The notes below the pieces were generated by a model. It worked only from the letters and a program-made list of their open reading frames with translations, had not been told where the DNA came from and searched no databases. This document shows positions 1 through 64,000 of a stretch of 64,000 nucleotides of DNA, in pieces (within the stretch, counting starts at the first letter, position 1; the number at the start of each line of letters is the position of its first letter). Origin of the DNA: an uncultured Thermoplasmatales archaeon (GTDB taxonomy: Archaea > Thermoplasmatota > E2 > DHVEG-1). The stretch is taken from the NCBI GenBank assembly GCA_964526175.1, contig CAZGIV010000001.1:882-64881 (forward strand). The letters are read 5' to 3'. The translations under genes and the position numbers were made by a program.

Positions 1-25
1 TCAACGGTTACCCATTGGTGTCGCG

Positions 26-532
26 TTGATTTCTGGTGCTTCTATCCAAATCCCAATTTTAGTTGAAATCAGAACCAGAGAGACCGATCATGGTGGGAAA
101 TCGGTCACCGTCTTCAAAGATATTGACCCATCCGAATATAAAGTGAAGATGCCAAAGATGCCTCCACCACCATCAAGACAGGAGGCAAAACCAGCGCAGA
201 AACCAGGAAATATCCAAAAGAATGTCACAGAGAAGGCAATAATGGTCAATCGGGTAGCAAAAAGACTTGGTTGGGTAAGTACTGATGATCCTGATGAGAC
301 CATAAAATTCCTTAGTGTAGAAGCAGAGGAAATGAAAGAGAATGTCTACAAGTATCTTGAGTCACTTGCACAACTCGGTGGTAACTTCTGTCATGAGGAA
401 AAACCAACCTGTCTGCAATGTCCAATGGCAAATGGCTGTCAATATCATATGTCTCATAATAAAAAGTCACGACATCAACTGCAGAAACAGGGGCTAGGGT
501 TATTTAAAAGAGATAAACAAAGGACCGTATGA
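26..532 (+). CDS. Probable 3' part of a longer gene: C-terminal endonuclease III/HhH-GPD-type [4Fe-4S] cluster loop (FCL) domain. The reading frame stays open back to position 2, so the true start is probably upstream of the window.
   Basis: C-terminal 85 aa match the EndoIII tail: VNRVAKRLGW...L...GNFC-HEEKPT-C-LQ-C-PMANG-C (C-x6-C-x2-C-x5-C). There are no stop codons between nt 2 and the TTG at 26. The preceding segment is Pro/Lys-rich and no HhH hairpin is seen. Confidence 0.35.
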   Translation: MISGASIQIPILVEIRTRETDHGGKSVTVFKDIDPSEYKVKMPKMPPPPSRQEAKPAQKPGNIQKNVTEKAIMVNRVAKRLGWVSTDDPDETIKFLSVEAEEMKENVYKYLESLAQLGGNFCHEEKPTCLQCPMANGCQYHMSHNKKSRHQLQKQGLGLFKRDKQRTV

Positions 533-1623
533 AAAAAAATACATGGTGGCTCTTCATCACCTGCATGCTTGTAGTAGTCGTTCTGTTATCTGGTTGTGAA
601 ATAATATATCCACCAGTCACCTACGAAGCTTCTCCAACTAGAATCAGCTATGATATTTCCTACGGATATCGAGTAAATAGTACTGGTAGGGGATTGTACG
701 AGATTACTTACTTTTGTGATACCCCTGAAGTTCTCATGGGATCTATTACGTATACGCTTCTCTATAATGATGAATACCAAACAAGAACCCTGTTGAATAA
801 TACCGTCATTCACTGGAACATTTCGAGTAAAGATGAAAAAACGTTTGAATTAGGAATAACGACACAGGTTGAAGCAGAAAGTTTTTTAGTCGCTGATCTG
901 AACGGAGAGGGTGCGTTAACAATTGGACAGATCAATGAGAGGTACCCTGAAATAATCAATCAATATACACGATTACAAGCCAATGAAACGATACGTTTTA
1001 TAGATCCCTACGATCCAGATATAACCACAATTGCTAATGAAGTTCTTTTAAACGCAAAGACGAACAATTCTTTTCTGTTAGCAAAATCATTGTTTTCCTG
1101 GCTGAAACAACATAATCAATACCAAACCCACCCTGATGAGAAAGTAGTACAATCAGCAGCGGTGACCTTAAGCAAAAAACAAGGGGATTGCGATGACCTC
1201 TCATTTCTTTACATTTCGCTTTGTAGAGCTCTTGGAATTCCTGCACGATTCATACAGGGATATCTATTAACAGAAAACATTGATGGATCTATCACTGCGG
1301 TTGCTCATGCATGGGTTGAGGTGTTTGTCGGTGGAACAGGCAGCCTTAACGGATGGATTCCTATAGAATGTGCTTGTTGTTCAAATTCTCTTAAGACCGA
1401 CGTCGATCAGAATTTTGGTCTTGAAAGTGCATTCCATCTGCGATTATTTACCGATGACGGGAGTAATGAATCGCTTGCATCCTCGCTTTCTGGAATCTCC
1501 TATATTTCATACTCACCTGATATAACCATTTCGCTTCAACCGTTTGTTGATATCCGTAACTATCAAGATCTTGAATCGAAAAAACTCGTCATTACAGAAA
1601 ATAACATACGGCATTACGAATAA
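529..1623 (+). CDS. Secreted or membrane-anchored transglutaminase-like cysteine protease fold protein
   Basis: N-terminal hydrophobic signal/TM (WWLFITCMLVVVVLLSGC). Transglutaminase-like core is present: QGDCDDLSFLYISLCRALGIPARF (catalytic Cys), then HAWVEVF (His) and a downstream Asp. Many N-x-S/T sequons. Confidence 0.6.
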   Translation: MKKNTWWLFITCMLVVVVLLSGCEIIYPPVTYEASPTRISYDISYGYRVNSTGRGLYEITYFCDTPEVLMGSITYTLLYNDEYQTRTLLNNTVIHWNISSKDEKTFELGITTQVEAESFLVADLNGEGALTIGQINERYPEIINQYTRLQANETIRFIDPYDPDITTIANEVLLNAKTNNSFLLAKSLFSWLKQHNQYQTHPDEKVVQSAAVTLSKKQGDCDDLSFLYISLCRALGIPARFIQGYLLTENIDGSITAVAHAWVEVFVGGTGSLNGWIPIECACCSNSLKTDVDQNFGLESAFHLRLFTDDGSNESLASSLSGISYISYSPDITISLQPFVDIRNYQDLESKKLVITENNIRHYE

Positions 1624-1667
1624 ATCTCAAAAACAAAAACATTATTTCTCAGTACGGGTTTCAGACA

Positions 1668-2327
1668 ATGCGTGGTTGTGATTTTTTGGTCGATGACGAA
1701 ACCGCAGAAGAATTTACCGTATACATGAAAAAATTCATGGATATGTACATTTTTCTTTCAAAAATCGTAAAAAATCATACAATAGCATCACACCCAATCA
1801 TTCTTGACCTTGGTTGCGGACCAGGATTACTTTCCATTGAAATACTAAAACAGATTACAGATGCTATAGTAATTGGTGTGGACCCACTGATAAAGATGTT
1901 ATCATTAGCAAGAGATAACAGAGATAGGTCTGGTGTTCAAATATTCGAACCCGTCCTTGGCCTCTCAGAAAAAATCCCTTTGAAAGATAGAAGTATCGAT
2001 ACAATTGTAAGTCGATTTAGTCTACCATACTGGAAACATCCAGAGGATAGTTTTTTGGAAATACACCGTGTGTTAAAACTAAATGGGAAAATCATAGTCG
2101 AAGCATTAAATCGGGATTTCCCGAAATGGAAACTCTTCTGTATTCGCATTGGTATGTTGCTCAATCGTGCGGGACGAGATGTTACCAAGTATCACGTTGA
2201 TGCCTATAAATCAGCACATACGCAGGAAGAAGTAGAGATGTTTCTTAAAAAATCAGGCTTTGTTATTGTTAATAAAGAAGGGAAGAAAAACGAATGGAAA
2301 TTTATCATGGTTGCCGAGAAAAAATAG
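1668..2327 (+). CDS. Class I SAM-dependent methyltransferase
   Basis: Motif I ILDLGCGPGLLS, post-I GVDP, motif II DTIVSRFSLPYW, motif III LKLNGKIIV. The real start may be the internal Met (MKKFMDMY). Confidence 0.6.
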   Translation: MRGCDFLVDDETAEEFTVYMKKFMDMYIFLSKIVKNHTIASHPIILDLGCGPGLLSIEILKQITDAIVIGVDPLIKMLSLARDNRDRSGVQIFEPVLGLSEKIPLKDRSIDTIVSRFSLPYWKHPEDSFLEIHRVLKLNGKIIVEALNRDFPKWKLFCIRIGMLLNRAGRDVTKYHVDAYKSAHTQEEVEMFLKKSGFVIVNKEGKKNEWKFIMVAEKK

Positions 2328-2376
2328 TCTTTTATTTATAATTATTACTATTATATATTATATTATTATATTTTAT

Positions 2377-2393
2377 ACAAAAGGTATAAATAG
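2377..2393 (+). promoter_or_regulatory. Archaeal BRE/TATA promoter element (aaaaGGTATAAATAG) about 30 nt upstream of the ATG at 2422
   Basis: Purine-rich BRE followed by the TATA box GTATAAAT at the expected distance from the start codon, in an AT-rich intergenic region. Confidence 0.45.
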
Positions 2394-2421
2394 TTTACAA
2401 ATGTAATATTTCAATAGATAT

Positions 2422-3735
2422 ATGAAAATCGATTCAAAAATAAAAATTCGCTCAAAGAAACTACTAGCAGTAAGTATAATTCTTATTTGTAGTTTACCTC
2501 TATCTTCTTTAGTAGGGACCAGTGTAAAAAGCCTTGAAAGTAATAAAAATAATGCACCTCTGAATATAGGAGAACAAGATCTTTATCTTCTCCGCGTCGA
2601 ACATTATTTATATGTCAATGCTTCAGATGATGTCGGGATTTTTCATATAAGATTTTCATTTCCACCAGATTATGCATATCAAGTTCCTTTGCTGTTAGAG
2701 CTCAACAATGATAGCACTCCGTTAGCAATAGTACATTATGATATCGAAAATGATACGTTACCACCAAATAAAATTATTAATTTTACTTTAAGCCCAATGA
2801 AAAAAGGCGACAGCGTTTTACTCCATTTCTCCTGTTGGGTTCTTTTGAAAAATCATGATTTCAGTGATCTCCCAGCCTATGTGAAAATCCCAAAAAAATA
2901 TCAATTACCAGAAGACACGAAACTATGGCTAGTCTCTACCAAAGAAGTTCAGCTCCATAGTCTCCTTATTCGAAATAAAGCACAACAATTACATGGATTG
3001 AGTGATAATCTTATTCGATATGCTGGTAGAATCGCACCTTTTATCAAAAACCATAGATATGTTTTCTTTGTCTTTGGACTACGAACCGGGTTGTTACTCT
3101 CTCAAGACGCACGAACAACGTTACTGATTAACGGAGAGAATGTTGGAAGATCCCACCTGGCATGTGCCTTTTTTAGAACATACCATATTCCAGCACGAGT
3201 TTTGCTTGTGAATAATGATCAAGGATTCTGGACACAAATGCATTACATGGTCGAATATTATTGTCCAGGATATGGATGGGTACTGCTGGAAACAACCAAA
3301 GGAATATCACCATACGCGACCTACCATCAGGTGATAAACAGAGTGTGTTACCCACAAGATGAGGAAGACACGAAAAATGACTATATTTTTCCGTTTATGA
3401 CTGGAGAAGAACGATGGTTATGGATAGATACTGAGTATGTTTTTCCCTATTATGTCGATTGTACTACTGGAAGCAAGAGTCAAATGTTCACTGAAATGCA
3501 CGTCTCCACAGATCAAATGATCGCAGATTATGCGTTTGTGTTGACTCAGATGGTGTTTCGTCAATATCAAGGATTTCTAGGGAGGAACTTTAGTAGTGAA
3601 AACCAAGAGCATTTCCAAAATGCCATTATGTATCAACAACAAGCGATCCTTACGTTAAAACAATCTCAGGACCTTGATGGCTACCTTACCTTTCTGAATA
3701 TGGCATACGATGAATATCAAGATATCCATAGGTAA
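2422..3735 (+). CDS. Secreted transglutaminase-like superfamily protein, paralog of the 529-1623 gene
   Basis: N-terminal signal peptide (LLAVSIILICSLPLSSLVG). Core GRSHLACAFFRTYHIPARVLLV...GWVLLE resembles the transglutaminase Cys/His core. A BRE/TATA promoter lies 30 nt upstream. Confidence 0.5.
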   Translation: MKIDSKIKIRSKKLLAVSIILICSLPLSSLVGTSVKSLESNKNNAPLNIGEQDLYLLRVEHYLYVNASDDVGIFHIRFSFPPDYAYQVPLLLELNNDSTPLAIVHYDIENDTLPPNKIINFTLSPMKKGDSVLLHFSCWVLLKNHDFSDLPAYVKIPKKYQLPEDTKLWLVSTKEVQLHSLLIRNKAQQLHGLSDNLIRYAGRIAPFIKNHRYVFFVFGLRTGLLLSQDARTTLLINGENVGRSHLACAFFRTYHIPARVLLVNNDQGFWTQMHYMVEYYCPGYGWVLLETTKGISPYATYHQVINRVCYPQDEEDTKNDYIFPFMTGEERWLWIDTEYVFPYYVDCTTGSKSQMFTEMHVSTDQMIADYAFVLTQMVFRQYQGFLGRNFSSENQEHFQNAIMYQQQAILTLKQSQDLDGYLTFLNMAYDEYQDIHR

Positions 3736-3913
3736 AAATTTTTTAATACTCGCCAATTAAAAACCCGAACGCATAATGTCTCTGTCGTTTCTCAGAAAAA
3801 CTAGGTTTTTTCGTTTGGCTATCTTTTACCTGTGTTTGTTTTTTGATATGCTTCTTTGCCATAGTGATTGTCTCCTATGATTTGTTGTTGTCAAGAGTAT
3901 ATATAAAGATACG

Positions 3914-4726
3914 GTGGGAGAATGTCAAAATGGAAAATACAATTCATCATTACATTTATTAGTCTCTGAAAGTATTGACATGCCCATGGTCGAAAATGAA
4001 CAGAAGCGAAAAAAAACACCACGACCGTTGCGGTCATATTTCTTCCCACTTATTTCTTCGATTATTTTTATCGTAGGACTCATTCCAGTAATGGTGGTGT
4101 TCTTTTTACTCCATCGTTTTTTCCATTATTTTGCGTTTAGTACATTTTGGCATTTTCTCCTACTGCCACTAATTGTTTATCTTGGAGCAATTCTTTTAAT
4201 CCTCTCTGAGCTCTATATCACCGGTGGTATCATACGGCTTTTCCAGATCACCTACCAACCAGGAACCCATGAGTATTCATTTAGAAATAAAAATACCAGC
4301 AAATGGACACTGATCTGTGTTCTATATACTCCCTTTAGAAAATTCCTTGAAATATTTCCTCTCGGCCGGATAAAACAATCTTATTTAAAACTTCTTGGTA
4401 TGAAAATCGGAAAAAACTCACTTGTTGGAGGCGTAATCAAAGACCCCTGTCTTACAGAATTTGGAAATAATGTTACCATGGGAGAATATGCAATCATCTA
4501 TGGTCATATTCACAACATGCAATTTGAGACTATTTTCATGGATAAAATACGGGTAGGTAACAATTGTGTGATCGGTGCCGGAGCCATCATTATGCCAGGA
4601 GCGATTCTTGAAGATGATGTCATTGTTGCAGCTGGTGCTGTAGTTACCAAAGGTCAATTACTAATAAAAGGTAAAACATATGGTGGAATACCCGCAAAGG
4701 AACTGACGAAAAAGGCCATGGAGTAA
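3914..4726 (+). CDS. Membrane-anchored hexapeptide-repeat (left-handed beta-helix) acyl/acetyltransferase
   Basis: N-terminal TM helices (FFPLISSIIFIVGLIPVMVVFFLL..., LLLPLIVYLGAILLILSELYI). C-terminal hexapeptide repeats: IGKNSLVGGVI...VGNNCVIGAGAIIMPGAILEDDVIVAAGAVV. The start is possibly at the internal MPMVENEQ. Confidence 0.55.
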   Translation: MGECQNGKYNSSLHLLVSESIDMPMVENEQKRKKTPRPLRSYFFPLISSIIFIVGLIPVMVVFFLLHRFFHYFAFSTFWHFLLLPLIVYLGAILLILSELYITGGIIRLFQITYQPGTHEYSFRNKNTSKWTLICVLYTPFRKFLEIFPLGRIKQSYLKLLGMKIGKNSLVGGVIKDPCLTEFGNNVTMGEYAIIYGHIHNMQFETIFMDKIRVGNNCVIGAGAIIMPGAILEDDVIVAAGAVVTKGQLLIKGKTYGGIPAKELTKKAME

Positions 4727-4777
4727 ATATTTAAATACATAACGTTTATATATTATTCTAATAAAAGGGGATATAAT

Positions 4778-5617
4778 ATGAAAAAAATAATAATACTTTC
4801 AATAGCGGCATTACTTTTTATTTCGCCGTTCGTAGCAGCTTCAACTATGACCACCCCACAGAAAACACAATCTCAAGGCCCAATAACAAGTGCAACAACA
4901 GACTTCACTCATACTGTTTTTATCGAAGAAGGAACGACGACCTGGTGCCCAAGCTGTCCAAATGCTGCAGAGGCGTTATATTCTTTATATAATTCCTCAG
5001 AATATCCCTTCTATTTTGTTGCGTTGGTATTGAATCAAAACCCGCTCGCACAAAATCGTTTTTGGGGACATTATCGAGGAACGGCGATTCCGACTATCTT
5101 TTTTGATGGTGGATTCAACCAAACAGTTGGCTCAGGAACAACTCCACAACAAACTGAGCAGATTTATCGTCCATTCATTGAAGGAGCTGGTGCAAGAGTA
5201 GCTCATCCCTTAGAACTGACCACGAATGTAACCGGTCATGGAGACGCAACGTTGGATATTACAGTAACAGTGAAAAACACTGGTTCCAAACCATATTTTG
5301 GATATGTCAGATCATACGTAACAGAGATAATCTCACGATGGACAAACTATCATGGAGACCCCTACCATTTCGGGTTCCTTGATTATGCGATAAAAAAAGT
5401 CGTGTTCCTTGCTCCACAAAAATCACGAACCTATACCATGACCTGGGATGGTGCAGCCCAACATGGAAATCTCACGTTCCTAGATATTACTGACAACAAC
5501 ATTATGGTGATAACAACCGTCGCTCACTGGCTACCTCATCTTGTCACTAAAGTCGAATACATTGGGACACATTTTGCGTTCTATATTGATCAAACCGCCG
5601 GAGCAACCGTAGAATAA
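4778..5617 (+). CDS. Secreted thioredoxin-fold protein with a WCPSCP redox motif
   Basis: Signal peptide (MKKIIILSIAALLFISPFVAAS), Thr-rich linker, thioredoxin-like CxxC (TWCPSCP). An SD-like aaaGGGGatataatATG precedes the start. Confidence 0.5.
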   Translation: MKKIIILSIAALLFISPFVAASTMTTPQKTQSQGPITSATTDFTHTVFIEEGTTTWCPSCPNAAEALYSLYNSSEYPFYFVALVLNQNPLAQNRFWGHYRGTAIPTIFFDGGFNQTVGSGTTPQQTEQIYRPFIEGAGARVAHPLELTTNVTGHGDATLDITVTVKNTGSKPYFGYVRSYVTEIISRWTNYHGDPYHFGFLDYAIKKVVFLAPQKSRTYTMTWDGAAQHGNLTFLDITDNNIMVITTVAHWLPHLVTKVEYIGTHFAFYIDQTAGATVE

Positions 5618-5736
5618 ACCAGGATGTTAACTGACGACTATAAGAATGCATTTTATCAATAGAAATAGCAGGGAATATATTTATAATCCATCTTTATTTT
5701 TGCCTATATACGAGTAGCTAGAATCCCGGTGAAATT

Positions 5737-6465
5737 ATGAGTATAGACCGATATAGAAGACAAACCCTAGTTGAGGAGTTAGGTCAGAAAGGTCAAGAAC
5801 TTCTAGCTAAAAAACATGCGATTGTCATTGGCGCTGGAGGACTAGGGAGCAACAGTGCAAATCTGCTTGTACGCATGGGCATCGGAAATATTGATATTAT
5901 TGATGACGACATCGTTGATATCACCAATCTTCATCGAACATCAGTGTTTTCAGAACATGATATTGGTAAGTCTAAAGCATTGATTGTTCAGGAGAAACTA
6001 CAACCAGTAAACACAATGGTACATGTGAAAGGAATTAACCAGAAAGTAACATCAGAAAACATTGATTCTCTCGTACGACACGCTGACGTGATAATTGATG
6101 GTACTGACAATATACCTCTTCGTTTACTTATCAACAAGGTATCAATACAATACAAAACACCATGGGTTTACGCAGGAGTGTATGGAACGGTTGGAATGGT
6201 GATGGGGATTCTTCCAAAAAAGACACCATGCTTCCAGTGCATCACCCAGGACACCCTGGATTTAAGTGCTCATGAGATACCGGTGCTTGGCAGTCTTCCA
6301 GCAACGATTGCAGCAATCCAAAGCAACGAGACAATAAAAGTACTTCTTGGGAGACAACCGTCTGGATTAATCATCTACGATGTATGGAATCAATGTTTTG
6401 ACACGCTGGATATTAAAAGAAACCCTAACTGTCCAATGTGTGGAAAAAAGAATAAAATGAATTAA
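5737..6465 (+). CDS. ThiF/MoeB/HesA-family E1-like adenylyltransferase with a C-terminal Zn ribbon
   Basis: VIGAGGLGSNSANLLVRMGIGNIDIIDDDIVDITNLHRT is the Rossmann/ATP motif of the ThiF/MoeB/E1 family. C-terminal CFQC...CPMC. The stop codon overlaps the start of the next gene (TAATG). Confidence 0.7.
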   Translation: MSIDRYRRQTLVEELGQKGQELLAKKHAIVIGAGGLGSNSANLLVRMGIGNIDIIDDDIVDITNLHRTSVFSEHDIGKSKALIVQEKLQPVNTMVHVKGINQKVTSENIDSLVRHADVIIDGTDNIPLRLLINKVSIQYKTPWVYAGVYGTVGMVMGILPKKTPCFQCITQDTLDLSAHEIPVLGSLPATIAAIQSNETIKVLLGRQPSGLIIYDVWNQCFDTLDIKRNPNCPMCGKKNKMN

Positions 6466-6731
6466 TGAAAAGAACGAATTCTATGAAAATAACCGTAAGA
6501 TTATTTGGACGATACAAAGACATCGCCGGTAAAGAAAAGATACACCTCGATATCACCGACGGTAACACCCTACGAGACGTTGTTGATGTTTTTGTGAGAC
6601 AATACCCGATGGTAGCAATAGATAAAAGTAGGATGATGATAACAAAAAACAAAATGTATGCTTCATTCGAAACCACTATTACTGAAGAAGACGAGATTAC
6701 TCTATCTCCGCCCGTGGTGTCTGGTGGATAA
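6465..6731 (+). CDS. ThiS/MoaD-like beta-grasp protein ending in Gly-Gly (small archaeal modifier protein or sulfur-carrier type)
   Basis: 88 aa, C-terminal ...PPVVSGG-stop. Translationally coupled to the upstream E1-like gene by a one-nucleotide TAATG overlap. Confidence 0.55.
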   Translation: MKRTNSMKITVRLFGRYKDIAGKEKIHLDITDGNTLRDVVDVFVRQYPMVAIDKSRMMITKNKMYASFETTITEEDEITLSPPVVSGG

Positions 6732-6736
6732 ACTTC

Positions 6737-7996
6737 ATGAAAAAGAATCAGTATTTAACAATGGGAATTTTCTTTTTTCTGCTTTTCCTCTTTACCACAT
6801 CGGTTGTGGCAGAAAATCAAGTGATAGTAGATTTTTATTATTCTGAGACCTGTGGTTCCTGTAAACCAGCGATTGCAATTATTAATAATATAACAGAGTA
6901 CTACGCGGAGAATTACATAGGAAAAGTAATCATCCAAAAAAAAGAGGTCAGCTCAAATGCAACCAACCGCAATGAAATGTATGCCAGAAAACTTAGCTTC
7001 CCCTCTGTGATAATCAACAACGAAACAAAAATCCCTAAAGCGAATATTACATACGAAAATATGGTAATCGTCATTGATGGATACATTACGGAGCTTGGTA
7101 TTGACCAACCATTTAATGAAATGATTCTGTATCTACCCATCATTGGAAGAGTCGATCTTTCCAGCCTCTCTTTACCAGTTCTAACGATTGTGCTTGGTGG
7201 ACTAGATAGCTTTAATCCTTGTTCCTTTTTTATCCTGATCTTTCTTCTGAACCTCTTATTATATCTGCGTTCAAAACGACGGATGTTACTGGTTGGCTGT
7301 ATTTTCATCTTCGTCTCAGGGTTTTTCTATTTCCTGTTTATGTTTGTCATGTTTAATATGCTGTTAATCACAGCTACGTATGTTAGTATAATTTCTTTTA
7401 TCGCAGGATTCATCGCACTTGCGATTGGTATTGTTAATATCAAAGACTTCTTTTTATTCAAAAAAGGACCTAGTTTGAGTATCCCTGAAGAAAAACGAGC
7501 GTTGACATTCAAGAGAATGCGAAACCTTGTGAAAGCACCGTCACTTTTCGCAATGCTTGGTGGAACGATCTTTCTTGCGGTTACCGTCAATTTCTATGAG
7601 CTGCTGTGTACCCTTGGCTTCCCTTTGATTTTTACCAGCAGATTAACTGAATTACAGCTTCCATTAGCTCAATACTATCTGTATATCTTTTTTTACAATG
7701 TGGTGTACGTAATTCCGCTTATCATCATTTTACTTATTTTCACATTCACGTTAGGGACCTTGAAGCTATCTGAATGGCAAGGCAAGAGACTGAAACTGCT
7801 CTCAGGGATAATGATCTTCTCGTTTGGATTATTTTTCATTATTGACTATCAGCTATTAGAAAATGTAACAACTCCAATCGCATTACTTGGACTAAGTATC
7901 CTCCTAACGATCGTGATTTCATATCTCTGGAAACGATATAAGAAAGAGTCAGAGGTACAACAATCAGAACAGCAATCCTCTAACGAAAACCCGTAA
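6737..7996 (+). CDS. Fusion of an N-terminal thioredoxin-like domain with a CcdA/DsbD-family transmembrane thiol-disulfide electron transporter
   Basis: Signal peptide followed by a CxxC (SETCGSCKPA). Polytopic membrane domain has two conserved TM cysteines in CcdA-like context (LGGLDSFNPCSF and ELLCTLGFPL). Confidence 0.55.
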   Translation: MKKNQYLTMGIFFFLLFLFTTSVVAENQVIVDFYYSETCGSCKPAIAIINNITEYYAENYIGKVIIQKKEVSSNATNRNEMYARKLSFPSVIINNETKIPKANITYENMVIVIDGYITELGIDQPFNEMILYLPIIGRVDLSSLSLPVLTIVLGGLDSFNPCSFFILIFLLNLLLYLRSKRRMLLVGCIFIFVSGFFYFLFMFVMFNMLLITATYVSIISFIAGFIALAIGIVNIKDFFLFKKGPSLSIPEEKRALTFKRMRNLVKAPSLFAMLGGTIFLAVTVNFYELLCTLGFPLIFTSRLTELQLPLAQYYLYIFFYNVVYVIPLIIILLIFTFTLGTLKLSEWQGKRLKLLSGIMIFSFGLFFIIDYQLLENVTTPIALLGLSILLTIVISYLWKRYKKESEVQQSEQQSSNENP

Positions 7997-8022
7997 TTTC
8001 TTCTCATCGTTAGTTACTCAAA

Positions 8023-8035
8023 TTTTTTTTATTTT
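8023..8035 (+). terminator. Oligo-T tract (T8 then ATTTT), an archaeal-type intrinsic terminator after the gene ending at 7996
   Basis: A T-run lies immediately downstream of the stop codon in a convergent intergenic region. The minus-strand gene ending at 8184 has its own T-run (A-run on the plus strand near 8140-8155). Confidence 0.35.
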
Positions 8036-8183
8036 AAAGACATACGACGCAGAGTATAGGTCGATATCTTACTTCGATAGAAAAAAACCATACTATTAAC
8101 TTACAAAGTTTCCCTATACAAAAATTTATTTGTTTTTGTAAAAATATAAAAAAGGGAAAAGAGAAGAAGAAGAGAGCGTATTT

Positions 8184-8906
8184 CTAAAGGTCCCCAGGAA
8201 ATGCTCCAGTTAACAAAGCGTACTCCTCGAAGTCTTCTACCCAGTCAAACTCTTTGTCAACATCGCTTTCAGAAATTTTCTTGGCATGCTCAGTAAAATG
8301 TTTTTCTTGCTCTTCGATTAATTTTTCCAGAGGAGCAAACCGTTTTGCTTTCACGACAGGATAGAAAAGAACTGAATCGGCTCCTTCCAGACTGCGTATT
8401 TTCTCCCGAACGAATTTATTCACGGTTTCCGGAGAGTCAGCACCGACATTCATCACAAGGTCTTCATCCCCTAAAGAATAGGAGATATAGATGGGGAAAA
8501 GATTGAACGAATATTTGTAGTCAATTAAATAATTATAGATCGATTTGTAATTTCTAGGATGAGTGTAGATACGAATCACATATCGATGAATGGTTGCTGG
8601 TTTCTTCTTGGGTATTGGGAAAAAAACGGGTTTCATAAGCGAGACAGTACTTGTGTGGTGACACTCTGAACATTTTGAGAGATCCTCAACAAGGAAATGC
8701 GCGATGTCATCTGGATCTTTGACTTCGAAAACAACAGCGACGCTCATCATTCCTTCTGCTTGCGTTGCATACAACGGTGTAATATATTTTGTTGTTTCTT
8801 CTTTCATGATATTGTTTTCTACATAGTTCCATATTTTGCTGAGATCGCTTCTTGGGGATAACCTTACAATTATCATCATAGAATATTCCTCCAAATATAA
8901 CCACAA
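8184..8906 (-). CDS. Stand-alone protein with two tandem Lrp/AsnC-type RAM (ligand-binding) domains, no HTH, and an acidic C-terminus
   Basis: Two segments each fit the RAM consensus, but only weakly: VIRIYTHPRN...LFPIYISYSLGDEDLVMNVGADSPETVNKFVREKIRSLEGADSVLFYPVV, and the earlier ...MSVAVVFEVKDPDDIAHFLVEDLSK.... No DNA-binding helix-turn-helix is seen. Confidence 0.3.
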   Translation of the reverse strand: MWLYLEEYSMMIIVRLSPRSDLSKIWNYVENNIMKEETTKYITPLYATQAEGMMSVAVVFEVKDPDDIAHFLVEDLSKCSECHHTSTVSLMKPVFFPIPKKKPATIHRYVIRIYTHPRNYKSIYNYLIDYKYSFNLFPIYISYSLGDEDLVMNVGADSPETVNKFVREKIRSLEGADSVLFYPVVKAKRFAPLEKLIEEQEKHFTEHAKKISESDVDKEFDWVEDFEEYALLTGAFPGDL

Positions 8907-8980
8907 ATTAATTTGAAACCGGTATAAGGGGTTATACTATAAATATCTTTGTAAAAATCTAATCTGTTTTTTCTTAAGAG

Positions 8981-9385
8981 TTACCGGTTCTTTTTAGGAG
9001 AAACAACGATTGATTTTCCACTTTTATTAACTGTTTTCGTTGCGAGGATATCTATGCCAATATGAGCAGCATTTTTAATGAGAATCTGCCCACATTTGAC
9101 AGGAGCCTCAATCGTTGTTTTTTGTAGTTCTTTTAACAAAGAAAAAATTTTTTCTTTAGGGACCGGCTGAGAGCTTTTCACACTCACCAGTGGCCATTCA
9201 CCATGCTTTAAGAGCAACGATGTCGTCAGCAATCGCCTCGGATCAAAAACCTCATTTCTTGCGTATTCCACCCCTTTTTTACATTTATTACCTTTTAAAG
9301 TTTCTACCTGTGTTCCATCTGAACGAACCAAAATTTTGCATCCTAATGGACACACAATACAGGTAATTTCTCTCTCAGTGGTCAC
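8981..9385 (-). CDS. DUF1667-family small Cys-rich protein, third gene of the GlpA-like oxidoreductase operon
   Basis: MTTEREITCIVCPLGCKILV...GNKCKKGVEYA...LLTTSLLLKHGEWPLVSVKSSQPVPKEKIF...EAPVKCGQ matches the conserved DUF1667 pattern. Start overlaps the upstream gene. Confidence 0.5.
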   Translation of the reverse strand: MTTEREITCIVCPLGCKILVRSDGTQVETLKGNKCKKGVEYARNEVFDPRRLLTTSLLLKHGEWPLVSVKSSQPVPKEKIFSLLKELQKTTIEAPVKCGQILIKNAAHIGIDILATKTVNKSGKSIVVSPKKNR

Positions 9386-10643
9386 TAATAATCACCTCGA
9401 TATTTTTACCAGACGTTATTACATCCTCTGGAATAGGAACATCAACGCTGATTAGATTCACTGGATTTATCCATGGGAGTTTTTTCTTCATCAGTTCTCT
9501 TGACCCTGAAAGTACTCGGAGTACCGCAACGTTACTTGGTCGCTGAACTCGTAATGTGAAACGTACGATACCGCCTTCGTTCACCTCTTGAGGAACAACG
9601 GATCTCACCGAAGCCCCAGCAATGACGTTCACACCGTGTGGTTTGGTTTTTCGGATGGCTGTGTTATGCGTTTGGACAACACGTATCGCTGCGTATCCTC
9701 CAGCTCGCTTTGCATCGACAGCTAGCATATCTACTGTGTCATAGACCTGAAGACTGTTTCCACAAGCAAATACACCAGGTAGCGTTGTCTCCAACCATTG
9801 ATTAACGACCGGTCCACCGGTACGATCATCAATTTCAATTCCAACCCTCTTTGCAAGTTCATTCTCTGGAATAAGACCAAGTGAGAGAAGAAGAGTATCA
9901 CACGAAATTTGTTTTTCAGTACCTGGAATTGGTATCCTTTGGTCATCAACCTGCTGGATAGTCACATGTTCTACACGTTCATTTCCCCCGATAGAAGTAA
10001 TAGTATGATTCAGAAAGAGCGGGATACCGTAATCATCTAAACATTGAACAATGTTTCTTGGTAGACCACTTGCATAAGGTAAGAGCTCTGCAACTGCTAA
10101 CACGTTTGCGTCTTCCAAAGTTAGTCGTCTTGCCATGATGAGTCCAACATCACCAGACCCAAGGATAACGATATTTTTCCCAGGCATGATATTATATAGG
10201 TTGATCAATGCCTGTGCTACACCGGCGGTATAGATACCGCTGGGTCGTGTACCAGGGATAAGTGCATGCCATCTTGTTTTTTCACGACAACCAGTTGCAA
10301 GAACAATAGCTCCTGCTCTGATTGTATATATATCTTTTTTATTAACAGCGATGATTTCTAAGTTCTTCTCAAATCGTAATACCATGGTTTCGGTCATGAA
10401 CCGTATTGCTTGCTGCATTCCCTTCTGGATATAGTTCTCGGCGTATTCGGGTCCAGTCATTGAAGTTCCTGTTTCCTCGACTCCAAACCCATCATGAATG
10501 CATTGTGGGAGAATACCACCAAGCCAACTATTTCTGTCTAGGACAAGAACACTTTCTGCCCCATGTTGTTTAGCAGATACAGCAGCGGCAAGACCTGCAG
10601 GTCCACCACCTATCACAACAACATCGAATCGCTCATTTATCAT
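9375..10643 (-). CDS. FAD/NAD(P)-binding pyridine-nucleotide-disulfide-type oxidoreductase, middle gene of the GlpA-like set
   Basis: N-terminal VVVIGGGPAGLAAAV dinucleotide fold. Second Rossmann ILGSGDVGLIMARRL. Overlaps both neighbouring genes. Confidence 0.55.
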   Translation of the reverse strand: MINERFDVVVIGGGPAGLAAAVSAKQHGAESVLVLDRNSWLGGILPQCIHDGFGVEETGTSMTGPEYAENYIQKGMQQAIRFMTETMVLRFEKNLEIIAVNKKDIYTIRAGAIVLATGCREKTRWHALIPGTRPSGIYTAGVAQALINLYNIMPGKNIVILGSGDVGLIMARRLTLEDANVLAVAELLPYASGLPRNIVQCLDDYGIPLFLNHTITSIGGNERVEHVTIQQVDDQRIPIPGTEKQISCDTLLLSLGLIPENELAKRVGIEIDDRTGGPVVNQWLETTLPGVFACGNSLQVYDTVDMLAVDAKRAGGYAAIRVVQTHNTAIRKTKPHGVNVIAGASVRSVVPQEVNEGGIVRFTLRVQRPSNVAVLRVLSGSRELMKKKLPWINPVNLISVDVPIPEDVITSGKNIEVIISDH

Positions 10644-12123
10644 TTGTATCCGTCCGAGTGTTACCTGTGAAGAGATTTGAGTTCGGTGAATGCATTTTTA
10701 ATTTTGTTACATCCATGTGAAATTGTTCGATCATAATCCTAGTAATATGTTGAGTACAAAAACCGCCTTGGCATCGTCCCATTCCTGCTCGACACCGATA
10801 TTTTACTGCAGAAAGGGTCTGCGCCCCCAATGGGTTTGAAAGCGCCTCAATGACTTCAGCCTCAGTTACATGTTCACATCGGCATATAATTCTTCCCCAT
10901 CGCTCGTCCTTTTTAATCAAAATGGATTGTTGTTCTACAGACAGCTCAGAGAATCGTGTTCTTCTCACTTTTTTTGGTTTGTAATTCTTTTTTTGTTCTA
11001 ATTTAATATGCTGAGAAATCATCGTTGTGACTTCTTTTGCAATAGCAGGGGCTGCCGTCAAGCCAGGTGATTCAATACCTAATAGGTGTATCAAATTAGG
11101 GTTTTGTTTGCTTTCTTCAATCCTAAAATCCATCCATCCCCCTGATTCGGGGGGCGCAAGTTTACAACGAATTCCTGAATAGGCATTGATAACCCCGTTT
11201 TCGGGTAACACGGGTATAATTTCTTTTGCTTCTTTAAGCAACGTCTTCATCTTTTCCCTAGTGGTTCGCTTATCCTCTGGGTCATCGATAAACTCTGCGC
11301 TGGGACCAAGGAGAATGTTTCCCTCGATGGTCGGGGTGATGTGAACACCCAAGACACCTAGTTCTTTTACCGGTACTGGATAAATCATCGAAGTGACCAG
11401 TGAACCATAATTCTTATCCAGGACCAGATACTCGCCTCGACAAGGATACACCTGGAAATCTGGTTTGTCTATAAAAGAAAAAATCTTTCTACAATTTAGA
11501 CCAGCGGCATTAACGACAACATCTGCCTGAAAGGCACCTCGGTTTGTCCCTATTAAAAAACGATTGTCATGTTGTTGCTTTAGACTGTTGACGGTTGTCT
11601 TAAGCAGAAATTTTATTCCATTTTCTGCAGCATGCTCAGCAAGTGCTATCGTGAGCTGATACGGGAGGACGATACCTGCAGTTGGTACCCATAATGCTGC
11701 AACGCAGGAAACATTCTGTTCTTTCTTTTTTACTTCGGATCCATCGACGATCTTTAGACCGGGTACACCGTTTTGAAGACCAATGTTTCTCAAACGTTCG
11801 AGTTCTTTGATTTCATTGTCGTTTTTCGCTATTACAAATTTTCCAATCCGTTTCAATGGAACTCCTAGTTCGTTTGTCAGTGTGGAGAACATGGTGTTCC
11901 CTTCAACACAAAAACGAGCTTTAAGAGATTGAGGCGGAGAATTAATACCGCTGTGGATAACACCGCTGTTTGCTTTACTGGTACCAGATGTAACATCGGT
12001 TCCTGCTTCAAAAACTACCGCATTTATCCTATACTTCGAAAGATTCCATGCGAGAGCTGAACCGATGACGCCACCGCCAATGATAGCAACCTGAAAATGT
12101 TTCATTTGCTGGAGAACAACCAT
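10633..12123 (-). CDS. GlpA-like FAD-dependent oxidoreductase (anaerobic glycerol-3-phosphate or 2-hydroxyacid dehydrogenase-like) with a C-terminal BFD-like [2Fe-2S] domain
   Basis: N-terminal VAIIGGGVIGSALAWNL FAD fold. C-terminal CRCEHVTEAEV...CRAGMGRCQGGFC (BFD-like 2Fe-2S). Confidence 0.55.
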   Translation of the reverse strand: MVVLQQMKHFQVAIIGGGVIGSALAWNLSKYRINAVVFEAGTDVTSGTSKANSGVIHSGINSPPQSLKARFCVEGNTMFSTLTNELGVPLKRIGKFVIAKNDNEIKELERLRNIGLQNGVPGLKIVDGSEVKKKEQNVSCVAALWVPTAGIVLPYQLTIALAEHAAENGIKFLLKTTVNSLKQQHDNRFLIGTNRGAFQADVVVNAAGLNCRKIFSFIDKPDFQVYPCRGEYLVLDKNYGSLVTSMIYPVPVKELGVLGVHITPTIEGNILLGPSAEFIDDPEDKRTTREKMKTLLKEAKEIIPVLPENGVINAYSGIRCKLAPPESGGWMDFRIEESKQNPNLIHLLGIESPGLTAAPAIAKEVTTMISQHIKLEQKKNYKPKKVRRTRFSELSVEQQSILIKKDERWGRIICRCEHVTEAEVIEALSNPLGAQTLSAVKYRCRAGMGRCQGGFCTQHITRIMIEQFHMDVTKLKMHSPNSNLFTGNTRTDTNDK

Positions 12124-12206
12124 GAATTATTTAAATATATTAGGCATAGAGTTTTTGAGGTACCAACTCCTTTTATGAAAGGAATGATAACTCAAAATAC
12201 TAAACG

Positions 12207-13475
12207 GTGAATTCCATGCATGTCGACATTCCATATGGGGAAGAAAAAGTCAAAGTGCATATCCCTGAACCGTATGAAATACTAGTTCCAAAAAAAGTGA
12301 AAATTAAAAACCAAAATGAAATTATTACGCAAGCGTTGAAACATCCTATCGGGAAAAAATCTTTTGAGGAATTTACTACAAACGCGAAGCGATTACTTGT
12401 CATCGTAAACGATGCGACACGACCAACCCCCACCGCTAAAATCCTTGAATCTATCTTCCCGGTTCTTTCCAATCACCCTGATGTTAAGTTCCTTGTTGCA
12501 ACAGGTGTCCATCGAGCCCCTACTCCTGAAGAATATCGGTTTATCTTTGGCAAGTTCTATGATACGTTCAAAGACCGGATATCTGCACATAACGCACGAA
12601 AAGAAGCTGATATGAAATATCTCGGGCGGTCAACGAATGGAACAGAGATGTATATCAACAAGATGGTCTCTGAGAGTGGAGCCGTTCTAGTAATTGGGAG
12701 TGTTGAACCCCATTATTTCGCAGGTTACACAGGCGGAAGAAAATCGTTTCTCCCTGGCGTCGCTTCCTATCGAACCATAGAGATGAACCATAAACTCGCT
12801 TTAAGTTCCCATGCATGTTCTCTTGCCTTGGAGGGCAATCCGGTTCATGAGGACATGGTAGATGCGATGAATGTGCTAAAGGATGTCGATGTTTTTTCCA
12901 TCCAAACAGTCCTAACGGGAGATCATAAAATCTATGCGGTGACCACCGGTGATTTACTGAAATCATTTGACGAAGCTATTCGCTATGCAAACGAGGTGTT
13001 TTGTGTTCCATTAGAAAAAAAAGGAAATATTGTCATAACGGTCGCCCCATATCCTATGGATATCGATCTCTATCAATCTCAAAAAGCGTTAGACAATGGG
13101 AAATTAGCGCTGGAAGACGATGGCATCATTCTGCTTGTATCAAAATGTCGGATGGGCGTAGGAGAAGAAGCATTTTTAGATCTTCTCTGCAAAGCAGGGA
13201 CACCACAAGAGGTACTAAAGATACTTGATGATGAATACAAACTTGGATACCATAAAGCTGCGAAAATGGCGCAGATTGGTGCACATGCTCATATGTGGGC
13301 TGTTACCGATCTTGATGATAATATTGTAAAAAAAGCGATGTTGAAGCCGTACCGAAACATACAGGAAGCAGTGGATGATGCGGTTAAAACCATAAAAGCA
13401 AAAGGGAGACAACCAAGAGTTGTAATAATGCCTTCCGGTAGCCTAACTATTCCATTCATAAAAGGAGGAAAATAA
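12207..13475 (+). CDS. larA: LarA-family (DUF2088) nickel-pincer-nucleotide-dependent 2-hydroxyacid (lactate) racemase-like protein
   Basis: About 420 aa. N-terminal ...IPYGEEKVKV.... Conserved VATGVHRAPTPEE and VEPHYFAGYTGGRKSFLPG...NH motifs recalled from LarA. No larBCE genes in the window. Confidence 0.45.
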   Translation: MNSMHVDIPYGEEKVKVHIPEPYEILVPKKVKIKNQNEIITQALKHPIGKKSFEEFTTNAKRLLVIVNDATRPTPTAKILESIFPVLSNHPDVKFLVATGVHRAPTPEEYRFIFGKFYDTFKDRISAHNARKEADMKYLGRSTNGTEMYINKMVSESGAVLVIGSVEPHYFAGYTGGRKSFLPGVASYRTIEMNHKLALSSHACSLALEGNPVHEDMVDAMNVLKDVDVFSIQTVLTGDHKIYAVTTGDLLKSFDEAIRYANEVFCVPLEKKGNIVITVAPYPMDIDLYQSQKALDNGKLALEDDGIILLVSKCRMGVGEEAFLDLLCKAGTPQEVLKILDDEYKLGYHKAAKMAQIGAHAHMWAVTDLDDNIVKKAMLKPYRNIQEAVDDAVKTIKAKGRQPRVVIMPSGSLTIPFIKGGK

Positions 13476-14684
13476 ATGGATTTCACATGGACTGAGGAGC
13501 AAGAACTTTGGAGGAAGACGGTACGGGAGTTCGCTCAGAAAAAGATTACACCCAAGGTTCGAGAGACTGATACCAATAAAAAAATCCCTGAACAGCTCAT
13601 TAAAGATATGGCACAGCTAGGATTACTTGCTCCGACCGTTTCAAAAGAATATGGGGGAGCTGATATTGATTGGACGATGGCATGTATCGCTGCGGAGGAG
13701 CTCGGACGTGCAGATATTAGCCTTGCCATTCCTGTACTATACCTCGTTGAATCAGCATGGGGCTATATCTTCAGTCGATATGGGACGCCTGAAGCAAAAG
13801 CGGAGTATCTCCCGCGAATAACATCTGGTGATGCGTTTTGTGGCATCGCGGTCACAGAAGCTCAGGGAGGTTCAGATATCGTTGGTGCGACCAAAACACA
13901 AGCTGAGAAAAAAGATGACCACTGGGTGTTAAATGGGGAGAAGATGTTTATTAGCGGTGTCTCTGAGTCAAAAAACTGGGGTGGTGTTCACCTAACCCTC
14001 GCTTGGACTGAGAAATCCAAAGGCCATAAAGGTTTTTCTTTCTTCGCAGTACCATTGAAAGATACCCCAGGTATTGAACCAACATTGTTAGAAGACATGG
14101 GGCGCATGGGTATCTCTACTGGTGGTTTTTCCATGGACGATGTAAAACTACCAAATCAGTATCTGATCGGAGAACAGAATAAAGGTTTTTATTACGCCAT
14201 GGATGGGTTCAATGCCGCTCGTGTTCTTATTGGTGCTACGTGTGTTGGTGCTGCAGAGGCAGCACTCGAACTTGGGAAAGACCACATCAAAACACGGAGG
14301 TCTTTCAGTCGTCCTCTTGCCACGTTTGAGGGGATACAATTTCCCTTGGTAGAGCACTATTGTAATATTGAAAGTGTGAAACTCCTTGCGTATAAAGCTG
14401 CATGGACAATGGATAAGATGTACAAGGAAAGCAAATGTACTCACCACGATGTTGCGCTTGCAGCAGCGATGTGTAAGCTTCTTGCCCCCATTCATGCATT
14501 CGATGTGATGAATGAGGTAGCGGACTGGCTTGGAGCTACAGGATATACCAAGGAGTATCCCATCGAGATGGGCATAAGGGGCGTCAGATCATATTCTATT
14601 GGTGCCGAGGGTACTATGAATATCATGAGAATCATTATCGCAAGAGAACTCTTAGGGAAAGAGTTTCTACCATACAAACAATGA
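13476..14684 (+). CDS. Acyl-CoA dehydrogenase family flavoprotein
   Basis: N-terminal MDFTWTEEQELWRKTVREFA..., the central FAD/substrate domain, and the C-terminal ...GVRSYSIGAEGTMNIMRIIIARELLG are typical of the ACAD fold. Confidence 0.7.
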   Translation: MDFTWTEEQELWRKTVREFAQKKITPKVRETDTNKKIPEQLIKDMAQLGLLAPTVSKEYGGADIDWTMACIAAEELGRADISLAIPVLYLVESAWGYIFSRYGTPEAKAEYLPRITSGDAFCGIAVTEAQGGSDIVGATKTQAEKKDDHWVLNGEKMFISGVSESKNWGGVHLTLAWTEKSKGHKGFSFFAVPLKDTPGIEPTLLEDMGRMGISTGGFSMDDVKLPNQYLIGEQNKGFYYAMDGFNAARVLIGATCVGAAEAALELGKDHIKTRRSFSRPLATFEGIQFPLVEHYCNIESVKLLAYKAAWTMDKMYKESKCTHHDVALAAAMCKLLAPIHAFDVMNEVADWLGATGYTKEYPIEMGIRGVRSYSIGAEGTMNIMRIIIARELLGKEFLPYKQ

Positions 14685-14723
14685 GTGCCATCGATGTCGG
14701 TCTATTAGAAAAGTGAGCATTTA

Positions 14724-14900
14724 TTATTGTTTAACATACATCGTTTGAATGTTGACAAATTCTTTTATTCCATGATGAGATAGCTCCCGACCATATCCTG
14801 AGTTTTTAATCCCTCCGAAAGGTACCCGGGGATTAGATTTTACGATCTCATTGACAAACACGCCACCAGATTGAATGCTTTTTGCTAGGTCCTTGCCTTG
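14724..14900 (-). pseudogene. Remnant of an aldehyde dehydrogenase gene (C-terminal ~58 codons only)
   Basis: Minus-strand translation gives ...AKSIQSGGVFVNEIVKSNPRVPFGGIKNSGYGRELSHHGIKEFVNIQTMYVKQ-stop. This is the canonical ALDH C-terminus (PFGG-x-K-x-SG-x-GRE). The frame is closed by an upstream TGA and no N-terminal ALDH sequence follows. Confidence 0.55.
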
Positions 14901-15170
14901 TCAGACCTCTTTTGATATCAATCTACGTTAAAACATCAAGGAAGAAGTATCAGTAACGGAAAAGTCATCTATATAACCGTAGATACTCCTGCAACACGTA
15001 TGTGGAGTATGATATTGTTTACCATAACAGAGCGTTCAGTATTTCGTCATTTTTTTGATTTTATTGAACATGGCAGTAGAGAAATTAATTGTCAAATGTT
15101 CAACGGAATATAGATAGAAAAACCTATAGAATAAAAATTCATATCAGGGTCACAGAAAAGGTGAAACCAG

Positions 15171-16031
15171 ATGAATAAGACGCGTATAGAAACCGGTATT
15201 ATCACACTTATTAAGAAAGCAGAAACGGAGTTACCAAAGGATGTTATAACGGCGTTGAAACATGCTTACGAAGTCGAGGAGGGTATTGCAAAAATACAGA
15301 TTGAAACTATACTGAAAACTGTAGAGTTAGCAAAAAAATCAGGACGCCCGATGTGCCAGGATACCGGTACTCAAACGTTCTTTGTACGTGTTGGTAATGA
15401 TTCCCCATTCATTACTACAATAAAAAAACTGATAATCGATGGTGTGAAGCAAGCCACCCTTGAGATTCCTCTCCGCCCAAACACGGTTGATCCCTTTACG
15501 GGAAAAAATCATGGGGATAACACCGGTGATGGTATTCCCTCTATTACGTGGGATATTTATGAAGGAAACGAGATACAAATAACGGCTCTTCCCAAAGGCG
15601 GTGGGAGTGAAAATATGAGTAAACTGGGAATGCTAAAACCTGGCGTTGGTATCGAAGGAGTTAAGAAATTTGTCGTTGACGAAATGATCAAAGCAGGAGG
15701 GAACCCCTGCCCACCGACCGTAGTTGGCATTGGTATCGGTGGTGGTGCTGATGTCTCAATGAAGCTTGCGAAAACAGCTCTTCTTAGACCGATTGGGAAA
15801 CGGCATCAGGAACAAATCATTGCTGACATCGAAAGAGAATTAATTGAAAGAATAAACAAAAGCGGTATCGGCCCAATGGGCTTGGGGGGAAAAACTACCG
15901 TCCTTGACGTCCACATTGAAAAAGCACATCGACATCCAGCAAGCCTCCCTGTTGGAATTGCAGTACAATGTTGGGCTGATCGACGTTCAACCATGGTGAT
16001 TCATGCCGATGGAACTTGGGAGGTGCAATAA
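15171..16031 (+). CDS. fumA: Class I (Fe-S) fumarate hydratase / tartrate dehydratase alpha subunit
   Basis: Signature MCQDTGTQTFF. Length and arrangement match the alpha subunit followed by the beta subunit. SD aaaaGGTGAaaccagATG. Confidence 0.7.
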   Translation: MNKTRIETGIITLIKKAETELPKDVITALKHAYEVEEGIAKIQIETILKTVELAKKSGRPMCQDTGTQTFFVRVGNDSPFITTIKKLIIDGVKQATLEIPLRPNTVDPFTGKNHGDNTGDGIPSITWDIYEGNEIQITALPKGGGSENMSKLGMLKPGVGIEGVKKFVVDEMIKAGGNPCPPTVVGIGIGGGADVSMKLAKTALLRPIGKRHQEQIIADIERELIERINKSGIGPMGLGGKTTVLDVHIEKAHRHPASLPVGIAVQCWADRRSTMVIHADGTWEVQ

Positions 16032-16577
16032 ATGGAATATCATCTTACTATACCGGTCTCATCTGAAACCATAAAAAAATTACATATTGGGGACATTATC
16101 TATATCACAGGGAATATTTTCACTGCACGGGACGAAGCTCATAAAACCTTACTTGAGAAAGAAAAAAACACGCTCCCGTTCAACCCCTCAGAGATGGCAC
16201 TGTATCATTGTGGACCACTTATGAAAAAAATAAAGAACGGTTGGCAGGTTGTCTCAGCTGGACCTACTACAAGTGGGAGGATGGAGCTCTTCGAAGATAA
16301 GTTTATAGAAAAATTTGGGGTAAATATTATTATCGGAAAGGGGGGCATGGGCGAAAGAACCATGAAGGCATTACAGAAGTACAGTGCGGTCTACACCACG
16401 TACACTGGAGGTGCAGGTGCTTTAGCAGCGGAACTCATCGAAGAAACACCAATGGTGTATTGGCTTGAAGAATTCGGGATGCCAGAAGCAGTCTGGATTT
16501 TTAAAGTAAAAGATTTCGGCCCACTCATCGTTGCTATGGATGCCTATGGGAAATCACTATATAGACAACCGGAATAG
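16032..16577 (+). CDS. fumB: Class I fumarate hydratase beta subunit
   Basis: Immediately follows fumA with a one-nt spacer. Conserved ...IIIGKGGMGERT...YTGGAGALAAE... beta-region features. Confidence 0.65.
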   Translation: MEYHLTIPVSSETIKKLHIGDIIYITGNIFTARDEAHKTLLEKEKNTLPFNPSEMALYHCGPLMKKIKNGWQVVSAGPTTSGRMELFEDKFIEKFGVNIIIGKGGMGERTMKALQKYSAVYTTYTGGAGALAAELIEETPMVYWLEEFGMPEAVWIFKVKDFGPLIVAMDAYGKSLYRQPE

Positions 16578-16592
16578 GCACAATTTGGGATA

Positions 16593-16820
16593 TTAATGTT
16601 CTATTTCAAATGATATTTTCATTTCAGCGCGGTACAACGCCAATGTATCATTTTCTATCTTTACATCAAATTTTGTGACCTCTGCTCGTCGTATCTTTCG
16701 TACGGTTTTTGTTGCTTCGATTACGGCGTTTTTTGCTGCGTCTGAAAAGCTTTTTGATGATGTGCCAATAATATCTATTATCTTATATACGACCATTTTA
16801 TAAAGCTCCTTTGTAATCAA
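16593..16820 (-). CDS. Dodecin (small flavin-binding/storage protein). The likely true start is the internal Met, giving a 67-aa product (16593-16796).
   Basis: ...MVVYKIIDIIGTSSKSFSDAAKNAVIEATKTVRKIRRAEVTKFDVKIENDTLALYRAEMKISFEIEH matches the dodecin consensus (KVIE..G.S..S...A...A...A.KT.R.I.W.EV...). Confidence 0.55.
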   Translation of the reverse strand: MITKELYKMVVYKIIDIIGTSSKSFSDAAKNAVIEATKTVRKIRRAEVTKFDVKIENDTLALYRAEMKISFEIEH

Positions 16821-16962
16821 TAGGTTTTGTACCCTACTTAACCTTTTTTATCCTGACGCATTTTTGATGTAAAACAGGTTGTGTTAGAAATATCAATGAT
16901 TCAGCTAAAATAAATAATTCACACATTAAAGAAAGGGTGATGTGGCAAATAAAACTGATCTA

Positions 16963-17397
16963 CTATTTCTTCTTTTTTTCCGCGTCTTCTATTTCTTTTT
17001 TTACCCAAGGTTCAACTTGCGTTCCATGGAAAAGGTGTGGTAACTCTTCGTTAATTTTTGAGGGTTTCACCACCATGATCCACCCTTTCCCATAAGGACT
17101 TTTATTAATCAATGTGCAATCATCTTCAAGTTCGTTATTTATCTTAACGATCTGACCAGAGATAGGCGAGACAAATTTCCCTACCCATTTGGCGGATTGG
17201 ATCTTTCCACAGGTCTCTCCTTGTGTAACCTCATCACCTTCAAAGGGGAGATCAATATAAGTAGTATCCCCTGCGCTCTTTTGATAGAAATCGTTCATTC
17301 CTATACGCGCAGTGCCATCAGATTCCATTCGTACCCATGCATGTTCCTTATGATAATAAAGCTCTTCTGGAAAGGTATACCCTTTAATTTCATTCAT
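16963..17397 (-). CDS. gcvH: Glycine-cleavage H-protein family lipoyl-carrier protein (GcvH-like), not linked to gcvT/gcvP in this window
   Basis: ...YHKEHAWVRMESDGTARIGMNDFYQKSAGDTTYIDLPFEGDEVTQGETCGKIQSAKWVGKFVSPISGQIVKINNEL...TLINKSPYGKGWIMVV matches the H-protein fold, including the lipoyl-lysine position (..QSAK..). Confidence 0.65.
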   Translation of the reverse strand: MNEIKGYTFPEELYYHKEHAWVRMESDGTARIGMNDFYQKSAGDTTYIDLPFEGDEVTQGETCGKIQSAKWVGKFVSPISGQIVKINNELEDDCTLINKSPYGKGWIMVVKPSKINEELPHLFHGTQVEPWVKKEIEDAEKKKK

Positions 17398-17470
17398 AGT
17401 TCTCAGGCCTCCATTTTTCTTCTCAGATTATCTTAAATTAATTCTATACCAATCTTCTGGTTTTTTTTTA

Positions 17471-17893
17471 TCATTTCAGTATCTTCAATGCTTCTTCCAT
17501 AAGATGTTTCGAATCAATGACTTTAATACTTGGACTATCAGTTGCATCAGCTAAAATTTTTTCAGCTTCGCTCTTTACTTCTTCAGGAGCAAGGAGTAGA
17601 ATTGGTATATTATGAATAATACCAGGGGTTAACAATTCTTTCAGAGAATTTGTAACCGTTGGATGAGGAGATACTTTATGAAAATATCCCACAATAAGGT
17701 CAATTTCGTCTGCCACCGAAATATAGGCAATGTATTTTCCTCGACCATCAGCCTTGTTACCAATCGGTAACGTTCTGTAACCTCTACATACAAGTTTAGT
17801 TAAAAACTCAGGGTCTGTTCCTTCCAAATATGCAATTGTTTTCATAATCTCCTCCGTAAGTCTACGAGTTTCATAAACAAAATGTTTTTCCAT
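17471..17893 (-). CDS. Hypothetical protein downstream of and co-oriented with sucCD
   Basis: A 140-aa ORF with no motif I can assign. The start is possibly at MKTIAYLEG. Confidence 0.3.
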   Translation of the reverse strand: MEKHFVYETRRLTEEIMKTIAYLEGTDPEFLTKLVCRGYRTLPIGNKADGRGKYIAYISVADEIDLIVGYFHKVSPHPTVTNSLKELLTPGIIHNIPILLLAPEEVKSEAEKILADATDSPSIKVIDSKHLMEEALKILK

Positions 17894-18057
17894 TATAAAA
17901 GATTATGCTTAATATTTCTTTTTCTGAAGAGAAGTTGTCGGGTATTTACCTTAGAAAAAAATTTTATCTCTTAGATATAAAATGAATATCCAATATATTA
18001 TATACAATATGTTGATAACAAACTACTTTCAAGAGCATACTTTATGAAATTCTATGA

Positions 18058-18927
18058 TTAACTATATTTCTCAACAAGATCAGCGATCTCCGTAGGAAAT
18101 CGAGCGAGTTTCACCCCTGCCTTTTCAAACGCTTTTATCTTTGACTCTGCGGTTCCTTTTCCACGGGCGATAATTGCACCAGCATGACCCATTCGTTTCC
18201 CAGGAGGAGCGGTTCTTCCGGCAATAAACGCAAATACGGGTTTGTTGATATGTTGGGTGATATACTCAGCTGCATCCTCCTCAGCAGTACCACCAATTTC
18301 ACCAACAAGGACTATGGCTTTGGTCTCTTTATCTGTTTCAAACGCTTCTAAGGCATCGATGAACGTAGTTCCAATAATCGGGTCACCACCAAGCCCAACA
18401 CAAGTACTCTGACCAATCTTTTGCTCGCTTAGCGAGTTCACAATCTCATACGTTAACGTACCTGATCGACTCGCGACACCGACATGACCTTTGATAAAAA
18501 TACCGCTGGGAAGGATACCGACTTTTACGTTCTTCCCCGGACTTGCAATCCCTGGACAATTCGGACCTATTATGACAGCATTATTATATTTCCCATAATG
18601 GATAAACTCCATGGCGTCATGGAAAGGAATATTCTCAGTAATCACGACAATTGTTTTTATACCTGCGTCAAGTGCTTCAAAAACAGCATCCTTGGCAAAT
18701 CGGGCTGGGACTAGCACTAACGATGTATTCGCATGAGTCGTTGTAACTGCATCTCCCATGGTATTAAAAATCGGAACGCCATGGACCGCCTCCCTATGTT
18801 TTCCTGGGGTGACCCCTGCGACAACCTTAGTTCCAAAACGAAGCATTTCCCCGATATGAAACTGACCTTGATGACCAGTTGCGCCTTGAACAACTACTTG
18901 TGTTTTTCCATCTATAAAAATCGACAT
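18058..18927 (-). CDS. sucD: Succinyl-CoA synthetase (ADP/GDP-forming) alpha subunit
   Basis: CoA-binding N-terminus MSIFIDGKTQVVVQGATGHQG. Conserved ...GPNCPGI... and the phosphohistidine region ...GHAGAII. Confidence 0.8.
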   Translation of the reverse strand: MSIFIDGKTQVVVQGATGHQGQFHIGEMLRFGTKVVAGVTPGKHREAVHGVPIFNTMGDAVTTTHANTSLVLVPARFAKDAVFEALDAGIKTIVVITENIPFHDAMEFIHYGKYNNAVIIGPNCPGIASPGKNVKVGILPSGIFIKGHVGVASRSGTLTYEIVNSLSEQKIGQSTCVGLGGDPIIGTTFIDALEAFETDKETKAIVLVGEIGGTAEEDAAEYITQHINKPVFAFIAGRTAPPGKRMGHAGAIIARGKGTAESKIKAFEKAGVKLARFPTEIADLVEKYS

Positions 18928-18931
18928 ATCT

Positions 18932-20056
18932 TCATCTCCCCGCTAAATCAGATGATCGCTTCGCAGCAATCTGAAGGGTCTCCGCAGTGATCAACCCAGC
19001 ATCCTTCAATATATCTTTTGCAATCTCTTCATTACATCCTTTGATACGAGTAATGACCGGACAGTGAATGCCTTCCTGAGAAATAACAGCACTAACTCCT
19101 TTTGCTACCGTATCGCATTTTGTAATGCCACCGAATAGGTTCAACAAAATCACCTTTGGTTTTGCTTTCTTCATCAATTCAAACGCTTGTTTGACCTTCT
19201 CGGGGTCATCAGTACCCCCTAAATCAAGGAATACGCCTCCCTTTCCCTTGTAATGGGTGAGAGCATCTAGTGTCGCCATCGTCAATCCCGCGCCATTCGC
19301 GATTACGCCAATGTTTCCCTCAAGTTGAATAAATGCGATGCCTTTTTCTTTTGCTTCCTGCTCCAACACCGTTAAATCCTCATGCTCAGCGATGACATCA
19401 GGATGTCGATACAATGCATCGTCGTTTATGATCATCTTTGCATCCAAGGCAATTACCTGTCCATTCGTTGAAATGACAAGGGGGTTAATCTCGACAAGTT
19501 CACAATCATAGTCTCGGAATAGTTTGTAGAGTTTCGAGATAATTTGTCCTATCTTTTTTTCTTCGTCAGTTTCAAGTTTAAGTTTGGGGAGAATCCCTCG
19601 GATGTGGAACGATTGAATGCCAATGAGTGGATTAATCCATTCTTTAAAAATAAGGTCATCAGCAACACTTTCGATATCCATACCGCCTTTACCACTCATC
19701 ATGAGCAAGGGCATCCGCTGAGAACGATCCAAGGTGATACTTAGATACAACTCTTTTCGGACTCCAATTTTTTCCTCAACAAGAATCTTTCGAACAGGGA
19801 ATCCTCCAATCTTCAACTTAAGAATTTGCGATAAGACCTCTTTTGCTTTTTCTTTGGCCTCAACCAGTTGTATCCCACCAGCTTTTCCCCTACCCCCAAC
19901 AGGAACTTGTGCCTTGAAAACACAGGGATACGTAAGACTAGAGAGATCATTTTCTTTCTCAATTAACTTACTTTTCGGAACTGAAATTCCAACCTTTTCA
20001 AAAAATTGCTTCCCCTGATACTCAAAAAGTTTCATAATAAAGGCATGCAAGTTCAA
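18932..20056 (-). CDS. sucC: Succinyl-CoA synthetase beta subunit (ATP-grasp)
   Basis: MNLHAFIMKLFEYQGKQFFEKVGISVP... ATP-grasp N-terminus. Lies 4 nt upstream of sucD in the same orientation. Confidence 0.75.
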   Translation of the reverse strand: MNLHAFIMKLFEYQGKQFFEKVGISVPKSKLIEKENDLSSLTYPCVFKAQVPVGGRGKAGGIQLVEAKEKAKEVLSQILKLKIGGFPVRKILVEEKIGVRKELYLSITLDRSQRMPLLMMSGKGGMDIESVADDLIFKEWINPLIGIQSFHIRGILPKLKLETDEEKKIGQIISKLYKLFRDYDCELVEINPLVISTNGQVIALDAKMIINDDALYRHPDVIAEHEDLTVLEQEAKEKGIAFIQLEGNIGVIANGAGLTMATLDALTHYKGKGGVFLDLGGTDDPEKVKQAFELMKKAKPKVILLNLFGGITKCDTVAKGVSAVISQEGIHCPVITRIKGCNEEIAKDILKDAGLITAETLQIAAKRSSDLAGR

Positions 20057-21141
20057 ATATTTAAGAGCTTTTTAATCCAAAAATCACATCCAACAATCTT
20101 ATGAGTAATCGGAGCAAACTTAAAATCTTTGATATAGACTAAAGTATTAAGCCCGTATGTTCGAATAATTGGATCTTGAGCAATCCATCGATTCTCTTTT
20201 AAAATCTGCATGATCTTCATCATATCGGTCTTGTAATCATCATAATTTTGATACACTGAAATCATGACTGCTTCAAACATTCTGCATGAAAAAAAAACAG
20301 TTGAATCACTCATTAAAAATTCTGCTTCATTGTTTTCAATATGAGGAGGATTGCGAGGATCAAAACGAATATGATAAAAAGCCAATATTTCAAAACCAAG
20401 TTTTTTGAGATTTGGGAGATAAATTTTTCCGACTAAATCACGGTCTTCAAAACCACGCCGCAAACGCGAGACCGTGTGTCGTGAAACACCGATTTCTCTT
20501 CCGATGTCACTATCAGACATTTCTGGATAACTTACCATCATACAAAACACATTTTTTTCCGTATCTGAAACAGTGATATTACCGGTATGAAGGAAGTTTA
20601 AACGTTTTTCAGTTTCGATCTCATCAACTGATAGCCCGAAATTTTTTCGAAGCAACGGTGCAAAATCAAAAAACCGATAAATCTTGCTGATATCAAAGGG
20701 GAATACCACCATGACAGGGTATTGTTCTTCTAATAATCCTCTGCTACCAAAGGTCTGTGTTCGGATATCATTAATACGACCGACTGTTGCATAATCATGT
20801 GAAAAACTAAGGGAAAAACCTTTGTCTTGTTCACCTACTGAAAAAAAGATTTCTTCAAAAATTTCTATAGTTTTTCCGGTAATTTCTATTCTTTCCTGGA
20901 GTGGAATTAACGGACTAAAGTTTGTATAGATCACGACAATCATCTGACAGTTGATATTTTGAAGATGAGGAATAATGAGTTTTCGTATGAGTCCATCTTT
21001 TTTTAATCGATGTCGTATTGAGGTTACGGTCGAATGTTTTAGGTCTAATTTTTCAGACAGTTCTTTGTCCGTAAGTTGGGGATAGCTTACGATACCGTAA
21101 AGCATTGTTTTTTCTTTTGAAGTTAATTCATACTTCTTCAT
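20053..21141 (-). CDS. Transcriptional regulator with two tandem winged-helix HTH modules (internally duplicated)
   Basis: Two similar segments: ...YGIVSYPQLTDKELSEKLDLKHSTVTSIRHRLKKDGLIRK... and ...CMMVSYPEMSDSDIGREIGVSRHTVSRLRRGFEDRDLVGK.... Divergently oriented from the 21.4-52.5 kb array. Confidence 0.4.
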   Translation of the reverse strand: MKKYELTSKEKTMLYGIVSYPQLTDKELSEKLDLKHSTVTSIRHRLKKDGLIRKLIIPHLQNINCQMIVVIYTNFSPLIPLQERIEITGKTIEIFEEIFFSVGEQDKGFSLSFSHDYATVGRINDIRTQTFGSRGLLEEQYPVMVVFPFDISKIYRFFDFAPLLRKNFGLSVDEIETEKRLNFLHTGNITVSDTEKNVFCMMVSYPEMSDSDIGREIGVSRHTVSRLRRGFEDRDLVGKIYLPNLKKLGFEILAFYHIRFDPRNPPHIENNEAEFLMSDSTVFFSCRMFEAVMISVYQNYDDYKTDMMKIMQILKENRWIAQDPIIRTYGLNTLVYIKDFKFAPITHKIVGCDFWIKKLLNI

Positions 21142-21447
21142 TTGATTAATAAGAAGGCAAATTTGTATATAAAACTTATTATCATTTAATTAAAAGAAAA
21201 ATTAATAATTGATAATATGTTAAAAAAATTTTATTAATTTGACCTAAAACATAAATATTGGCGTAATCTTTAGAATTATGATAATACGTCAAAAACGTTA
21301 TAACGGACGACTTCTATATGAATTCTTAATTGTGGGTCGAGGTTTGTTGTCAAATGGCAGTAAACGCCATAAACAGGGATCCAATAAAAAAATCAAACTA
21401 TTTCAAGAATGGAATAATTATTTTTTTTATTTTATGGGGAAGGCACC

Positions 21448-22221
21448 ATGAATAAAAGTCGTCAAATTGTTATTGAGAAGCCTAAAAACAATACAAAAAA
21501 ATCAAAAAATGGAAAATTAAAAACTGGGGAAGTTGAAGTTTTTATTATGGGTAAAAGCTACAAAGTTCCGGCGGGCCTTACAATTATGAAAGCATTAGAA
21601 TTTGCTGGCTATCGATTTATCCGTGGCTGTGGTTGTCGTGCAGGGTTCTGTGGTGCATGCTCTACGGTGTATCGTATCGAGGATGAACAGAAACTAGGAT
21701 TTGATCTTGCCTGCCAGAAAGTTGTTGAAGATAAAATGTATCTTGTTCAACTCCCGTTTGTCCCCGCCTCAAAAGCAGAATATGATATCGAAAAACTTGA
21801 ACCGTCGGACATAACACTTATCACGATGTACCCAGAAATTGCTCGTTGTGTATCATGTAACACGTGTACAAAATCATGCCCTCAGGATATCGAAGTGATG
21901 AAATATATTCAATGTGCCATCAGAGGAGATATTGCCAAATGTGCTGAGATCTCATTTGATTGTATTCAATGTGGACTTTGTGCGATGAGATGTCCTGCGG
22001 ATATAAAACATTACCATGTCTCCCAACTCGCTCGACGCCTTCGCGGGAAATATATTGATCCAAAATCAAATAATCTTGCAAAACGGCTAAAGGAAATAGA
22101 AGATAGAAAATACGATAATGAAATTGATGGGCTTATAAAAATGGAGAAAAAAGAAATCACAGAGTTATACAAAAAACGTAAAATAGAAGCTGAAGAAGCA
22201 GTAGCTCAGGGGGGAGACTAA
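21448..22221 (+). CDS. frdB: Succinate dehydrogenase/fumarate reductase iron-sulfur subunit-like protein, lacking a CCG thiol-oxidation domain
   Basis: 2Fe-2S motif CGCRAGFCGACS. 4Fe-4S/3Fe-4S motifs CVSCNTCTKSCP and CIQCGLCAMRCP. SD GGGGAAGG precedes the start. Confidence 0.6.
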   Translation: MNKSRQIVIEKPKNNTKKSKNGKLKTGEVEVFIMGKSYKVPAGLTIMKALEFAGYRFIRGCGCRAGFCGACSTVYRIEDEQKLGFDLACQKVVEDKMYLVQLPFVPASKAEYDIEKLEPSDITLITMYPEIARCVSCNTCTKSCPQDIEVMKYIQCAIRGDIAKCAEISFDCIQCGLCAMRCPADIKHYHVSQLARRLRGKYIDPKSNNLAKRLKEIEDRKYDNEIDGLIKMEKKEITELYKKRKIEAEEAVAQGGD

Positions 22222-22223
22222 TC

Positions 22224-23870
22224 ATGAAATTAATTGATGGGTACCCGGAGTACATGTTAAAATCGATTGCCCTTGTCGAACAAAAACGAAAACGGAATAT
22301 GTCACATCCAGTAAAACCAATGAGTATGAAGGAACGGGAGGAAAATCTCTCAAAATACCATCCTGATTATATGGATGGAACACGAAGGAAACTCAGATTG
22401 GGTGCTGATAAAGGCAAAGAGTTCTATAATGGTATAGCTGATCTTTTAGAAGCAAGACTAGTACTGAATGCAAATGACGTTGATCTCAGTAAAATCGATT
22501 ATGATGTTGATATATTAATTATTGGGGGTGGCGGTGCTGGAACTGTTGCTGCTTTGTTTGCATATGAATCTGGCATTGCATGTGATAAAATTTTAATTGT
22601 GACAAAGCTTCGTCATGGTGATGCAAATTCGATGATGGCTCAAGGCGGGATTCAGGCAGCAGATCGACCGCAGGATAGTCCTGCCCTTCATTATCTTGAT
22701 ATTTATGGCGGTGGCCATTTTACCAATAAACCTGAGCTAGCAAGGGCACTTGCACTAGACGCACCAGGGATTATCAAATGGCATGAAGAACTTGGAGTTA
22801 TGTATGATCGTCAAGATGACGGTGAATTTCAGGAGCTATCTGGTGGTGGGACCTGTCGGAACCGTATGCATAGCGCTAAGGATTACACAGGCATGGAACT
22901 GTTACGAAATATTCGAGACAATGCGAGAAATCTTGAATTACCAGTTCTTGAGTTCTGCCCTATTGTCGAGCTGCTAATGGATAACAAAGGAAAGGTTGCA
23001 GGTGGTGTTGCCTTCAACCTTGAAACTTTTGAATATTATGTGATTCGTGCAAAAGCAACAATCCTTGCCACCGGTGGATCCGGTCGTCTGCATTTATCAA
23101 ACTACCCAACCACGAACCATTATGGTGCCACAGGTGATGGGCTTGTTATGGCGTATCATGTAGGAGCAAACCTTCGCGATCTTGATACCATCCAGATTCA
23201 TCCGACTGGTGATGCATACCCCGAGCCGATCGTTGGAATTCTATCCACAGAAAAAATCAGAGGACTCGGCGCTATCCCGGTCAATGCTAATGGTGACCCA
23301 TTTGTATTCCCCTTGGAGCCTCGTGATGTAGAATCAGCTGCCTTTATTAAAGAATGCAAAGAAGGCCATGGAATAATCACTCCAACCGGCATGCCCGGTG
23401 TTTGGCTTGACACCCCTATGATAGATATCATACATGGTGAGGGAACCTGTGCATTAAAATTATCTGGTGAAGTACGGAAATTCAAACGATTTGATATCGA
23501 CATGGCAAAACATCCCATTCTTGTGTACCCCACGCTTCATTATCAGAATGGCGGCGTTGAAATCAACGAAAAAACTGAGACAAAAATCCCTGGTCTTTTT
23601 GCTGCGGGTGAGGTGACGGGAGGAGTCCATGGTAAAAACAGATTGATGGGGAATTCTCTTCTTGATTACAACGTGTTTGGTCGTCGGGCAGGTATCTATG
23701 CTGCAAAATATGTTAAAAAAGTAAAAATTGGGAAATTAACACTTAGTCATTTAGATAAATACAAAAAAATGATTGAACAAGCAGGTATTGATTCGAAAAA
23801 AACTGCGCCTATTCTTCTTCCTGAATATCGGGGTGAAAAAGCAATCTCTCGCGCACTCGATATCTTCTGA
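22224..23870 (+). CDS. frdA: Fumarate reductase/succinate dehydrogenase flavoprotein subunit (thiol:fumarate reductase TfrA-like)
   Basis: FAD fold DILIIGGGGAGTVAAL. RHGDANSMMAQGGIQA (covalent-FAD His-region analogue). HPTG and LHYQNGGVEIN motifs. Confidence 0.65.
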   Translation: MKLIDGYPEYMLKSIALVEQKRKRNMSHPVKPMSMKEREENLSKYHPDYMDGTRRKLRLGADKGKEFYNGIADLLEARLVLNANDVDLSKIDYDVDILIIGGGGAGTVAALFAYESGIACDKILIVTKLRHGDANSMMAQGGIQAADRPQDSPALHYLDIYGGGHFTNKPELARALALDAPGIIKWHEELGVMYDRQDDGEFQELSGGGTCRNRMHSAKDYTGMELLRNIRDNARNLELPVLEFCPIVELLMDNKGKVAGGVAFNLETFEYYVIRAKATILATGGSGRLHLSNYPTTNHYGATGDGLVMAYHVGANLRDLDTIQIHPTGDAYPEPIVGILSTEKIRGLGAIPVNANGDPFVFPLEPRDVESAAFIKECKEGHGIITPTGMPGVWLDTPMIDIIHGEGTCALKLSGEVRKFKRFDIDMAKHPILVYPTLHYQNGGVEINEKTETKIPGLFAAGEVTGGVHGKNRLMGNSLLDYNVFGRRAGIYAAKYVKKVKIGKLTLSHLDKYKKMIEQAGIDSKKTAPILLPEYRGEKAISRALDIF

Positions 23871-23879
23871 GGTTCTCAT

Positions 23880-24134
23880 ATGATAGAAGTAAATGAAGAT
23901 TGGTGTAAAGGCTGCAACATCTGCATTGAACGATGCCCTGTTGCAGCATTAGAAGAATCAGACACATTAAATAAAAGAGGGATACGCCCACCGAAATTAA
24001 AAAAAGTTAATGAATGTAATGATTGTCGTCTCTGTGAACTCCTTTGCCCTGACATGGCAATCATGGTAGTTCGTGGAGAAAAAAAGAAACAGCAAAAAAA
24101 GAGTTTATTACGACCAGTTGGAGGACGAAGGTAA
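23880..24134 (+). CDS. korD: 2-oxoacid:ferredoxin oxidoreductase delta subunit (2x[4Fe-4S] ferredoxin)
   Basis: CKGCNICIERCP and CNDCRLCELLCP. Immediately precedes the alpha/beta/gamma subunits. Confidence 0.65.
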   Translation: MIEVNEDWCKGCNICIERCPVAALEESDTLNKRGIRPPKLKKVNECNDCRLCELLCPDMAIMVVRGEKKKQQKKSLLRPVGGRR

Positions 24135-25316
24135 ATGATCTATAAACGAGATCCGATACGAATACGTGGTGTCTTAGGTAATAACAAACAATTTATTCTT
24201 GGTGATATGGCCTGTGTCTATGGCGGTATCCTTGCCGGATGTTCATTTTTTGGGGGGTACCCAATAACGCCTGCATCAGAAATCGCTGAGGGAATGGCTC
24301 GATTGCTTCCACGCGTTGGAGGAACATATATCCAAATGGAAGATGAAATTGGAAGTATCGCTGCAGTCATTGGAGCGTCATGGGGTGGCTCAAAATCTAT
24401 GACCGCGACATCAGGTCCTGGTTTTTCACTCATGATGGAAAACTATGGGTATGCAGTGATGACCGAAACCCCCTGTGTTATTGTAAATGTGCAAAGAACT
24501 GGACCATCAACGGGACAACCGACGCTTGGCGCTCAGGGTGATATGATGCAAGTTCGATGGGGAACCCATGGAGACATTGAGGCAATAGCTCTTGCCCCCA
24601 GTACTGTTCAAGAATGCTTAGATTTCACCATTGAAGCGTTTAACCTTGCAGAAAAATATCGCAATCCTGTCTGCGTCATGACTGACGGAGAAGTCGGTCA
24701 TCTGAGAGAACGAATAATCATCCCAGATGAAAAAGATCTAAAGATAGTGAATCGACATCCCGCAACAATCGATAAGAAGAAGTTCATTCCGTTCAGTGAG
24801 TCACAAACCCGAAAAAGCAAGGTGCCTGATTTTCCTACCTTTGGAACCGGGTACCGAACGTATGTGACTGGACTGACTCATAATGAAAAAGGATTCCCAG
24901 CAACAGATAAACAAAAAGATCATGAGAAACTCATTAAAAGAATTACCTCAAAAATATCTGATGACATAGAGAAACTTACCATGGTTGAAAAAACTAATTT
25001 AGAGGATGCAAACATCGCATTTGTCACCTATGGTGCTTCAGCACGACCTGCAGAAACTGCAATGGAACTCGGTAGGCAGAAGGGAATCAAAGTTGGATTG
25101 CTCCGTCTGAAAATGGTCTGGCCGTTTCCAGAAAAAGTCATCCATAAACTCGCAAAAGATGTTGATACCATCATTGTTCCAGAGATGAATCTTGGACAGA
25201 TTGTTCATCCTGTTCGAGAAGCTGCTTGTGGACAATGTGAGGTTATCAGTGCACCAAAAGTCGGTGGAGAAATCCATCTCCCCGATGAATTATTGCAATA
25301 CTTAGGGGGAAAATAA
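24135..25316 (+). CDS. korA: 2-oxoacid (2-oxoglutarate/pyruvate):ferredoxin oxidoreductase alpha subunit
   Basis: ...GDMACVYGGILAGCSFFGGYPITPASEI... is the typical OFOR alpha N-terminus. Contiguous with delta and beta. Confidence 0.7.
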   Translation: MIYKRDPIRIRGVLGNNKQFILGDMACVYGGILAGCSFFGGYPITPASEIAEGMARLLPRVGGTYIQMEDEIGSIAAVIGASWGGSKSMTATSGPGFSLMMENYGYAVMTETPCVIVNVQRTGPSTGQPTLGAQGDMMQVRWGTHGDIEAIALAPSTVQECLDFTIEAFNLAEKYRNPVCVMTDGEVGHLRERIIIPDEKDLKIVNRHPATIDKKKFIPFSESQTRKSKVPDFPTFGTGYRTYVTGLTHNEKGFPATDKQKDHEKLIKRITSKISDDIEKLTMVEKTNLEDANIAFVTYGASARPAETAMELGRQKGIKVGLLRLKMVWPFPEKVIHKLAKDVDTIIVPEMNLGQIVHPVREAACGQCEVISAPKVGGEIHLPDELLQYLGGK

Positions 25317-25317
25317 C

Positions 25318-26205
25318 ATGGTTGAAATGAAAAACGCTGAGGATCTAAATAAAAAATTTCTCCGCGATGGCATGTGGCCAACAATATTTTGTAATGGATG
25401 CGGTGACGGGGTTGTCTTAGAATACACTTTATGGGCGCTTGAAGAACTGGGTTGGGACATGGACAAGGTAGTGTTTGCCTCTGGTATCGGATGTTCCTCA
25501 CGGTTACCAGGGTACATCAACGCCGATGGATTACATACCACCCATGGAAGGGCGCTTGCATTTGCCACAGGGATAAAGGCAGCAAACCCTGAACTCAAAC
25601 TTATTATTTTTACAGGAGATGGTGACTGCGCAGGGATCGGAGGGAACCATTTCATCCATGCGGCACGACGAAATATCGACATGACCGTCATTATGATCAA
25701 TAATTTTATTTATGGAATGACCGGGGGACAACTCTCACCGACGACACCGCTGGGAAGTATAGCGACAACCGCACCCCACGGGAATATCGAACCACCGTTT
25801 GATATCTGTAATTTAGCAAAAGCATTAGGAGCAAATTATGTTGCCCGCTGGACAGTTACTCATCCATATCAACCAATTAAATCAGTGAAAGCTGCCCTTG
25901 AGAAAAAAGGATTTTCCCTTGTTGAATTCCTTGCTCCATGCCCGACGGCGTATGGGCGAAGAAACAAATTAGGTGATATCCAGAAACTCTGGGAATGGTA
26001 TGATAACAACACGATTTTAATTGAGGATTATGAACGAATAATGAATTATGGTACTGATGAGGAGAAAAAACAAATGCGTCATATGTTTCCTATCGGGGTG
26101 TTCCAAGATTTTGATAAACCAGGGTTTTTTGAGGAATATGGAAAACTTGTGAATCGACTCATGGATTCTTCTTCCAGAAAAGAAAAGGTGGTGGTGCAAG
26201 AATGA
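25318..26205 (+). CDS. korB: 2-oxoacid:ferredoxin oxidoreductase beta subunit (TPP-binding)
   Basis: ...FCNGCGDG..., GIGCSSRLPGY, and GDGDCAGIGGNHF (TPP/Mg and [4Fe-4S] ligands). Confidence 0.7.
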   Translation: MVEMKNAEDLNKKFLRDGMWPTIFCNGCGDGVVLEYTLWALEELGWDMDKVVFASGIGCSSRLPGYINADGLHTTHGRALAFATGIKAANPELKLIIFTGDGDCAGIGGNHFIHAARRNIDMTVIMINNFIYGMTGGQLSPTTPLGSIATTAPHGNIEPPFDICNLAKALGANYVARWTVTHPYQPIKSVKAALEKKGFSLVEFLAPCPTAYGRRNKLGDIQKLWEWYDNNTILIEDYERIMNYGTDEEKKQMRHMFPIGVFQDFDKPGFFEEYGKLVNRLMDSSSRKEKVVVQE

Positions 26206-26744
26206 AGAAAGAAATCCGAATCTGTGGTTTTGGTGGTCAGGGTGTTATTTTAGCTGGTTTTATCATTGGAAAAGCAGCAACGGTATTCATGGATTATAAT
26301 GCAGTACAAAGTCAATCCTATGGCCCAGAGGCCCGGGGAGGCGCGGCTCGCTCTGAAGTGATCATTTCTGATGAAAAAATCGGTTACCCACGTCCAATAA
26401 GCGTTGATGTGTTCGTCGCCATGTCCCAGGAGTCATTTGATGCATATCGCAATGATATCCGGGATGATACTCGTATCGTGATTGATCCTGAGCTAGTGAC
26501 GAAACATAATATTGGCCGACCCGTCTACAAAGTACATGCACAGCAAATCGCTGAGAAACTCGGTAACAAAATTGTGACCAATATCGTGATGGTCGGAGCA
26601 GCAACAAGCATCATTGATTTATTGGAGCCTGAAGCAGTGAAAAAGGCTGTCATCGACAGTGTCCCAAGTAGGTTTAAAGAAATGAATGTCATGGCATTTG
26701 AAAAGGGATTAGAGGCAGGGAACAATGCCCTCAAAGAAAAATAA
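26202..26744 (+). CDS. korC: 2-oxoacid:ferredoxin oxidoreductase gamma subunit
   Basis: ICGFGGQGVILAGFIIG is the gamma-subunit signature. Overlaps korB by 4 nt. Confidence 0.7.
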   Translation: MKKEIRICGFGGQGVILAGFIIGKAATVFMDYNAVQSQSYGPEARGGAARSEVIISDEKIGYPRPISVDVFVAMSQESFDAYRNDIRDDTRIVIDPELVTKHNIGRPVYKVHAQQIAEKLGNKIVTNIVMVGAATSIIDLLEPEAVKKAVIDSVPSRFKEMNVMAFEKGLEAGNNALKEK

Positions 26745-29700
26745 TCAAAAAATGGATCATGATTTAGGGATACCCCTTTGCGATGATTATTTCTTCGATG
26801 AACCAGAAGCAATCGAACAAGAAGAAAAAATGCCTGAGCCAGCCAGTACTATCCAAAAAATCTCAGAGGTTGTAACACGGAAGAAAAAACGGATTATCTA
26901 CGGGGATGTACTCATTGTTGGAGCGGGAATCTCAGGAATGCAATCCGCTCTGGATATCGCAGACAAAGGATACAAAGTCGTTATCATTGATAAAACATCT
27001 ACGATCGGCGGGGCGATGGTAAAACTTGATAAAACATTTCCCACGAATGACTGCTCGATTTGTACCGCTGCCCCAAAAATGGTTGAGCTCGCTCGTCATC
27101 CAAATATTGAACTTATTACCTATGCTGAGATGAATAAACTTGTTGGTAAAAAAGGTGACTTTACCGCACAGATCTGGAAAAAAAGTAAATATGTTGACCC
27201 GGATAAGTGCACGGGATGCGGTGATTGCGCCGAAGTCTGTCCCGTTGAAATCATAAGTCCGTTTGATGAAAAAATATCGACACGAAAAGCTGTCTACATT
27301 GAATTTCCACAAGCAGTTCCAATCGTGTATACGGTCGATATCGAAAAGTGCGTTGGTTGTGGTTCTTGCGACAGGGTCTGCGAACCAGCAGCGATTAGTT
27401 TTTTAGAAAAATCAGAAGAAATTGAAGTTCATGCAGGAAGCATTATCATCGCGACCGGTTTTGAGGTCTTTGAACCAACAGAAATTCGAAAAGAATACGG
27501 ATACGGGAAATACGAAAACGTCCTCACCGCAATGCAAATCGAACGACTGCTTTCTTCGTTTGGACCAACCAGTGGTAAGGTCCTACGTCCCTCAGATTAT
27601 AAAAAACCAAAAAAAATCGGATGGATTCAATGTGTCGGCTCACGAAGCGAACAACAAGGGTACCCATATTGTTCACGTGTGTGCTGCATGTACGCAACCA
27701 AGGAAGCATCCATTGTCAAAGAATCAAATCCAGAGATAAACATCACTATTTATTATATGGATATCCGTGCCTATGGAAAGGATTTTCAACAATACTATGA
27801 TCATGCGAAAAAACTTGGAGTCAAATATGTTCGTGGACGACCATCCTCAGTATATGAGAATAAGAATAAGAGTCTGATAGTACGGTATAAGGATACCCTC
27901 ACAGGAAAAATCAAAGAGGATACGGTTGATCTGTTAGTCTTATCAACATCCATTATTCCTGCGAAAGGAAATAAGAAACTTGCAGAAATCATTGGCTTAG
28001 AAGTCGATGAAAATGGTTTTTTCAAACAGGAGTCTCTCCTTGAGAACCCAGTAGAATCCTCTAAAGAAGGCGTGTATCTGGCAGGATGTATCCAAGGACC
28101 AAAAGATATCCCGGATAGTGTTTCCATGGCCAGTGGGGCTGCTGCAAAAGCGGTTGCTCCGATTAAAGATCGACAACGACATATCGGCAAGGAATTTCCT
28201 CCTGAAAAAGACATTTCCAAAGAAGAGCCACGCATTGGTGTATTTGTGTGTCATTGTGGGAAAAACATTGCTGGGTATCTCGATGTTGAGAAAGTCACTG
28301 AGGAAGTAAAAAAACTTCCGAATGTTACTCATGCTGAACATGTCATGTTTGCCTGTTCACAGGATAGCGGTAAAAAAATCAAAGCTCTCATCAAAGAAAA
28401 AAACCTGAATCGTATTATTGTTGCAGCGTGCTCACCCCGGACCCATGGAGGGTTATTCCAAGATACCTTACTTGAAGCAGGGTTGAATAAATATTTGTTT
28501 GAAATGGCGAACATTCGAAATCAATGCTCATGGGTTCATTCGGATGATTGGGAGAAAGCAACCATAAAAGCTATTGATTTAGTAAAAGCATCTGTCGCAA
28601 AAGTATCTCTTCTTGAACCTCTCAGTGAGGAAGAGTTTTCCATTCTTCCAAGTGTGCTTGTCATCGGCGGGGGAATTTCAGGGATGAAAGCAGCACTGGC
28701 ACTTGCTGAGATGAATGTGAAATCCTATCTTATTGAACGAGAAAAAGAACTCGGTGGCCGCCTCAAACAACTCAATACGATGTTTCCTACAGATAAAAAA
28801 GCCCAGGACATCATCGATCCGTTAATTAAAAAAGTCACGACGAATAAATTGATAACGGTAATGACGGGTGCCGAGCTTGTTAGCATTGAAGGATTTATCG
28901 GGAATTATAAAGGGACAATTAAACAGAAAGGAAAAAAGAAACAGCTTGGCATTGGAACAATTATTGTCGCAACCGGTTTTCGAGAAATTGATCTTAAAGG
29001 AGAATATCAACATAAAATAAATGAAAATATTTTATCTCAGACAGAGCTTGAGGAAAAAATTAAAAAAGGGACATTGAAAAAACCCAAAAATGTCGTCATC
29101 ATCAATTGCGCAGGAGCAATGGATGAACAACGACCGTATTGTTGCCGTATTGGGTGTGGAGTTGCGATTAAAAACGCAAAAGTAATTAGTGAAAAGTACC
29201 CCGGCTCAAAAATCTATCTCTTATATCGTGACATGAGGGTGTTTGGGAAAGAGGAAGAAGAATATTATTCGAACGTTATTAAAAATCATCATGTGACGGT
29301 TATTCGCTATCCCGGTGAGAAAAAACCAGAGGTTATTCTTGATAAAAAAGATCCGAAAAAGGGTCCGATGAAGATTAAAGTCTATGATGATATCCTTGAA
29401 GAGGAGCTGACGCTTCCTGCAGATCTCGTTGTTCTTACCGTGAACACTGAAGGTGAGGTGCTGACAGAGTCGCTGAAGAACATGCTGAAGATACCAGCTG
29501 ATTCCGCAGGATTCTTTTTAGAGGCCCATGCAAAAATCCGTCCGTTGGATTTCGCAACCGATGGGATTTACCTTTGCGGAGCGGCCCATTACCCGAAGAA
29601 TCTCGTTGATTCTATTGCTCAAGCAGAAGGTGCTGCATCCCGTGCAGCAATCCCGATTATGCAGGAGAAAATGAAAGGAGAAGGCCAAGTTGCAGAAGTC

Positions 29701-29940
29701 AATGAAGAGTTGTGTAGTGGCTGTAAGACCTGTGAACAACTGTGTGCCTATTCTGCCATTGAGATAAAACCACGGCAGAATGACCCTGAACATTTTGTTG
29801 CTACGGTAAATAAAGCACTTTGTAAGGGATGCGGCTCATGCGCAGGAGCGTGCCCGTCCGGTGCGATCGAACAGAAAGGGTTCCGGAGTAAACAAATCCA
29901 AGTCATGCTTGAAGCACTCCTTGGGGCAGGTAAAAAATGA
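26725..29940 (+). CDS. hdrA: Tandem double-HdrA fusion: an N-terminal HdrA-like FAD/ferredoxin module lacking the CHCG N-domain, joined to a complete canonical HdrA. The start may be the Met at 26752, just after the korC stop.
   Basis: First FAD fold VLIVGAGISGMQSALDIADKGY with inserted ferredoxins CTGCGDCAEVCP and CVGCGSCDRVCEP plus YCSRVCCMYA. Then the canonical HdrA N-domain RIGVFVCHCGKNI...ACSPRTH...ANIRNQCSWVH. Second FAD fold VLVIGGGISGMKAALALAEMN. C-terminal CSGCKTCEQLC...CKGCGSCAGACPSGAI. Confidence 0.7.
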   Translation: MPSKKNNQKMDHDLGIPLCDDYFFDEPEAIEQEEKMPEPASTIQKISEVVTRKKKRIIYGDVLIVGAGISGMQSALDIADKGYKVVIIDKTSTIGGAMVKLDKTFPTNDCSICTAAPKMVELARHPNIELITYAEMNKLVGKKGDFTAQIWKKSKYVDPDKCTGCGDCAEVCPVEIISPFDEKISTRKAVYIEFPQAVPIVYTVDIEKCVGCGSCDRVCEPAAISFLEKSEEIEVHAGSIIIATGFEVFEPTEIRKEYGYGKYENVLTAMQIERLLSSFGPTSGKVLRPSDYKKPKKIGWIQCVGSRSEQQGYPYCSRVCCMYATKEASIVKESNPEINITIYYMDIRAYGKDFQQYYDHAKKLGVKYVRGRPSSVYENKNKSLIVRYKDTLTGKIKEDTVDLLVLSTSIIPAKGNKKLAEIIGLEVDENGFFKQESLLENPVESSKEGVYLAGCIQGPKDIPDSVSMASGAAAKAVAPIKDRQRHIGKEFPPEKDISKEEPRIGVFVCHCGKNIAGYLDVEKVTEEVKKLPNVTHAEHVMFACSQDSGKKIKALIKEKNLNRIIVAACSPRTHGGLFQDTLLEAGLNKYLFEMANIRNQCSWVHSDDWEKATIKAIDLVKASVAKVSLLEPLSEEEFSILPSVLVIGGGISGMKAALALAEMNVKSYLIEREKELGGRLKQLNTMFPTDKKAQDIIDPLIKKVTTNKLITVMTGAELVSIEGFIGNYKGTIKQKGKKKQLGIGTIIVATGFREIDLKGEYQHKINENILSQTELEEKIKKGTLKKPKNVVIINCAGAMDEQRPYCCRIGCGVAIKNAKVISEKYPGSKIYLLYRDMRVFGKEEEEYYSNVIKNHHVTVIRYPGEKKPEVILDKKDPKKGPMKIKVYDDILEEELTLPADLVVLTVNTEGEVLTESLKNMLKIPADSAGFFLEAHAKIRPLDFATDGIYLCGAAHYPKNLVDSIAQAEGAASRAAIPIMQEKMKGEGQVAEVNEELCSGCKTCEQLCAYSAIEIKPRQNDPEHFVATVNKALCKGCGSCAGACPSGAIEQKGFRSKQIQVMLEALLGAGKK

Positions 29941-30362
29941 AGAAGAAAATTGAGAAAAACAAAAAGTTTAGTAAGATCGTATTCAAAAAAGGAGGCCTTG
30001 CCAAGGAAGTTGAAGACCTCTGTGGAGAAAATCTGTTCGGGTGCTACCAATGCGGAACATGCTCCGCGGGATGTCCCTTTGTTGATGACATGGATCTCGC
30101 ACCCGATGAAGTCATCCGATATGTTGTTCTTGATCGGTCAGAGGTCCTGAGTTCAAAGACCATTTGGTTGTGTTCCTCATGTTTCACCTGTGCTGAACGA
30201 TGTCCACGTGACATTAATATTACAAAAATTATGGAGGCACTTCGTCAGATAATTCTTCGAAAAAAAATTGATCAGAGTAATCCAATAAAAATATCAAAAA
30301 AAGAGCGAGAATCTATTCCTCAGCTCGCCTTTGTAAGCTTGTTTAGAAAAAATGTTGGATAA
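29937..30362 (+). CDS. hdrC: Heterodisulfide reductase subunit C-like (2x[4Fe-4S])
   Basis: CYQCGTCSAGCP...CSSCFTCAERCP. Overlaps the hdrA stop by 4 nt. Confidence 0.7.
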   Translation: MKKKIEKNKKFSKIVFKKGGLAKEVEDLCGENLFGCYQCGTCSAGCPFVDDMDLAPDEVIRYVVLDRSEVLSSKTIWLCSSCFTCAERCPRDINITKIMEALRQIILRKKIDQSNPIKISKKERESIPQLAFVSLFRKNVG

Positions 30363-30376
30363 AAGAACAATAAAAA

Positions 30377-31282
30377 GTGAGTAGCATGAAACTGCTCTAT
30401 TACCCCGGATGTACCCTAAAAACCTCTGCAAAAAACCTTGAGAAGACAGCAATCGAAGTCACCAAGGCTCTTGGTCATGAACTAGTGGAAATGAAAGATT
30501 GGAATTGTTGTGGCGTAGTCGCTTCACTTACTAGCGATGATCTGATGCGTCACCTTGCCCCCTTACGGAATTTAATTCACGTGGAGGACGAAGGGGAAAA
30601 CAAGGTAATAACACTGTGTGATATGTGTTGTAACACATTAAAACAAACAAATCTTCGTGTGAAAGAAAAACCTGAGGACCTCAAGACGCTTAATGCGTTT
30701 ATGGACCGGGAGAATGACTATAAAGGAACTGTTTCCGTGCTTCACTTTCTTGAATTTCTCCGAGATGAAATCGGATTTGCCACGTTGAAAAAAAAGGTAA
30801 AAAATCCTTTAAAAGGGATAAAAATAATGCCCTATTACGGGTGCATGCTACTTCGTCCACGGGAAGTAAGTATCGATGACCCAGAAGAACCAACAATTCT
30901 CAGTGACCTGCTCAGATCCCTTGGCGCTGAGACTGTCGATAATCCGTTTAAAATAGAATGTTGTGGGTCGTACAATACCGTTGAGCAAAAAGAAATTGTT
31001 TCCCGAAGAGCACATCGAATCACAAGCTTTGCACTCGACCAAGGTGCTGATGCCATCGTACTCTCCTGTCCGTTATGCCGGTTTAATCTTGACATGAGAG
31101 GAAAAGAAGCAGAGAAACTTTTCAAGGGATACAAACAAATACCGGTCTATTATTACACCCAACTAATCGCAGTTTCATTAGGGCTTGACCATAGTGTCTA
31201 TGGTTTCGACCAGCATGTGGTTGATCCAACTCTATTGTTGAAAAAAAAGGGGATTTTAGAGAGTAGAAGGATAAAAATCTAA
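30377..31282 (+). CDS. hdrB: Heterodisulfide reductase subunit B-like (two CCG domains)
   Basis: LLYYPGCTLKTSAK...NCCGVV and ...ECCGSYN... are CCG-domain signatures. Confidence 0.7.
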   Translation: MSSMKLLYYPGCTLKTSAKNLEKTAIEVTKALGHELVEMKDWNCCGVVASLTSDDLMRHLAPLRNLIHVEDEGENKVITLCDMCCNTLKQTNLRVKEKPEDLKTLNAFMDRENDYKGTVSVLHFLEFLRDEIGFATLKKKVKNPLKGIKIMPYYGCMLLRPREVSIDDPEEPTILSDLLRSLGAETVDNPFKIECCGSYNTVEQKEIVSRRAHRITSFALDQGADAIVLSCPLCRFNLDMRGKEAEKLFKGYKQIPVYYYTQLIAVSLGLDHSVYGFDQHVVDPTLLLKKKGILESRRIKI

Positions 31283-31289
31283 AAAAAAC

Positions 31290-32309
31290 ATGGTGAATGG
31301 TATGAGTAAAGAAGAAAAGAAATCTCAATCAAAAGAAACAAAGAAATTACAGCTTGCGTTTTATTGGGCAGCGAGTTGCGGGGGATGCGAAATTGCGGTG
31401 CTCGATATTAATGAAAAAATTCTTGATGTCATCGCAATTGCAGACATCCTCTTTTGGCCGGTTGCGATAGATACAAAATACAAAGACGTCGAAGCAATGG
31501 CAGATAAAAGCATTGACGTCTGTTTCTTTAATGGTGCGATTCGAACAACAGAACAAGAACATCTTGCCAACCTCCTTAGGAAAAAAGCAAAGGTGCTCGT
31601 TGCGTTTGGCGCCTGTGCAGTCAACGGGGGCATCCCTGGTCTTGCCAATGTAGCAAACAGAGAGGAAGTATTCAAGGTCGCTTATCTCGATAACCCTTCG
31701 ACAGAGAATCCAAAGAAAATCACTCCGAAAACATCTGTGAAAGTCAAGGAAGGAACATTGACTCTTCCTGAATTTTATGACACGGTAAAAAGTCTCAATC
31801 AAGTAGTTGATGTTGATTACTATCTGACTGGTTGTCCACCAACACCGGATATGATTATGACTGCTGTCGGTGCAATTGTTGAAAATAAACTTCCACCAAA
31901 AGGTTCGATTATTGCTCCCTTGAAATCGGTATGCGATGAATGTCGGTTTGAAAAATCTGAAAAGAAAATCAAGCAAATCAAACGAGTCTATGAACTCGAA
32001 AAATTCGAGGAGAAATGCCTGCTTGAACAAGGAGTCATCTGCATGGGACCTGCCACACGAGGTGGATGTAGTGCACGCTGTTTAGATGCCAATATGCCCT
32101 GCACCGGATGCGGTGGCCCAACACCTAATTCTCTTGACCAAGGAGCAAAAATGATCTCAGCACTTGCCTCGATTCTTGGGTTGGAAGGTGAAGAAAAAAT
32201 GAGCGATGAAGAGGTTGATAAATTGATTGATCAAGTCGTTGATGTCACGGGAACGTTTTATAAGTATACGTTACCAACCTCTCTTATTAACCGGAAGGTG
32301 ATAAAATGA
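31290..32309 (+). CDS. mvhG: [NiFe] hydrogenase small subunit (F420-non-reducing Mvh-type, MvhG-like)
   Basis: AASCGGCEIAVLDINEKILD is the proximal-cluster motif. C-terminal Cys clusters. Precedes the large-subunit gene with a 4-nt overlap. Confidence 0.65.
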   Translation: MVNGMSKEEKKSQSKETKKLQLAFYWAASCGGCEIAVLDINEKILDVIAIADILFWPVAIDTKYKDVEAMADKSIDVCFFNGAIRTTEQEHLANLLRKKAKVLVAFGACAVNGGIPGLANVANREEVFKVAYLDNPSTENPKKITPKTSVKVKEGTLTLPEFYDTVKSLNQVVDVDYYLTGCPPTPDMIMTAVGAIVENKLPPKGSIIAPLKSVCDECRFEKSEKKIKQIKRVYELEKFEEKCLLEQGVICMGPATRGGCSARCLDANMPCTGCGGPTPNSLDQGAKMISALASILGLEGEEKMSDEEVDKLIDQVVDVTGTFYKYTLPTSLINRKVIK

Positions 32310-33763
32310 AAACAATAACAATTGATCCAATCACACGATTGGAAGGACATGGAAAGATCAGTATCTTCCTTAATGACGAAGGAGATGTTGAAAATGCCTA
32401 TCTTCAGATCCCGGAGCTTCGGGGGTTTGAGCGGTTTTCCCAAGGACGCCGCGCAGAGGATATGCCTCAGATAACCTCTCGAATCTGCGGGGTGTGCCCT
32501 GTCGCTCATCATTTTGCTGCAACAAAAGCTCTTGATGCAGCATTTCATGTTGATCCACCCTCCGCGGCAAAGAAACTCCGAGAATTAATGTATGCCGGAT
32601 ATTTTATCTATGATCATATCCTTCATTTCTACTACTTGGGCGGACCAGATTTCGTTGTTGGACCGGATGCACCACCAGCGAAACGTAATATTATCGGTGT
32701 TATTGAGAAAGCAGGGGTAGAAATCGGAAAAGAAGTCATAAAACATCGCGCGTACGGCCAGAAAATAACAGCCATCCTTGGAGGAAAAGCGACCCATCCT
32801 GTGTGTGGTCTTCCTGGTGGTGTATCAAAATCACTGTCAAAGGAGGAAGTAAAAGACATTGAGACGATGGCAAAATCCTGTGTTGAATTCGCTAAGTTTT
32901 CCTTAAAATTATTTGATGATATCGTACTGAAAAACAAAACCTATGTTGATTTAATTCTCAGTGACCCGTATCAACTTGCGACCTACAACATGGGAATGGT
33001 CGATAAAAACAACAAAATCAATTTCTATGACGGAACCGTGCGGGTCACCGACCAAAAAGGAAAAGAGATCGTAAGATTCAACCCAGAAGAATACACTAAA
33101 CATATCGTTGAACATGTTGAAGAATGGAGTTATATAAAATTCCCCTATCTTAAGAAAATCGGATGGAAAGGCTTTATCGATGGAAAAGACAGCGGCATTT
33201 ATCGCGTTGGCCCGCTTGGTCGTTTGAACGCTTCTGAGGGAATGGCAACACCGCTTGCAGATAAGGAGTACAAAAAAATGTTTGAGACTCTTGGCGGAAA
33301 GGCAGTGAACTCAACGCTAGCGTTTCACTGGGCACGGCTCATTGAACTACTCTATGCAACGGAGCGATCTATGGAGCTGATTCAGGATCCTGAAATCACA
33401 TCGGATAAGATCCGTAACCCAGTTGGCGAACCAGGGGAAGGGGTTGGTATTGTGGAAGCAGCCCGTGGAACCCTTATTCATCATTACAAGCTTGATAAAA
33501 AAGGGTTAATCGAAAAAGCAAACCTTATTGTTGCTACCACGAACAACGCAGGTGCCATTAACATGTCGGTCAGAAACGCAGCAAAGGGAGTAATTAAGAA
33601 AGGAAACGTGAGTAACGGTATCCTCAACATGGTGGAAATGGCGTTCCGTGCCTATGATCCTTGCTTTGCGTGTGCAACCCATACACTTCCTGGTGGAATG
33701 CCCCTTGAAGTCAACATCTATGACCATAAGAAAAGTTTGTATAAGACATTTAAAAGGATGTAG
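32306..33763 (+). CDS. mvhA: [NiFe] hydrogenase large subunit (MvhA-like)
   Basis: N-terminal RLEGHGKI. RICGVCPVAHHFAA. C-terminal DPCFACATH Ni-binding motif. Confidence 0.75.
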   Translation: MKTITIDPITRLEGHGKISIFLNDEGDVENAYLQIPELRGFERFSQGRRAEDMPQITSRICGVCPVAHHFAATKALDAAFHVDPPSAAKKLRELMYAGYFIYDHILHFYYLGGPDFVVGPDAPPAKRNIIGVIEKAGVEIGKEVIKHRAYGQKITAILGGKATHPVCGLPGGVSKSLSKEEVKDIETMAKSCVEFAKFSLKLFDDIVLKNKTYVDLILSDPYQLATYNMGMVDKNNKINFYDGTVRVTDQKGKEIVRFNPEEYTKHIVEHVEEWSYIKFPYLKKIGWKGFIDGKDSGIYRVGPLGRLNASEGMATPLADKEYKKMFETLGGKAVNSTLAFHWARLIELLYATERSMELIQDPEITSDKIRNPVGEPGEGVGIVEAARGTLIHHYKLDKKGLIEKANLIVATTNNAGAINMSVRNAAKGVIKKGNVSNGILNMVEMAFRAYDPCFACATHTLPGGMPLEVNIYDHKKSLYKTFKRM

Positions 33764-33775
33764 AGGAAAACAGAG

Positions 33776-34267
33776 ATGAAGACCATTGTCTTAGGGATCG
33801 GAAATCCAATTCTTCGTGATGATGGGGCCGGGATTCATGTTGCCCATCAGCTGAAACACTACATAACAGACCAAAAAGTTACCATTGACGAGGCATACAC
33901 CGGTGGGATGAATCTTCTTGATATGATGATTGGCTACGACAAAGCAATTCTTATCGATACCGTCAACATTGCAGATGCAAAGAATGGTGAAGTAAAACGA
34001 TTGACGCTTCAGAACTCCAGTGCTACGTGTCACTCCTGCAATCCCCATGACGTCTCTCTTCAGGAAGCCCTCAGACTTGCAGAAAAACTTGGTGAAAAGA
34101 ATATTCCAAAGGAGATTATCGTAATTGGTATTGTTGTAAAAGAAATACCGATTCAGTTTGGGGAACAATTAAGTAAAAACATCCAAGCGGCAGTACCAAA
34201 AGCTGTTGAAATGACATTACTTGAATTAAAAAAAATCCAACGAAGGAGGAAAAAAGAACTAACATAA
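33776..34267 (+). CDS. Hydrogenase maturation endopeptidase (HycI/HybD/FrhD family)
   Basis: MKTIVLGIGNPILRDDGAGIHVA is the N-terminal signature of the family. Confidence 0.65.
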   Translation: MKTIVLGIGNPILRDDGAGIHVAHQLKHYITDQKVTIDEAYTGGMNLLDMMIGYDKAILIDTVNIADAKNGEVKRLTLQNSSATCHSCNPHDVSLQEALRLAEKLGEKNIPKEIIVIGIVVKEIPIQFGEQLSKNIQAAVPKAVEMTLLELKKIQRRRKKELT

Positions 34268-34291
34268 AAAAATTTGAGGTGAGCACAGAAG

Positions 34292-34723
34292 ATGAAAAAA
34301 GAATTTGAACCAAACATCATAGGCTTTCTCTGTAACTGGTGTAGTTATGCAGGAGCAGACCTTGCAGGAACCAGTCGACTGAAATACCCTTCGAATATTA
34401 AATCGATTCGGGTCATGTGTTCAGGTAGAGTCGACCCTATCTTTATTCTGGAAGCGTTAAAAAAAGGTGCTGATGGTGTTCTTGTCGCAGGATGTCATCC
34501 CGGAGATTGTCATTATCAATCAGGTAATTATAAGACAAATCGGCGAATAAAACTATTAAAGAAACTTCTTGGGGAACTCGGGGTTGAACCCGAGCGAGTA
34601 CGTTTTGAATATATCTCAGCATCAGAAGGACAGAAATTCGCTCAAGTTGTCACTGATTTTGTTGCTGAGTTAAAAAAACTTGGACCAAATCCAATTAAGG
34701 AAGAAACATGCATATCGATATAA
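34292..34723 (+). CDS. mvhD: MvhD-like hydrogenase/Hdr-associated [2Fe-2S] subunit
   Basis: IGFLCNWCSYAGADLAGTSR...IRVMCSGRVDP...GCHPGDCHY is the MvhD/FlpD signature. Confidence 0.7.
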   Translation: MKKEFEPNIIGFLCNWCSYAGADLAGTSRLKYPSNIKSIRVMCSGRVDPIFILEALKKGADGVLVAGCHPGDCHYQSGNYKTNRRIKLLKKLLGELGVEPERVRFEYISASEGQKFAQVVTDFVAELKKLGPNPIKEETCISI

Positions 34724-36138
34724 AAAAATTACAAGAAATTGTTGGGGTAGAAAACGTTCGTGATAATATCGCTGATCGCTATGTCTATGCTTCTGATGCC
34801 TCTGTTCACCGTCATCTCCCTGACATTGTTGTAAGACCAAGCACTATCGAAGAAGTCCAACATATTCTTCGCTATGCGAACGACAATAAAATCCCTGTTG
34901 TTCCCCGAGGGGCAGGATCAGGGATGTCCGGACAGACCGTCCCAATTGCAGGTGGCATTGTTCTTGATATGAAGCGAATGAACAGAATTATCGAGATACG
35001 ACCAGAAGATGTTCTCTGTAAAGTAGAACCCGGTGTGATTAACGATGAGTTAAACCGGGTGCTCAAGCCATCTGGGTTTTTCTTTCCTCCGACACCATCC
35101 TCAGGAATGATTTGTACAATCGGAGGAATGATTGGTACAAACGCGTCAGGAAACCGCTCGGTGAAATACGGTGCAACTCGCGATGCTATCTTAGGGATGA
35201 AAGTTGTTCTTGCAAACGGTGAACTCGTGACCCTTGGCTCAAATACCAGGGTTGATTCATCAGGTTATCAACTCGCCAAACTCATGGTTGGCTCCGAAGG
35301 GACGCTAGGGATTGTCGTAGAAGCGACATTATTAATATCTCCGATACCGAAATACCGGGCGATGGGAGTAGCGAATTTTTCAAGCCTTGAAGACGCAGGA
35401 CGAATGATCTCAGATACAATTGCATCAGGTATCACTCCATCCATGCTTGAACTTATGGACAATGTCGCAATCACTGCGGTGAATAACGCTCAGCATCTCG
35501 GCTTACCAGATGTTGCAGCGATCGTCATCTTTGAATGCAATGGAATGGTCAAAGAAGCAGTAGACCATGAGATGAAACGGATTTCAGAAATATGTGAAAA
35601 GCATCAGGGAACTGGAGTGAAGATAAGTGACGATCCAAAAGAGATGAAACGGATTTATGAAGGAAGACAGAAGTTGTTCCCTTCCCTTTCCCGCTACGGG
35701 GAAGGCATGGTGTCCACTGCTCTTGCAGATGATATGGCGGTCCCTATGTCAAAAATTGCTGATGCAGTTCATGAAATTCACGAGATTGCGAAACGTAATA
35801 ATGTTGTGATGAGCGCGTACGGTCATTGTGGAGCAGGATTGATTCATACAAAAATTTTGATGGATACTAATAAAAAATCCCAGTGGCAGGATGCAAAAAA
35901 AGCAGTAAAAGAAGTCTATGAGTACATCCAGGCACTCGGGGGGACCACCTCTGGTGAACATGGAATAGGGATTTCAAAAGCACCATCTTGGAAAGAAGAA
36001 AAAAAAGATTCATTAGCATTAATGAAAGCCATTAAAAAAACATTTGACCCAAATAACATCCTGAATCCTCAAAAACTTATGGATGCACCAGAAGACTGGT
36101 TGACAGCAACACCACTTCGTTATCACATGTCCGCCTAA
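34708..36138 (+). CDS. glcD: FAD-linked oxidase (GlcD/D-lactate dehydrogenase-like, PCMH-type FAD-binding)
   Basis: ...PVVPRGAGSGMSGQTVPIAGGIVLDMKRMNRIIE... is the FAD-binding PCMH domain. C-terminal GlcD-like domain. Paired with an HdrD-like CCG protein downstream. Confidence 0.65.
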   Translation: MHIDIKKLQEIVGVENVRDNIADRYVYASDASVHRHLPDIVVRPSTIEEVQHILRYANDNKIPVVPRGAGSGMSGQTVPIAGGIVLDMKRMNRIIEIRPEDVLCKVEPGVINDELNRVLKPSGFFFPPTPSSGMICTIGGMIGTNASGNRSVKYGATRDAILGMKVVLANGELVTLGSNTRVDSSGYQLAKLMVGSEGTLGIVVEATLLISPIPKYRAMGVANFSSLEDAGRMISDTIASGITPSMLELMDNVAITAVNNAQHLGLPDVAAIVIFECNGMVKEAVDHEMKRISEICEKHQGTGVKISDDPKEMKRIYEGRQKLFPSLSRYGEGMVSTALADDMAVPMSKIADAVHEIHEIAKRNNVVMSAYGHCGAGLIHTKILMDTNKKSQWQDAKKAVKEVYEYIQALGGTTSGEHGIGISKAPSWKEEKKDSLALMKAIKKTFDPNNILNPQKLMDAPEDWLTATPLRYHMSA

Positions 36139-36163
36139 ACGATCTTGTTATGAGGGAGTAATT

Positions 36164-37267
36164 GTGACAACAACAAAGAAAACATCTCATCTTCAAAAAC
36201 ATGAACAAGAAATGAACGTATGCATCAGATGCGCGTATTGTTTTGAACAATGTCCCGTTATCAGAGAAGTGCAATGGGATACTGAAGGCGCTCGTGGGAA
36301 AGTGATTCTTGCCTATGGGATTCTGACTGGTGAAATTGAACCGTCTCAGTATATCGCTGACAAGCTGTTCCGGTGCACATTCTGCCGTGATTGTTTAGAG
36401 CGATGTCCGTCAAAAGTGAAGATCCTTGAAATTATTTCCTCCGCTCGGGCGGACATGGTAGAAGCAGGATTTGCTTCTGATATACAAAATCATGTTGTTC
36501 AGAACATTCATACCACCGGGAATATCTATGGCGACAAAGAGGTCGTTTCACAAGAACGAGAAGGAAAAACTCCCTTGTTCATTGGATGTCAATATCTCGG
36601 ACGACCCAATAAAACAAAAAAATACATTAAAATCTTAGAGGAAATCGGAATCTCTCCTGTTGTGAAAAAGGAAGTGTGCTGCGGATACCCTCTAGAAGTC
36701 CTTGGGTTCAAAAAAGAGTTTACCATCCATAAAGAGCAATTCCAGAAATCTTTCCCATTTAAAGAAGCGATGACATTATGCCCAACATGCACCATATTTT
36801 TACACGAAGGACATAACATTAACGCGAAACATGTTCTACAGGTAATCAGCGAAAAAATCCCTTCTGCACACCTGAATATGAAAGTGACCTATCATGATCC
36901 CTGTGATTTTTCACGAGGGTTAAAACTTATTGAAGAACCACGAAAGATACTCAAAAAACTTGGTGTTGACGTTGTTGAGATGGAGACAAATAAGCAAAAT
37001 TCCCGGTGTTGTGGTGGAGGAGGCGGCATCCTCATGTCTGATCAATCTCTTTCAAATGATATTGCAAAAAAACGAATTCATGAAGCCTTGGACACCGGGA
37101 CAGAAATCCTTGTAACTTCCTGTCCAACGTGTGAACAGGTCCTTAAAAAAGCTGCTCAGGAAATCGGTGAAGCAGAAGGGAAGACAATGATCATTCGCAG
37201 CATTGAAGATATCATCTGGCAAGGAATTCAGGAGGCGAAAAAAAGTGCTGAAGCTACTAAAGCTTGA
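36164..37267 (+). CDS. HdrD/GlcF-like Fe-S oxidoreductase (two ferredoxin-type 4Fe-4S motifs plus two CCG domains)
   Basis: CIRCAYCFEQCP and CTFCRDCLERCP, followed by ...CCGYP... and ...CCGGGGGILM... (CCG domains). Confidence 0.65.
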   Translation: MTTTKKTSHLQKHEQEMNVCIRCAYCFEQCPVIREVQWDTEGARGKVILAYGILTGEIEPSQYIADKLFRCTFCRDCLERCPSKVKILEIISSARADMVEAGFASDIQNHVVQNIHTTGNIYGDKEVVSQEREGKTPLFIGCQYLGRPNKTKKYIKILEEIGISPVVKKEVCCGYPLEVLGFKKEFTIHKEQFQKSFPFKEAMTLCPTCTIFLHEGHNINAKHVLQVISEKIPSAHLNMKVTYHDPCDFSRGLKLIEEPRKILKKLGVDVVEMETNKQNSRCCGGGGGILMSDQSLSNDIAKKRIHEALDTGTEILVTSCPTCEQVLKKAAQEIGEAEGKTMIIRSIEDIIWQGIQEAKKSAEATKA

Positions 37268-38306
37268 TCATCTTCAAGGCCAGCAATCCATGCTTATTTT
37301 CCATGCACTCGCGCGTCTCGGGTTCGAAGGACTAGTACTAGTGTCTCCAGATATACCGTTAGCATCGATAGGATATTTCCAGGATGCAGAAAAAGAAATT
37401 GATCTTGCAGCCTGTAAAAAACTAGGGATTCCAGTGATGCGGCGGGAAGTTGGTGGTGGAGCAACCTATCTTGATCATAACCAAGTATTTTATCAACTGA
37501 TTTGGCGAAAGGGACACCTGGCGTTCCCAACTCGGGTAAAAGACATCTTCTCCGTGCTCTCACAACCAGTATGTGATACGTACCATGACTTCGGCATTGA
37601 AACACACTTCAGAGCAGAAAATGACATCATCACAAAAAACCAGCGGAAGATTGCTGGTGAAGGCGGTGGAGATATAGGCGAAAACATAGTGTTTGTTGGC
37701 GGTATTCTTCTGGATTTTGATTTTTCAACGATGAGTAAAATCCTTAAAGTTCCTGATGAAAAATTCAGGGATAAAATCTATAAAAGCATGGAAGAAAACC
37801 TTACGACGATGAAACGAGAATTAGGATACTTACCTGCTCGAGAGGAGGTAGTAACTTCTCTGGTTACAAATTTTGAACACCTTCTTGGGCCTTTGCAACC
37901 GATGATTCTTACCTCAGATGTTTTTGATAAAATGATCGAGCTTGAGCAACTATTCACCTCTGATAGATTCTTGTTTAAAAAAACCCCACGAATCCCTAAC
38001 GGTGTTAAAATCCGCGAAGGAGTCGAACTGCTCTATAGCACCTATAAAGCACGAGGAGGGTTAATTCGAACGTCCCAGGAGATTAAAGATAATATGATCC
38101 AAACAATAGGAATCTCAGGTGATTTTCAGTTCTATCCTAAATCAGAGCTGAGTGGATTGGAACAAAACCTTCAACAAACCAAACGAAAAGAACACGAATT
38201 GATTTCCAAAGTTGAGGATTTCTATCATGAAAACAAAATAGAAAGCCCAGGAGTAGAACCTGAGGATGTTTCTGATGCAATCATGGAGGCAAAAAAAAAT
38301 GATTGA
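37245..38306 (+). CDS. lplA: Lipoate-protein ligase A-like enzyme (BPL/LplA/LipB catalytic domain plus C-terminal domain). Probable GTG start at 37245 with a GGAGG SD, which overlaps the upstream gene.
   Basis: Catalytic motifs MRREVGGGATYLDHNQVF (RRxxGGGAVxHD-type) and KNQRKIAGEGGGDIGENIVFVGGILLDFD (lysine motif RK-x-AG). Confidence 0.65.
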   Translation: MLKLLKLDHLQGQQSMLIFHALARLGFEGLVLVSPDIPLASIGYFQDAEKEIDLAACKKLGIPVMRREVGGGATYLDHNQVFYQLIWRKGHLAFPTRVKDIFSVLSQPVCDTYHDFGIETHFRAENDIITKNQRKIAGEGGGDIGENIVFVGGILLDFDFSTMSKILKVPDEKFRDKIYKSMEENLTTMKRELGYLPAREEVVTSLVTNFEHLLGPLQPMILTSDVFDKMIELEQLFTSDRFLFKKTPRIPNGVKIREGVELLYSTYKARGGLIRTSQEIKDNMIQTIGISGDFQFYPKSELSGLEQNLQQTKRKEHELISKVEDFYHENKIESPGVEPEDVSDAIMEAKKND

Positions 38307-38787
38307 TTCAAAAAAATTAGATCCGAATTTTAAATATGAAGTATCTGCAGAAATTGGTGGAACAAATATTAATCGATGTTTCGCCTGTGGAACCTGTACC
38401 GCAGGATGCCCCGTCCGTGAGATTGATGAAAAATATAATCCACGAAAAATCATCCACATGGTATTGCTTGGGATGAGAGAACGTGTATTAAAAAGTGATT
38501 TCATCTGGCTCTGTTCTACCTGTTACACTTGTTATGATCGATGCCCGCAGGATGTACAATTAACCAGCATTATGACCGCATTAAAAAACATCGCGGCGCG
38601 TGAGGGATATATCCATCCGTCCTTTAAGGAACAAAACCGTCTTGTAAGCACCTTTGGACGATTATATGAAGTCGAAGATTTTGATAATAAAAAACGAGAG
38701 AAACTAGGTCTACCCCCTATACAAAAGACATTTGAAGATCTCACAAAACTTATGCATGATATGCTACCAAAAGAGGTGACGAAATGA
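38299..38787 (+). CDS. hdrC: Heterodisulfide reductase subunit C-like
   Basis: CFACGTCTAGCP...CSTCYTCYDRCP. The likely start is ATG 38299 (SD GGAGG 8 nt upstream), overlapping the lplA-like stop by 8 nt. The ORF track begins at 38266. Confidence 0.65.
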   Translation: MIDSKKLDPNFKYEVSAEIGGTNINRCFACGTCTAGCPVREIDEKYNPRKIIHMVLLGMRERVLKSDFIWLCSTCYTCYDRCPQDVQLTSIMTALKNIAAREGYIHPSFKEQNRLVSTFGRLYEVEDFDNKKREKLGLPPIQKTFEDLTKLMHDMLPKEVTK

Positions 38788-39665
38788 GATATGCACTATT
38801 CCTTGGATGTACAATCCCGGTTCGAGGGCAGAACTATGAACTGTCAGCACGTGAGGTTGCAAAAAAACTTGACATTGATTTTCTTGATGTCCCAGAATTC
38901 TCCTGCTGCGGGTTTCCCGTAAAATCATCCAATTATGAGGCGTCATTATTAATTGCAGCACGGAATTTAGCGATCGCTGCTGAAAAAAAAGAAAAAATCT
39001 GTACGTTATGTAACGCATGCACCTCGGTTCTGACTGAGGCGAATAAGGAATTGACAAAAAATAAAGAACTCAGAGAAAAAATCAACAAGGAACTTGCAAC
39101 AGTTGATAAAGAATTCAAACCAGGAGTCGAAATTAAACATTTCTCACGGATTCTTTATGAGGACATCGGCATGGATGCCATTCGAGAAAAAATTAAAACA
39201 GATCTGAGCAAACTCAGTATGTCGATTCATTACGGGTGCCATTACCTCAGACCCTCAGAATTATATGATTGTTTCGATGATGCAGAAAACCCATCGACGG
39301 TCGAAAACCTTGTGGCAGTGACGGGAGCCGCAGTCGTTGATTATAAAAACAAGTTAGATTGTTGTGGAGGAGCGATTCTTGGTGTAGAAGAAGACATCGC
39401 GTTGTCCATGGCGAAACAGAAACTCGATCATATCACCGCAAACAAGGTTGATGCATTAGTCACCATTTGTCCGTTTTGTTCAATTATGTATGAGGATAAC
39501 CAGAAGAAAATTGAAACAAAATTCAATGTGAATTATAACCTGCCGGTGTTGTATTATCCACAGGTACTTGGTCTTGCGTTAGGAGTTGATCCAAAACAAC
39601 TCGGGTTCCGACTCAATAAAGTTCGACCAACAGCAATTCTTGAAAAACTCGGGGTGACCCTGTAA
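38784..39665 (+). CDS. hdrB: Heterodisulfide reductase subunit B-like
   Basis: ALFLGCTIPVRGQNYE...SCCGFP...CCGGAILG is the CCG signature. Overlaps hdrC by 4 nt. Confidence 0.7.
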   Translation: MRYALFLGCTIPVRGQNYELSAREVAKKLDIDFLDVPEFSCCGFPVKSSNYEASLLIAARNLAIAAEKKEKICTLCNACTSVLTEANKELTKNKELREKINKELATVDKEFKPGVEIKHFSRILYEDIGMDAIREKIKTDLSKLSMSIHYGCHYLRPSELYDCFDDAENPSTVENLVAVTGAAVVDYKNKLDCCGGAILGVEEDIALSMAKQKLDHITANKVDALVTICPFCSIMYEDNQKKIETKFNVNYNLPVLYYPQVLGLALGVDPKQLGFRLNKVRPTAILEKLGVTL

Positions 39666-42600
39666 TGAAAAACTCTTCGAAATCTGGTAAAATAGGCTCA
39701 GTTCTCGTAGTTGGCGGCGGTATTGGAGGCATGCAAGCTGCCCTTGATCTCGCTGACTCCGGGTTTAAAACCTATCTGTTAGAGGAAAAACCAGCGATTG
39801 GTGGAGTCATGGCCCAACTCGATAAAACATTTCCAACCAATGATTGTTCTATGTGCATTCTTTCCCCGAAACTCGTAGATGTGGGCCGACACCCAAATAT
39901 CGATTTAATTACATATGCTGATTTGCAAGAAATCACAGGGAACAGCGGGAATTTTCAAGTGAAAATTCGTAAGAAAGCAAGTTATGTAGACTCTGAGAAA
40001 TGCACAGGGTGCGGTGAATGTGCAGAAGTCTGCCCGGTAGTTCTTGAGTCTGAGTTTGATGAAGGCTTATCCGATCGTCATGCAATCTATAAAATGTATC
40101 CTCAAGCTATTCCTAATGTCTTTACTATTGATAAAATCGGGATCCCGCCGTGCATGAATGCATGTCCGGCGAATGTGAATGTTCAGGGATACGTTGCATT
40201 GATTCGGGAGGGAAAATTCCAGGAAGCCGCGGATCTTATCCGTGAACGTAATCCATTCCCGGGAGTCTGCGGAAGGATTTGTACCCACGTCTGCGAGGAG
40301 AACTGTAATCGGAAGGAAATTGATGAAGCAGTCGCTGTTCGAGCCTTGAAACGATTTGCTGTTGATTATGAACGGCTCCATGGCCGTAAAGAGACAAAGA
40401 AAAAGAAAAAACAGGTTGAATTACGTGGACAAAACCGTAAAATAGCAGTAATCGGCTCTGGTCCTGCTGGGTTAACGGTTGCATATGATCTTGCGAGAAT
40501 GGGGTATCACCCAACTGTTTTTGAGGCACTCTCACAAGCAGGGGGAATGCTTCGGGTTGGTGTTCCGAATTATCGTTTACCACCAGAAGTCCTTGATTAT
40601 GATATTAAAATAATTCAGGAGGAAGGAGTAGAAATTCGAACGAATACTCCGATAGGTCCTGATCTGACGTTAAATGATTTACATAATGCAGGATATGAAG
40701 CTGTTTTTATTGCGATTGGGACGCATAAAAGCAAGAAACTCGGGATCGATGGTGAAGAATTAGATGGTGTTGTGCACGCAGCAGGATTCTTGCATGATCT
40801 GGGAAGTGGAAAAAAGGTTGATTACGAGGGAAAAATTGTTGCGGTTATCGGCGGAGGAAATGTTGCGATTGATTCGGTCCGAACCGCACTCCGACTGGGA
40901 GCAAAAACAGCATTTGTTATTTATCGTCGTTCTCGTACTGAAATTCCTGCGAATAAAGAGGAATTAGAAGAATGCGAGCGTGAAGGTATTTCGTTCTATT
41001 ATCTAGCTGCACCAACAAAAATCCTGGGTAAAAAAGGGAAGGTAACTGGGTTAGAATGTGTCCGAATGAAACTTGGTGAGCCTGATGATACTGGTCGGAG
41101 ACAAGCCATACCAATAGAAGGCTCAACGTTTACTCTTGATGCTGATGTGGTGATCTCAGCAATTGGCCAAGCACCGCTCTTATCCCCGCTTGCGGAAGCG
41201 GAAGTTGAGTTAGGGTTAAACAAAGAAGGTATCGTTTCTGTTCCTATTCAGAACCTTGAATTAGAAGGCGTCTATGGTTTCACCGCTTTTCTACGTGCCC
41301 TTAGCATGGGTCAGAAAATCGAAATTGGGAAAAAAGTTATTGTTGTCGGAGGGGGAAACGTTGCAATTGATGTTGCTCGGTCAGCACGACGTATCGGAGC
41401 AAAGGAAATCCACCTCATGTGCGTTGAATCCCATGAGGAGATGCCTGCATTTGATTATGAAATTGAAGAAGCAGAACAAGAAGGAATCATTATTCATACG
41501 AGACGGATGCCAAAACGAATCATCGGAGTCGGTGGTCGTGCAATTGGCGTCGAAACCCTCCAGTGTACGTCTGTGTTTGATGAAAAAGGGCGGTTTAACC
41601 CTCAGATCCGACCAAATACTGAATCAGTTATTGAAGCAGATACCATCATCGTTGCTATCGGTCAGGAAGTTGACTATACACTTCTAAAAGCAGCAGATGG
41701 TGTCCTGGTCACAAAACGTGGGTTACTCCAAGTCGATAATTTAACGTATCAAACGAATATCCCCTGGATTTTTGCTGCTGGTGATGCAGTGGTTGGACCA
41801 GGGCTTGTCATTGAAGCAATCGCGCAGGGCCATGAGGCAGCAATCTCCATTGATCGACATCTCAATGGGGAAGAACTATATGAGGGAAGACCCGGAAAAG
41901 AACATATTGTAGCCCCGAAACCTGATAAAAAATTTGAAAAAAAACCTCGGGTGACAATCCCTAAACTTGATGTTGAGAAACGTGTCGAATCTTTTGAAGA
42001 AGTAGAACTTCCGTTAACAGAGGAACAGGCTCGTCTAGAAGCTCAACGGTGTTTAAGTTGTAATTTCTGCTCAATTTGTAAACAATGTGTTGAAGCATGT
42101 GAAGCAGACGCAATCGATCATGATATGAGTGAAAAAATCATTGAACTGAATGTTGGATCAGTGATTTTTGCACCAGGATATGAATTATTTGATGCAACAT
42201 TGAAAAGCGAATATGGGTATGGACGATATAGAAACGTGCTCACATCACTTGAGTTTGAACGAATCCTGTCTGCATCAGGACCATACGCTGGCCATGTGGT
42301 CCGACCGTCTGACCAGAAAGAACCACGAAAAATAGCGTGGATACAATGCGTTGGATCACGTGATAACGCTTGTGGGAAAAATTATTGTTCATCGGTCTGT
42401 TGTACATACGCGATTAAAGAAGCAGTCATAGCAAAAGAACACGCACCCAACATTCAACCAACCATTTTTTATATGGATATGCGCACCTACGGGAAAGGCT
42501 TTGAATCATACTATAATCGCGCGGAAAAAGAATACGGTGTCAGATTTGTCCGATGTCGTATCTCCTCAGTCGAAGAGGATAAAAAAACCAAGAATCTCTC

Positions 42601-44632
42601 AATCAAATATGAAACAGAGGAAGGAACCCTGAAAAAAGAGGACTTTGACCTGGTGATTCTCTCGGTTGGTTTTACCTCCAAAGAGACCATGAAGGATTTA
42701 GCAAAAAAAGTAGGGATATCCCTTAATGAGTTTGGGTTTTGTCAAACCCCTGAGTTTGAACCGCTTGATACCGCACGTCGAGGTGTGTTTGTTTGTGGTG
42801 CTTTTTCAGGTCCAAAAGATATCCCTGAAACAGTCATGGAAGCATCAGGTGCTGCAGCAAAAGCAAGTAGTGTGATCGCTTCAGAACGAAACACGCTTGT
42901 TGAAAAGAAAGAATACCCGCTCGAGCGAGATGTCTCCGGCGAAGACCCAAGGATTGGGGTGTTCATTTGTCATTGTGGGATAAACATTGGAGCATATGTG
43001 AATGTTGAATCAGTGGTTGATTACGTAAAATCGCTGCCAAATGTGATGTATGCTGAAGAGAACCTCTACACATGCTCAGAGGATACGCAACGCAAGATTA
43101 TAGAAAAAATTAAGGAACATAAGTTAAACAGAGTCATTGTTGCTTCGTGTACTCCGCGGACCCATGAACCATTATTCCAAGAAACAATTCGGGAAGCAGG
43201 ATTAAATCCTCATCTTTTTGAGATGGCAAACATCCGAGATCAGTGCTCCTGGGTGCATATGAAGGAGCCAAAAGAGGCAACAGAGAAAGCAAAAGGGATT
43301 GTGAGAATGGCAGTCTCAAAAGCGCGCCTGCTTGAACCGATACAGACGATTGAATTGAATGTGACGCAGAAAGCATTAGTAATTGGTGGTGGACTTGCTG
43401 GGATGATAGCAGCACTCACAATTGCTGACCAAGGCTTTGAAGTGTTCCTTGTTGAAAAAGAAAAAGAACTGGGGGGCAATCTTCAGAATATTTCATGGAC
43501 TCTTGAGGATCATGATGTCAGGCCATACATGAGATCAATCGTTGAAAAAGTAGAGAAACACCCAAAAATCAAGGTGTTTAAAAAAGCAACGGTCGATAAG
43601 GTCGATGGATATGTTGGGAATTATACGACAACGCTGAAGAATGGTGCGACAAAAGTCAAAATTGAACATGGTATAATCATTGTCGCAACAGGAGCCGAAG
43701 AGTATAAACCAACAGAATATTTGTATGGGAAAAACAATCATGTCATGACACAGTTAGAGCTCGAGAAACATCTTGCTACTGGTACCGGGTTTGGCAAAAA
43801 TACTATTGTGATGATTCAATGTGTCGGTTCCCGGGAAGAAAACCGACCGTATTGTAGTAGAATCTGTTGCACTGATGCGATTAAAAATGCGTTGAAAATT
43901 AAAGAACGGCACCCAGATACAGAAATTTTCATTTTATATCGTGATATGCGAACCTATGCGTTCCGGGAAACATACTATGAGAAAGCACGTGACAAGGGTG
44001 TTCTTTTTATTCGTTTTGATAAAGATCAGAAACCAATAGTGAAAAAAGGAAAAGATGGTCTGGAAATCGAAACACGAGATATCATCCTTGGAGAAAAACT
44101 GTTGATTCATGCGGATTATCTGATTCTGAGCTCTGCGATTATTCCTGCAACGGATAATGAGCAGCTGGCAAAAAAACTGAAGGTTCCTCTGAATGAAGAT
44201 GGATTCTTTTTAGAGGCGCATGTGAAACTTCGACCTGTTGATTTTGCAACAGAAGGTATTTTCCTAACCGGTATGGCACATTCTCCAAAATCGATTACGG
44301 AAACAATTGCGCAATCCTATGGCGCAGCAGCTCGAGCGTTAACGATCATTTCGAAAGATAAATATTACACGGATGCACCCATCGCATGCGTCAGTGAAGA
44401 CCTGTGTAGTGGTTGTGGTGTCTGTGAGAAGATATGTCCATATAATGCGATAGAGATGGTTGCTGTTTCCAAGGATGGAAAAGAGGGGAGAGTGTCCCGT
44501 GTTATTGAAGCAGTATGTAAGGGTTGTGGGAGTTGTATTGCAGCGTGTCCGTCAGGTGCGATAGATCAGAAAGGATTCAAGCGGGAGCAAATCATTTCTA
44601 TGGTTGATGCAGCGGCAGAACAGGGTACATAA
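39665..44632 (+). CDS. hdrA: Giant HdrA fusion (1655 aa): an N-terminal HdrA-like FAD/ferredoxin module containing an inserted GltD/NfnB-like NAD(P)H-binding module, followed by a complete canonical HdrA
   Basis: VLVVGGGIGGMQAALDLADSGF...DKTFPTNDCSMC...CTGCGECAEVCP. GltD-like N-domain ...CPANVNVQGYVALI...NPFPGVCGRICTHVCEENC.... Rossmann folds KIAVIGSGPAGLTVAYDLARMGY and VIGGGNVAIDSVRTALRLGAK. Then ...YCSSVCCTYA.... Canonical N-domain RIGVFICHCGINI...CTPRTH...ANIRDQCSWVH. ALVIGGGLAGMIAALTIADQGF. C-terminal CSGCGVCEKICP...CKGCGSCIAACPSGAI. Confidence 0.7.
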   Translation: MKNSSKSGKIGSVLVVGGGIGGMQAALDLADSGFKTYLLEEKPAIGGVMAQLDKTFPTNDCSMCILSPKLVDVGRHPNIDLITYADLQEITGNSGNFQVKIRKKASYVDSEKCTGCGECAEVCPVVLESEFDEGLSDRHAIYKMYPQAIPNVFTIDKIGIPPCMNACPANVNVQGYVALIREGKFQEAADLIRERNPFPGVCGRICTHVCEENCNRKEIDEAVAVRALKRFAVDYERLHGRKETKKKKKQVELRGQNRKIAVIGSGPAGLTVAYDLARMGYHPTVFEALSQAGGMLRVGVPNYRLPPEVLDYDIKIIQEEGVEIRTNTPIGPDLTLNDLHNAGYEAVFIAIGTHKSKKLGIDGEELDGVVHAAGFLHDLGSGKKVDYEGKIVAVIGGGNVAIDSVRTALRLGAKTAFVIYRRSRTEIPANKEELEECEREGISFYYLAAPTKILGKKGKVTGLECVRMKLGEPDDTGRRQAIPIEGSTFTLDADVVISAIGQAPLLSPLAEAEVELGLNKEGIVSVPIQNLELEGVYGFTAFLRALSMGQKIEIGKKVIVVGGGNVAIDVARSARRIGAKEIHLMCVESHEEMPAFDYEIEEAEQEGIIIHTRRMPKRIIGVGGRAIGVETLQCTSVFDEKGRFNPQIRPNTESVIEADTIIVAIGQEVDYTLLKAADGVLVTKRGLLQVDNLTYQTNIPWIFAAGDAVVGPGLVIEAIAQGHEAAISIDRHLNGEELYEGRPGKEHIVAPKPDKKFEKKPRVTIPKLDVEKRVESFEEVELPLTEEQARLEAQRCLSCNFCSICKQCVEACEADAIDHDMSEKIIELNVGSVIFAPGYELFDATLKSEYGYGRYRNVLTSLEFERILSASGPYAGHVVRPSDQKEPRKIAWIQCVGSRDNACGKNYCSSVCCTYAIKEAVIAKEHAPNIQPTIFYMDMRTYGKGFESYYNRAEKEYGVRFVRCRISSVEEDKKTKNLSIKYETEEGTLKKEDFDLVILSVGFTSKETMKDLAKKVGISLNEFGFCQTPEFEPLDTARRGVFVCGAFSGPKDIPETVMEASGAAAKASSVIASERNTLVEKKEYPLERDVSGEDPRIGVFICHCGINIGAYVNVESVVDYVKSLPNVMYAEENLYTCSEDTQRKIIEKIKEHKLNRVIVASCTPRTHEPLFQETIREAGLNPHLFEMANIRDQCSWVHMKEPKEATEKAKGIVRMAVSKARLLEPIQTIELNVTQKALVIGGGLAGMIAALTIADQGFEVFLVEKEKELGGNLQNISWTLEDHDVRPYMRSIVEKVEKHPKIKVFKKATVDKVDGYVGNYTTTLKNGATKVKIEHGIIIVATGAEEYKPTEYLYGKNNHVMTQLELEKHLATGTGFGKNTIVMIQCVGSREENRPYCSRICCTDAIKNALKIKERHPDTEIFILYRDMRTYAFRETYYEKARDKGVLFIRFDKDQKPIVKKGKDGLEIETRDIILGEKLLIHADYLILSSAIIPATDNEQLAKKLKVPLNEDGFFLEAHVKLRPVDFATEGIFLTGMAHSPKSITETIAQSYGAAARALTIISKDKYYTDAPIACVSEDLCSGCGVCEKICPYNAIEMVAVSKDGKEGRVSRVIEAVCKGCGSCIAACPSGAIDQKGFKREQIISMVDAAAEQGT
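42251..42654 (+). repeat. Gene-conversion tract shared with the paralogous hdrA at 50095-50498. The core 42395-42654 is 100% identical at nucleotide level. A ~58-nt divergent patch at 42337-42394 interrupts it.
   Basis: Direct comparison of the two copies: 260 consecutive identical nucleotides, flanked by only protein-level similarity. The encoded peptides are identical (...CCTYAIKEAVIAKEHAPNIQPTIFYMDMRTYGKGFESYYNRAEKEYGVRFVRCRISSVEEDKKTKNLSIKYETEEGTLKKEDFDLV). Confidence 0.8.
43163..43293 (+). repeat. Second gene-conversion tract: 131 nt identical to 51007-51137 in the paralogous giant hdrA
   Basis: Identical nucleotide string encoding ...HEPLFQETIREAGLNPHLFEMANIRDQCSWVHMKEPKEATEKAK in both genes. 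Flanks differ. Confidence 0.8.
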
Positions 44633-44701
44633 AAAAAAAATATATGCGTCTCATAGTTCTACATGCATGACATAATGGGGTGCTGAGCGGATGGCGAAGG
44701 T

Positions 44702-45130
44702 ATGACTGAGCGATTTGAACCATCGATTCTTGCATTTTTGTGTAACTGGTGCAGTTATGCAGGAGCAGATCTTGCTGGTACTAGCCGGATGCAGTACCCG
44801 ACGAATGTGAAAATAATTCGGGTGATGTGCTCTGGTCGGGTGAATCCTTCCTTTGTGTTAAATGCGATGCAGAGTGGTATTGATGGTGTTATTATTGGAG
44901 GATGTCATCCAGGGGAATGTCACTACAACCAGGGGAATTATCTCACACGACGTCGTATTACTCTGCTCAAACTGCTCCTAGAATACGTCGGGATTGACCC
45001 TCGTCGTGTTCAAATGACCTGGGTGTCTGCTTCCGAAGGTGGTAAATTTGCTGAGGTGATGAAAAAGGTTACTGAGGAGATTCGAAAGCTTGGTCCCATT
45101 CAGCAAATAAAAAGGAGTAATGAATGGTAG
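44702..45130 (+). CDS. mvhD: MvhD-like [2Fe-2S] subunit (second copy)
   Basis: ILAFLCNWCSYAGADLAGTSR...IRVMCSGRVNP...GCHPGECHY. Confidence 0.7.
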   Translation: MTERFEPSILAFLCNWCSYAGADLAGTSRMQYPTNVKIIRVMCSGRVNPSFVLNAMQSGIDGVIIGGCHPGECHYNQGNYLTRRRITLLKLLLEYVGIDPRRVQMTWVSASEGGKFAEVMKKVTEEIRKLGPIQQIKRSNEW

Positions 45131-46077
45131 AGATTTCGCAAATTCAAGCAGAAGCAAGAAAAATTTTTGATACCTATGACGTGCAATATATTTTAGGGTA
45201 TTCAAACGAATCGTTCGGGATTCAGCCTGTACCGTTTTTTGCGAAAAAGAAACCGGATGTCAACCATCTTATTTTCTCTCCGTTTTGTGTGAATAATCTT
45301 ACGATGTATCTGAAAAATTATGAGGGAAATGAAAAAATTGGTATTGTCGTGAAAGGTTGTGATAGCCGCTCATTAATCCAATTAATTATAGAAAAGAGGA
45401 TACCTCGTGAAAATCTTGTCATTATTGGAATCTCTTGCGGTGGCGTTATCGATCAGAAAAAATTTCAAACCAAGTTCCCCGATGTTATCGGCTCAGTAGA
45501 TGTTGTAGAAAAAGATGACCTGTTTATTTTCACCATTGCTGGAAAGAAGCATCAGGTTTCAAAGAAAGAAGTTCTGTTAGAGAAATGCATCCATTGTGAG
45601 TACCCTACTCCGTTGCTGTATGATGTTCTTCTGGGAGAAAAAAAACAGCCTTTTAAATCGGAGAGTTATTCTGATGTGAAACAAATTGAGGCAAAATCCC
45701 TTCAGGAGAAATGGAATTTTTGGGAAAAACAGTTTAGTCGTTGTATCCGATGTTATGCGTGTCGAAATATCTGTCCAGTCTGTTTTTGTAAAGAGTGTTC
45801 AGCTGAGCAGTTAAACCCGCAATGGCTGAGACGGTCAGTAACAATTTCAGAAAACACGGTATGGCATTTGACAAGAGCGTTACATGTTGCTGGACGCTGT
45901 ACAGGATGTGGTGAATGCGAACGCGTTTGTCCAATGAGTATCCCATTAATGTTGCTCAATAAGAAAATGCTCAAAGAGGTAAAAGATTTATTTGAGTATA
46001 CGCCAGGAATATCTGTTGATGCTAAACCTCTTCTCGCTGCCTATAAACCCGATGACCCAGAGGATTGTATCATTTAG
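45124..46077 (+). CDS. FrhB/FdhB-family-like Fe-S (flavo)protein
   Basis: The N-terminal region (...KIGIVVKGCDSRSLIQLI...ISCGGVIDQ...) resembles the FrhB-type fold. C-terminal Cys clusters CIRCYACRNICPVCFC and CTGCGECERVCP. The call rests on recalled family features only. Confidence 0.35.
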   Translation: MVEISQIQAEARKIFDTYDVQYILGYSNESFGIQPVPFFAKKKPDVNHLIFSPFCVNNLTMYLKNYEGNEKIGIVVKGCDSRSLIQLIIEKRIPRENLVIIGISCGGVIDQKKFQTKFPDVIGSVDVVEKDDLFIFTIAGKKHQVSKKEVLLEKCIHCEYPTPLLYDVLLGEKKQPFKSESYSDVKQIEAKSLQEKWNFWEKQFSRCIRCYACRNICPVCFCKECSAEQLNPQWLRRSVTISENTVWHLTRALHVAGRCTGCGECERVCPMSIPLMLLNKKMLKEVKDLFEYTPGISVDAKPLLAAYKPDDPEDCII

Positions 46078-46085
46078 GTGAATGA

Positions 46086-47108
46086 ATGAAAAGCTATACG
46101 ATAAAAAAAGATAAAGTATCTGATTTTATTTCACATCTGATAAAGAAGAATATTGTCTGGGGGCCAGTAAAGCAAGACGATACCATTATCTATAAACAAA
46201 TCAACACACCTCAGGAGATAACCCTTGATTTTTTAAAGGTAAAAATACCACCGAAAACAATTGTTTTTCCTCAAACAGAGACGTTAGTACGCTTTCATAA
46301 AGAAAAAGACGTCACGACTGAGACACCATCACCCGAAAAAAAGGACGCCATTATCTTTGGAGTTAGACCCTGCGACGCAAAAAGCTTCCTTCTTTTTGAT
46401 GCAGTGTTCAAAGGTGATTGCGAAGACCCGTTTTATTGCTCAAAAAGAGCTACGACAATTTTGATTGGTCTAACATGTATAAACCCACCAATGAATTGTT
46501 TTTGTTCAAGCGTTGGAGGAAACCCTGATGATCCAAGCGGGCTTGACATTCTCCTCACTGATATGACAGATTCATATTATATGGAGATTATTACTGAACG
46601 AGGAGAACACCTCCTAAAGGATTTTATCGGACGTACAGAAGCAACTCAACAAGATACGAAAAAGAGAGACACCATCTGTACGCAAGCCAAAAAAAGTATC
46701 AAACGTCAGGTTTCTGTTGAACGTATCGATTCAATTCTTGATGCAATCTTTGACTCGCCATACTGGGAAACCATAGCACAACGATGCATTGGATGTGGAA
46801 TCTGTACGTTTCTATGCCCAACCTGTCATTGTTTCGACATCCAGGATGAATCATCACAAAACAAAGGGGCACGTGTTCGCATCTGGGACTCCTGTATGTT
46901 CTCAGAATACTCGTGCCATGCCTCTGGGTATAACCCACGAGCGACACAAATGAACCGAGTGCGAAATCGGATCTATCATAAATTTAATTATCTTCTTAAA
47001 AACAATCAGGTTCTAGGTTGTGTAGGATGCGGAAGGTGTATTGACGAATGCCCTGTTCATATTGATATTGTAGAAATTATCAAGAATGCACGGGGGGTGA
47101 AACAGTAA
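46086..47108 (+). CDS. Sulfhydrogenase/anaerobic sulfite reductase beta (HydB/AsrA-like) Fe-S subunit
   Basis: CIGCGICTFLCPTCHCFD and CVGCGRCIDECPVH. Paralog of the minus-strand gene 55411-56451. Confidence 0.55.
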   Translation: MKSYTIKKDKVSDFISHLIKKNIVWGPVKQDDTIIYKQINTPQEITLDFLKVKIPPKTIVFPQTETLVRFHKEKDVTTETPSPEKKDAIIFGVRPCDAKSFLLFDAVFKGDCEDPFYCSKRATTILIGLTCINPPMNCFCSSVGGNPDDPSGLDILLTDMTDSYYMEIITERGEHLLKDFIGRTEATQQDTKKRDTICTQAKKSIKRQVSVERIDSILDAIFDSPYWETIAQRCIGCGICTFLCPTCHCFDIQDESSQNKGARVRIWDSCMFSEYSCHASGYNPRATQMNRVRNRIYHKFNYLLKNNQVLGCVGCGRCIDECPVHIDIVEIIKNARGVKQ

Positions 47109-47941
47109 AAAACCCGTACCTACCTCTCCCGGCAACCATTGAACATATCGTTGAAGAAGTTGGTGGGCAACGAGCGATTAAAACATTCCGGTTAGTTTTT
47201 ACAAATGTAAAAAACAAGCAGGAGTTTGCCTTTCGTCCAGGTCAATGTGTCATGGTTGGTCTTTTAGGAATCGGAGAATGTATGTTTGCGATCTCATCGT
47301 CTCCGACAAAGAAAGAGTTTGTTGAAATAAGTGTCATGAGACATGGGAAAGTTACCAATGCATTGCATAATTGTAAACCAGGGGATTCTGTTGGAATCCG
47401 CGGCCCCTATGGCAATGGCTTTCCTGTTGACAACTGGAGGGGAAAAAACCTCGTATTTATCGGTGGAGGAATCGGCCAAGCACCACTCCGGCCAGTCATT
47501 CAATATGTGATTAATAATCGAAAACAGTATGGAACTATCGATATTTTTTATGGTGCAAGAACCTCGCAAGAGCTTTGTTATAAAAATGAATTTATTGAAT
47601 TAGAAAAACATACTGATTTAAACGTTCATCTCTCAGTTGACAGCGAAGAAAAAGAATGGAAGGGGTTCACAGGGTTTGTTCCTGAAAATCTTAGAAGGAT
47701 AAAACCAGCAGCAAAAAACAGTATTGCAATTACCTGTGGCCCTCCTATAATGATTAAAATCGTTATCGATAATCTCATTCACCTTGGTTTTCCTGAGACG
47801 AATATTTTTACCACGTTGGAAATGAGGATGAAATGCGGTATCGGGAAATGCGGCCGATGTAATGTTGGTCCATTGTATGTCTGTAAGGACGGACCAGTGT
47901 TTTCCTATGATCAATTACACCATATCAAGGGAGAACGATGA
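47105..47941 (+). CDS. Sulfhydrogenase gamma / AsrB / PyrK-like FAD-NAD(P)H oxidoreductase subunit with a C-terminal [2Fe-2S]. The 5' boundary is unresolved: the conserved N-terminus has no canonical start codon.
   Basis: Homology to the paralog (MKNEYQFYPAIIKKIVKE...) begins at (V)KNPYLPLPATIEHIVEEV, encoded from 47105. The codon there is GTA and overlaps the upstream TAA stop. There is no in-frame ATG/GTG/TTG until Met 47252. NAD/FAD motifs GGGIGQAPLRPV. C-terminal CGIGKCGRCNVGPLYVCKDGPVF. Confidence 0.5.
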   Translation, partial: VKNPYLPLPATIEHIVEEVGGQRAIKTFRLVFTNVKNKQEFAFRPGQCVMVGLLGIGECMFAISSSPTKKEFVEISVMRHGKVTNALHNCKPGDSVGIRGPYGNGFPVDNWRGKNLVFIGGGIGQAPLRPVIQYVINNRKQYGTIDIFYGARTSQELCYKNEFIELEKHTDLNVHLSVDSEEKEWKGFTGFVPENLRRIKPAAKNSIAITCGPPIMIKIVIDNLIHLGFPETNIFTTLEMRMKCGIGKCGRCNVGPLYVCKDGPVFSYDQLHHIKGER

Positions 47942-50900
47942 ACGAATCTCAACGAAATGCCAACGGAAAAAAACCTGTGGAAAAACCATCTAAGGTCGTT
48001 TCACAAGTACTTGTCGTCGGGGGCGGGATTTCCGGCATCCAAAGTGCTCTTGATTTAGCGAATTCGGGTTTTAAAGTATATCTTGTTGAAAAGAAGCCAA
48101 GTATTGGGGGAGTCATGGCGCAACTGGATAAAACATTTCCTACCAATGATTGTTCCATGTGCATTCTTTCTCCTAAGCTTGTTGAATCTGGACGACATCC
48201 GAATATTGAAATATTAACAGGTTCAAATGTCGAGCAGGTGAACGGACAAGCAGGTCATTTTCAGGTCACCATACGAAAACACTCCCGGTTTGTAGATATT
48301 GAAAAATGTAAAAGTTGTGGGGATTGTCGTGATGTGTGCCCGGTCATTCAGTCGAATGTGTTTGAAGAAAAGTTGTGTAACCGGAATGCAATCTATCAAT
48401 TGTTTCCTCAGGCAAACCCAAGTGCATATGTGATTGAAAAACAAGGGGTTTCTCCGTGTCGGATAGCTTGCCCAGCTGGACTAAATGCGCATGCATTCAT
48501 CGCGCTTGCATCACAAGAAAAATACGCAGAAGCATATGAACTTATCAAAGAGACCATACCGCTCCCAGGTTCACTTGGTAGAATCTGCTATCATCCTTGT
48601 GAAACTGAATGCAACCGAAAAGATATCGAAGAACCACTCTCCATATGTCGGATTAGACGATTTATTGCTGATTACATGTATGAACATCCAGAGACACTTT
48701 CTGACTATCAAAAAAATAAAAACGAAAAACAACTAGAAAGAAATCAAAAAGGAAGGGGCAACGATCAGAAGGTGGCAATAGTAGGTTCTGGTCCTGCTGG
48801 TATTACTGCTGCGTATGACCTCTCCAAATTAGGATATAAACCTACTATTTTCGAAGCAGAAAAATACAATGGAGGAATGCTCCACTACGGAGTACCAGAC
48901 TACCGACTCCCAAAAGAATATCTTCATAAAGAAATCGACCTCCTCTGTCAAGATCAGCAAATTGAGCTAAAAAACAATCAAAAACTCGGCAGAGACTTCA
49001 CCTTACAAGACCTAAAAAAACAAGGATATAAAGCAATCTTCCTTGCCATCGGTGCTCATAAAAGCCGTAGTGCAGGAATCGAAGGTTGCACTGGAACCGA
49101 CACCTGTGCCCTCGAAGGAGTCGAATATCTCAAGCAACTCAATCGAAATATGATCACCCTAGATTACTTCAAAGGAAAAAAAATCCTTATAATCGGCGGT
49201 GGAAACGTTGCGATGGATTCCGCACGAACCGCCCGGCGACTCGGAGGAAACGTTACTGTCGTCTATAGACGAACCATCAAAGAAATGCCCGCGCACCAGG
49301 AAGAAATCAACCAAGCGGAAGAAGAAGGTATCGAGTTTATCTTTCTTACCGCTCCAACACAACTTCAAAAAAGAGAAAAAGAAACATGTCTCCAGTGCGT
49401 GCGAATGGAACTCGGGGAACCAGATGCTTCTGGACGACGTCGTCCTAAAAAAATTCCAGAATCAGAATTTGACATTTCATGCGATTTTACTATCTTTGCC
49501 ATCGGACAGGAACTTGACACAAAACTCATGGAAGAAAACAAAATTGATATTGGCGAAAACAGGTTCATCAAGGTTGACCCTATCACCTTGCTAACATCAC
49601 AAGACGGGGTCTTTGCTGGTGGAGACGCCGTCACCGGACCAGCATCAGCAGTTGAAGCTATTGCTGCAGGTCACCAAGCCGCGATCTCCATCGACCGCTA
49701 CCTCCACGATGAAGATCAGAAAAAAGGACGAGAACCTCAACCACAAAAGAAAGCTGATATTCCGAAACAAACAATCCATATCCATTCCTCCAGAGAAACT
49801 CCCCTTTTTTTATCCCCTGAAGAACGGATAAAATCCTTTGTCGAAATCGATCAAGGATTCACCAAAGAACAATTCCAACGCGAAGTAAAACGATGCCTCA
49901 ATTGCGCAGGATGCTGCGAATGCTTCCAATGTGTTCAGCATTGTGAACCTGATGCCATTGATCATACTATGAAAGATAAAACAATAACCTTAGATGTCGG
50001 ATCGATTATTCTTTCTCCAGGTTTCGATGAATTTCAACCTGAAATAAAACGGGAGTACGGTTATCGTCGTTTTCCAAATGTTATCACAAGTATCGAGTTT
50101 GAACGAATCCTGTCTGCATCAGGACCATACGCTGGTCATGTGGTCCGACCGTCTGACCAGAAAGAACCACGAAAAATAGCATGGATACAATGTGTCGGAT
50201 CAAGAGATGTGAAATTGAATAAAAATTATTGTTCATCAGTCTGTTGTACATACGCGATTAAAGAAGCAGTCATAGCAAAAGAACACGCACCCAACATTCA
50301 ACCAACCATTTTTTATATGGATATGCGCACCTACGGGAAAGGCTTTGAATCATACTATAATCGCGCGGAAAAAGAATACGGTGTCAGATTTGTCCGATGT
50401 CGTATCTCCTCAGTCGAAGAGGATAAAAAAACCAAGAATCTCTCAATCAAATATGAAACAGAGGAAGGAACCCTGAAAAAAGAGGACTTTGACCTGGTTG
50501 TGTTATCTGTCGGCCTTAGTTCCCCTGATGATGCTGAAAGTCTTTCCACTGTTTTTGGGGTTAAACTCAATCAGTATAATTTTGCTTCAACAACCTCATT
50601 CGAACCATTCCATACCACCACATCAGGTATTTATGTCGCTGGAGCGTTTTCCGGTCCGAAGGATATTCCCGAGACAGTCACCCAAGCGAGTGGCGCAGCA
50701 GCTTTAGCATCCGCTCTTCTTTCAAAAGCCAGAGGGGATTGTGTGACAGTGAAACAATATCCTCCATTAAAAGACGTACAATATTCAACACCCCGAGTTG
50801 GTGTGTTCATTTGCCACTGTGGAAGCAACATTGGAGGGTTCCTTGATGTCTCTTCGATTACTGAATATTCAAAAAACCTTCCTTTTGTCGTCTATGCGGA

Positions 50901-52473
50901 AAATAACTTATTTACTTGTTCTCAGGATACACAGACCCATATCAAGGACATCATTAATGAGTATGATATTAACCGGGTCGTTGTTGCTTCATGTACACCA
51001 CGAACTCATGAACCATTATTCCAAGAAACAATTCGGGAAGCAGGATTAAATCCTCATCTTTTTGAGATGGCAAACATCCGAGATCAGTGCTCCTGGGTGC
51101 ATATGAAGGAGCCAAAAGAGGCAACAGAGAAAGCAAAGGATCTTCTTCGAATGGCGGTTTCAAAAGCAGCATTATTACAACCGTTACCAATCGTAACACT
51201 GCCCGTGAATCAAAATGCGTTGGTGATCGGTGGTGGACTTACTGGATTAATCGCTTCAGTCAAGTTAGCTGAAGAAGGTTTCCCCGTGTATTTAGTTGAG
51301 AAAGAAAAAGAACTTGGTGGGAACCTCCGACATATTTATTCGACAATTAATGGAGGAGATGTACAATCATTCCTTCATAATTTAATTCAGAAAGTTAAGG
51401 ATAATTCCCACATTCATGTTTTCACAGACACACAAATCGATTCTCTCAACGGCTATGTCGGCAATTTTACAACCGTTATTAAGAATAGGAATGATACCAA
51501 GGAATTGCACCATGGAATTATCCTAGTAGCAACCGGTGCACAAGAATATCAGCCCTCTGAGTATCTTTATGGCAAAGATACACGAGTCCTTACGCAACGT
51601 GAATTTGAACAACTGTTGACAAAAAAAGAAGTTCCTGTACAAAAACCAGAAACCATTGTGATGATTCAATGCGTTGGCTCCCGAGATGAGCAACGACCGT
51701 ATTGTAGTAGAATCTGTTGTACAGAGGCAATAAAGAACGCATTAAATTACTCAGATCAAAACAAAAACGCTGCTATTTACGTGTTATATCAAGATATCCG
51801 GACATATGGGTTCAGAGAGGAATATTATCAAAAGGCACGAGAAAAAGGGATTGTCTTTCTTCATTATACCCCTGAGAAAAAACCAATCGTGCAGAATACG
51901 AATGGAAAGCTAACGATACGTATATACGATGTTATTTTAGGTGAGGATGTTCTCATTGACGCTGATTATTTGGTGTTAAGCACAGGAATAATTCCCCTGC
52001 CCGAGAATCAGTTGTTATCAAAGCTTCTTAAAGTTCCATTGAATGAAGATGGATTCTTCTTAGAAGCACATGTGAAACTCCGACCAGTGGATTTTGCAAC
52101 GGATGGGATCTTTCTTGCGGGTTTTGCGCATTCTCCAATGTTTATTGAAGAAAGTATTGCACAAGCCTGCGCTGCTGTCTCTCGTGCTTGTACGATTTTA
52201 AGTAAAGAATCACTGAAGCTTCCTGGAACAATCGCTAAGGTCAATGAAGAGCGATGTGCCGGTTGTGGGTTATGCGAACAGGTTTGTGTCTACAAGGCCA
52301 TTGAACTGGTAAAAAAGAAGATAAAAGGTAAAGAGCAGTTAGTCGCGATCGTCAATGAGGGGATATGTAAAGGGTGCGGGGTATGTGCAGGTGCCTGTTT
52401 TTCAGGAGCAATCACCCATAGAGGGTATAAAGATGAACAAATCCTTGCTATGATACACTCAATGGAAAAATAA
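47938..52473 (+). CDS. hdrA: Second giant HdrA-GltD fusion (1511 aa). It has the same architecture as 39665-44632 and carries two tracts converted against that gene.
   Basis: VLVVGGGISGIQSALDLANSGF...NDCSMC.... GltD-like KVAIVGSGPAGITAAYDLSKLGY and IIGGGNVAMDSARTARRLGG. ...YCSSVCCTYA.... N-domain RVGVFICHCGSNI...CTPRTH...ANIRDQCSWVH. ALVIGGGLTGLIASVKLAEEGF. C-terminal CAGCGLCEQVC...CKGCGVCAGACFSGAI. Confidence 0.7.
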   Translation: MNESQRNANGKKPVEKPSKVVSQVLVVGGGISGIQSALDLANSGFKVYLVEKKPSIGGVMAQLDKTFPTNDCSMCILSPKLVESGRHPNIEILTGSNVEQVNGQAGHFQVTIRKHSRFVDIEKCKSCGDCRDVCPVIQSNVFEEKLCNRNAIYQLFPQANPSAYVIEKQGVSPCRIACPAGLNAHAFIALASQEKYAEAYELIKETIPLPGSLGRICYHPCETECNRKDIEEPLSICRIRRFIADYMYEHPETLSDYQKNKNEKQLERNQKGRGNDQKVAIVGSGPAGITAAYDLSKLGYKPTIFEAEKYNGGMLHYGVPDYRLPKEYLHKEIDLLCQDQQIELKNNQKLGRDFTLQDLKKQGYKAIFLAIGAHKSRSAGIEGCTGTDTCALEGVEYLKQLNRNMITLDYFKGKKILIIGGGNVAMDSARTARRLGGNVTVVYRRTIKEMPAHQEEINQAEEEGIEFIFLTAPTQLQKREKETCLQCVRMELGEPDASGRRRPKKIPESEFDISCDFTIFAIGQELDTKLMEENKIDIGENRFIKVDPITLLTSQDGVFAGGDAVTGPASAVEAIAAGHQAAISIDRYLHDEDQKKGREPQPQKKADIPKQTIHIHSSRETPLFLSPEERIKSFVEIDQGFTKEQFQREVKRCLNCAGCCECFQCVQHCEPDAIDHTMKDKTITLDVGSIILSPGFDEFQPEIKREYGYRRFPNVITSIEFERILSASGPYAGHVVRPSDQKEPRKIAWIQCVGSRDVKLNKNYCSSVCCTYAIKEAVIAKEHAPNIQPTIFYMDMRTYGKGFESYYNRAEKEYGVRFVRCRISSVEEDKKTKNLSIKYETEEGTLKKEDFDLVVLSVGLSSPDDAESLSTVFGVKLNQYNFASTTSFEPFHTTTSGIYVAGAFSGPKDIPETVTQASGAAALASALLSKARGDCVTVKQYPPLKDVQYSTPRVGVFICHCGSNIGGFLDVSSITEYSKNLPFVVYAENNLFTCSQDTQTHIKDIINEYDINRVVVASCTPRTHEPLFQETIREAGLNPHLFEMANIRDQCSWVHMKEPKEATEKAKDLLRMAVSKAALLQPLPIVTLPVNQNALVIGGGLTGLIASVKLAEEGFPVYLVEKEKELGGNLRHIYSTINGGDVQSFLHNLIQKVKDNSHIHVFTDTQIDSLNGYVGNFTTVIKNRNDTKELHHGIILVATGAQEYQPSEYLYGKDTRVLTQREFEQLLTKKEVPVQKPETIVMIQCVGSRDEQRPYCSRICCTEAIKNALNYSDQNKNAAIYVLYQDIRTYGFREEYYQKAREKGIVFLHYTPEKKPIVQNTNGKLTIRIYDVILGEDVLIDADYLVLSTGIIPLPENQLLSKLLKVPLNEDGFFLEAHVKLRPVDFATDGIFLAGFAHSPMFIEESIAQACAAVSRACTILSKESLKLPGTIAKVNEERCAGCGLCEQVCVYKAIELVKKKIKGKEQLVAIVNEGICKGCGVCAGACFSGAITHRGYKDEQILAMIHSMEK

Positions 52474-52483
52474 TATCCTCTTT

Positions 52484-53782
52484 TTAATGTGTTGAACAGG
52501 AGATACATGGGTCGTATGCGCGAACAAGCATTTCACATTTCAGTTTGATTTCTTCAACTGGTTCATCAAGCATTGTACCTAAAAACTCATGCATATCTTT
52601 CTCAACGTTGTTTGCATTGTGTGCTGTTGGAGGAACGAGGTCCGCTTTTCGTATGATACCATTGTTATCTAGTACATAACTATGGTAGAGGCTTCCTCGT
52701 GGTGCCTCAGTGATTGCAGCACCAAATCCTGCGCGACATCCGATGTCCCAATGTTCTTCTTTGAGGGGGACGCGATCGATGATGTCTATAGATTCGTCGA
52801 TACTATCAACGAGTTCGATGGCACGTGCAAGATGTGAGACGAATGGATTGTAATTAGGGAATTTCACCCCACTTTTCTTTGCTGCCTCCTTCGCATCCGA
52901 TGAAAGTTGCCCAAAGTTCAAGTTCACTCTGGGAAGAGGCCCAACCATGAATGAACCTTTTGTTTTCAATTGAGAGTGAAGCGCTGTCGAATAAGGGACT
53001 TGTTTTTCAGAAATATAGTCACGGTATTCAGACTCATGAATGTTTAATCCTTCTGTGGATCGTAAACGACCGATGTTTATGGCATATGATTTTGGATTAG
53101 AAATCGCGATGTGCTCACATTTACGAACAAATTGAGGTATTTTTAATTTGGAGAAAAGATCTACGGTCTCAAACGCATCATTTTTTGCTTCAACCAAACG
53201 TTTACGTATTGCCTGGAGTTTGTTTTTGTTTGGTAGAGCAGTAAATCCTCCGACGACAGCAGTCACAGGGTGTACCGCCCGGCCACCAATCAAATCAGAG
53301 AGGTCATTTCCAAGTTTTTTCAGTTTGAGTCCTCTTTTTATGACATCCAGATGATCCTTCGTCATCGCAAGAGTACTCTCATAGCCGAGAAGATCAGGAA
53401 GTGAAAGGAAATACATGCTAAGCACATGACTTTGAATGTGCGCACTGAGTGCAAGTAGTTTTCGTAAATCCTTTGTTTGCTCACTTGGTTCTAAGCCTAT
53501 CGCATTTTCCACAGCTCGTAACGCAGTGATTTGATGAGCAACAGGACAAATACCGCATAGACGAGAGGTTAACTCCATCATTTCCGTATAACGTCGTCCA
53601 ATAAGGAAAGCTTCAAAGAATCGCGGTGGCTCATGTATTCGAAATTGTAAATCCTGTATCTTTCCTTCTTTTGAAATACTTATATTTAAAGCACCCCGTC
53701 CTTCCACTCGGGCGATGTAGTTCACTTCGATTGTTTTTGTTTTCGGTGTAGATTCTTTAAGGGTCATAGAATTTTCGGTCAT
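52484..53782 (-). CDS. [NiFe] hydrogenase large (alpha) subunit, group 3b/sulfhydrogenase-like
   Basis: ...ARVEGRGALNI..., RLCGICPVAHQITA, C-terminal DPCISCSTH. Last gene of the minus-strand beta-gamma-delta-alpha operon. Confidence 0.7.
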   Translation of the reverse strand: MTENSMTLKESTPKTKTIEVNYIARVEGRGALNISISKEGKIQDLQFRIHEPPRFFEAFLIGRRYTEMMELTSRLCGICPVAHQITALRAVENAIGLEPSEQTKDLRKLLALSAHIQSHVLSMYFLSLPDLLGYESTLAMTKDHLDVIKRGLKLKKLGNDLSDLIGGRAVHPVTAVVGGFTALPNKNKLQAIRKRLVEAKNDAFETVDLFSKLKIPQFVRKCEHIAISNPKSYAINIGRLRSTEGLNIHESEYRDYISEKQVPYSTALHSQLKTKGSFMVGPLPRVNLNFGQLSSDAKEAAKKSGVKFPNYNPFVSHLARAIELVDSIDESIDIIDRVPLKEEHWDIGCRAGFGAAITEAPRGSLYHSYVLDNNGIIRKADLVPPTAHNANNVEKDMHEFLGTMLDEPVEEIKLKCEMLVRAYDPCISCSTH

Positions 53783-54544
53783 TTAATGTCCTGCCTCCTT
53801 GCGAAAATCTGCAGTCATCCCAGCATATTTCCTGAACTTGCGTTGTATGTCATCTTCGTGAACTCCTATTTCTTTAAAGATAGCAGCGAGTGCAGCAGCA
53901 TTTGGATTGCTCATTGGTCCATAACAGCCCTCGCATTCTCTACCAAGAGACGGACATATCGCACCGCATCCTGCGCTTGTCACAGGTCCCATACACGGTA
54001 TTTTTTTACTTGTTATGAGACATTCATTATCTCTAAATTTACACTCAACGCAGACCGGATGTTGACGGAGGCGTGGTCTGATGTTGAGCAGCGATGCTTT
54101 CACAAACTCAAGGATGGTGTTACGATGAGGAGGACAGCCTCTCAACTCGGTATCCACTTTTATATATTCTCCGATTCCCATCACTTTCATTGAATGAATC
54201 GTTGATGTATCCGGATATACTCTATTTTCTGCTTCCATCTGTGGAATCCAATTTCGAATGGAAGGAATGCACCCGGCTATTGCACAGTCACCGAATGCCA
54301 CAACAATCTTGGATTTTTTCCGTATCTGCTTGATTTCTTCAATTTCTTCAGGTGTTGAAATCCCACCCTCGACAAGGCTGATATCCCATGGCCCGTCAAT
54401 GTTGTCACGTTTCACCATCATCCAGTAGGTGATGTCAATCACATCAAGAAGTTTTAGAAAAACGTCTTCTAAATGCAAGAGTTCTAATTGACATCCTGCG
54501 CATCCGGTGAACTTGAAGATTCCAACTTTTGGTTTCGTGCTCAT
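53783..54544 (-). CDS. [NiFe] hydrogenase small (delta) subunit, group 3-like
   Basis: FKFTGCAGCQLELLHL is the proximal-cluster motif. Multiple C-terminal Cys ligands. Abuts the large-subunit gene with no gap. Confidence 0.6.
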   Translation of the reverse strand: MSTKPKVGIFKFTGCAGCQLELLHLEDVFLKLLDVIDITYWMMVKRDNIDGPWDISLVEGGISTPEEIEEIKQIRKKSKIVVAFGDCAIAGCIPSIRNWIPQMEAENRVYPDTSTIHSMKVMGIGEYIKVDTELRGCPPHRNTILEFVKASLLNIRPRLRQHPVCVECKFRDNECLITSKKIPCMGPVTSAGCGAICPSLGRECEGCYGPMSNPNAAALAAIFKEIGVHEDDIQRKFRKYAGMTADFRKEAGH

Positions 54545-54561
54545 AGTGTTATTTCAACCTC

Positions 54562-55392
54562 TTATAAAGGACGGATAAACGGACGTATCTCATCGTAGTT
54601 GAATACTGGCCCATCTTTACAGACGTACTTTGAGCCTATCTGGCAATGTCCACATTTGCCAAAACCGCATTTCATGCGACGTTCGAGTGAAAGAAAAATT
54701 TGATTATCTTTAAATCCAATCGTCTCCAAACATTTTGTCGCGTATCGCATCATGATTTCCGGACCGCAAATGAGAGCAACTGAGTTATGTGGTCGAGTCT
54801 TCATACTTGGAAAACAAGAAGTAACTAAACCAACTTTACACTCCCACCGTGAACCAAGAGAAAGAGAATCGACGGTTAAATCAAACCTGGAATTTTTTAT
54901 TTCACGCCATCGTCCAAATTCATATTTAAAGACCATATCATCAGGAGTTCGAGAGCCATAAATGATTTCAAGATGACCATACTGATTCCTATTTTTATTC
55001 ACATGATCAATAACTCCTCGAAGAGGAGGAAGCCCAATTCCACCTGCTATAAGTAAAATATCTTTTCCTTTCATTTCTTCTAAAGGCCAGCCTATACCAT
55101 AGGGACCACGTACGCCTAGAATATCTCCTTCTTTACGATTAAAAATTGAGTTTGTGACATTTCCGACGTTACGAATGGTTGTTGAAAAAGTCCCATCGTC
55201 TTCTATTTTTGAAATAGATAATGCTGCTTCTCCGACTCCTATGATTCCGATCATCATAAATTGACCGGGGACACAAGTAAATTCCTTTTGTTTCTCTTTA
55301 TCAACATAAGCAAGCGTATATGTAGCAGTGTTTACGGTTTCTTTAACAATTTTTTTAATAATTGCTGGATAAAATTGATATTCATTTTTCAT
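54562..55392 (-). CDS. Sulfhydrogenase gamma / AsrB-like FAD-NAD(P)H subunit with [2Fe-2S]
   Basis: LIAGGIGLPPLRGVI. C-terminal CGFGKCGHCQIGSKYVCKDGPVF. N-terminus MKNEYQFYPAII.... Confidence 0.6.
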   Translation of the reverse strand: MKNEYQFYPAIIKKIVKETVNTATYTLAYVDKEKQKEFTCVPGQFMMIGIIGVGEAALSISKIEDDGTFSTTIRNVGNVTNSIFNRKEGDILGVRGPYGIGWPLEEMKGKDILLIAGGIGLPPLRGVIDHVNKNRNQYGHLEIIYGSRTPDDMVFKYEFGRWREIKNSRFDLTVDSLSLGSRWECKVGLVTSCFPSMKTRPHNSVALICGPEIMMRYATKCLETIGFKDNQIFLSLERRMKCGFGKCGHCQIGSKYVCKDGPVFNYDEIRPFIRPL

Positions 55393-55410
55393 GGTTGCCT
55401 GTTGTATAGG

Positions 55411-56451
55411 TTAATCCCCCCTTATGATTTTTGCAACTTGGGTGATGTCAATTTTTGAGGGACAGATACGAATACAACGTCCACATCCAACGCAACTTGA
55501 ATTTATTCCACCAGCTGCAGCGCCAAATTTACAGAGCATCCAATGGCGTATTCTATCTTTTCGATCACTACGGAAGTTCCCATGCATGGCAACTTCGCCG
55601 TACTCTAGGAGTTGGCAAGAGTCAAGTTCTCGAATCCGTGTCCCTTCTTTAAGACCAATATCGATAGTATCATACAAATCATAACAATAACACGTTGGAC
55701 AGACCAAAGAACAAGAACCACAGGAAAGGCATGGATATGAGCCAGCAACGCCGCCTCGTTCTCCTAAATCGACCCATACTTCATGATTAAGACTCTCAGA
55801 TGCGATGCGAGGTAGCCAAGAAGTATTCATGTGTTTCTTGAATTTTTTCTCCGTCAATTTCAATCGTCTTTCTTTTTCTATCATATCAGATTCTGTTGCA
55901 TGTTCAAGAACATTGTTACCAAGAAGTTTTTTTCCATCCTCCGTTCCAATCTCTACAAGATATTTTGTTCCGATATCCGTTAGGAGCAAATCATATCCTT
56001 CCGTTAGAAAAGGACCCGCCCCAAGGGAGAAACAAAAACAGTTTTCTTGGGGTTCAACACAATTCAGAGCAATAATTTTTGTATTTTTCCTTCTTTTTTG
56101 GTAATAGATATCTGAGAAATCCCCGGAAAAAAATTTATCTAATCGCAGGATTCCATGGACATCACAGGGATGAATGCCTATAAGAATAATTTTTTCTTCG
56201 TGATTAATTTCCTTTGTAGAAAATGTGTGATCATTTTTGGAAAATGAAAAGAGTTGGTCTTTTGGAGGGTGAAAGAATTTTTTGGGGGGTAAAACGGTAG
56301 AGTGGTAATCAAGATGAAGTTGATCAATGGAACTGATTTCATCAAATGTTGATTCATAACCTGGTTTTGTCGGGCCGATGATTTTGTATTCTTTTGGTAA
56401 GTTTTTTAAGAAAAGATTCATATCTTTTTTTCCGATAACGAACGCGTTCAT
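55411..56451 (-). CDS. Sulfhydrogenase beta / AsrA-like Fe-S subunit
   Basis: CLSCGSCSLVCPTCYCYD and CVGCGRCIRICP. First gene of the four-gene hydrogenase operon. Confidence 0.6.
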   Translation of the reverse strand: MNAFVIGKKDMNLFLKNLPKEYKIIGPTKPGYESTFDEISSIDQLHLDYHSTVLPPKKFFHPPKDQLFSFSKNDHTFSTKEINHEEKIILIGIHPCDVHGILRLDKFFSGDFSDIYYQKRRKNTKIIALNCVEPQENCFCFSLGAGPFLTEGYDLLLTDIGTKYLVEIGTEDGKKLLGNNVLEHATESDMIEKERRLKLTEKKFKKHMNTSWLPRIASESLNHEVWVDLGERGGVAGSYPCLSCGSCSLVCPTCYCYDLYDTIDIGLKEGTRIRELDSCQLLEYGEVAMHGNFRSDRKDRIRHWMLCKFGAAAGGINSSCVGCGRCIRICPSKIDITQVAKIIRGD

Positions 56452-56642
56452 GACGATCCTTTTTTCCTATAACAAAGGGCGAACCATAATCTATCTTAAG
56501 TACTTTAATGTATTTATTCAATCGTGTATTTTACAGTGGTGAAAGGAAAAATTATTTTTAAATTATAGAGGATTATTAGGTTGTTTTTATTGATAAGTTT
56601 AAATATGATATATGGATAAACGATGTGCAGAAAAGCTAGAAA

Positions 56643-56667
56643 AGTATATATAGTTAACGATTGTTAA
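56643..56667 (+). promoter_or_regulatory. Promoter of the hdrCBA operon: TATA-like AGTATATATAG, followed by a perfect inverted repeat TTAAC-gatt-GTTAA between the TATA box and the start codon (candidate operator)
   Basis: TATA ~40 nt upstream of ATG 56689. The inverted repeat sits at 56654-56667. SD GGAAGGGAG at 56676-56684. Confidence 0.4.
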
Positions 56668-56688
56668 TTTAATTGGAAGGGAGATTTA

Positions 56689-57216
56689 ATGAGCATCATC
56701 GATTTAACATCAATGGGAGCGTCACAGTCAGACCTCAGAAACGAAATCAATAATCGATTATCGAAACTACAGGATGAGATCTCAGAGTACTGTTATCAAT
56801 GCGCGAAATGCACCTCTGGATGCGAAGCCCATAAACTACTGGAATTAGAGCCACATAAAATAGTTGCACTTCTGAAAAGAGGCTTGATTAATGAACTTGT
56901 TAACAGTGATGTCATCTGGACATGCATGACTTGTTTGAAATGCAGGGAGCGATGCCCACAACGAGTTGCTCCTGTTGAAGTCCTCTTCGCACTGAAAAAC
57001 ATGGCAGTCGCCAGCGGGAAACAAATTCCTGGGAAATACACTGCAATGCTCCAATCCATTCTTACTATGGGTCTCATCCAGGACATTCAGCAAATTTCGA
57101 CCAGAAGTAACACAACGGTGAAACGAGAAGACCTTAATCTTCCACCCCTTTCAAAACCTGTTGACGCTACGAAATTTCAAGCAGGAATAATGAAAATCGC
57201 TATGGAGAAGATTTAG
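56689..57216 (+). CDS. hdrC: Heterodisulfide reductase subunit C-like (third copy)
   Basis: CYQCAKCTSGCE...CMTCLKCRERCP. Confidence 0.7.
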   Translation: MSIIDLTSMGASQSDLRNEINNRLSKLQDEISEYCYQCAKCTSGCEAHKLLELEPHKIVALLKRGLINELVNSDVIWTCMTCLKCRERCPQRVAPVEVLFALKNMAVASGKQIPGKYTAMLQSILTMGLIQDIQQISTRSNTTVKREDLNLPPLSKPVDATKFQAGIMKIAMEKI

Positions 57217-57221
57217 ACATC

Positions 57222-58103
57222 ATGAAGAAAAAATACGCATTGTTCCCCGGTTGTCTGATGCCTACTGAGCAATATGCCTATGAACTCTCCATACGAGAAA
57301 CCCTACCGCTTCTTGGTGTGGACCTAGTTGATGTAGAAGGATTCTCTTGCTGTGGAGAACCTATGAAAAGTGTCAATCAACTGCTGACGCTTTATCTTTC
57401 TGCACGAAATCTTGCAATCGCAGAGAAACACCATCTCGATCTGTTTGCCCCATGCGCGATGTGTCATATGTCACTAAGCGAAACCCACTATATCCTCCAA
57501 AAAAATCCATCCATGAAAGAACGTGTCAATAGCATGCTTGCTGCAGAAGGACTCAGTTATACAGGTACTGGGCAGATTGTCCATACCGTCGATTTATTAC
57601 ATGATCACATTGGTATTGAAACGATCAAACAGCATGTGAAGAAACCATTAACTAATCTGAAAATCGCTGCTCATTACGGTTGCCACCTCATCCGTCCGAG
57701 CGAAATCGGACGGCCAGTGAATTCAGAAGACCCACAGAAGATTGAAAAACTGCTTAAAGCATTCGGTGCAGAACCGGTTCAGGATTATCCACAGAAACTT
57801 GATTGCTGCGGAGCACCTCTCCTTGCGAATCTCCCGGAGTCGGCGCTCACAAAAACCGGGCAGAAACTCCAAGCCATTCAAGAGCAAGGAATCCAAGCTC
57901 TTGTAGACGTATGCCCCTGGTGTCATAAGATGTTTGACAGCAAGCAAACCAAGGCAGGGGAAACCGTTGCTGCAAAGCTAGACATCCCTGTAGTGTATCT
58001 GACACAACTTCTTGGTTTGGCACTTGGTCTGAATGCCGATAAACTTGGATTACACTTGAATCTAAGTCCTGTGGAAAAACTTGGGCTCAAGGAGGGAAAG
58101 TAA
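57222..58103 (+). CDS. hdrB: Heterodisulfide reductase subunit B-like (third copy)
   Basis: ALFPGCLMPTEQYAYE...SCCGEP...CCGAPLL. Confidence 0.7.
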   Translation: MKKKYALFPGCLMPTEQYAYELSIRETLPLLGVDLVDVEGFSCCGEPMKSVNQLLTLYLSARNLAIAEKHHLDLFAPCAMCHMSLSETHYILQKNPSMKERVNSMLAAEGLSYTGTGQIVHTVDLLHDHIGIETIKQHVKKPLTNLKIAAHYGCHLIRPSEIGRPVNSEDPQKIEKLLKAFGAEPVQDYPQKLDCCGAPLLANLPESALTKTGQKLQAIQEQGIQALVDVCPWCHKMFDSKQTKAGETVAAKLDIPVVYLTQLLGLALGLNADKLGLHLNLSPVEKLGLKEGK

Positions 58104-58107
58104 GCAC

Positions 58108-60102
58108 ATGCGACGAATCGGTGTGTTTGTTTGCTATTGTGGTATCAACATTGCTCAAATGGTTGATGTCGAAGCAGTCACGGAATATGCGAAAACACTT
58201 GATAGTGTTGCTGTTGCAAAACAATACAAGTATATGTGCTCGGATGTGGGTGCGACATTAATTAAGGATACCATTAAACAACATTCCCTTGATGCTGTTG
58301 TGATTGCAGCGTGTTCTCCGCGTATGCATGAGCAAACGTTTCAGCGGGTGGTACGCGATGGTGGGTTGAATCCCTATCTTTTAGAGATCGTGAATATCCG
58401 GGAACAATGCTCCTGGTCTCACAGTGACAGGGAAAAGGCAACAGAGAAAACAAAATCCCTTATCAGAAGCGCGGTCTCAAAAGCGAAGTTACTCGAACCG
58501 TTACAGTCTTCGACGATTACTATCATCCCTGAAGCAGTTGTGATTGGTGGTGGGATTGCAGGTATTCAAACATCCCTGGATCTGGCCAATGCTGGGTTCA
58601 AAGTACATCTAGTTGAGCGAACACCGAGCATCGGTGGACATATGGCACAGCTGGATAAGACATTCCCCACGCTGGATTGTTCCTCGTGTATTCTAACACC
58701 GAAGATGATGGAGGTTGCGAATCATGAAAACATTGAGCTGTTCACATACGCAGAAGTTACAGGTGTACAGGGGAGCATTGGGAACTATACGGTGAAAATC
58801 CGTAAGAAACCACGATACATCGATATGGAAAAATGCACCGGATGTGGTGATTGCGCATCTGCTTGTCGTTTAAAAGACCGGATAACCAGTGAGTTTAATC
58901 AAGGCATGGGGAAACGTGGAGCTGTCTACATGCCGTTCCCACAGGCAGTACCATTGAAGTACTGTATTGATGCATCAACATGTTTATTCCTAACACGAGG
59001 GAAATGCGGGGATGAACCTCTCTGTAAAAAAGCCTGTGCGCAGGGTGCTATTGATTTTGATCAGAAAGAGGAAATCGTGGAGCGGAAGGTAGGTGTACTC
59101 ATTATCGCTACGGGGTATGACCTACTCAACCCAGCACGTGTATATGAGTACGGATATAAGACTTCACCTGATGTGATTACGACCCTTGAACTTGAACGAT
59201 TGATTAGTTCATCTGGGCCTACAGTAGGAGAGATTCTCCGACCGTCCAATCAGCAGAAACCAAAGAGTGTTACCTTCATCCTCTGTGTTGGATCAAGGGA
59301 TGAAACACAGTGTACCTGGTGCTGTCGCATTGGGTGTATGAGTGCGTTAAAACACGTGTACCTGCTTCGAGAGAAACTTGGTGAGGATGTAGAAGTTAAC
59401 ATTTGTTATCAGGATGTGCGTTCCTACGGGAAAGGGTACGAGGAGTTCTACCGCACGGTTCGTGGGTTACAGGTAAATATGTTCCGTGGTCGTCCCTCTG
59501 AAGTTCGAGCCATGAACGATCATCTGAAAATTGATGTTTTTGACACTATAACGAACAAGCTGTTTGAAATTAAAACAGATCTAGTGGTGCTAGTGCCGGC
59601 GATAACGCCGCAGGCGGATACTCCAGAGTTTGCTCGTCTGCTTCGTTTGACGTTAAGTGGTGACGGATTCTTCCTTGAGGCTCATCCGAAGCTTAGACCG
59701 ATGGATACGTTTGTTGGTGGGGTTTTTATCGCAGGATGTTGTCAAGGCCCGAAGGATATACAGGATACGGTATCCCAGGCGAGTGGTGCCGCGGCTCGTG
59801 CCGCAACAATCCTATCAAAACCCACACTCCAAGCTGAACCGAATGTTGCTTTTATTGATGAGGAATTCTGCAGTGGGTGCGGGTTGTGTCTTTCTGTCTG
59901 TCCCTATAATGCAATTGAACGAGTGGAGGAAGAAATCAACGGGAAGCTCATCGTTCATGCGAAGATCAATGAAGGGTTGTGCCAGGGATGTGGTGCATGT
60001 GTTAGTACATGCCCAAGTAGGGCGATTCAGCAGCGAGGGTTTAAGGATACACAGCTTCTATCCATGATTGATGAAATCGCAGTAAATAAACAGACGGATT
60101 GA
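58108..60102 (+). CDS. hdrA: Canonical-length HdrA (about 665 aa). The likely start is ATG 58108 with SD AAGGAGGGA. The ORF track begins at 58081, inside the SD and the hdrB 3' end.
   Basis: MRRIGVFVCYCGINI...ACSPRMH...VNIREQCSWSH N-domain. VVIGGGIAGIQTSLDLANAGF. CTGCGDCASAC. ...WCCRIGCMSA.... C-terminal CSGCGLCLSVCP...CQGCGACVSTCPSRAI. Confidence 0.75.
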   Translation: MRRIGVFVCYCGINIAQMVDVEAVTEYAKTLDSVAVAKQYKYMCSDVGATLIKDTIKQHSLDAVVIAACSPRMHEQTFQRVVRDGGLNPYLLEIVNIREQCSWSHSDREKATEKTKSLIRSAVSKAKLLEPLQSSTITIIPEAVVIGGGIAGIQTSLDLANAGFKVHLVERTPSIGGHMAQLDKTFPTLDCSSCILTPKMMEVANHENIELFTYAEVTGVQGSIGNYTVKIRKKPRYIDMEKCTGCGDCASACRLKDRITSEFNQGMGKRGAVYMPFPQAVPLKYCIDASTCLFLTRGKCGDEPLCKKACAQGAIDFDQKEEIVERKVGVLIIATGYDLLNPARVYEYGYKTSPDVITTLELERLISSSGPTVGEILRPSNQQKPKSVTFILCVGSRDETQCTWCCRIGCMSALKHVYLLREKLGEDVEVNICYQDVRSYGKGYEEFYRTVRGLQVNMFRGRPSEVRAMNDHLKIDVFDTITNKLFEIKTDLVVLVPAITPQADTPEFARLLRLTLSGDGFFLEAHPKLRPMDTFVGGVFIAGCCQGPKDIQDTVSQASGAAARAATILSKPTLQAEPNVAFIDEEFCSGCGLCLSVCPYNAIERVEEEINGKLIVHAKINEGLCQGCGACVSTCPSRAIQQRGFKDTQLLSMIDEIAVNKQTD

Positions 60103-60147
60103 ACAGCAACTCAGAAGGATATACAATATTGATAGGAGGATGATTAT

Positions 60148-60543
60148 ATGGATATGGAAATTACGTTTCCTGGTGGAAAAAAAGTCGATGCGTCATACAA
60201 GGGATTTACGATAAAAACCGATCAGCCAGTTGACGAAGGCGGCCAGGGTTCTGCCCCTGAGCCGTTCTCCTTGTTTCTGGCCTCGATCGGAACATGCGTG
60301 GGGATTTATGTGCTCAGTTTCTGTCAGAGAAACGAGATCCCGACACCTGACATGAAACTGGTGCTTTCATTTGAAAAAGATCTGGTAACACATATGATTG
60401 AGAACATTCATATTAACATGTTTCTTCCAAAGGAGTTTCCAGAGAAATACAGGAATGCGGTGATGAAAACAGCAGAGGCATGCGCAGTGAAACGTCATTT
60501 GGAGAAACCACCAAAATTCACTATCTCGGTTTCGAAATTATAG
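60148..60543 (+). CDS. OsmC/Ohr-family peroxiredoxin-like protein
   Basis: ...GGQGSAPEPFSLFLASIGTCVGIYVLSFC... with the two conserved Cys of the OsmC fold. SD ATAGGAGGA. Confidence 0.55.
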   Translation: MDMEITFPGGKKVDASYKGFTIKTDQPVDEGGQGSAPEPFSLFLASIGTCVGIYVLSFCQRNEIPTPDMKLVLSFEKDLVTHMIENIHINMFLPKEFPEKYRNAVMKTAEACAVKRHLEKPPKFTISVSKL

Positions 60544-60577
60544 TCAGTATGTTTATTTATCTGTTTTCTATTGCCAG

Positions 60578-61858
60578 GTGAGGGAGAACATGACCGTAAC
60601 TTTAGTGATCGGGACGCAATGGGGCGATGAAGGGAAAGGAAAAGTTGTTGACTACTACTCAAAGAACGCGGATTACGTGGTACGATTCCAGGGCGGTAAC
60701 AATGCAGGACATACCATCAAAGTCGGGGAGGAAGTCTACAAACTCCATGTTGTCCCTTCTGGCGTCATCCAAGGGAAAACCGGTGTCATCGGGAATGGCG
60801 TTGTCATAGACCCAGAGATTCTTCTTACTGAAATCGATGAACTCATAAACCGGGGAATCAAACCACACCTTTTAATTAGTGAGCGAGCAAACATCATCAT
60901 GCCCTATCATAAAATTCTGGATGGAGCCGAAGAACAGTATCTTGGTGATAAAAAAATAGGGACCACAAAGCGTGGCATCGGACCTTGTTATAGCGACAAG
61001 GTGGCACGCAACGGAATCAGAGCAATCGATCTCACAGATAAGGAAAGATTGCGTAAGTTATTGGAACGTATCCTTCCGATCAAACAAAAAATGATCGACA
61101 TCTATGATATTAAAACCAAATTTGATGAAAAAGAAATCCTTGAAACCTACAGCGCCTATGGCGCTCGATTACAGGAATACATCACAACCACTCATGTTGA
61201 GCTTAATAACGCGATACAGAAAAAGAAACAGATTCTGCTTGAAGGCGCGCAGGGTACTATGCTCGATGTTGATTTCGGTACCTACCCGTATACAACATCT
61301 TCAAATACCATCGCAGGTGGATCGACAACTGGTGTTGGTATTGGACCAAAACATATTGATGAAATCATAGGAATCGTTAAGGCATATACCACAAGGGTTG
61401 GTGAAGGACCACTCCCAACAGAGCTTCTTGATAAGACAGGACAACATCTGCAACAAATCGGCCATGAATATGGAACAACAACGAGCAGACCACGTCGATG
61501 CGGCTGGCTTGACCTAGTTGTCGTGAAACATGCTTGTATGATTTCTGGGATTACGAAACTTGCGATTACGAAACTTGATGTGCTAAATGGGTTATCACAA
61601 GTCTACATATGCACACAATATCAACTTGAGGGAAAAAGAATCGATTACATCCCCGCAAACATCGATGTTTTTACAGCCTGTAAACCTGTGTATAAAGAAT
61701 TTAAAGGTTGGGAGACCATAGACCAAAATACCAAAACCTTTGAAGAACTCCCGAAAGAAGCACAAACATACCTTAAATTCATCGAAAAAGAGGCTGGTGT
61801 ACCTATCAGTCTTGTCTCAATCGGGCCAGGAAGAACCGAGACGATTGAAGTCCCTTAA
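60578..61858 (+). CDS. purA: Adenylosuccinate synthetase
   Basis: N-terminal VIGTQWGDEGKGK P-loop. ...GGNNAGHT.... GIGP/TTTSRPRRCGWLD motifs. Confidence 0.85.
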   Translation: MRENMTVTLVIGTQWGDEGKGKVVDYYSKNADYVVRFQGGNNAGHTIKVGEEVYKLHVVPSGVIQGKTGVIGNGVVIDPEILLTEIDELINRGIKPHLLISERANIIMPYHKILDGAEEQYLGDKKIGTTKRGIGPCYSDKVARNGIRAIDLTDKERLRKLLERILPIKQKMIDIYDIKTKFDEKEILETYSAYGARLQEYITTTHVELNNAIQKKKQILLEGAQGTMLDVDFGTYPYTTSSNTIAGGSTTGVGIGPKHIDEIIGIVKAYTTRVGEGPLPTELLDKTGQHLQQIGHEYGTTTSRPRRCGWLDLVVVKHACMISGITKLAITKLDVLNGLSQVYICTQYQLEGKRIDYIPANIDVFTACKPVYKEFKGWETIDQNTKTFEELPKEAQTYLKFIEKEAGVPISLVSIGPGRTETIEVP

Positions 61859-62094
61859 ATAAGCTCTTTTACAGCAAATGCAGTCTGAATCCACCGTAGA
61901 TAAGAGTTACATGCTGCTCTCAGAGAACTGATATCATCGGATTTAATGGTGACCTCAAGGGTTTTCTCATGAACAGAAAAAGTAACATTTGATTTCGGAA
62001 TCTTATGCTGTATCTCCGGTGAAAGTGATTGAGCAATGATACGCGCATCTTTTCCTGAAGGAAAATCGATGAGGAATCTTACTTGGTTCGTCAT
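61855..62094 (-). CDS. pcc1: KEOPS complex subunit Pcc1-like small protein (exosome/RNA-polymerase superoperon member)
   Basis: 79 aa. ...KDARIIAQSL.PE......EVTIKSDDISSLRAACNSYLRWI... fits the Pcc1 pattern. Its ATG overlaps the rpoP stop (ATGA). Its stop overlaps the purA stop on the opposite strand (TTAA). Confidence 0.45.
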   Translation of the reverse strand: MTNQVRFLIDFPSGKDARIIAQSLSPEIQHKIPKSNVTFSVHEKTLEVTIKSDDISSLRAACNSYLRWIQTAFAVKELI

Positions 62095-62231
62095 ACGCTT
62101 TTAATGCGTTTTGCTACCGTCGGCCGTTCCTTATAAAAGACCTTGCTACCGCAGTATGGACATTGCATCCCGATGTTTTTCACATCGAACTGTACCGCTT
62201 TTTTACACAAACCACATTTATACCGGGTCAC
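62091..62231 (-). CDS. rpoP: DNA-directed RNA polymerase subunit P (RpoP / Rpb12 homolog), a 46-aa zinc ribbon absent from the ORF track
   Basis: Minus-strand translation from GTG 62231 (SD GGAGG 7 nt upstream) gives VTRYKCGLCKKAVQFDVKNIGMQCPYCGSKVFYKERPTVAKRIKSV-stop. This is the C-x2-C...C-x2-C RpoP pattern. The GTG start overlaps the L37ae stop (GTGA). Confidence 0.7.
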   Translation of the reverse strand: MTRYKCGLCKKAVQFDVKNIGMQCPYCGSKVFYKERPTVAKRIKSV

Positions 62232-62509
62232 GGTGATTCCTCCTCAGCAGGGAGCCCTTTGAGGATTTTCTCAGCAGCCACACCAGAAGGCGTTGAGGGA
62301 AGGTATGCACCACCAGCAAAGACATTTCCGCATTTCTTGCATTCCCAGATACTAGTGCTTGTGCGTTTCACCGCTTTCTGACCGCACCGTGGGCAGGCAT
62401 GTCGGAGTTTCTGCTGGCTTTCAACCTCACGAATCATGGTTCGTGATTTCACACCGTATCGTTCTGCGAAGCGACCGGATGTGCCGACTTTCTTGGTTCG
62501 TTTTGACAT
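62228..62509 (-). CDS. rpl37ae: Ribosomal protein L37Ae (C4 zinc ribbon). The start is probably at the internal Met MSKRTKKVG (62509), not the track's 62563.
   Basis: MSKRTKKVGTSGRFAERYG...CPRCGQKAVKRTSTSIWECKKCGNVFAGGAY is the L37ae signature. Using 62509 avoids overlap with rrp42. Confidence 0.8.
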   Translation of the reverse strand: MSKRTKKVGTSGRFAERYGVKSRTMIREVESQQKLRHACPRCGQKAVKRTSTSIWECKKCGNVFAGGAYLPSTPSGVAAEKILKGLPAEEESP

Positions 62510-62510
62510 G

Positions 62511-63314
62511 TTATTTCCCTGTACTTTGATATAATTTCTTCCGTATTTCTTGCCCGTTATCAAGAGCTCCTTTTATAACTTTTTGTATCTCCTCCCTAGT
62601 AAAGCTTCCGGAAAGCCCTTTCTGCATCGCTCGAATATCACCGTTATGGTCTGTTGCGACTGTTAAACGGGCATCGGCGATGATCTCTTCATCAAAACAG
62701 GAGTCAAAGAGCACATAATCGTTGATTTTCACGGCGGTGCAAGAAATCGGTGGCTCTGACATTGGTAAGGGGAAATCTTCCTTTGGATATCCCTCAGGAA
62801 GCTCCTTTTCAAATCGCTTTGCAGGGATAACGGTTGTTGACAACGCAGCAAGAGCACCCAGGGATGCTGCATCAAAAAGATTTCCATCGTAATCAAGGAC
62901 ATGGATATCGATGAAGACAATCCAGACTTTCTCACCGGCTGTGACGACTAATTTTTCGACATCCACAACCTGGGATTCTCGAACACCTCTATCGACAACT
63001 CTGGCAAGCTCAATAGCGTTTTCTCGAGGAGGACCGGACTCAAAATCAGGTGAAGCAAGAGGAATAAGTTCAGCAGCGGTGCTTAAGACACCCATATTGG
63101 GAGAATCATCGAAAGGTTCACCAAGACCAATTTTGATACCAACAAGGACCTGGGTATTTCCAATTTTTACCCGCGCGGATCCTTCTGCCTTGTTGACGAC
63201 CTTTGTCTCAATCTCGATATTCCGATACTGATCAAAGTTACGGCCGTCTATACGTTTACCCTGTTCAGCAAGTTTTGTGATATAATCACGTTTGATAACT
63301 GGAACAATGGTCAT
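62511..63314 (-). CDS. rrp42: Exosome complex RNase PH-like subunit Rrp42
   Basis: RNase PH-like domain, co-operonic with Rrp41 and L37ae. Start overlaps the rrp41 stop. Confidence 0.65.
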
Positions 63315-64000
63315 TCTTGCACCTCCGCTGCAACAGACTGATACTTATGCATAATAGCTTTCTTCTGAATTTCTGACACGGTGTGACATCCTTTCACTGC
63401 AAGATCAAATGCTTGATTAAACTCATCAACGGTAAGATGACCATCCATTTGCAATAAAAGGACTTCTCCAGTTCTTGGCGAAATTGAAATCGGGAGATCA
63501 GCATCACCAAAGTTATCCTCTTCTTTTCCAAGATCAAGGACCACCTGACCATTTATTTTCCCTGCAGCACAGGCGACCGGGATGTCACGCATAGGGATGC
63601 CGGCATCAACCAATGCAACAGCAGCAGCAGTCAACCCAGCACAACGAGTTCCAGCCTCTGCATCAAGCACCTCGATGTTCACATCGATGCTCGCTCGAGG
63701 GAACTGCTCTGTGAGGATCACTTTCTCCAATGCCTCTGATATGACTTTCGAGATCTCGACGCTACGTCGGTCTGGGCCGGGACGTTTTCGATCCTCAACA
63801 CTAAACGCAGCCATATTATATCGTGCTTGCACAATTGCTCTGAGAGGATTCTGTGTATGTCGTGGAACAGCTTCACGAGGACCGTAGACCGCTGCGAGGA
63901 CCTTATTGCCACCCCATTCGAGGTAACAGGAACCATCTGCACGATGAAGCACACCGGCCTCGATTTTAACTTTACGTAAATCGTGCGGGCCTCTTCCATC
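63311..64000 (-). CDS. rrp41: Exosome complex exonuclease Rrp41 (RNase PH domain). The 5' end is truncated by the window edge.
   Basis: ...[43 protein letters not shown]... is the Rrp41 N-terminal consensus. The reading frame continues past position 64000. Confidence 0.7.

Follow-up and report, generated by a model that had tools for sequence, protein, structure and literature searches.

Transmembrane thiol-disulfide relays of the DsbD/CcdA type have secreted Trx-fold partners, the CcmG/ResA/TlpA-type clients. The transglutaminase-like fold is found in bacterial proteins such as 3isr, a putative cysteine protease from Cytophaga hutchinsonii, and the periplasmic domain of TgpA (6g49), and in the pseudomurein endoisopeptidases PeiW and PeiP. 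MoeB-MoaD and ThiF-ThiS pair an adenylyltransferase with a sulfur carrier. Genes with likeness to all of these lie side by side in the DNA studied here, a window of 64,000 nt from an uncultured Thermoplasmatales archaeon (contig CAZGIV010000001.1).

An initial annotation had described an 8-kb co-directional block in this window. Indeed, eight ORFs, all in the same direction, are present at 529-7996, and the eight genes are real; nonetheless, they fall into about three separable units rather than forming one dedicated system. Tentatively, and with confidence in the explanation as a whole just short of even, we regard the region as a lineage-specific syntenic block of one clade of sediment Thermoplasmatota (MBG-D-like). 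We consider the whole block a finding of modest interest.

Organisation and distribution of the block

The genes of the region are as follows:
26..532, + strand: HerA-like (DUF87) ATPase, C-terminus (whole protein 628 aa; PADLOC HerA 1e-48)
529..1623, + strand: TG1, transglutaminase-like protein (364 aa; Pfam Transglut_core 6.6e-20)
1668..2327, + strand: MT, predicted class I SAM-dependent methyltransferase (Methyltransf_11/UbiE-like, Pfam)
2422..3735, + strand: TG2, transglutaminase-like protein (437 aa; Pfam Transglut_core 1.3e-6)
3980..4726, + strand: HEX, hexapeptide-repeat protein (248 aa; Pfam Hexapep 6e-10)
4778..5617, + strand: sTrx, signal peptide and Trx-fold domain (279 aa)
5737..6465, + strand: E1, ThiF-family protein (242 aa; Pfam ThiF 1.4e-63)
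6483..6731, + strand: Ubl, ThiS-family protein (82 aa; Pfam ThiS 1.5e-8)
6737..7996, + strand: TrxTM, signal peptide, Trx domain and polytopic membrane domain (419 aa)
8184..8906, - strand: AsnC/Lrp-type ligand-binding (RAM) domain protein (240 aa; Pfam AsnC_trans_reg 1.3e-5)

The stop codon of the HerA-like gene and the start of TG1 share a 4-nt overlap, so the block begins earlier than 529. T-runs and TATA-like boxes lie between TG2 and HEX and between sTrx and E1, suggesting probable transcript boundaries before HEX and before E1, and an oligo-T tract lies 3' of TrxTM. The convergent RAM-domain gene repeatedly stands tail-to-tail with TrxTM, following the block in L006, L015, L024 and L088. 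Hydrophobic segment analysis found a hydrophobic N-terminus in each of TG1, TG2, sTrx and TrxTM, two TM segments in HEX, and no TM segment in MT, E1 or Ubl.

Synteny of the Dph5-like, HerA-like and TG1 genes extends to essentially all of about 75 related species, with the HerA-like gene upstream of TG1, together with the Dph5-like gene, in 73 of 80 species loci. Of the 38 species loci whose flank spans 8 kb or more, 13 have the seven downstream genes after TG1, whereas in 22 none of the seven lies within 8-10 kb of TG1. The neighbourhood conservation proposed as a check on the initial annotation is partial: gene order is kept in these 13 species loci and in about 10 metagenome loci, though some members are only 40-50% identical, but the block splits and subsets occur alone. 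The sTrx-E1-Ubl-TrxTM segment is found without MT, TG2 and HEX in L024 and L071/L088, L026 and L087 lack TG2, L023 lacks TrxTM, and MT, which is downstream of TG1 in 28 loci, is at times found there when the other block genes are absent (L037). sTrx adjoins E1-Ubl-TrxTM even at 34% identity (L024, L031, L071). Wherever the block is present, identity of the HerA-like protein is 83% or higher, i.e. a single clade is involved; since conservation of order is limited to this clade, shared ancestry could explain much of it. We propose that TG1, always after the housekeeping Dph5-like and HerA-like genes, would form one unit, that MT, TG2 (the TG1 paralogue) and the membrane-anchored left-handed beta-helix (LbH) protein HEX would form another, and that sTrx, E1, Ubl and TrxTM would form a third.

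The C-terminal part of the HerA-like protein carries an Nth/MutY-type C-x6-C-x2-C-x5-C FeS loop. Its gene is outside the eight-gene finding, yet it is the most constant neighbour of TG1.

The transglutaminase-like paralogues and their neighbours

TG1 matches Pfam Transglut_core at 71.8 bits (cut-off 23) and has an N-terminal beta-sandwich followed by the transglutaminase-like core (AF2 model, pLDDT 88). The initial annotation had proposed two secreted, paralogous transglutaminase-fold proteins with Cys-His-Asp triads. Their paralogy stands (hhalign E 3e-5, probability 73.5%), but secretion and triads need revision. Because the TG1 lipobox, L-S-G-C23, is invariant, we predict a lipoprotein rather than a freely secreted protein, and the triad is Cys221-His260-Glu280, the third residue being Glu and not Asp. 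C23, C221, H260 and E280 are invariant in two alignments, of 17 and of 48 sequences, and several further conserved cysteines lie on the outer face. The top match is 3isr both by sequence (1.3e-8) and by fold (Foldseek E 1e-13), with bacterial transglutaminase-like proteins ranking first. The family has 583 homologues. TG1 would be a core-genome surface lipoprotein of transglutaminase/cysteine-protease fold with an intact Cys-His-Glu triad, most likely a thiol hydrolase or transamidase whose substrates are peptides outside the cytoplasm.

TG2 is a signal-anchored protein with a C-terminal helical domain; its Transglut_core match (29 bits, cut-off 23) covers only the His/acid half. The catalytic Cys previously assigned to it is not there on alignment: hhalign pairs G-D-C221 of TG1 with G-E-N240 of TG2, such that the nucleophile position is Asn240, with His274 and Glu290 remaining. 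Orthologues have Asn at this position in 18 of 27 cases and Cys in the other 9. TG2 in this genome is probably not a thiol enzyme, judging by this alignment, and may well serve for binding or as a scaffold, or be a derivative that works without a thiol. TrxTM is present at all loci with a Cys-keeping TG2 whose contig reaches far enough; most loci with an Asn-type TG2 also keep the full relay.

The methyltransferase and the membrane hexapeptide protein described previously are both supported by Pfam. MT is a predicted cytoplasmic class I SAM-dependent enzyme that scores under every NCBIfam equivalog cut-off. HEX probably starts at ATG 3980, giving the 248 aa that match its orthologues, and not at GTG 3914. 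Its two N-terminal TM helices precede an LbH (hexapeptide) domain whose predicted location is cytoplasmic, and its PDB matches are LbH proteins only. HEX is a probable membrane-associated acyltransferase.

A putative thiol relay beside a sulfur-carrier pair

The sTrx protein has the motif W-C57-P-S-C60-P and a cis-Pro105, with C57, C60 and P105 invariant; its C-terminal domain, roughly 150 aa long, is uncharacterised. Its Pfam Redoxin match (22.3 bits) is under the 26.6 cut-off, and its family is small and clade-restricted (208 homologues, all of Thermoplasmatota type). TrxTM carries a Trx domain with C39-G-S-C42 and cis-Pro89, for which a structure model gives a Trx fold and the positive-inside pattern fits an outward location. 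Of 75 family members, with identities as low as 36%, 73 keep CxxC and cis-Pro, positions outside the search pattern. The membrane domain, with some 6-7 TM helices, has invariant Cys162 (DSFNPC) and Cys291 (YELLC), both of which align by hhalign with cysteines of a Pfam-verified DsbD_TM protein, at a probability of only 71% and against a single-sequence template.

Most earlier domain calls are upheld by Pfam, but the CcdA label of TrxTM, described as a Trx-CcdA fusion, is not. The Trx domain and the alignment of the membrane cysteines fit a distant relationship to DsbD, but no DsbD or CcdA Pfam model matched the membrane domain of 13 orthologues even at E<=10, there was no match to solved CcdA, and no CcdA-like structure was found with the AF2 model, which is of low confidence (membrane-domain pLDDT about 60-80, pTM 0.49). 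By profile alignment, TrxTM is a predicted distant member of the DsbD/CcdA superfamily. An extracytoplasmic thiol-disulfide pair of TrxTM and sTrx is plausible, and the pair is most likely a DsbD/CcdA-type transmembrane relay for envelope substrates. We infer the direction of electron flow, the partnership with sTrx and the substrates as follows: a cytoplasmic dithiol donor would reduce the Cys162/Cys291 pair, which would pass electrons to Cys39/Cys42 of the fused outward Trx domain, then to Cys57/Cys60 of secreted sTrx, and finally to envelope proteins. The CGSC and CPSC dipeptides of TrxTM and sTrx leave the redox direction unfixed. Moreover, sTrx is missing at L053, L056 and L104, all of which keep TrxTM; its dispensability in some TrxTM-keeping genomes weakens the case for obligate pairing.

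E1 (ThiF, 214.7 bits) has a GAGGLG loop and CFQC...CPMC zinc motifs, and lacks a rhodanese domain; its best PDB matches are E. coli ThiF (8.6e-36) and MoeB (8.7e-30), and it is under all NCBIfam equivalog cut-offs, including that of UbaA. Ubl, probably starting at ATG 6483 (82 aa), matches ThiS at 35.5 bits and TIGR01687 moaD_arch at 45.1 bits (cut-off 49.5), with P. furiosus MoaD (1vjk) as its best PDB match; it has no cysteine, and its C-terminal PPV(V/I)SGG is invariant (33 orthologues aligned). Ubl is accordingly a predicted MoaD/ThiS-family beta-grasp sulfur carrier, and the two genes appear to encode a MoeB/MoaD-type pair of the ordinary kind, an adenylyltransferase with its sulfur carrier. 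Far from being merely flanked by the other genes, as initially described, Ubl is the gene bound closest to TrxTM, and Ubl-TrxTM is the tightest link in the block. A GG-ending MoaD-like ORF lies directly upstream of TrxTM in 16/16 close orthologues and 0/41 distant relatives; the two genes are 5 nt apart in this genome, 5-6 nt apart at most of the 16 loci and as much as 86 nt apart in L104. Ubl-TrxTM is kept without E1 in L089, a metal-resistance context. We propose that E1/Ubl would be transcriptionally welded to TrxTM in this clade.

Alternative explanations and known systems

The initial annotation envisaged one envelope system in which TrxTM and sTrx keep two envelope-remodelling or cross-linking transglutaminase-like enzymes reduced. 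Co-direction, conserved order despite 40-50% identity, the intact TG1 thiol triad with its additional outer-face cysteines, and the presence of TrxTM with all nine Cys-type TG2 orthologues wherever the contig extends are consistent with such a system. We nonetheless consider it unlikely: the nucleophile of TG2 is replaced by Asn in this genome and in 18/27 orthologues, most with a full relay; TG1 is universal in the clade, whereas only about one third of species have the relay next to it, and the relay occurs without TG2 in L024, L026, L087 and L088; none of about 40 distant TrxTM relatives adjoins a transglutaminase-like gene; the T-runs and TATA-like boxes part TG2 from HEX and sTrx from E1; and the TG1 fold is nearer to function-unassigned bacterial proteins than to Pei isopeptidases. 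The thiol pair itself stays plausible, but its dedication to transglutaminases is not supported. Alternatively, an accessory segment may have been inserted beside the housekeeping backbone in the clade ancestor and simply not been shuffled since, its genes sharing no common pathway. Plainly unrelated housekeeping genes (Dph5-like methylase, HerA-like ATPase, ribosomal proteins S19e/L39e/L31e and eIF6) invariably neighbour TG1, so a conserved position side by side is, in this lineage, no evidence of a common function; confinement to one HerA-like clade, independent loss of single genes and unequal family breadth (1418 homologues for TrxTM) also fit. We regard this as possible but doubtful, given that Ubl-TrxTM survives relocation in L089 with its short spacing kept in most loci, that sTrx stays beside E1-Ubl-TrxTM at 34% identity, and that two Trx-fold CxxC proteins of matching outward topology are unlikely chance neighbours.

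Two further explanations concern individual components. TrxTM and sTrx might be oxidative or isomerase proteins, or TrxTM a MerP/MerT-like carrier of thiophilic metal(loid)s from the LysE/DsbD superfamily; the LysE clan includes several metal transporters. Many distant TrxTM relatives have CPHC, the DsbA-type motif, L089 sets Ubl-TrxTM among genes for ArsR, ArsD, ArsP, a P-type ATPase and DsbD_TM, three distant loci have an ArsC/LMW-phosphatase-like gene next after TrxTM, and relatives match SfLAP faintly and DsbD not at all. However, both membrane cysteines align with redox-active DsbD_TM cysteines, the cis-Pro characteristic of thiol-disulfide oxidoreductases is retained in the Trx domain, the genes next to distant members belong to varied families among which metal functions do not dominate, and no quinone-linked DsbB/VKOR-like partner was seen, making such roles quite unlikely. 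It is very improbable that E1 and Ubl form a SAMP-like conjugation system with the transglutaminase-fold proteins as its proteases or ligases. Ubl ends in GG, E1 is of ThiF/UbaA type, and the transglutaminase fold is akin to that of papain-like deconjugating enzymes, but the TG1 lipobox and TG2 signal anchor would place these proteins outside the cytoplasm while E1 and Ubl lack any signal for export, NCBIfam scores fall short (UbaA 165 vs 450; SAMP1 37 vs 60), the block has no JAMM or E2 gene, and PADLOC found no Ubl-system signature beyond a generic E1 domain.

Our preferred reading, a lineage-specific block of separable units, is best judged against the known systems. Pseudomurein is, to our knowledge, known only in Methanobacteriales and Methanopyrus, and the host of TG1 belongs to Thermoplasmatota. 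The analogy with pseudomurein endoisopeptidases is weak: PeiP and PeiW share the catalytic fold with TG1 (Foldseek E 5e-4 for PeiP and 3e-3 for PeiW) but rank only 26 and 48, respectively, among its matches, and Pfam detected no pseudomurein-binding repeats. TG1 is closer to 3isr, with which TgpA is grouped as bacterial kin, in its beta-sandwich plus Transglut_core and in the placing of the nucleophile Cys and the His; it differs in its invariant third-residue Glu and archaeal lipobox, and what 3isr and TgpA do is itself poorly defined. HEX matches the terminal domain of Pls/PosA-type NRPS (TIGR02353) over its full length, TM helices included (1.9e-13), and the small sugar/lipid O-acetyltransferases Maa, WcaF and YvoF over the LbH part, but it is a stand-alone unit with no adenylation or carrier domains, scoring 49.7 bits against a 423-bit cut-off. 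E1 and Ubl resemble MoeB-MoaD and ThiF-ThiS in the ThiF fold and zinc CxxC pairs (shared also with UbaA-SAMP), the beta-grasp protein ending PPVVSGG and the adjacent or overlapping genes; they differ in that both are under every equivalog cut-off, no MoaE, ThiG or JAMM gene is near, and, in this clade, the pair has a unique tight link to a membrane Trx protein. Lastly, TrxTM differs from DsbD in failing the Pfam DsbD_TM and DsbD_2 models, in its N-terminal Trx domain immediately before TM1, its YELLC rather than P-C second motif, its approximately 7 predicted TM helices, its coupling to a MoaD-like gene, and its anaerobic archaeal host, with no cytochrome c maturation genes seen nearby. Its likeness to DsbD, CcdA, ScsB and DipZ lies in one membrane cysteine per half, aligned with those of DsbD_TM, in the fused outer CxxC Trx-fold domain, a trait of DsbD, ScsB and DipZ, and in the separate secreted Trx-fold protein encoded nearby, sTrx, which we liken to the CcmG/ResA/TlpA-type clients.

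Gene content of the block and its host

The first 8,000 nt of the window (1-8000) carry nine co-directional ORFs on the + strand, listed below with the short names used here. The initial annotation had proposed a co-directional block of eight genes; these ORFs were found where it had placed them, and most of its domain calls, including that of a SAM-dependent methyltransferase (here placed in class I), are backed by Pfam and NCBIfam.

Table. Co-directional ORFs at the start of the window (position, strand, description)
26-532, +, C-terminus of HerA-like, a DUF87 ATPase; the full gene, of 628 aa, comes from identical metagenome contigs
529-1623, +, TG1, transglutaminase-fold protein; Transglut_core, 71.8 bits
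1668-2327, +, MT, class I SAM methyltransferase (Pfam/NCBIfam)
2422-3735, +, TG2, transglutaminase-fold paralogue; Transglut_core, 29.0 bits
probably 3980-4726, +, HEX, membrane protein with hexapeptide repeats (Pfam/NCBIfam)
4778-5617, +, sTrx, secreted Trx-fold protein; weak Trx/Redoxin match
5737-6465, +, E1, ThiF/MoeB-type protein; ThiF, 214.7 bits
probably 6483-6731, +, Ubl, MoaD/ThiS-type protein; ThiS/MoaD, 35.5 bits
6737-7996, +, TrxTM, Trx plus membrane domain; weak Trx/Redoxin match

The HerA-like stop and the TG1 start overlap by 4 nt. In a Kyte-Doolittle scan, TG1, TG2, sTrx and TrxTM had N-terminal hydrophobic segments, HEX had two TM segments, and MT, E1 and Ubl had no hydrophobic segments. 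There are T-runs after TG2, TATA-like boxes before HEX and before E1, and an oligo-T tract after TrxTM; these signals suggest that the block is divided between at least three transcripts.

The DNA comes from an uncultured member of the Thermoplasmatota, an archaeon of the MBG-D type known from sediments, and named homologues include those of Thermoplasmatales archaeon SM1-50 and Thermoplasmata archaeon M9B2D. In the remainder of the window are genes of central anaerobic metabolism, for LarA, acyl-CoA dehydrogenase, fumarase and succinyl-CoA ligase, as well as for giant fusions of the FeS-flavoprotein kind. The three giant fusions, at 26725-29940, 39665-44632 and 47938-52473 (1071, 1655 and 1511 aa), join 4Fe-4S ferredoxin and DPD-type FeS domains to several Pyr_redox_2/FAD domains, and look like soluble electron-bifurcating-type oxidoreductases. 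No tRNA or Rfam elements were detected in the window, and the ten large ORFs annotated in its remainder include none for an S-layer or for pseudomurein. Beyond the block, 8184-8906 (- strand) encodes a protein of 240 aa in which an AsnC/Lrp RAM-type ligand-binding domain, but no HTH, was detected; it is repeatedly convergent with TrxTM, in the retrieved loci L006, L015 and L024 (70-82% identical) and also in L088. The HerA-like protein, encoded in full at L001:3457-5343, has a C-terminal extension with an Nth/MutY-type FeS cluster loop, C-x6-C-x2-C-x5-C (NFCHEEKPTCLQCPMANGC; NCBIfam mutY, 5e-7).

The transglutaminase-fold paralogues

TG1 is a protein of 364 aa that scores 71.8 bits against PF01841 (Transglut_core; cut-off 23) and has 583 homologues, with 55-90% identity within the top 120. 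Asp is usual at the acid position of the triad in the transglutaminase-like family. The Cys-His-Asp triad first assigned to TG1 holds for its first two members, C221 in GDCDDL being invariant in 48 sequences and H260 in AHAW in alignments of 17 and 48 sequences, but the acid is Glu280 in GWIPxE, invariant in the same two alignments, and not Asp. TG1 also has the sequence L20-S21-G22-C23, in which, across 48 sequences, G22 and C23 never vary and conservation of S21 is 90% or higher. This conforms to one definition of the archaeal lipobox, [L/V/I][A/S/T/V/I][G/A/S]C after a hydrophobic signal sequence (PMC12462473), and TG1 is a predicted lipoprotein. In the view that we favour, TG1 is a surface lipoprotein of the core genome whose thiol triad is intact.

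The archaeal analogy offered by the initial annotation, with pseudomurein endoisopeptidases, is weak. The closest fold match of the TG1 AlphaFold model (pLDDT 88.1, pTM 0.84) is 3isr, a putative cysteine protease of Cytophaga hutchinsonii (E 1e-13), after which come the periplasmic domain of TgpA (~1e-6) and then animal transglutaminases. PeiP and PeiW rank no higher than 26th and 48th (Foldseek E 5e-4 and 3e-3), and TG1 has neither a Pei sequence match in the PDB nor a Pfam match to pseudomurein-binding repeats, so that we do not place it with PeiW/PeiP. A literature search for Thermoprofundales/MBG-D in connection with transglutaminase found nothing. Some genomes have a further TG1-like paralogue that does not lie by the HerA-like gene (L051 and L064, the second copies of MAGs from which L046 and L057 also came), and in CP070724 a 353-aa Transglut_core gene (L088:5339-6400, - strand) lies ~1.6 kb upstream of sTrx-E1-Ubl-TrxTM, on the opposite strand.

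TG2 scores 29.0 bits against the same PF01841 cut-off of 23, over profile positions 51-107 only. When the two family profiles were compared with hhalign, TG1 81-283 aligned with TG2 106-293 (E 3e-5); by this comparison TG2 is a genuine paralogue of TG1. Its profile gave no usable match in the PDB. The hhalign alignment sets G-D-C221 of TG1 opposite G238-E-N240 of TG2, such that the catalytic Cys of PF01841 is present in TG1 and is replaced by Asn in the TG2 of the window. Among 27 TG2 orthologues the nucleophile position is dimorphic, with GENVGR (Asn) in 18 and GDCPGR (Cys) in nine, His274 never varies, and the acid position is E, D or Q; examples of TG2 orthologues are found at L021:11878-13209 and L053:14626-15912. 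The good conservation of the Asn form suggests a retained non-thiol function rather than decay, and we favour the TG2 of the window being a non-thiol derivative. Of the two transglutaminase-like thiol proteins originally proposed, TG1, which keeps C221, stands, and TG2, with Asn240, does not. The initial annotation had held that its reading would be refuted if a careful alignment showed the catalytic Cys to be missing, and Asn240 means that this applies to TG2 and not to TG1.

The sulfur-carrier pair, HEX and the Trx-fold proteins

E1 is a ThiF/MoeB-type protein (ThiF 214.7 bits; E. coli ThiF 8.6e-36, MoeB 8.7e-30), and Ubl scores 35.5 bits against a ThiS cut-off of 22.5, ends in a PPV(V/I)SGG C-terminus that is invariant among 33 orthologues, has Pyrococcus furiosus MoaD as its closest match, and falls just under the moaD_arch cut-off (45.1 versus 49.5). 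Both proteins are below every NCBIfam equivalog cut-off, UbaA and SAMP1 included; with no equivalog cut-off reached, E1 may be a ThiF, a MoeB or a UbaA. As a pair, E1 and Ubl are of the MoeB/MoaD sulfur-carrier type, judging from these matches. We considered conjugation of the SAMP/UbaA kind and rejected it, since the scores are far from the cut-offs (165 versus 450 bits for UbaA, 37 versus 60 bits for SAMP1) and the topology is also against it.

HEX is a stand-alone protein of 248 aa, outside any NRPS context, and its score against TIGR02353, the Pls/PosA NRPS terminal domain, is 49.7 bits versus a cut-off of 423.1, which leaves it outside that family. An envelope or lipid role for HEX is plausible, given its membrane anchor, its whole-length likeness to the Pls/PosA terminal unit and the likeness of its LbH domain to sugar/lipid O-acetyltransferases. 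The top PDB matches of HEX are carbonic-anhydrase-like, but the His ligand motif is absent by eye, and we set aside a gamma-carbonic-anhydrase reading.

Orthologues of sTrx, a family of 208 proteins confined to the Thermoplasmatota-type archaeal group, keep C57xxC60 and the cis-Pro P105. TrxTM orthologues keep C39xxC42 and the cis-Pro P89, the CxxC plus cis-Pro arrangement of a Trx fold, together with Cys162 (D-S-F-N-P-C) and Cys291 (Y-E-L-L-C). The TrxTM family is large (at least 1418 members when clustered at 90%), and in a set of 75 sequences that reaches down to 36% identity, 73 have CxxC and cis-Pro. Both membrane cysteines are present in 75 of 75, and C162 and C291 are invariant in sets of 45 and 75 sequences, although the pattern used for retrieval included the C162 motif and conservation is therefore independent only at the other TrxTM positions.

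The membrane domain has no match to PF02683 or PF13386 (DsbD_TM/DsbD_2) at E<=10 in 13 orthologues, the TrxTM profile matches the PDB in the Trx domain only and no solved CcdA, and the annotations of relatives are limited to faint PF11139 (SfLAP) ones. In a profile comparison, hhalign aligned TrxTM with the Pfam DsbD_TM carrier at L089:3869-5293 (E 3.6e-5, probability 71%, 338 columns), with C162 falling on the A-P-C cysteine and C291 on the I-P-C cysteine; TrxTM has, like DsbD/CcdA proteins, two conserved cysteines in two membrane half-repeats. Positive-inside loops and hydrophobic segments point to an outward-facing Trx domain. What had been called a Trx-CcdA fusion is better described as a distant DsbD-superfamily member with a putatively outward Trx domain, and, by the available models, we conclude that it lies outside the CcdA family. 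The sTrx-E1-Ubl-TrxTM segment probably contains a DsbD-type relay. Its CxxC sequences, CGSC in TrxTM and CPSC in sTrx, leave the redox direction unfixed. In the predicted outward Trx domain of TrxTM, the clade of the window has CGSC or CGEC, and many distant relatives (L105-L169) have CPHC. CPHC is the DsbA-type dipeptide, and the TrxTM family may include members that work in the oxidising direction.

Gene neighbourhoods and readings of the block

A scan with the TG1 profile, restricted to one genome per species, returned 80 loci, all from Thermoplasmatota, which we annotated by tblastn and HMM. Upstream of TG1, a Dph5-like TP_methylase gene and the HerA-like gene are present in 73 of the 80; five of the seven exceptions lack upstream sequence and two are second copies. 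The HerA-like protein is 63-98% identical across ~73 species, always between the Dph5-like methylase and TG1. This backbone runs on into ribosomal protein genes, so conserved adjacency in this lineage takes in unrelated housekeeping genes; these are equally syntenic, and gene order is here a poor guide to function.

Downstream, we took a census of the 38 loci with at least 8 kb beyond TG1. None of the seven downstream families is present in 22 of these. In 13 the order of the block is kept, though single genes have been lost (TG2 in L026 and L087, sTrx in L053 and L056, TrxTM in L023). Two more have only sTrx-E1-Ubl-TrxTM, 5-9 kb away (L024, L071/L088), and one has only MT. Only loci in which the HerA-like protein shares 83% or more identity with that of the window have the block, which places it in one clade; within this clade some block members have diverged to 37-50% identity. 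The least stable block member is sTrx, which is also absent in L104; its copies at L015/L152 (~14.5 kb), L087 (~13.3 kb) and L011:7528-8367 appear split or frameshifted (two species) and are inverted, at 46% identity (one).

Scanning metagenomes for TrxTM gave another 80 loci. A GG-ending MoaD-like ORF lies directly upstream of TrxTM in all 16 close orthologues (at least ~53% identity) that have upstream sequence, usually with a gap of 5-6 nt, and in none of 41 more distant relatives, which also have no ThiF, sTrx, TG or HEX neighbours. The neighbours of ~60 distant relatives are heterogeneous (the top families being a small wHTH regulator at six loci and a YyaL-like protein at five), and clustering them gave no dominant partner family. 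At L089 (9747-11254 and flanks), Ubl-TrxTM occurs without E1 in a metal(loid)-resistance-like neighbourhood, among genes for ArsR (an ArsR-type HTH protein), ArsD, ArsP, a P-type ATPase and two proteins with DsbD_TM; surface proteins of the rhodanese-PKD and NosD beta-helix kinds are encoded there too. The TrxTM of this pair is 58% identical to that of the window.

We favour a modular reading of the block, in which the units would be TG1, MT-TG2-HEX and sTrx-E1-Ubl-TrxTM. The initial annotation had instead proposed that the relay keeps the transglutaminase cysteines reduced. That link is unsupported, since TG2 has no Cys in most relay-bearing genomes, TG1 mostly has no adjoining relay, and the TrxTM family has no affinity for transglutaminases, though it could still hold for TG1. 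A role in defence or conflict was also considered and rejected: PADLOC shows no signature of a defence system, its matches being to HerA and E1 domains of a generic kind and to one methyltransferase. The tight, clade-specific coupling of the MoaD-like gene to TrxTM is the sole unexplained, mildly unusual feature. It could conceivably mean, although we consider this very improbable, that the MoaD-like carrier and its E1 are coupled to TrxTM functionally and not just physically; a protein thiocarboxylate would then feed sulfur or reducing power into the transmembrane relay for secreted Trx-fold proteins. If true, the envelope would have a thiol system driven by a sulfur carrier, for which no counterpart has been described.

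To our knowledge, archaeal extracytoplasmic thiol-redox systems have barely been studied. TrxTM is a widespread DsbD/CcdA relative that current Pfam models miss, and naming it would improve the annotation of sediment archaeal genomes. TG1 is a highly conserved surface protein found universally in a benthic archaeal clade that is cosmopolitan and noted for protein degradation, and is for these reasons a reasonable target for biochemistry. The findings on the block leave current understanding standing. The block as a whole fits no described system, and the TrxTM family is a large, unannotated variant of the DsbD superfamily; all of the domains belong to known superfamilies, and nothing in them goes against current knowledge.

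Follow-up and report, generated by a model that had tools for sequence, protein, structure and literature searches.

The thirteen genes g1-g13, which open a 31-kb gene array of an uncultured Thermoplasmatales archaeon from sediment, are on balance best read as a soluble system for flavin-based electron bifurcation, with fumarate substituting for the CoM-S-S-CoB heterodisulfide of methanogens. The reading starts from gene content, cofactor motifs, catalytic residues and synteny across phyla; from these we infer that the proteins form a physical complex, which way the electrons flow, that they are bifurcated at all, and that fumarate and 2-oxoglutarate are the substrates. In the proposed scheme MvhAG would oxidise H2 and MvhD would carry the electrons to the FAD of a tandem HdrA (g7), from which one electron would go uphill to ferredoxin. 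The other would run downhill, first to HdrC (g8), then to the CCG clusters of HdrB (g9), the 2Fe-2S/2x[4Fe-4S] chain of g1 and finally the non-covalent FAD of g2, where fumarate would be reduced to succinate, while the reduced ferredoxin would be used by the neighbouring KorDABC. H2 at -414 mV is able to drive the reduction of fumarate (+33 mV) plus that of ferredoxin (about -500 mV).

Layout of the array and its flanks

The array occupies positions 21448-52473 of the window, the whole 64-kb stretch of DNA analysed. ORF calling gave 24 ORFs, all on the + strand and all with strong Pfam or NCBIfam matches. It is bordered on the left by a divergent TrmB-like regulator (20053-21141, - strand; Pfam) and on the right by a convergent hydrogenase gene (52484-53782, - strand). 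About half of the junctions overlap, several of them by the classic 4 nt, and with g23 starting at GTA 47105 (see below) the largest gap is 69 nt. The sequence-only reading, which had described a co-directional array of about 24 genes with frequent start/stop overlaps and gaps of at most 70 nt, is borne out in these respects.

Three modules can be distinguished. Module 1 (g1-g13) contains a FrdB-like/FrdA-like pair, korDABC, a tandem-fused HdrA, HdrC, HdrB, MvhG/A, HycI and MvhD; module 2 (g14-g16) a GlcD/GlcF-like dehydrogenase and a lipoate ligase; module 3 (g17-g24) HdrC, HdrB, two giant HdrL-like HdrA-GltD fusions and MvhD-FlxCBA. The earlier summary of the content as reductive TCA (rTCA) plus Hdr/Mvh holds for the frdAB-like pair, korDABC and the Hdr/Mvh genes, but misses the GlcD/GlcF-like enzyme, the lipoate-protein ligase and the FlxABCD-like NAD(P)H module. 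Within the array, rTCA-type genes are limited to korDABC and the frdAB-like pair; those for SucCD and fumarase are located a short way upstream of it. As had been noted, HdrC and HdrB follow the FrdB-like gene in the same array, as two pairs (g8/g9 and g17/g18) and as the fused HdrC+HdrB-like protein g15. The two giant HdrA proteins measure 1655 and 1511 aa, the third HdrA 1071 aa.

The left flank carries a class I fumarase alpha/beta (15171-16577, +; Pfam), GcvH (16963-17397, -; Pfam, NCBIfam cutoffs passed), a 140-aa ORF of no assigned function (17471-17893, -), sucD/sucC (18058-20056, -; Pfam) and the regulator, and this fumarase-GcvH-sucDC-TrmB flank (15171-21141) is conserved in relatives L001-L008. 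Downstream of the array are found a convergent four-gene sulfhydrogenase-like (group 3b-type) [NiFe] hydrogenase (52484-56451, -; Pfam, NCBIfam) and a fourth hdrC-hdrB-hdrA set (56689-60102, +; Pfam, NCBIfam) with a canonical 673-aa HdrA, the type which is the usual HdrA neighbour of g1-g2 in other phyla. The window thus holds four hdr sets and two hydrogenases.

Genes of module 1

The g1 gene (21448..22221, +) encodes a FrdB-like Fe-S subunit of 257 aa, in which a beta-grasp [2Fe-2S] domain at the N-terminus is combined with a helical, HdrC-like 2x[4Fe-4S] domain; the fold of g1 is nearer HdrC than SdhB. The motifs are CxxxxCxxC...C for the 2Fe-2S centre and two complete CxxCxxCxxxCP, invariant throughout the g1 family, which predict two [4Fe-4S] clusters rather than 4Fe-4S plus 3Fe-4S; of the three cluster motifs previously assigned, the 2Fe-2S and 4Fe-4S therefore stand and the 3Fe-4S does not. 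A CCG domain is absent, in agreement with the first reading, and the TfrB model (NCBIfam, 488 positions) aligns to positions 18-83 only. This model is covered piecewise by g1, g8 and g9, and the window's best match to its C-terminal two-thirds (model positions 122-480) is g15 (146 bits).

The g2 gene (22224..23870, +; Pfam, NCBIfam, alignments) encodes a soluble fumarate-reductase-type flavoprotein of 548 aa, composed of FAD_binding_2 alone without the C-terminal Succ_DH_flav_C domain, and preceded by a family-specific conserved 95-aa extension with an HPDY motif evident in the family alignment. Aligned to E. coli FrdA and M. smegmatis Sdh, it keeps all FrdA fumarate/succinate active-site residues (HPTG, T-E, PRD, LHY, NRL) and has Asn for the covalent-FAD His, a residue likewise missing from soluble fumarate reductases. 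The top curated model is TfrA (306 bits, cutoff 718), and NadB gives 230 bits (cutoff 453). Since both g1 and g2 miss every curated family cutoff, fumarate is a proposed substrate. The two proteins are predicted to form one enzyme, because g1 lies directly 5' of g2 in 67 of the 71 testable distant loci and five natural g1-g2 fusion proteins were found. For the flavoprotein part of one fusion (P0181, 46% identical to g2) the best Foldseek match is E. coli FrdA, with Sdh and flavocytochrome c3 also among the best matches. The dicluster domain in the AF2 model of the fusion is unreliable, so that interface geometry lends no support to the proposed HdrB-g1 wire.

Membership of the pair in TfrAB, as a split thiol:fumarate reductase would have it, was rejected on the TfrA score, the missing C-terminal domain and covalent-FAD His and the 95-aa extension of g2, and on the HdrC-like fold and two full 4Fe-4S motifs, without a 3Fe-4S motif, of g1.

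The g3-g6 genes (23880..26744, +; Pfam, NCBIfam) are korD, korA, korB and korC for a four-subunit 2-oxoacid:ferredoxin oxidoreductase. KorA is above the PRK08659 cutoff (560 vs 411). The Kor scores against 2-oxoglutarate-specific models are under their cutoffs, and the substrate, probably 2-oxoglutarate, is therefore taken from the neighbouring sucCD. The g7 protein (26725..29940, +; 1071 aa; NCBIfam HdrA2, 1022 bits) is a tandem HdrA-HdrA fusion: by BLASTP against the window's canonical HdrA (673 aa), residues 19-467 correspond to HdrA 110-565, and residues 498-728 and 743-1065 to HdrA 7-236 and 337-666. It is followed by HdrC (g8, 141 aa) and HdrB (g9, 301 aa; together 29937..31282, +; Pfam Fer4_8, two CCG). 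Aligned to solved HdrB (E 3e-38), g9 conserves ten of ten CCG-motif cysteines and both non-cubane cluster motifs; against MFR_anch_SdhE it scores 145 bits and g18 155 bits. MvhG, MvhA, a HycI-type maturation protease and MvhD (g10-g13; 31290..34723, +; Pfam, NCBIfam) complete the module. The best matches of g10, g11 and g13 are VhuG, VhuA and VhuD, pointing to a [NiFe] hydrogenase module of the Mvh/Vhu (F420-non-reducing) type.

Genes of modules 2 and 3

Module 2 probably encodes a 2-hydroxyacid dehydrogenase and a CCG protein dedicated to it. It is composed of g14, a GlcD-like FAD-linked 2-hydroxyacid dehydrogenase, g15, its Fe-S/2xCCG (HdrD/GlcF-like) partner (34708..37267, +; Pfam FAD_binding_4, FAD-oxidase_C, Fer4_8, CCG), and g16, an LplA-type lipoate-protein ligase (37245..38306, +; Pfam LplA-B_cat, NCBIfam lipoyltrans). 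The likely start of g16 is GTG 37245, which is preceded by AGGAGG, the longest-ORF start being TTG 37203; its counterpart in the relative L084 is called at 350 aa.

Module 3 would probably provide an alternative input like that of module 1, driven by NAD(P)H. It starts with the second HdrC-HdrB pair (g17, g18; 38266..39665, +; Pfam, NCBIfam), in which g18 matches CoB_CoM_SS_B with 279 bits. The 1655-aa HdrL-like giant g19 (39665..44632, +; Pfam Fer4_20, Pyr_redox_2; NCBIfam) is, from its segment map, built of two HdrA copies in tandem, the first of them interrupted by a GltD/NfnB-like NAD(P)H module (PRK12771 693 bits, HdrA2 1045 bits). There follow the MvhD/FlxD-like g20, the Fe-S protein g21 (FlxC-like) and the AsrA/ShyB-like Fe-S protein g22 (FlxB-like; together 44702..47108, +; Pfam FlpD, Fer4_8, Fer4_22; NCBIfam ShyB/AsrA), then g23, a 2Fe-2S-containing NAD(P)H flavoprotein of the FlxA/ShyC/PyrK kind (47105..47941, +; paralog alignment, ShyC model), and the second HdrL-like giant g24 (1511 aa; 47938..52473, +; Pfam, NCBIfam, segment map), which shares 57% identity with g19 across 1109 aa.

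Ahead of g23, mechanical ORF calling shows 143 nt as a gap, but this stretch is coding and represents the missing N-terminus of the flavoprotein. On comparative grounds we place the true start at a non-canonical GTA (47105), overlapping the g22 stop, and not at ATG 47252. The extended protein is 41% identical over 273 aa to its full-length paralog, aligned from paralog residue 2, and covers positions 2-280 of the 288 of the ShyC model; the N-terminal stretch is conserved codon-wise in L084/L085, and the start codon in relatives is ATA.

Neighbourhood conservation, alternative readings and known systems

The surroundings of g1-g2 were compared in 74 distant species loci from many archaeal and bacterial phyla, Hdr genes being counted within 10 kb. 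An Hdr gene was present in 63 of the 74 and a CCG protein in 58; a g9-type HdrB stood immediately upstream of g1 in 33 of 64 testable loci, and FlxA, FlxC, MvhD or HdrA in 20 further loci. Wherever an HdrB stood upstream of g1, its best paralog in the window was g9. Near g1-g2, korA was found in 33 of the 74 loci, fumarase in 12 and sucCD in 8, and 443 of 447 Hdr/Mvh/Flx/Kor matches share the direction of g1-g2. In Heimdallarchaeota, Bathyarchaeota, Chloroflexota, Aminicenantes and Gallionellales alike, hdrC-hdrB immediately precedes g1-g2 in the same orientation; around this HdrCB-g1-g2 core the donor module varies between Mvh and Flx (e.g. L009, L012, L016, L045), and in the window's own lineage korDABC and hdrA stand between g1-g2 and hdrCB. 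Synteny thus supports coupling of g1-g2 to Hdr and lends strong support to the earlier proposal that the CCG function is supplied in trans, for which a neighbourhood comparison had been suggested as a check. Of the array, module 1 alone recurs across phyla, its g1-g2/Hdr/Kor core being grouped in dozens of them, but the 24-gene order is kept only in close relatives and is shuffled in a 74%-identical one (L009). One fused g1-g2 protein (L086) has no Hdr nearby and about 15% of the distant loci lack Hdr within 10 kb, so that the pair can use other donors. On the whole the earlier observation is partly confirmed and its interpretation partly supported.

Such shuffling, Hdr-free fusions and the local abundance of Hdr genes, with four sets and two hydrogenases in one window, would suit a mere island of independent redox enzymes sharing regulation or a ferredoxin pool. 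We think this improbable, as independent enzymes would not retain hdrC-hdrB on the same strand directly upstream of g1-g2 in such distant phyla, nor always the g9 type of HdrB. More weight, though still little, is given to a true split thiol:fumarate reductase, in which HdrABC-Mvh would reduce a disulfide and g1g2 with a CCG protein would re-oxidise the thiol. As with CoM/CoB in methanogens, a thiol would then shuttle between two separate enzymes, either of low molecular weight or protein-bound such as lipoyl-H-protein. The TfrB architecture, which equals a g1-like plus an HdrB-like part, the intact disulfide-reducing cluster site of g9, the ligase g16 together with a bona fide GcvH 4 kb upstream, and gcvH directly 3' of g2 in Culexarchaeum (L029) all fit this, and co-location of gcvH with SdhA/Hdr has been remarked on (PMC9723716). 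Across the distant loci, however, linkage to a thiol carrier gene is not consistent: gcvH adjoins g1-g2 in only one of 74, its five other hits being about 6.5 kb off on the opposite strand, and LplA occurs in 0 of 74. Usually there is one HdrCB pair per g1g2, which would leave a single CCG site to do both the reduction and the oxidation of the shuttle. Thermoplasmatota like this one are not known as methanogens with CoM/CoB. Direct HdrB to g1 wiring is no less likely than a thiol shuttle.

Doubtful to a similar degree is the reverse direction, an electron-confurcating succinate dehydrogenase in amino-acid or 2-oxoglutarate fermentation, in which Kor would give reduced ferredoxin, g1g2 would oxidise succinate, and the streams would meet at HdrA to leave as H2 (Mvh) or NAD(P)H (Flx). 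Benthic Thermoplasmatota and several other hosts are considered peptide fermenters or syntrophs, Kor, SucCD and fumarase are reversible, and so in principle are bifurcating complexes. Yet g2 lacks the covalent-FAD histidine, on which complex II enzymes depend for a raised flavin potential and efficient succinate oxidation; succinate and ferredoxin have a mean potential of about -230 mV, which would reach H2 only at very low H2 pressure; and the bacterial precedents are tied to fumarate reduction and rTCA. Least probable is another substrate of the FAD_binding_2 superfamily, such as L-aspartate or another enoate or 2-enoyl acid. The sub-cutoff scores, missing C-terminal domain and novel N-terminal extension of g2 would allow it, and NadB has the catalytic residues of fumarate reductase flavoproteins; but NadB is outranked by TfrA, SdhA and FrdA in sequence and fold, the Fe-S partner is typical for Frd/Sdh and not for NadB, and linkage to fumarase, sucCD and kor is repeated.

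The favoured reading, H2-driven bifurcation to fumarate and ferredoxin, has several relatives. Methanothermobacter TfrAB is also a soluble fumarate reductase with an Fe-S subunit coupled to CCG-type clusters and a physiological link to Mvh-Hdr and Kor, but TfrB includes the two CCG domains in its own chain, TfrA possesses the Sdh/Frd flavoprotein domain at its C-terminus, and the CoM/CoB thiols are not expected in this host. All six subunit types of methanogen MvhADG-HdrABC (5ODC, 7BKB, 8RVU) are encoded in the array, as is HycI, with HdrA in tandem in one polypeptide, scores all below the methanogen equivalog cutoffs, and fumarate via g1g2 as the proposed terminal acceptor. In the SdhABE enzymes (type E succinate:quinone reductase/methylmenaquinol:fumarate reductase) an HdrB-like CCG protein likewise partners an SdhAB-type pair, but these are membrane-associated and quinone-linked with canonical SdhA/SdhB, while the array context is HdrA/MvhD/hydrogenase and encodes no quinone or membrane component. 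The TfrB fusion and SdhE of type-E enzymes are precedents for CCG clusters feeding a FrdB-type chain. For module 3, g20-g23 form the FlxD/C/B/A domain set of the FlxABCD-HdrABC NADH dehydrogenase/heterodisulfide reductase of Desulfovibrio vulgaris (Ramos et al. 2015, cited by both PMC7282089 and PMC6315080), with hdrCB and hdrA-type genes alongside; the order is flxDCBA, two HdrL-type giants flank it instead of a plain HdrA, and the start codon of FlxA seems to be non-canonical. HdrL was defined in Desulfobacterium autotrophicum as an HdrA/glutamate-synthase fusion followed by mvhD (PMC2702500). Both g19 and g24 combine HdrA segments with a GltD/NfnB-like module, and mvhD follows g19, but they have two HdrA copies and no apparent selenocysteine.

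Closest in concept are the bacterial rTCA or succinate operon clusters of Ca. Endoriftia, the Escarpia symbiont, Thioflavicoccus mobilis and Pseudoclostridium thermosuccinogenes, which share with the array a two-gene soluble fumarate reductase, HdrABC and MvhD/FlxD in one co-directional cluster and, in the Gammaproteobacteria, korABCD. Bifurcation to fumarate and ferredoxin by Frd and Kor among Flx/Hdr was already proposed for Endoriftia and T. mobilis (PMC6315080), and the same linkage for bacterial rTCA clusters (PMC11636981) and P. thermosuccinogenes (PMC7282089); no biochemical test of it was found in the literature. In Endoriftia the cluster shares differential-expression patterns, with intergenic regions co-expressed (PMC11636981); tfrAB is the sole exception to the shared expression, which was counted against the bifurcation model. 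Orthology of the window genes with those of Endoriftia and Pseudoclostridium is suggested by matching gene order, and Gallionellales and Eubacteriales loci arranged like the bacterial clusters (L075, L082, L016, L079) carry g1/g2 homologs of 52-59% identity. In the window, Mvh [NiFe] hydrogenase and not Flx adjoins Frd/Kor, the Flx-type module lying further along, HdrA is a tandem fusion, the host is archaeal, and the window encodes no ATP-citrate lyase. The association of Frd and Kor with Flx/Hdr is thus not new, and the locus is its archaeal, H2-driven, tandem-HdrA variant. Together with the divergent sucCD and fumarase, it would lead from malate through fumarate, succinate and succinyl-CoA to 2-oxoglutarate.

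Gene content, junctions and flanks of the array

Exact-sequence matches assign the window to an uncultured archaeon of the Thermoplasmatota, with near-identical proteins recorded under "Thermoplasmata archaeon M11B2D" and "Candidatus Thermoplasmatota archaeon". ORF calling in the window gives 24 consecutive forward-strand ORFs spanning 21448-52473. Their neighbours are a divergent TrmB-like regulator on the upstream side (20053-21141, reverse strand) and a convergent gene for a [NiFe] hydrogenase on the downstream side (52484-53782, reverse strand). All 24 ORFs have strong Pfam/NCBIfam support and the array is thus real coding sequence. The sequence-only reading had proposed a co-directional array of about 24 genes, and the ORF calls and family matches bear it out with small corrections.

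By Pfam and NCBIfam, module 1 (g1-g13) is composed of an Fe-S protein (g1), a flavoprotein (g2), korDABC (g3-g6), a 1071 aa HdrA (g7, 26725-29940), HdrC and HdrB (g8, g9), MvhG and MvhA (g10, g11), a HycI-type protease (g12) and MvhD (g13). Module 2 carries a GlcD-like FAD-linked dehydrogenase (g14), a protein with a Fer4_8 and two CCG domains (g15) and a lipoate-protein ligase (g16, 37245-38306, forward strand). In module 3 are found HdrC and HdrB (g17, g18), an HdrA-type giant of 1655 aa (g19, 39665-44632), MvhD (g20), two Fe-S proteins of the FlxC and the AsrA/ShyB kind (g21, g22), a PyrK/ShyC-like NAD(P)H flavoprotein (g23, start 47105) and a second HdrA-type giant of 1511 aa (g24, 47938-52473). 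KorA exceeds the cutoff of the generic 2-oxoacid:acceptor model and the 2-oxoglutarate-specific models score below theirs; from the gene context we infer that 2-oxoglutarate is the substrate of korDABC.

About half of the junctions are overlapping and the others measure 25 nt or less, except g19/g20 (69 nt) and, apparently, g22/g23 (143 nt). The 143-nt gap was rejected as non-coding sequence and is an artefact of ORF calling, the g23 frame staying open throughout and encoding here the missing FAD-binding N-terminus. The extended g23 is 41% identical over 273 aa to a full-length paralog at 54562-55392, the alignment beginning at paralog residue 2, and with its start at 47105 it covers positions 2-280 of the 288 of the ShyC model; the stretch shows coding-type substitutions relative to two relatives. 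With this start the claim that all gaps are of 70 nt or less holds. The codon matching the paralog's Met1 is GTA in the window and ATA in the relatives L084 and L085, with no ATG, GTG or TTG at that place, and it sits 4 nt downstream of GGGGGTGA/GGAGGTGA, a strong SD-like motif, overlapping the g22 stop. The sequence of the junction (47105-47251) suggests that g23 may use non-canonical initiation or reinitiation, and since the unusual start is kept in relatives it is not an assembly error. A programmed -1 frameshift was rejected, since the G-run CGGGGGGT of the window is broken in relatives (GGGAGG) and since the SD-like motif and the GTA/ATA codon aligned with the paralog's Met are kept.

The g19/g20 gap (44633-44701) is the sole substantial non-coding gap within the array. 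It opens with AAAAAAAATATATG, an A-rich, TATA-like sequence about 55 nt ahead of the g20 start, which could be an internal archaeal promoter. The oligo-T tracts within the array all lie inside coding sequence and are uninformative, and Rfam and tRNA scans of the whole 64-kb window returned no feature. The longest-ORF starts of g16 (TTG 37203) and g17 (ATG 38266; longest ORF 38266-38787) are probably too far upstream, so that the apparent overlaps of 65 nt and 41 nt are likely smaller. Counterparts in relatives are called at 350 aa and 162 aa, respectively, and a candidate start of g16 is GTG 37245, with AGGAGG 8 nt upstream.

The upstream flank carries the genes of a class I fumarase (alpha and beta) and sucDC. 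Within 12207-14684, just upstream of the fumarase, an acyl-CoA dehydrogenase (acryloyl-/glutaryl-CoA type) lies beside a LarA homolog, whose best match is the Ni-pincer malate racemase LarAH6 (381 bits, cutoff 500); together with g14/g15 these two genes hint at D/L-malate or another 2-hydroxyacid as input to the same pathway. A GcvH above curated cutoffs, with the lipoyl-Lys context SAKW, is encoded 4 kb upstream of the array (16963-17397, reverse strand). The lipoate-protein ligase g16 sits between the GlcDF-like pair and hdrCB, and neither gcvT nor gcvP is present near GcvH or g16. GcvH and g16 recall the LbpA/LplA of sulfur-oxidising sHdr systems, yet gcvH adjoins g2 in only one distant locus (L029). 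Further upstream (8981-12123, reverse strand) are found a flavoprotein that resembles glycerol-3-phosphate oxidase/L-2-hydroxyglutarate oxidase and carries a BFD 2Fe-2S domain, a Pyr_redox_2 protein and an ORF of 134 aa without any family match, a set which resembles archaeal anaerobic G3P dehydrogenase gene sets and is unrelated to the array. Immediately downstream, 52484-60102 holds the four convergent genes of a sulfhydrogenase-type [NiFe] hydrogenase, which encode the large and small subunits, a PyrK-like gamma and an AsrA-like beta subunit, and after them the fourth hdrC-hdrB-hdrA set. In total the 64-kb window encodes four HdrA proteins, HdrB/C pairs in the same number, a single HdrD-like protein and two hydrogenases.

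The g1-g2 pair

The g1 gene encodes a 257 aa protein with no Pfam CCG match. The TfrB model of NCBIfam (488 positions) meets it only at 18-83, with 31.6 bits against a cutoff of 385. The absence of the CCG domain noticed in the sequence-only reading is therefore confirmed, in distinction to TfrB, which fuses an FrdB-like Fe-S part to two C-terminal CCG domains, both lacking in g1. That reading had also ascribed 2Fe-2S, 4Fe-4S and 3Fe-4S motifs to the protein. The 2Fe-2S motif (C63-x4-C68-x2-C71...C89) and the 4Fe-4S motif are present; the 3Fe-4S motif is not, since the 2Fe-2S motif is followed by two complete CxxCxxCxxxCP motifs, which predict two [4Fe-4S] clusters beside the 2Fe-2S cluster and no 3Fe-4S centre. 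All these motifs are invariant in 60 diverse homologs.

Neither Fer2_3 (Pfam) nor TIGR00384 (dhsB, NCBIfam) matches g1. Kinship to SdhB/FrdB was searched for among all PDB chains with phmmer and with a profile built from 16 sequences: the best 60 of the 212 matches to the profile are all generic 2x[4Fe-4S] ferredoxins and contain no SdhB/FrdB chain. The description of g1 as an FrdB family member was accordingly dropped for that of an FrdB-like layout. Homologs are variously annotated as "heterodisulfide reductase subunit C", "ferredoxin", "formate hydrogenlyase subunit 6", "Sdh/Frd-like Fe-S protein" and, in one paper, "CdhA". The family has no curated model, despite at least 7997 clusters at E <= 1e-20.

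The g2 flavoprotein matches FAD_binding_2 (PF00890) at residues 96-479 with 222 bits. Aligned to FrdA of E. coli and Sdh1 of M. smegmatis, g2 shows the dicarboxylate site whole, with the HPTG His, the T-E pair, the PRD proton-donor Arg, the LHY second His and the NRL second Arg, all invariant across the family alignment. The best curated model is TfrA, with 306.5 bits against a cutoff of 718 and 6-427 of 546 model positions aligned; just 28 residues of g2 lie beyond the aligned region, and the C-terminal helical domain PF02910 (Succ_DH_flav_C) has no match in g2 nor among the 120 homologs listed. The His carrying the covalent 8-alpha-N3-histidyl-FAD bond in E. coli FrdA (RSHTVAAQGG) is an Asn in g2 (GDANSMMAQGG); soluble fumarate reductases are likewise without a covalent FAD link. 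The hallmark of the family, in the family alignment, is an N-terminal extension of 95 residues in which a motif of the HPDY type is invariant. In an AF2 model of a homologous fusion, the flavoprotein part comes nearest to FrdA of E. coli, to the flavoproteins of Sdh and to the fumarate reductases of the flavocytochrome c3 type. With both TfrB and TfrA scores below cutoff and no CCG domain in g1, the pair falls outside the Tfr family to which it had been tentatively linked. These features suggest that g1 and g2 may represent a dedicated FrdA'/FrdB' type, without the C-terminal domain, with an HPDY extension and with predicted non-covalent FAD, 2Fe-2S and 2x[4Fe-4S] clusters.

Searching 1.8 billion representatives exhaustively brought up one natural g1-g2 fusion, of 727 aa, and four more were found afterwards (P0181 and P0330-P0333, 709-737 aa). 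The structure of P0181 was predicted as a proxy for the complex, and the low pLDDT of its dicluster domain (35-50 at residues 83-210) permits no argument on interface or cluster distances. In the one fusion locus inspected (L086, 8001-10130) the fused gene is surrounded by genes for cell-envelope polysaccharides and has no Hdr gene near it, which implies that the Frd pair can take its electrons from a different donor.

Hdr modules and their linkage to g1-g2

All six subunit genes of an MvhADG-HdrABC complex (g7, g8, g9, g10, g11 and g13) and the HycI protease are present in the locus. Scores are below the methanogen equivalog cutoffs for HdrB (165 against 345), HdrC (84 against 160), HdrA2 (1022 against 1100) and VhuA (440 against 800). 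Aligned to the solved HdrB 8rvu_b (E 2.7e-38), g9 keeps all ten Cys of the two CCG motifs, and it scores 145 bits to the SdhE model. Successive pieces of the TfrB model are matched by g1 (18-83), g8 (122-230) and g9 (262-465). CCG clusters are known to partner chains of the FrdB type, either fused, as in TfrB, or as SdhE in type-E enzymes.

Mapped to the canonical 673-aa HdrA encoded at 58081-60102, g7 is a tandem HdrA-HdrA fusion. Both g19 and g24 are HdrA tandems whose first copy is interrupted by a GltD/NfnB-like NAD(P)H module, in the manner of HdrL. In g19 (PRK12771 693 bits, HdrA2 1045 bits) the likeness extends to the MvhD gene g20 which comes next, and the protein has the features of HdrL; g24 shares the architecture but is not followed by mvhD. 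The HdrL architecture was defined in Desulfobacterium autotrophicum, where mvhD likewise follows (PMC2702500), and duplicated-HdrA fusions have been noted in archaea (PMC11237513). All three HdrA proteins of the array are thus tandem fusions; the HdrA beside g1-g2 in other phyla is an ordinary protein of about 650 aa. By domain content, g20-g23 may be a module of the FlxABCD kind, which lies beside hdrABC and comprises FlxA (NAD/FAD/2Fe-2S), the Fe-S proteins FlxB and FlxC, and the MvhD-like FlxD.

In a scan of one genome per GTDB species, a full-length g2 relative was found in at least 597 genomes. The best 80 loci were kept for neighbourhood study and include Archaea (Thermoplasmatota, Theionarchaea, Bathyarchaeota, Heimdall-, Thor- and Borrarchaeota, Culexarchaeia, Desulfurococcales) and Bacteria (Chloroflexota, Aminicenantes, Cloacimonadota, WOR-3, Bipolaricaulota, Spirochaetota, Bacillota, Gallionellales and others). 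All window proteins were compared to them by tblastn, and counts refer to the 74 distant loci of less than 70% identity. Directly before g2 lies g1 in 67 of 71 testable loci. An Hdr gene of some kind is present within ±10 kb in 63 of the 74, and a CCG protein (HdrB or an HdrD-like fusion) in 58. In 33 of 64 testable loci the gene that immediately precedes g1 is an HdrB, whose best window paralog is always g9 and never g18 or the fourth HdrB; in 20 further loci this place is taken by FlxA, FlxC, MvhD or HdrA. Other genes of the set recur less or more widely (korA 33, HdrA 52, MvhD 44, MvhA 14, FlxA/B/C 18/17/24, fumarase 12, sucCD 8), and 443 of 447 Hdr, Mvh, Flx and Kor matches are on the g1-g2 strand. 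The sequence-only interpretation is supported in part: the proposal that the CCG function is supplied in trans gains support from this synteny, unlike the Tfr membership that went with it and unlike a single functional unit of all 24 genes.

The usual order elsewhere is korDABC - hdrA - mvhD - (mvhGA or flxCBA) - hdrC - hdrB - g1 - g2, of which the lineage of the window carries a rearranged version. A 74%-identical relative (L009) has Flx where the window has Mvh beside the core, and the full order of 24 genes is kept only in close relatives (L001 and L084, on one 554-kb contig). The conserved minimal unit is hdrC-hdrB-g1-g2 with hdrA/mvhD and a swappable Mvh or Flx donor, often accompanied by Kor.

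Precedents, proposed electron flow and significance

The idea of an Hdr-coupled fumarate reductase is not new; it has been published as a hypothesis, and the present evidence is genomic only. Rubin-Blum et al. 2019 proposed a complex shuttling electrons directly to OGOR and fumarate reductase (PMC6315080). Mitchell et al. 2024 reported similar differential-expression patterns across that cluster, tfrAB excepted, and co-expression of its intergenic regions (PMC11636981). The same type of cluster is present here, g1-g13 interspersing tfrAB-like genes, korABCD, hdrABC and mvhD co-directionally, and it recurs in the 74 loci of distant species. The genomes of Endoriftia and T. mobilis are outside the 80 loci kept; g1/g2 are putative orthologs of their TfrAB, judged by way of two Gallionellales loci (L075, L082), whose order, g1 g2 hdrC hdrB korDABC hdrA mvhD flxCB, matches the published description. 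The "succinate operon" of Pseudoclostridium thermosuccinogenes combines a fumarase, Flx-Hdr and a two-gene fumarate reductase (PMC7282089), and in Culexarchaeia SdhA, "CdhA", HdrA2B2C2 and GcvH are co-located (PMC9723716). This "CdhA" is probably a g1-type protein, because cdhA is the top, spurious, NCBIfam match of g1. The window differs from the bacterial precedents in being archaeal, in having Mvh beside the Frd-Kor core and tandem-fused HdrA, and in carrying, as further co-directional parts of the array, HdrL/Flx and GlcDF-like modules. The literature searched yielded no biochemical characterisation of an Hdr-coupled fumarate reductase and no description of this cluster in Thermoprofundales/MBG-D.

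Complex formation, electron direction, coupling and substrates are what we infer from the parts list, the motifs and the synteny. Given the established potentials of H2 (-414 mV), fumarate/succinate (+33 mV) and ferredoxin (near -500 mV), flavin-based electron bifurcation at HdrA is the most economical reading. Electrons would enter from a swappable donor module, Mvh for H2 or Flx/HdrL for NAD(P)H. The exergonic acceptor would be fumarate, reached via HdrC, HdrB, g1 and g2, and the endergonic acceptor ferredoxin, which once reduced would serve the adjacent Kor in the reductive carboxylation of succinyl-CoA. We put forward tentatively, as a possibility that we rate somewhat below even, that in a large fraction of non-methanogenic archaea and bacteria (Asgard, Bathyarchaeia, Thermoplasmatota, Chloroflexota, Aminicenantes and others) the physiological acceptor of cytoplasmic HdrABC complexes is fumarate and not a heterodisulfide, with the CCG clusters of HdrB passing electrons directly to the unclassified FrdA'/FrdB'.

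Other readings have to be weighed against direct transfer. A true thiol or lipoyl shuttle between Hdr and g1-g2 is weakly supported, and the lipoyl-H-protein/LplA pair as a dithiol relay is the less likely arrangement: gcvH is beside g2 in a single distant locus, the other five matches being about 6.5 kb off and on the strand opposite to it, and no LplA turned up close to g1-g2 in any of the 74 distant loci. The lipoyl carrier was demoted to a minor rival for this rarity of linkage. The system could instead run in reverse, as a confurcating succinate dehydrogenase, but the non-covalent FAD of g2 speaks against the succinate-oxidising direction. The adjacency of hdr and g1-g2 across phyla speaks against independent enzymes that are merely co-located. 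A further rival gives the g1-g2 pair a substrate other than fumarate.

Direct transfer to fumarate, if true, would provide anaerobes with a membrane-free route from H2 or NAD(P)H to low-potential ferredoxin, a soluble "fumarate respiration" making reduced ferredoxin for the adjacent 2-oxoglutarate synthase and so driving the conversion of succinyl-CoA to 2-oxoglutarate, which is the most difficult step in the reductive TCA branch. This work adds the definition of the conserved minimal unit, a description of the distinctive features of the Frd pair, and a set of natural fusions and of hosts open to cultivation that allow a direct test. This locus, with some 600 genomes that have the same core, points to fumarate as one acceptor of HdrABC-type complexes in organisms lacking CoM and CoB. 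Linked as broadly and as tightly as they are, hdrCB and g1g2 offer a concrete, testable proposal for the Hdr acceptor of non-methanogens, and the locus has a bearing on how abundant benthic archaea cycle carbon and hydrogen.

Follow-up and report, generated by a model that had tools for sequence, protein, structure and literature searches.

Asymmetric double-HdrA fusion proteins, two with a permuted NAD(P)H cassette, predicted from three genes of an uncultured Thermoplasmatales archaeon

Three large genes of an uncultured Thermoplasmatales archaeon each encode what is probably a covalently fused, asymmetric HdrA pseudo-heterodimer with one working bifurcation unit. The architecture is genuine, widespread and already named and published, as "HdrL" (2009), as the ANME HdrA variants (2022) and as BamE (2026). 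The window that was analysed is the 64,000-nt stretch from position 882 to 64,881 on the forward strand of contig CAZGIV010000001.1 (GCA_964526175.1); its host is a sediment archaeon (Thermoplasmatota) and a non-methanogen. The genes described here between 24135 and 52473 are encoded on the forward strand, and an earlier note made from the sequence alone gave the positions and lengths of the three genes correctly: A1071 (26725..29940; 1071 aa), a double HdrA fusion that lacks an NAD(P)H insert, and the HdrL-type double HdrA fusions B1655 (39665..44632; 1655 aa), with an NAD(P)H cassette within the inserted ferredoxin of its first half, and C1511 (47938..52473; 1511 aa), the cassette of which has a single NAD(P) domain. 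Each of them matches HdrA structures over several stretches, with E-values of approximately 1e-195 to 1e-217.

In A1071, a disordered N-terminal extension (residues 1-53) is followed by a first TrxR/FAD core (residues ~56-481) with Cys110/Cys113 and an inserted 2x[4Fe-4S] ferredoxin domain (27178..27420; residues ~152-232; CTGCGDCAEVC, CVGCGSCDRVC) that is found in half 1 only, an HdrA N-terminal-type 'CHCG' domain between the TrxR cores (28222..28644; residues ~500-640), a second TrxR/FAD core (residues ~641-985) and a C-terminal ferredoxin (residues ~986-1055). Half 2 of B1655 (42941..44599) comprises the N-domain (residues ~1093-1232), TrxR/FAD core 2 (~1233-1570), which retains CVGSR..C..CC..K and is missing both the Cys pair and the inserted ferredoxin, and the C-terminal ferredoxin (~1571-1645); half 2 of C1511 begins at residue ~950. 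Half 1 aligns with residues 145-566 of 5ODC, with NDCSIC and the inserted ferredoxin present, and in each of the three proteins it has no CxCG N-domain, so the earlier description of the first part as HdrA-like without its CHCG N-domain is borne out. The second part had been called a complete canonical HdrA, but it aligns with 5ODC residues 2-238 plus 319-648, skipping the inserted ferredoxin domain, and reads 'FPTDKKAQD' where HdrA has 'FPTNDCSIC' (Cys194/Cys197). Each polypeptide contains one each of N-domain, Cys pair, inserted ferredoxin and C-terminal ferredoxin; a canonical 673-aa HdrA encoded at 58081-60102, which serves as an internal control, has every element in one unit.

Each of the best 120 B1655 homologs listed has a single Cys-pair motif and a single CxCG N-domain, and the complementarity of Cys pair and N-domain is invariant in 74 of 74 family members. 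Also invariant among these 74 diverse members (A1071 numbering) are C110, C113, all ferredoxin cysteines, C303/C316/C320/C321/K326, the N-domain cysteines (C509, C511, C544, C569) and C795/C806/C811/K816. Structure prediction, carried out for A1071, gave an AlphaFold model that is confident overall (pTM 0.86, pLDDT 84.5), with low internal confidence confined to loops 104-109 (at the Cys-pair motif) and 600-605 (at an N-domain Cys loop), and the modelled halves match the HdrA core with a Foldseek TM of 0.96 and full-length HdrA with a TM of 0.78-0.80. The covalent pseudo-dimer envisaged in the earlier note is supported by the complementarity, by this model and by the cryo-EM of BamE, in the form of an asymmetric pseudo-heterodimer.

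As had been proposed for the two largest genes, B1655 and C1511 contain a GltD/NfnB-type unit, Fe-S domain included (Pfam Fer4_20 and Pyr_redox_2; PDB matches to NfnB/GltD at 1e-55 to 1e-120), but the unit is circularly permuted. The B1655 cassette (40136..42064; residues ~158-800) begins with a Fer4_20 head (PPC163..C167P, C206, C210, C214), followed by an FAD Rossmann fold (GSGPAG264), NAD(P) copy 1 (GGGNVA396, 'YRRS'), a linker, NAD(P) Rossmann copy 2 (41297..41734; residues ~545-690; GGGNVA562, 'CVES'; predicted NADH-type), the C-terminal piece of the FAD domain and a permuted Fer4_20 tail (41963..42064; residues ~767-800, '...FEEVELPLTEEQARLEAQRC796LSC799'), which aligns with the N-terminus of canonical NfnB/NfnL and of which Cys796 and Cys799 are invariant. 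There are consequently three Rossmann folds in B1655 (FAD plus two NAD(P) domains) rather than the two described before. NAD(P) copy 2 has a counterpart in no solved homolog found by PDB search; both NAD(P) domains are old and conserved, one NADPH-like and one NADH-like. The C1511 cassette (residues ~169-657) has one NAD(P) domain ('YRRT') and Arg240 at the cluster-ligand position. When head and tail were joined, the Fer4_20 score was 114.1 bits in B1655, versus 81.4 for the head alone, and 92.8 bits in C1511, versus 63.0. Judged by sequence, a GltD/NfnL-like cassette, circularly permuted, interrupts the inserted ferredoxin of half 1, and the built-in NAD(P)H site that was predicted earlier is likewise supported.

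Immediately upstream of A1071 are the genes for the alpha, beta and gamma subunits of a 2-oxoacid:ferredoxin oxidoreductase (24135..26744), of which the gamma subunit gene overlaps the A1071 start, and immediately downstream are hdrC (141 aa) and hdrB (301 aa; 29937..31282), then the small and large subunits of an Mvh-type [NiFe] hydrogenase, a HycI-type maturation protease and MvhD (31290..34723). B1655 is located immediately between hdrC (173 aa) plus hdrB (293 aa; 38266..39665) and mvhD (44702..45130). Upstream of C1511 is an Flx-like trio (45124..47941) consisting of a 317-aa Fe-S protein, a 340-aa HydB/ShyB/AsrA-like protein and a HydG/AsrB-like FAD/NAD/[2Fe-2S] protein; the gene of the last is listed at 47252-47941, and its frame is open from 47066. 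The sulfhydrogenase-like subunits noted previously before one gene are these HydB/ShyB-like and HydG-like proteins directly upstream of C1511. The association of HdrBC and MvhD with all three large genes holds for A1071 and B1655 but not for C1511: its MvhD gene is 2.8 kb upstream, within the same string of genes, and no HdrBC adjoins it, the nearest sets being at 38266-39665 and 56689-58103. In many of 78 related loci, across phyla, an MvhD homolog is encoded just 3' of the large gene, and HdrCB, the Flx-like trio and MvhGA are recurrent among them.

In the published wiring of HdrA, the arm of one protomer serves the FAD', HA4' and HA5' of its partner (PMC12350162), and going by this and by BamE (bioRxiv 10.64898/2026.04.10.717634), the asymmetric fusion implies one complete bifurcation unit only. 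From here we infer the bifurcating flavin, the substrates and the way the electrons run. Half 2 would be the mobile arm, with the [4Fe-4S] cluster of its N-domain and a C-terminal ferredoxin that docks MvhD; half 1 would give the Cys194/Cys197-type pair and the FAD with its N5 lysine, its TrxR-domain cluster would lead to HdrC/HdrB, and its inserted ferredoxin, the sole copy, would be the low-potential exit. With neither its own arm nor its own exit branch, the flavin of half 2 most likely plays a structural or accessory part. As A1071 is encoded with 2-oxoacid:ferredoxin oxidoreductase, HdrCB and Mvh hydrogenase, it may couple H2, ferredoxin and disulfide in the fashion of Mvh-Hdr. The cassette of B1655 and C1511 (two [4Fe-4S] clusters, FAD and an NAD(P)H site) would serve simply as an NAD(P)H:Fe-S port that does not bifurcate, such that NAD(P)+/NAD(P)H occupies the usual docking place of ferredoxin, and the two proteins would couple three partners: NAD(P)(H), the disulfide/dithiol on which HdrBC acts and, by way of MvhD, either hydrogenase or an Flx-like module. 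The potential of NAD(P)+ is -320 mV. With H2 at standard pressure as the donor, driving force is wasted by having NAD(P)+ on the low-potential branch, which counts against this arrangement, as does the lack of HdrBC beside C1511; only when H2 is low or the partners are different would NAD(P)+ be a sensible low-potential acceptor.

There is some chance, though not a large one, that NAD(P)H is instead a mid-potential donor, as in FlxABCD-HdrABC, with electrons of the cassette passing to the HdrA flavin and being bifurcated, through HdrBC, to the disulfide and, through the arm of MvhD and C-terminal ferredoxin, to ferredoxin or some other low-potential acceptor. A potential of -320 mV is more fitting for a donor than for a low-potential acceptor; HdrL has been proposed in the literature to oxidize NADH for sulfite/DsrC reduction; HdrABC/HdrL are abundant in Syntrophobacter only with sulfate present; and MvhD of the related loci often leads on to Fe-S proteins instead of hydrogenase. 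However, the canonical entry and exit branches would have to swap roles, the inserted ferredoxin is the low-potential exit in every solved HdrA-type system, and the MvhD side of C1511 is already served by a separate Flx-like NAD(P)H dehydrogenase. In gene content, 44702-47941 plus C1511 is comparable to FlxABCD-HdrABC of Desulfovibrio, which was reportedly described by Ramos and colleagues in 2015, with MvhD being FlxD-like, the two HydB/AsrA-like proteins FlxB/C-like, the HydG/AsrB-like protein FlxA-like and C1511 the HdrA-type gene, but the genes run in reverse (D-C-B-A), a fused HdrL takes the place of a canonical HdrA, and hdrBC are not adjacent.

It is unlikely that the insert acts as a genuine second bifurcation site of the NfnB type, which would equip each protein with a pair of bifurcating flavins and stand in for a separate Nfn enzyme. 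This was the reading of the earlier note, and two bifurcation sites were also proposed by Chadwick et al. 2022: NADPH would reduce the cassette flavin, one electron would pass via two [4Fe-4S] clusters to the HdrA low-potential chain or ferredoxin, and the other would pass to an NfnA-like partner. Homology to NfnB/NfnL is indeed strong (4YLF_B 2e-86, 5JCA_L 2e-82; NfnB 1e-83 to 1e-87), but the best PDB matches of the cassette are 9N5U, 9BOV and 8OH5_C (1e-103 to 1e-120), and its predicted fold has an rmsd of 4-6 A to the Bfu/Stn modules versus about 11 A to NfnB. The proximal-cluster ligand position, which is Glu in aligned NfnB/NfnL, is Lys in 36, His in 14, Arg in one and Glu in none of 51 members; Bfu-type NfnA conserves a Lys ligand (9BOV, 9N5U). 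The N5-proximal Arg equivalent to NfnB R187 is kept in 51/51 cassettes and also in StnC, the flavin of which is non-bifurcating (8OH5 system), so that it does not tell the two readings apart. The HydG/AsrB/NfnA-family flavoprotein encoded immediately before C1511 could be such a partner, but it scores as HydG/AsrB (203-233 bits) and far below the NfnA/SudB cutoff (70 bits; cutoff 220), its HydB-like Fe-S companions are Flx-like, and B1655 has no such flavoprotein alongside. By sequence and modelled fold, the cassette is placed nearest the NADPH modules of Bfu-type NfnA and of StnC, which do not bifurcate, rather than bifurcating NfnB. It shares with them the permuted order, the 'PxCxxxCP' start and 'EAxRCLxC' end, insertion within a larger Fe-S scaffold, a Lys (K229 in B1655) where the proximal cluster has its ligand and the YRR NADPH motif; it differs in that their scaffold is NuoG/Fdh-like instead of an HdrA ferredoxin domain, in the second, NADH-type Rossmann domain of B1655, which they lack, and in the Arg that replaces Lys in C1511.

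Equally doubtful is a pseudo-symmetric dimer in which both HdrA halves are active, each with a bifurcating flavin that feeds its own HdrBC, the domain losses merely pruning redundant entry and exit ports. Each half has the FAD motifs (GxGxxG and an acidic beta-2 residue), a four-Cys TrxR-domain cluster motif and the N5 lysine (K326, K816), all of them invariant in the family, and the window holds three hdrCB sets and one HdrD-like gene; but the published wiring needs a partner arm and an own inserted ferredoxin for each flavin (PMC12350162), half 1 offers no arm to half 2, half 2 has no inserted ferredoxin, and the half-2 cluster motif is altered (CC-x3-C) in the A1071 family. In BamE, the fused HdrA dimer of the class II benzoyl-CoA reductase of Geobacter metallireducens, a 2026 cryo-EM preprint found that the TrxR1 FAD alone bifurcates, the TrxR2 FAD being structural and off the branch point (bioRxiv 10.64898/2026.04.10.717634). 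Compared by published description, not by sequence, the proteins resemble BamE in being a fused HdrA dimer in a single polypeptide, in an N-terminal TrxR1 with CxxC near residue 60 (BamE Cys59/Cys62; B1655 Cys61/Cys64) and N5 lysine, in one inserted ferredoxin as low-potential exit, in a C-terminal ferredoxin fed by an MvhD-type adaptor (BamF) and in an HdrBC-like partner (BamD). They differ in having Lys at N5 in both halves, compared to Gln at the inactive second flavin of BamE, which counts against the single-flavin reading, and in having Mvh hydrogenase, 2-oxoacid oxidoreductase and Flx-like proteins in place of BamGHI and tungsten BamBC; an NAD(P)H cassette is not reported for BamE. That the large ORFs are artefacts, in which neighbouring hdrA and gltD were merged by frameshift or assembly errors, is rejected with near certainty, despite the probable metagenome assembly and an exact repeat of 260 bp between B1655 and C1511, which might have interfered with it, since the homolog sets refute it: the best 120 homologs listed per query are all full-length (1465-1838 aa for B1655, about 1023-1085 aa for A1071) and from independent samples and phyla, their lengths and motif positions agree, domain junctions are conserved, and an identical A1071 protein is on three contigs examined, one from run SRR8557488.

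The architecture spans more than a dozen phyla among the homologs listed. HdrL is known from sulfate reducers and syntrophs (Desulfobacterium autotrophicum HdrL1-3, Syntrophobacter fumaroxidans Sfum_0824), where likewise mvhD follows and hdrABC and an Fe-S protein are often encoded with it, and Desulfobacterota loci that share these neighbours are 46-54% identical to B1655 over residues 1-1650; unlike some bacterial HdrL, the ORFs of this archaeal host have no selenocysteine that was seen. The HdrL descriptions that were found are at the Pfam level, with no mention of double-HdrA complementarity, the permuted cassette or the split between NADPH-type and NADH-type domains. Among published HdrA-NfnB fusions, Chadwick et al. 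2022 described from ANME the fused HdrA3/4 and the NfnB-inserted HdrA9/10/11, with complementary N-domain and Cys197 in two fused HdrA and a proposed NADPH-linked confurcation; fusion and insertion are separate there and combined in B1655 and C1511, the N-domain of HdrA3/4 is said to be in the N-terminal half, opposite to the order here, and the NfnB insertion was called ANME-1-specific, whereas the homologs listed here place it in more than a dozen phyla. The earlier note held that interest would drop if identical architectures were common and characterised: they are common in databases and already named, but biochemical characterisation of the double-HdrA plus NAD(P)H architecture was not found in the literature. 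The three proteins add members to a published, biochemically little-studied family.

Three large open reading frames on the forward strand encode the fused double-HdrA proteins A1071 (1071 aa, 26725-29940), B1655 (1655 aa, 39665-44632) and C1511 (1511 aa, 47938-52473), exactly at the coordinates and lengths assigned to them in the earlier note, whose observation as a whole is real and well above chance; the homolog sets rule out an ORF-fusion artefact. According to Pfam, all three contain repeated FAD/NAD Rossmann and 4Fe-4S ferredoxin domains, and each matches the HdrA structures 5ODC, 8RVU, 9SFI and 7BKB (E values of ~1e-195 to 1e-217) in three or four separate stretches; none reaches the cutoffs of the NCBIfam HdrA/HdrA2 models (scores of 1022-1045 versus 1100 and 724-804 versus 1400). 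Residue-level alignment of A1071 to 5ODC_A equates its first HdrA-like part (half 1, residues 61-481) with HdrA 145-566, which comprises a thioredoxin-reductase-like (TrxR) FAD core and an inserted 2x[4Fe-4S] ferredoxin, with the Cys-pair motif 'FPTNDCSIC' (Cys194/Cys197 in 5ODC numbering), the TrxR-domain cluster motif C386/C399/C403/C404 and Lys409, the residue that hydrogen-bonds the FAD N5 in HdrA (PMC6405883). The second part (half 2, residues ~500-1071) corresponds to HdrA 2-238 plus 319-648 and comprises the N-domain, FAD core and C-terminal ferredoxin. B1655 and C1511 are divided in the same way. The second part had been called a complete canonical HdrA, which is incorrect because half 2 skips the inserted ferredoxin (HdrA 239-318) and has 'FPTDKKAQD' in place of the Cys pair.

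Canonical HdrA is a homodimer of ~650-aa units, each holding four elements (N-domain, TrxR/FAD core with Cys197, inserted ferredoxin and C-terminal ferredoxin), and no half of the three proteins has all four. A single N-domain, Cys pair, inserted ferredoxin and C-terminal ferredoxin are present per polypeptide, with the Cys-pair motif only in half 1 and the CxCG N-domain only in half 2. All 120 of the best B1655 homologs listed likewise have one Cys-pair motif (at residue ~55) and one CxCG N-domain (within residues 920-1140). Both halves keep the FAD-binding TrxR fold with its GxGxxG motif, N5 lysine and four-Cys motif, and the relevant cysteines and both N5 lysines (K326, K816) are invariant in an alignment of 74 sequences with 40-98% identity. 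An internal control is provided by a fourth Hdr set that was absent from the earlier list (56689-60102, forward strand), in which hdrC (175 aa) and hdrB (293 aa) lie upstream of a canonical hdrA (58081-60102): this 673-aa HdrA has the N-domain, the Cys-pair motif 'FPTLDCSSC', the inserted ferredoxin and the C-terminal ferredoxin in one unit. Its inserted ferredoxin has an atypical second Cys motif (C301..C309..C315..C319). The half-2 TrxR-domain cluster motif of the A1071 family reads 'C..CC...C' (C795, C806, C807, C811; window 29107-29172, aa 795-816), apparently with the fourth ligand shifted, and B1655 and C1511 have the canonical 'C..C...CC'. Disorder is predicted for the N-terminal 53 residues of A1071 (26725-26883; pLDDT 26-41). 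Two homologs, at 1023 aa, are shorter by 48 aa, and the start as listed lies within the end of the POR gamma gene; translation may instead begin at an internal methionine, Met36 for example.

The AlphaFold2 model of A1071, built from a 74-sequence alignment, has a mean pLDDT of 84.5 and a pTM of 0.86 over the whole 1071 aa; the two halves may pack like the HdrA homodimer. By Foldseek, one half matches the HdrA core 8RVU_a (TM 0.96, 50% identity) and the other matches full-length HdrA (TM 0.78-0.80), and no PDB chain spans both halves (query-normalised TM of 0.49 or less). Apart from the termini, pLDDT falls below 50 only at residues 104-109, the Cys-pair motif loop of half 1, and 600-605, an N-domain Cys loop of half 2. 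The ligands of the N-domain cluster of HdrA are the N-domain cysteines and Cys197 of the other subunit (Chadwick et al., 2022), so the low-confidence loops fall in elements expected to form the shared cluster site, of which they would be parts in A1071. In HdrA, the arm of one subunit serves the FAD', HA4' (towards HdrBC) and HA5' (the inserted ferredoxin) of its partner (PMC12350162). As in BamE, ANME HdrA3/4 and the HdrA of Moorella MetFV-Hdr, which are fused HdrA dimers, two TrxR/FAD cores are joined in one chain with a complementary N-domain and Cys pair.

In BamE, a subunit of class II benzoyl-CoA reductase, the bifurcating flavin is the N-terminal TrxR1 FAD, with Lys280 3.4 A from N5 and the Cys59-Cys62 pair nearby; the TrxR2 FAD has Gln768 at N5, lies away from the branch point and is regarded as structural; low-potential electrons leave through the inserted ferredoxin; and the module is completed by BamF, an MvhD-like adaptor, and BamD, an HdrBC-like subunit (bioRxiv 10.64898/2026.04.10.717634). 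The domain order of the window proteins fits that of BamE, and the Cys pair of B1655 is Cys61/Cys64, but the second FAD of BamE has Gln at N5 whereas the window proteins keep the N5 lysine in both halves, invariantly across the family, contrary to the expectation that only one half would retain a bifurcating-FAD environment. By inference, each window protein would hold one complete bifurcation unit centred on the half-1 flavin.

HdrL (Strittmatter 2009) joins a large HdrA to a unit resembling the glutamate synthase small subunit, with either one or two domains that bind NAD(P)H. B1655, with two NAD(P) Rossmann domains, and C1511, with one, have this composition; likeness to D. autotrophicum HdrL and Sfum_0824 was judged with uncultured Desulfobacterota relatives as a proxy. 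The GltD/NfnB-type unit that had been noticed in both proteins is borne out by Fer4_20 (PF14691), the Fe-S domain of the GltD/DPD/NfnB type, and by matches to NfnB/GltD-type chains (1e-55 to 1e-119). This cassette is inserted between the two Cys motifs of the half-1 inserted ferredoxin (~158-800 in B1655, ~169-657 in C1511). It starts at 'PPCMNACP', which is NfnB residue ~46, and its last ~35 residues ('...FEEVELPLTEEQARLEAQRCLSC') align to residues 6-46 of NfnB/NfnL, with the first ~29 Fer4_20 profile positions found after the flavin domains. Judged from this order, the cassette is circularly permuted relative to the collinear NfnB/NfnL (Fer4_20, FAD domain, NADPH domain). Joining tail to head raises the Fer4_20 score from 81.4 bits (profile 30-110) to 114.1 bits (profile 1-110) in B1655 and from 63.0 to 92.8 bits in C1511, and C796 and C799 of the tail are invariant. 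A third double-HdrA class of ~1552-1581 aa (P0014, P0017, P0053, P0061, P0062 and others among the homologs) has an insert that combines an FAD Rossmann motif with two additional CxxCxxCxxxC ferredoxin motifs (residues ~390 and ~425), in which no GGGN-type NAD(P) motif was found; it looks like a different cassette at the same insertion site.

The closest solved relatives of the cassette are the NfnL-like modules of Bfu-type NfnA (9N5U and 9BOV, ~1e-120) and StnC (8OH5_C, 1e-102), against 2e-86 and 2e-82 for canonical NfnB/NfnL. The chains 9N5U_A, 9BOV_A and 8OH5_C align to it in the same permuted order, and like a Bfu-type module it is inserted in a larger Fe-S protein, starts with PxCxxxCP and ends with RCLxC. 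The Bfu/Stn modules are also the best Foldseek matches of its predicted fold (rmsd 4.3-6.3 A versus ~11 A for canonical NfnB/NfnL). In StnC, the flavin is non-bifurcating and passes electrons from NADPH into a cluster chain, and in both StnC and NfnA a lysine ligates the FAD-proximal cluster. The corresponding residue is Lys229 in B1655 and Arg240 in C1511, and the 51 family members have K (36), H (14) or R (one) there, never E. In 4YLF_B and 5JCA_L, the aligned residue is the Glu of 'LERF', which, going by the Nfn structure literature, we take to ligate the proximal [4Fe-4S] cluster of NfnB/NfnL. The bifurcation of the Nfn type that the earlier note implied is thus opposed by the permutation, by the Bfu/Stn-like sequence and fold, and by the Glu ligand being missing from all 51 members. 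The Arg that hydrogen-bonds the FAD N5 in NfnB/NfnL (Tm R187, Pf R201) is invariant in the cassette (51 of 51), but is uninformative about bifurcation because the non-bifurcating StnC keeps the same Arg, there 6 A from N5. NfnB/NfnL pairs with an NfnA/NfnS subunit that carries [2Fe-2S] and a-FAD; no gene of this kind adjoins B1655 among its flanking genes, and the HydG/AsrB-like protein encoded upstream of C1511 scores 70 bits against the cutoff of 220 for the NfnA/SudB-type model.

Of the two NAD(P) domains of B1655, copy 1 (GGGNVA396, 'YRRS') is collinear with NfnB and NADPH-like, and copy 2 (GGGNVA562, 'CVES') is an extra domain with an acidic signature. Under general Rossmann-fold rules, an acidic signature confers a preference for NADH, for which copy 2 would be specific. 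Compared across phyla, copy 1 shows 52-62% identity and clusters with the 'YRR' type of single-domain form, and copy 2 shows 57-66% identity and clusters with the 'CLE[ST]' type, versus 38% identity between the copies of one protein; by these comparisons they are old paralog groups. The AlphaFold model of B1655 residues 1-1090 (pLDDT 79.1, pTM 0.72) gives both copies the same Rossmann secondary-structure pattern with moderate confidence, joined by a low-confidence linker (residues 500-533). It is conceivable, if improbable, that the B1655-type HdrL is an Hdr-coupled NADH/NADPH transhydrogenase in which copies 1 ('YRR') and 2 ('C[VL]E'), on a flexible linker, share one flavin. Were this so, the job of Nfn/Stn would be done by a different design, in which both nucleotides exchange hydride at one cassette and the drive comes from HdrA bifurcation and the disulfide or H2 couple.

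B1655 and C1511 share an exact 260-bp DNA repeat (42395-42654 and 50239-50498) against a background of ~71% identity, and a second block of 100% identical codons (aa ~1170-1200 of B1655, aa ~1027-1057 of C1511). Purifying selection could account for identical protein blocks but is rejected because the synonymous sites in them are also 100% identical, versus 52-64% in most other conserved windows; the pattern is indicative of a recent conversion event between these paralogs or of a collapsed assembly. The HydG/AsrB-like gene (47066-47941, forward strand) is listed as a 229-aa ORF without the first ~50 profile positions. Neither a selenocysteine codon nor a frameshift explains the missing N-terminus: the frame upstream of Met-47252 is open, shows no in-frame TGA from the N-terminal motif onwards and encodes a good N-terminus ('KNPYLPLPATIEH...'), and the window has GTA at a position that is ATG or TTG in relatives. 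The start codon of this gene is probably non-canonical or has been lost, the real protein being ~275 aa and overlapping the end of the HydB-like gene.

The island surrounding the three genes lies on the forward strand. It begins with the alpha, beta and gamma subunits of a 2-oxoacid:ferredoxin oxidoreductase (24135-26744). A1071 is followed by hdrC and hdrB (29937-31282) and by the small and large subunits of an Mvh-type hydrogenase with a maturation protease and MvhD (31290-34723). B1655 is preceded by hdrC and hdrB (38266-39665) and followed by mvhD (44702-45130), and C1511 is preceded by genes for a 317-aa Fe-S protein, a HydB/AsrA-like protein and the HydG/AsrB-like protein (45124-47941). 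On the reverse strand and convergent with C1511, a [NiFe] hydrogenase of the group-3b 'sulfhydrogenase' type is encoded in full (alpha, delta, gamma, beta; 52484-56451), so that two different cytoplasmic hydrogenases lie beside the Hdr genes of the window. The genes at 44702-47941 (MvhD, two Fe-S proteins and a HydG-like flavoprotein) match the FlxDCBA gene content. The FlxABCD-HdrABC complex reportedly consists of FlxA (FAD/NAD/[2Fe-2S]), FlxB and FlxC (Fe-S) and FlxD (MvhD), encoded with hdrA; at 44702-47941 plus C1511, however, the order is reversed and hdrBC is not adjacent. B1655 has mvhD downstream, as in HdrL, and C1511 has it upstream in the same gene string. Many of the 78 related loci, from various phyla, have an MvhD homolog immediately downstream of the large gene; HdrCB, the Flx-like trio and MvhGA also turn up repeatedly, the Flx-like set in many phyla; and the whole island is conserved in close Thermoplasmatota relatives. 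An MvhD domain (PF02662) is fused onto the polypeptide in the relatives P0054 (1726 aa), P0098 (1816 aa) and P0112 (1838 aa), and these fusions support a fixed HdrL-MvhD partnership.

A GlcD/D-lactate-dehydrogenase-like FAD oxidase and an HdrD/GlcF-like Fe-S/CCG protein (34708-37267) are encoded between two hdr sets, a pair that is conserved in relatives, and a LarA-type lactate racemase (12207-13475, forward strand) lies upstream; lactate or another 2-hydroxyacid may feed the electron-transfer island. A lipoate-protein ligase (37203-38306) is embedded in the hdr cluster, a position that it also has in close relatives, and ~20 kb away is a stand-alone GcvH-like lipoyl carrier (16963-17397, reverse strand; PF01597, 1.7e-37) with no other glycine-cleavage genes beside it. 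By analogy with sHdr/LbpA of sulfur oxidisers, which this pair recalls, it suggests that a lipoyl protein could be a disulfide substrate. On the reverse strand, a DAO-type FAD dehydrogenase with BFD [2Fe-2S] (496 aa), a Pyr_redox_2 protein (422 aa) and a DUF1667 protein (134 aa) (8981-12123) look like another multi-subunit flavoenzyme, near fumarase, succinyl-CoA synthetase and a fumarate-reductase-like flavoprotein (22224-23870).

The window comes from an uncultured Thermoplasmatota archaeon; among genome records, the nearest is DATLAF010000182.1 (isolate SMAG_U14264), with 98% identity; by exact look-up, A1071 is on record as P0121 and B1655 has no record. Full-length relatives with 46-98% identity occur in Archaea (Thermoplasmatota, Bathyarchaeia, Promethearchaeota) and, among Bacteria, in Thermodesulfobacteriota (Syntrophobacterales, Syntrophaceae, Desulfomonilaceae) and in Chloroflexota, Planctomycetota, Aminicenantia, WOR-3, Cloacimonadota, Neomarinimicrobiota, Fibrobacterota, Bacillota, Aerophobetes and Atribacterota, and a genome scan confirmed 152 places among species-representative genomes. 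Database labels for these proteins are only 'FAD-dependent oxidoreductase' or 'HdrA-like polyferredoxin'. The architecture is not novel, as HdrL, the variants of Chadwick et al. and the fused HdrA dimer BamE (2026 cryo-EM) had already been described; the function of HdrL was still only a hypothesis in 2025. The searchable literature yielded no enzymology or structure of an insert-bearing member, and nothing on the permuted order of the cassette, its kinship with Bfu/Stn or the split between NADPH and NADH, which is not proof of absence. The outline of the earlier interpretation, covalent HdrA pseudo-dimers with NAD(P)H coupling, stands, but three points fall away: a complete canonical HdrA as the second part, the implied bifurcation of the Nfn type, and novelty.

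In the mechanism that we propose, each window protein would be a one-unit asymmetric HdrA, in which half 2 would provide the arm that docks MvhD and half 1 would carry the flavin that bifurcates, the branch leading to HdrBC and the exit at low potential. In the two insert-bearing proteins, B1655 and C1511, this exit is most likely wired to a non-bifurcating NAD(P)H port, and by this wiring NAD(P)(H) would replace ferredoxin. A speculative rationale is that a sediment H2 pressure of ~1 Pa would place the H+/H2 couple near -260 mV, between NAD(P)H and the disulfide, so that H2-driven reduction of NAD(P)+ would need bifurcation; in reverse, NAD(P)H plus thiol might drive H2 release. The window reveals no new kind of system, and a specialist would recognise the family; the comparison of three paralogs, the permuted cassette and the dual NAD(P) domains are useful leads. 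Within one operon island, proteins with no insert, with one NAD(P) domain and with two can be compared; the evidence from the window indicates that the NAD(P)H unit is the same permuted, insertable cassette as in the Bfu/Stn transhydrogenases and yields the testable prediction of mixed NADPH/NADH specificity. The fused double-HdrA proteins are a very widespread family of putative flavin-based electron-bifurcation enzymes, hosted by uncultured sediment archaea (Thermoplasmatota, Bathyarchaeia, Asgard) and many anaerobic bacteria, and placing an NAD(P)H entry point in the HdrA wiring helps to model the balance of H2, ferredoxin, NAD(P)H and thiols in such organisms close to the thermodynamic limit.
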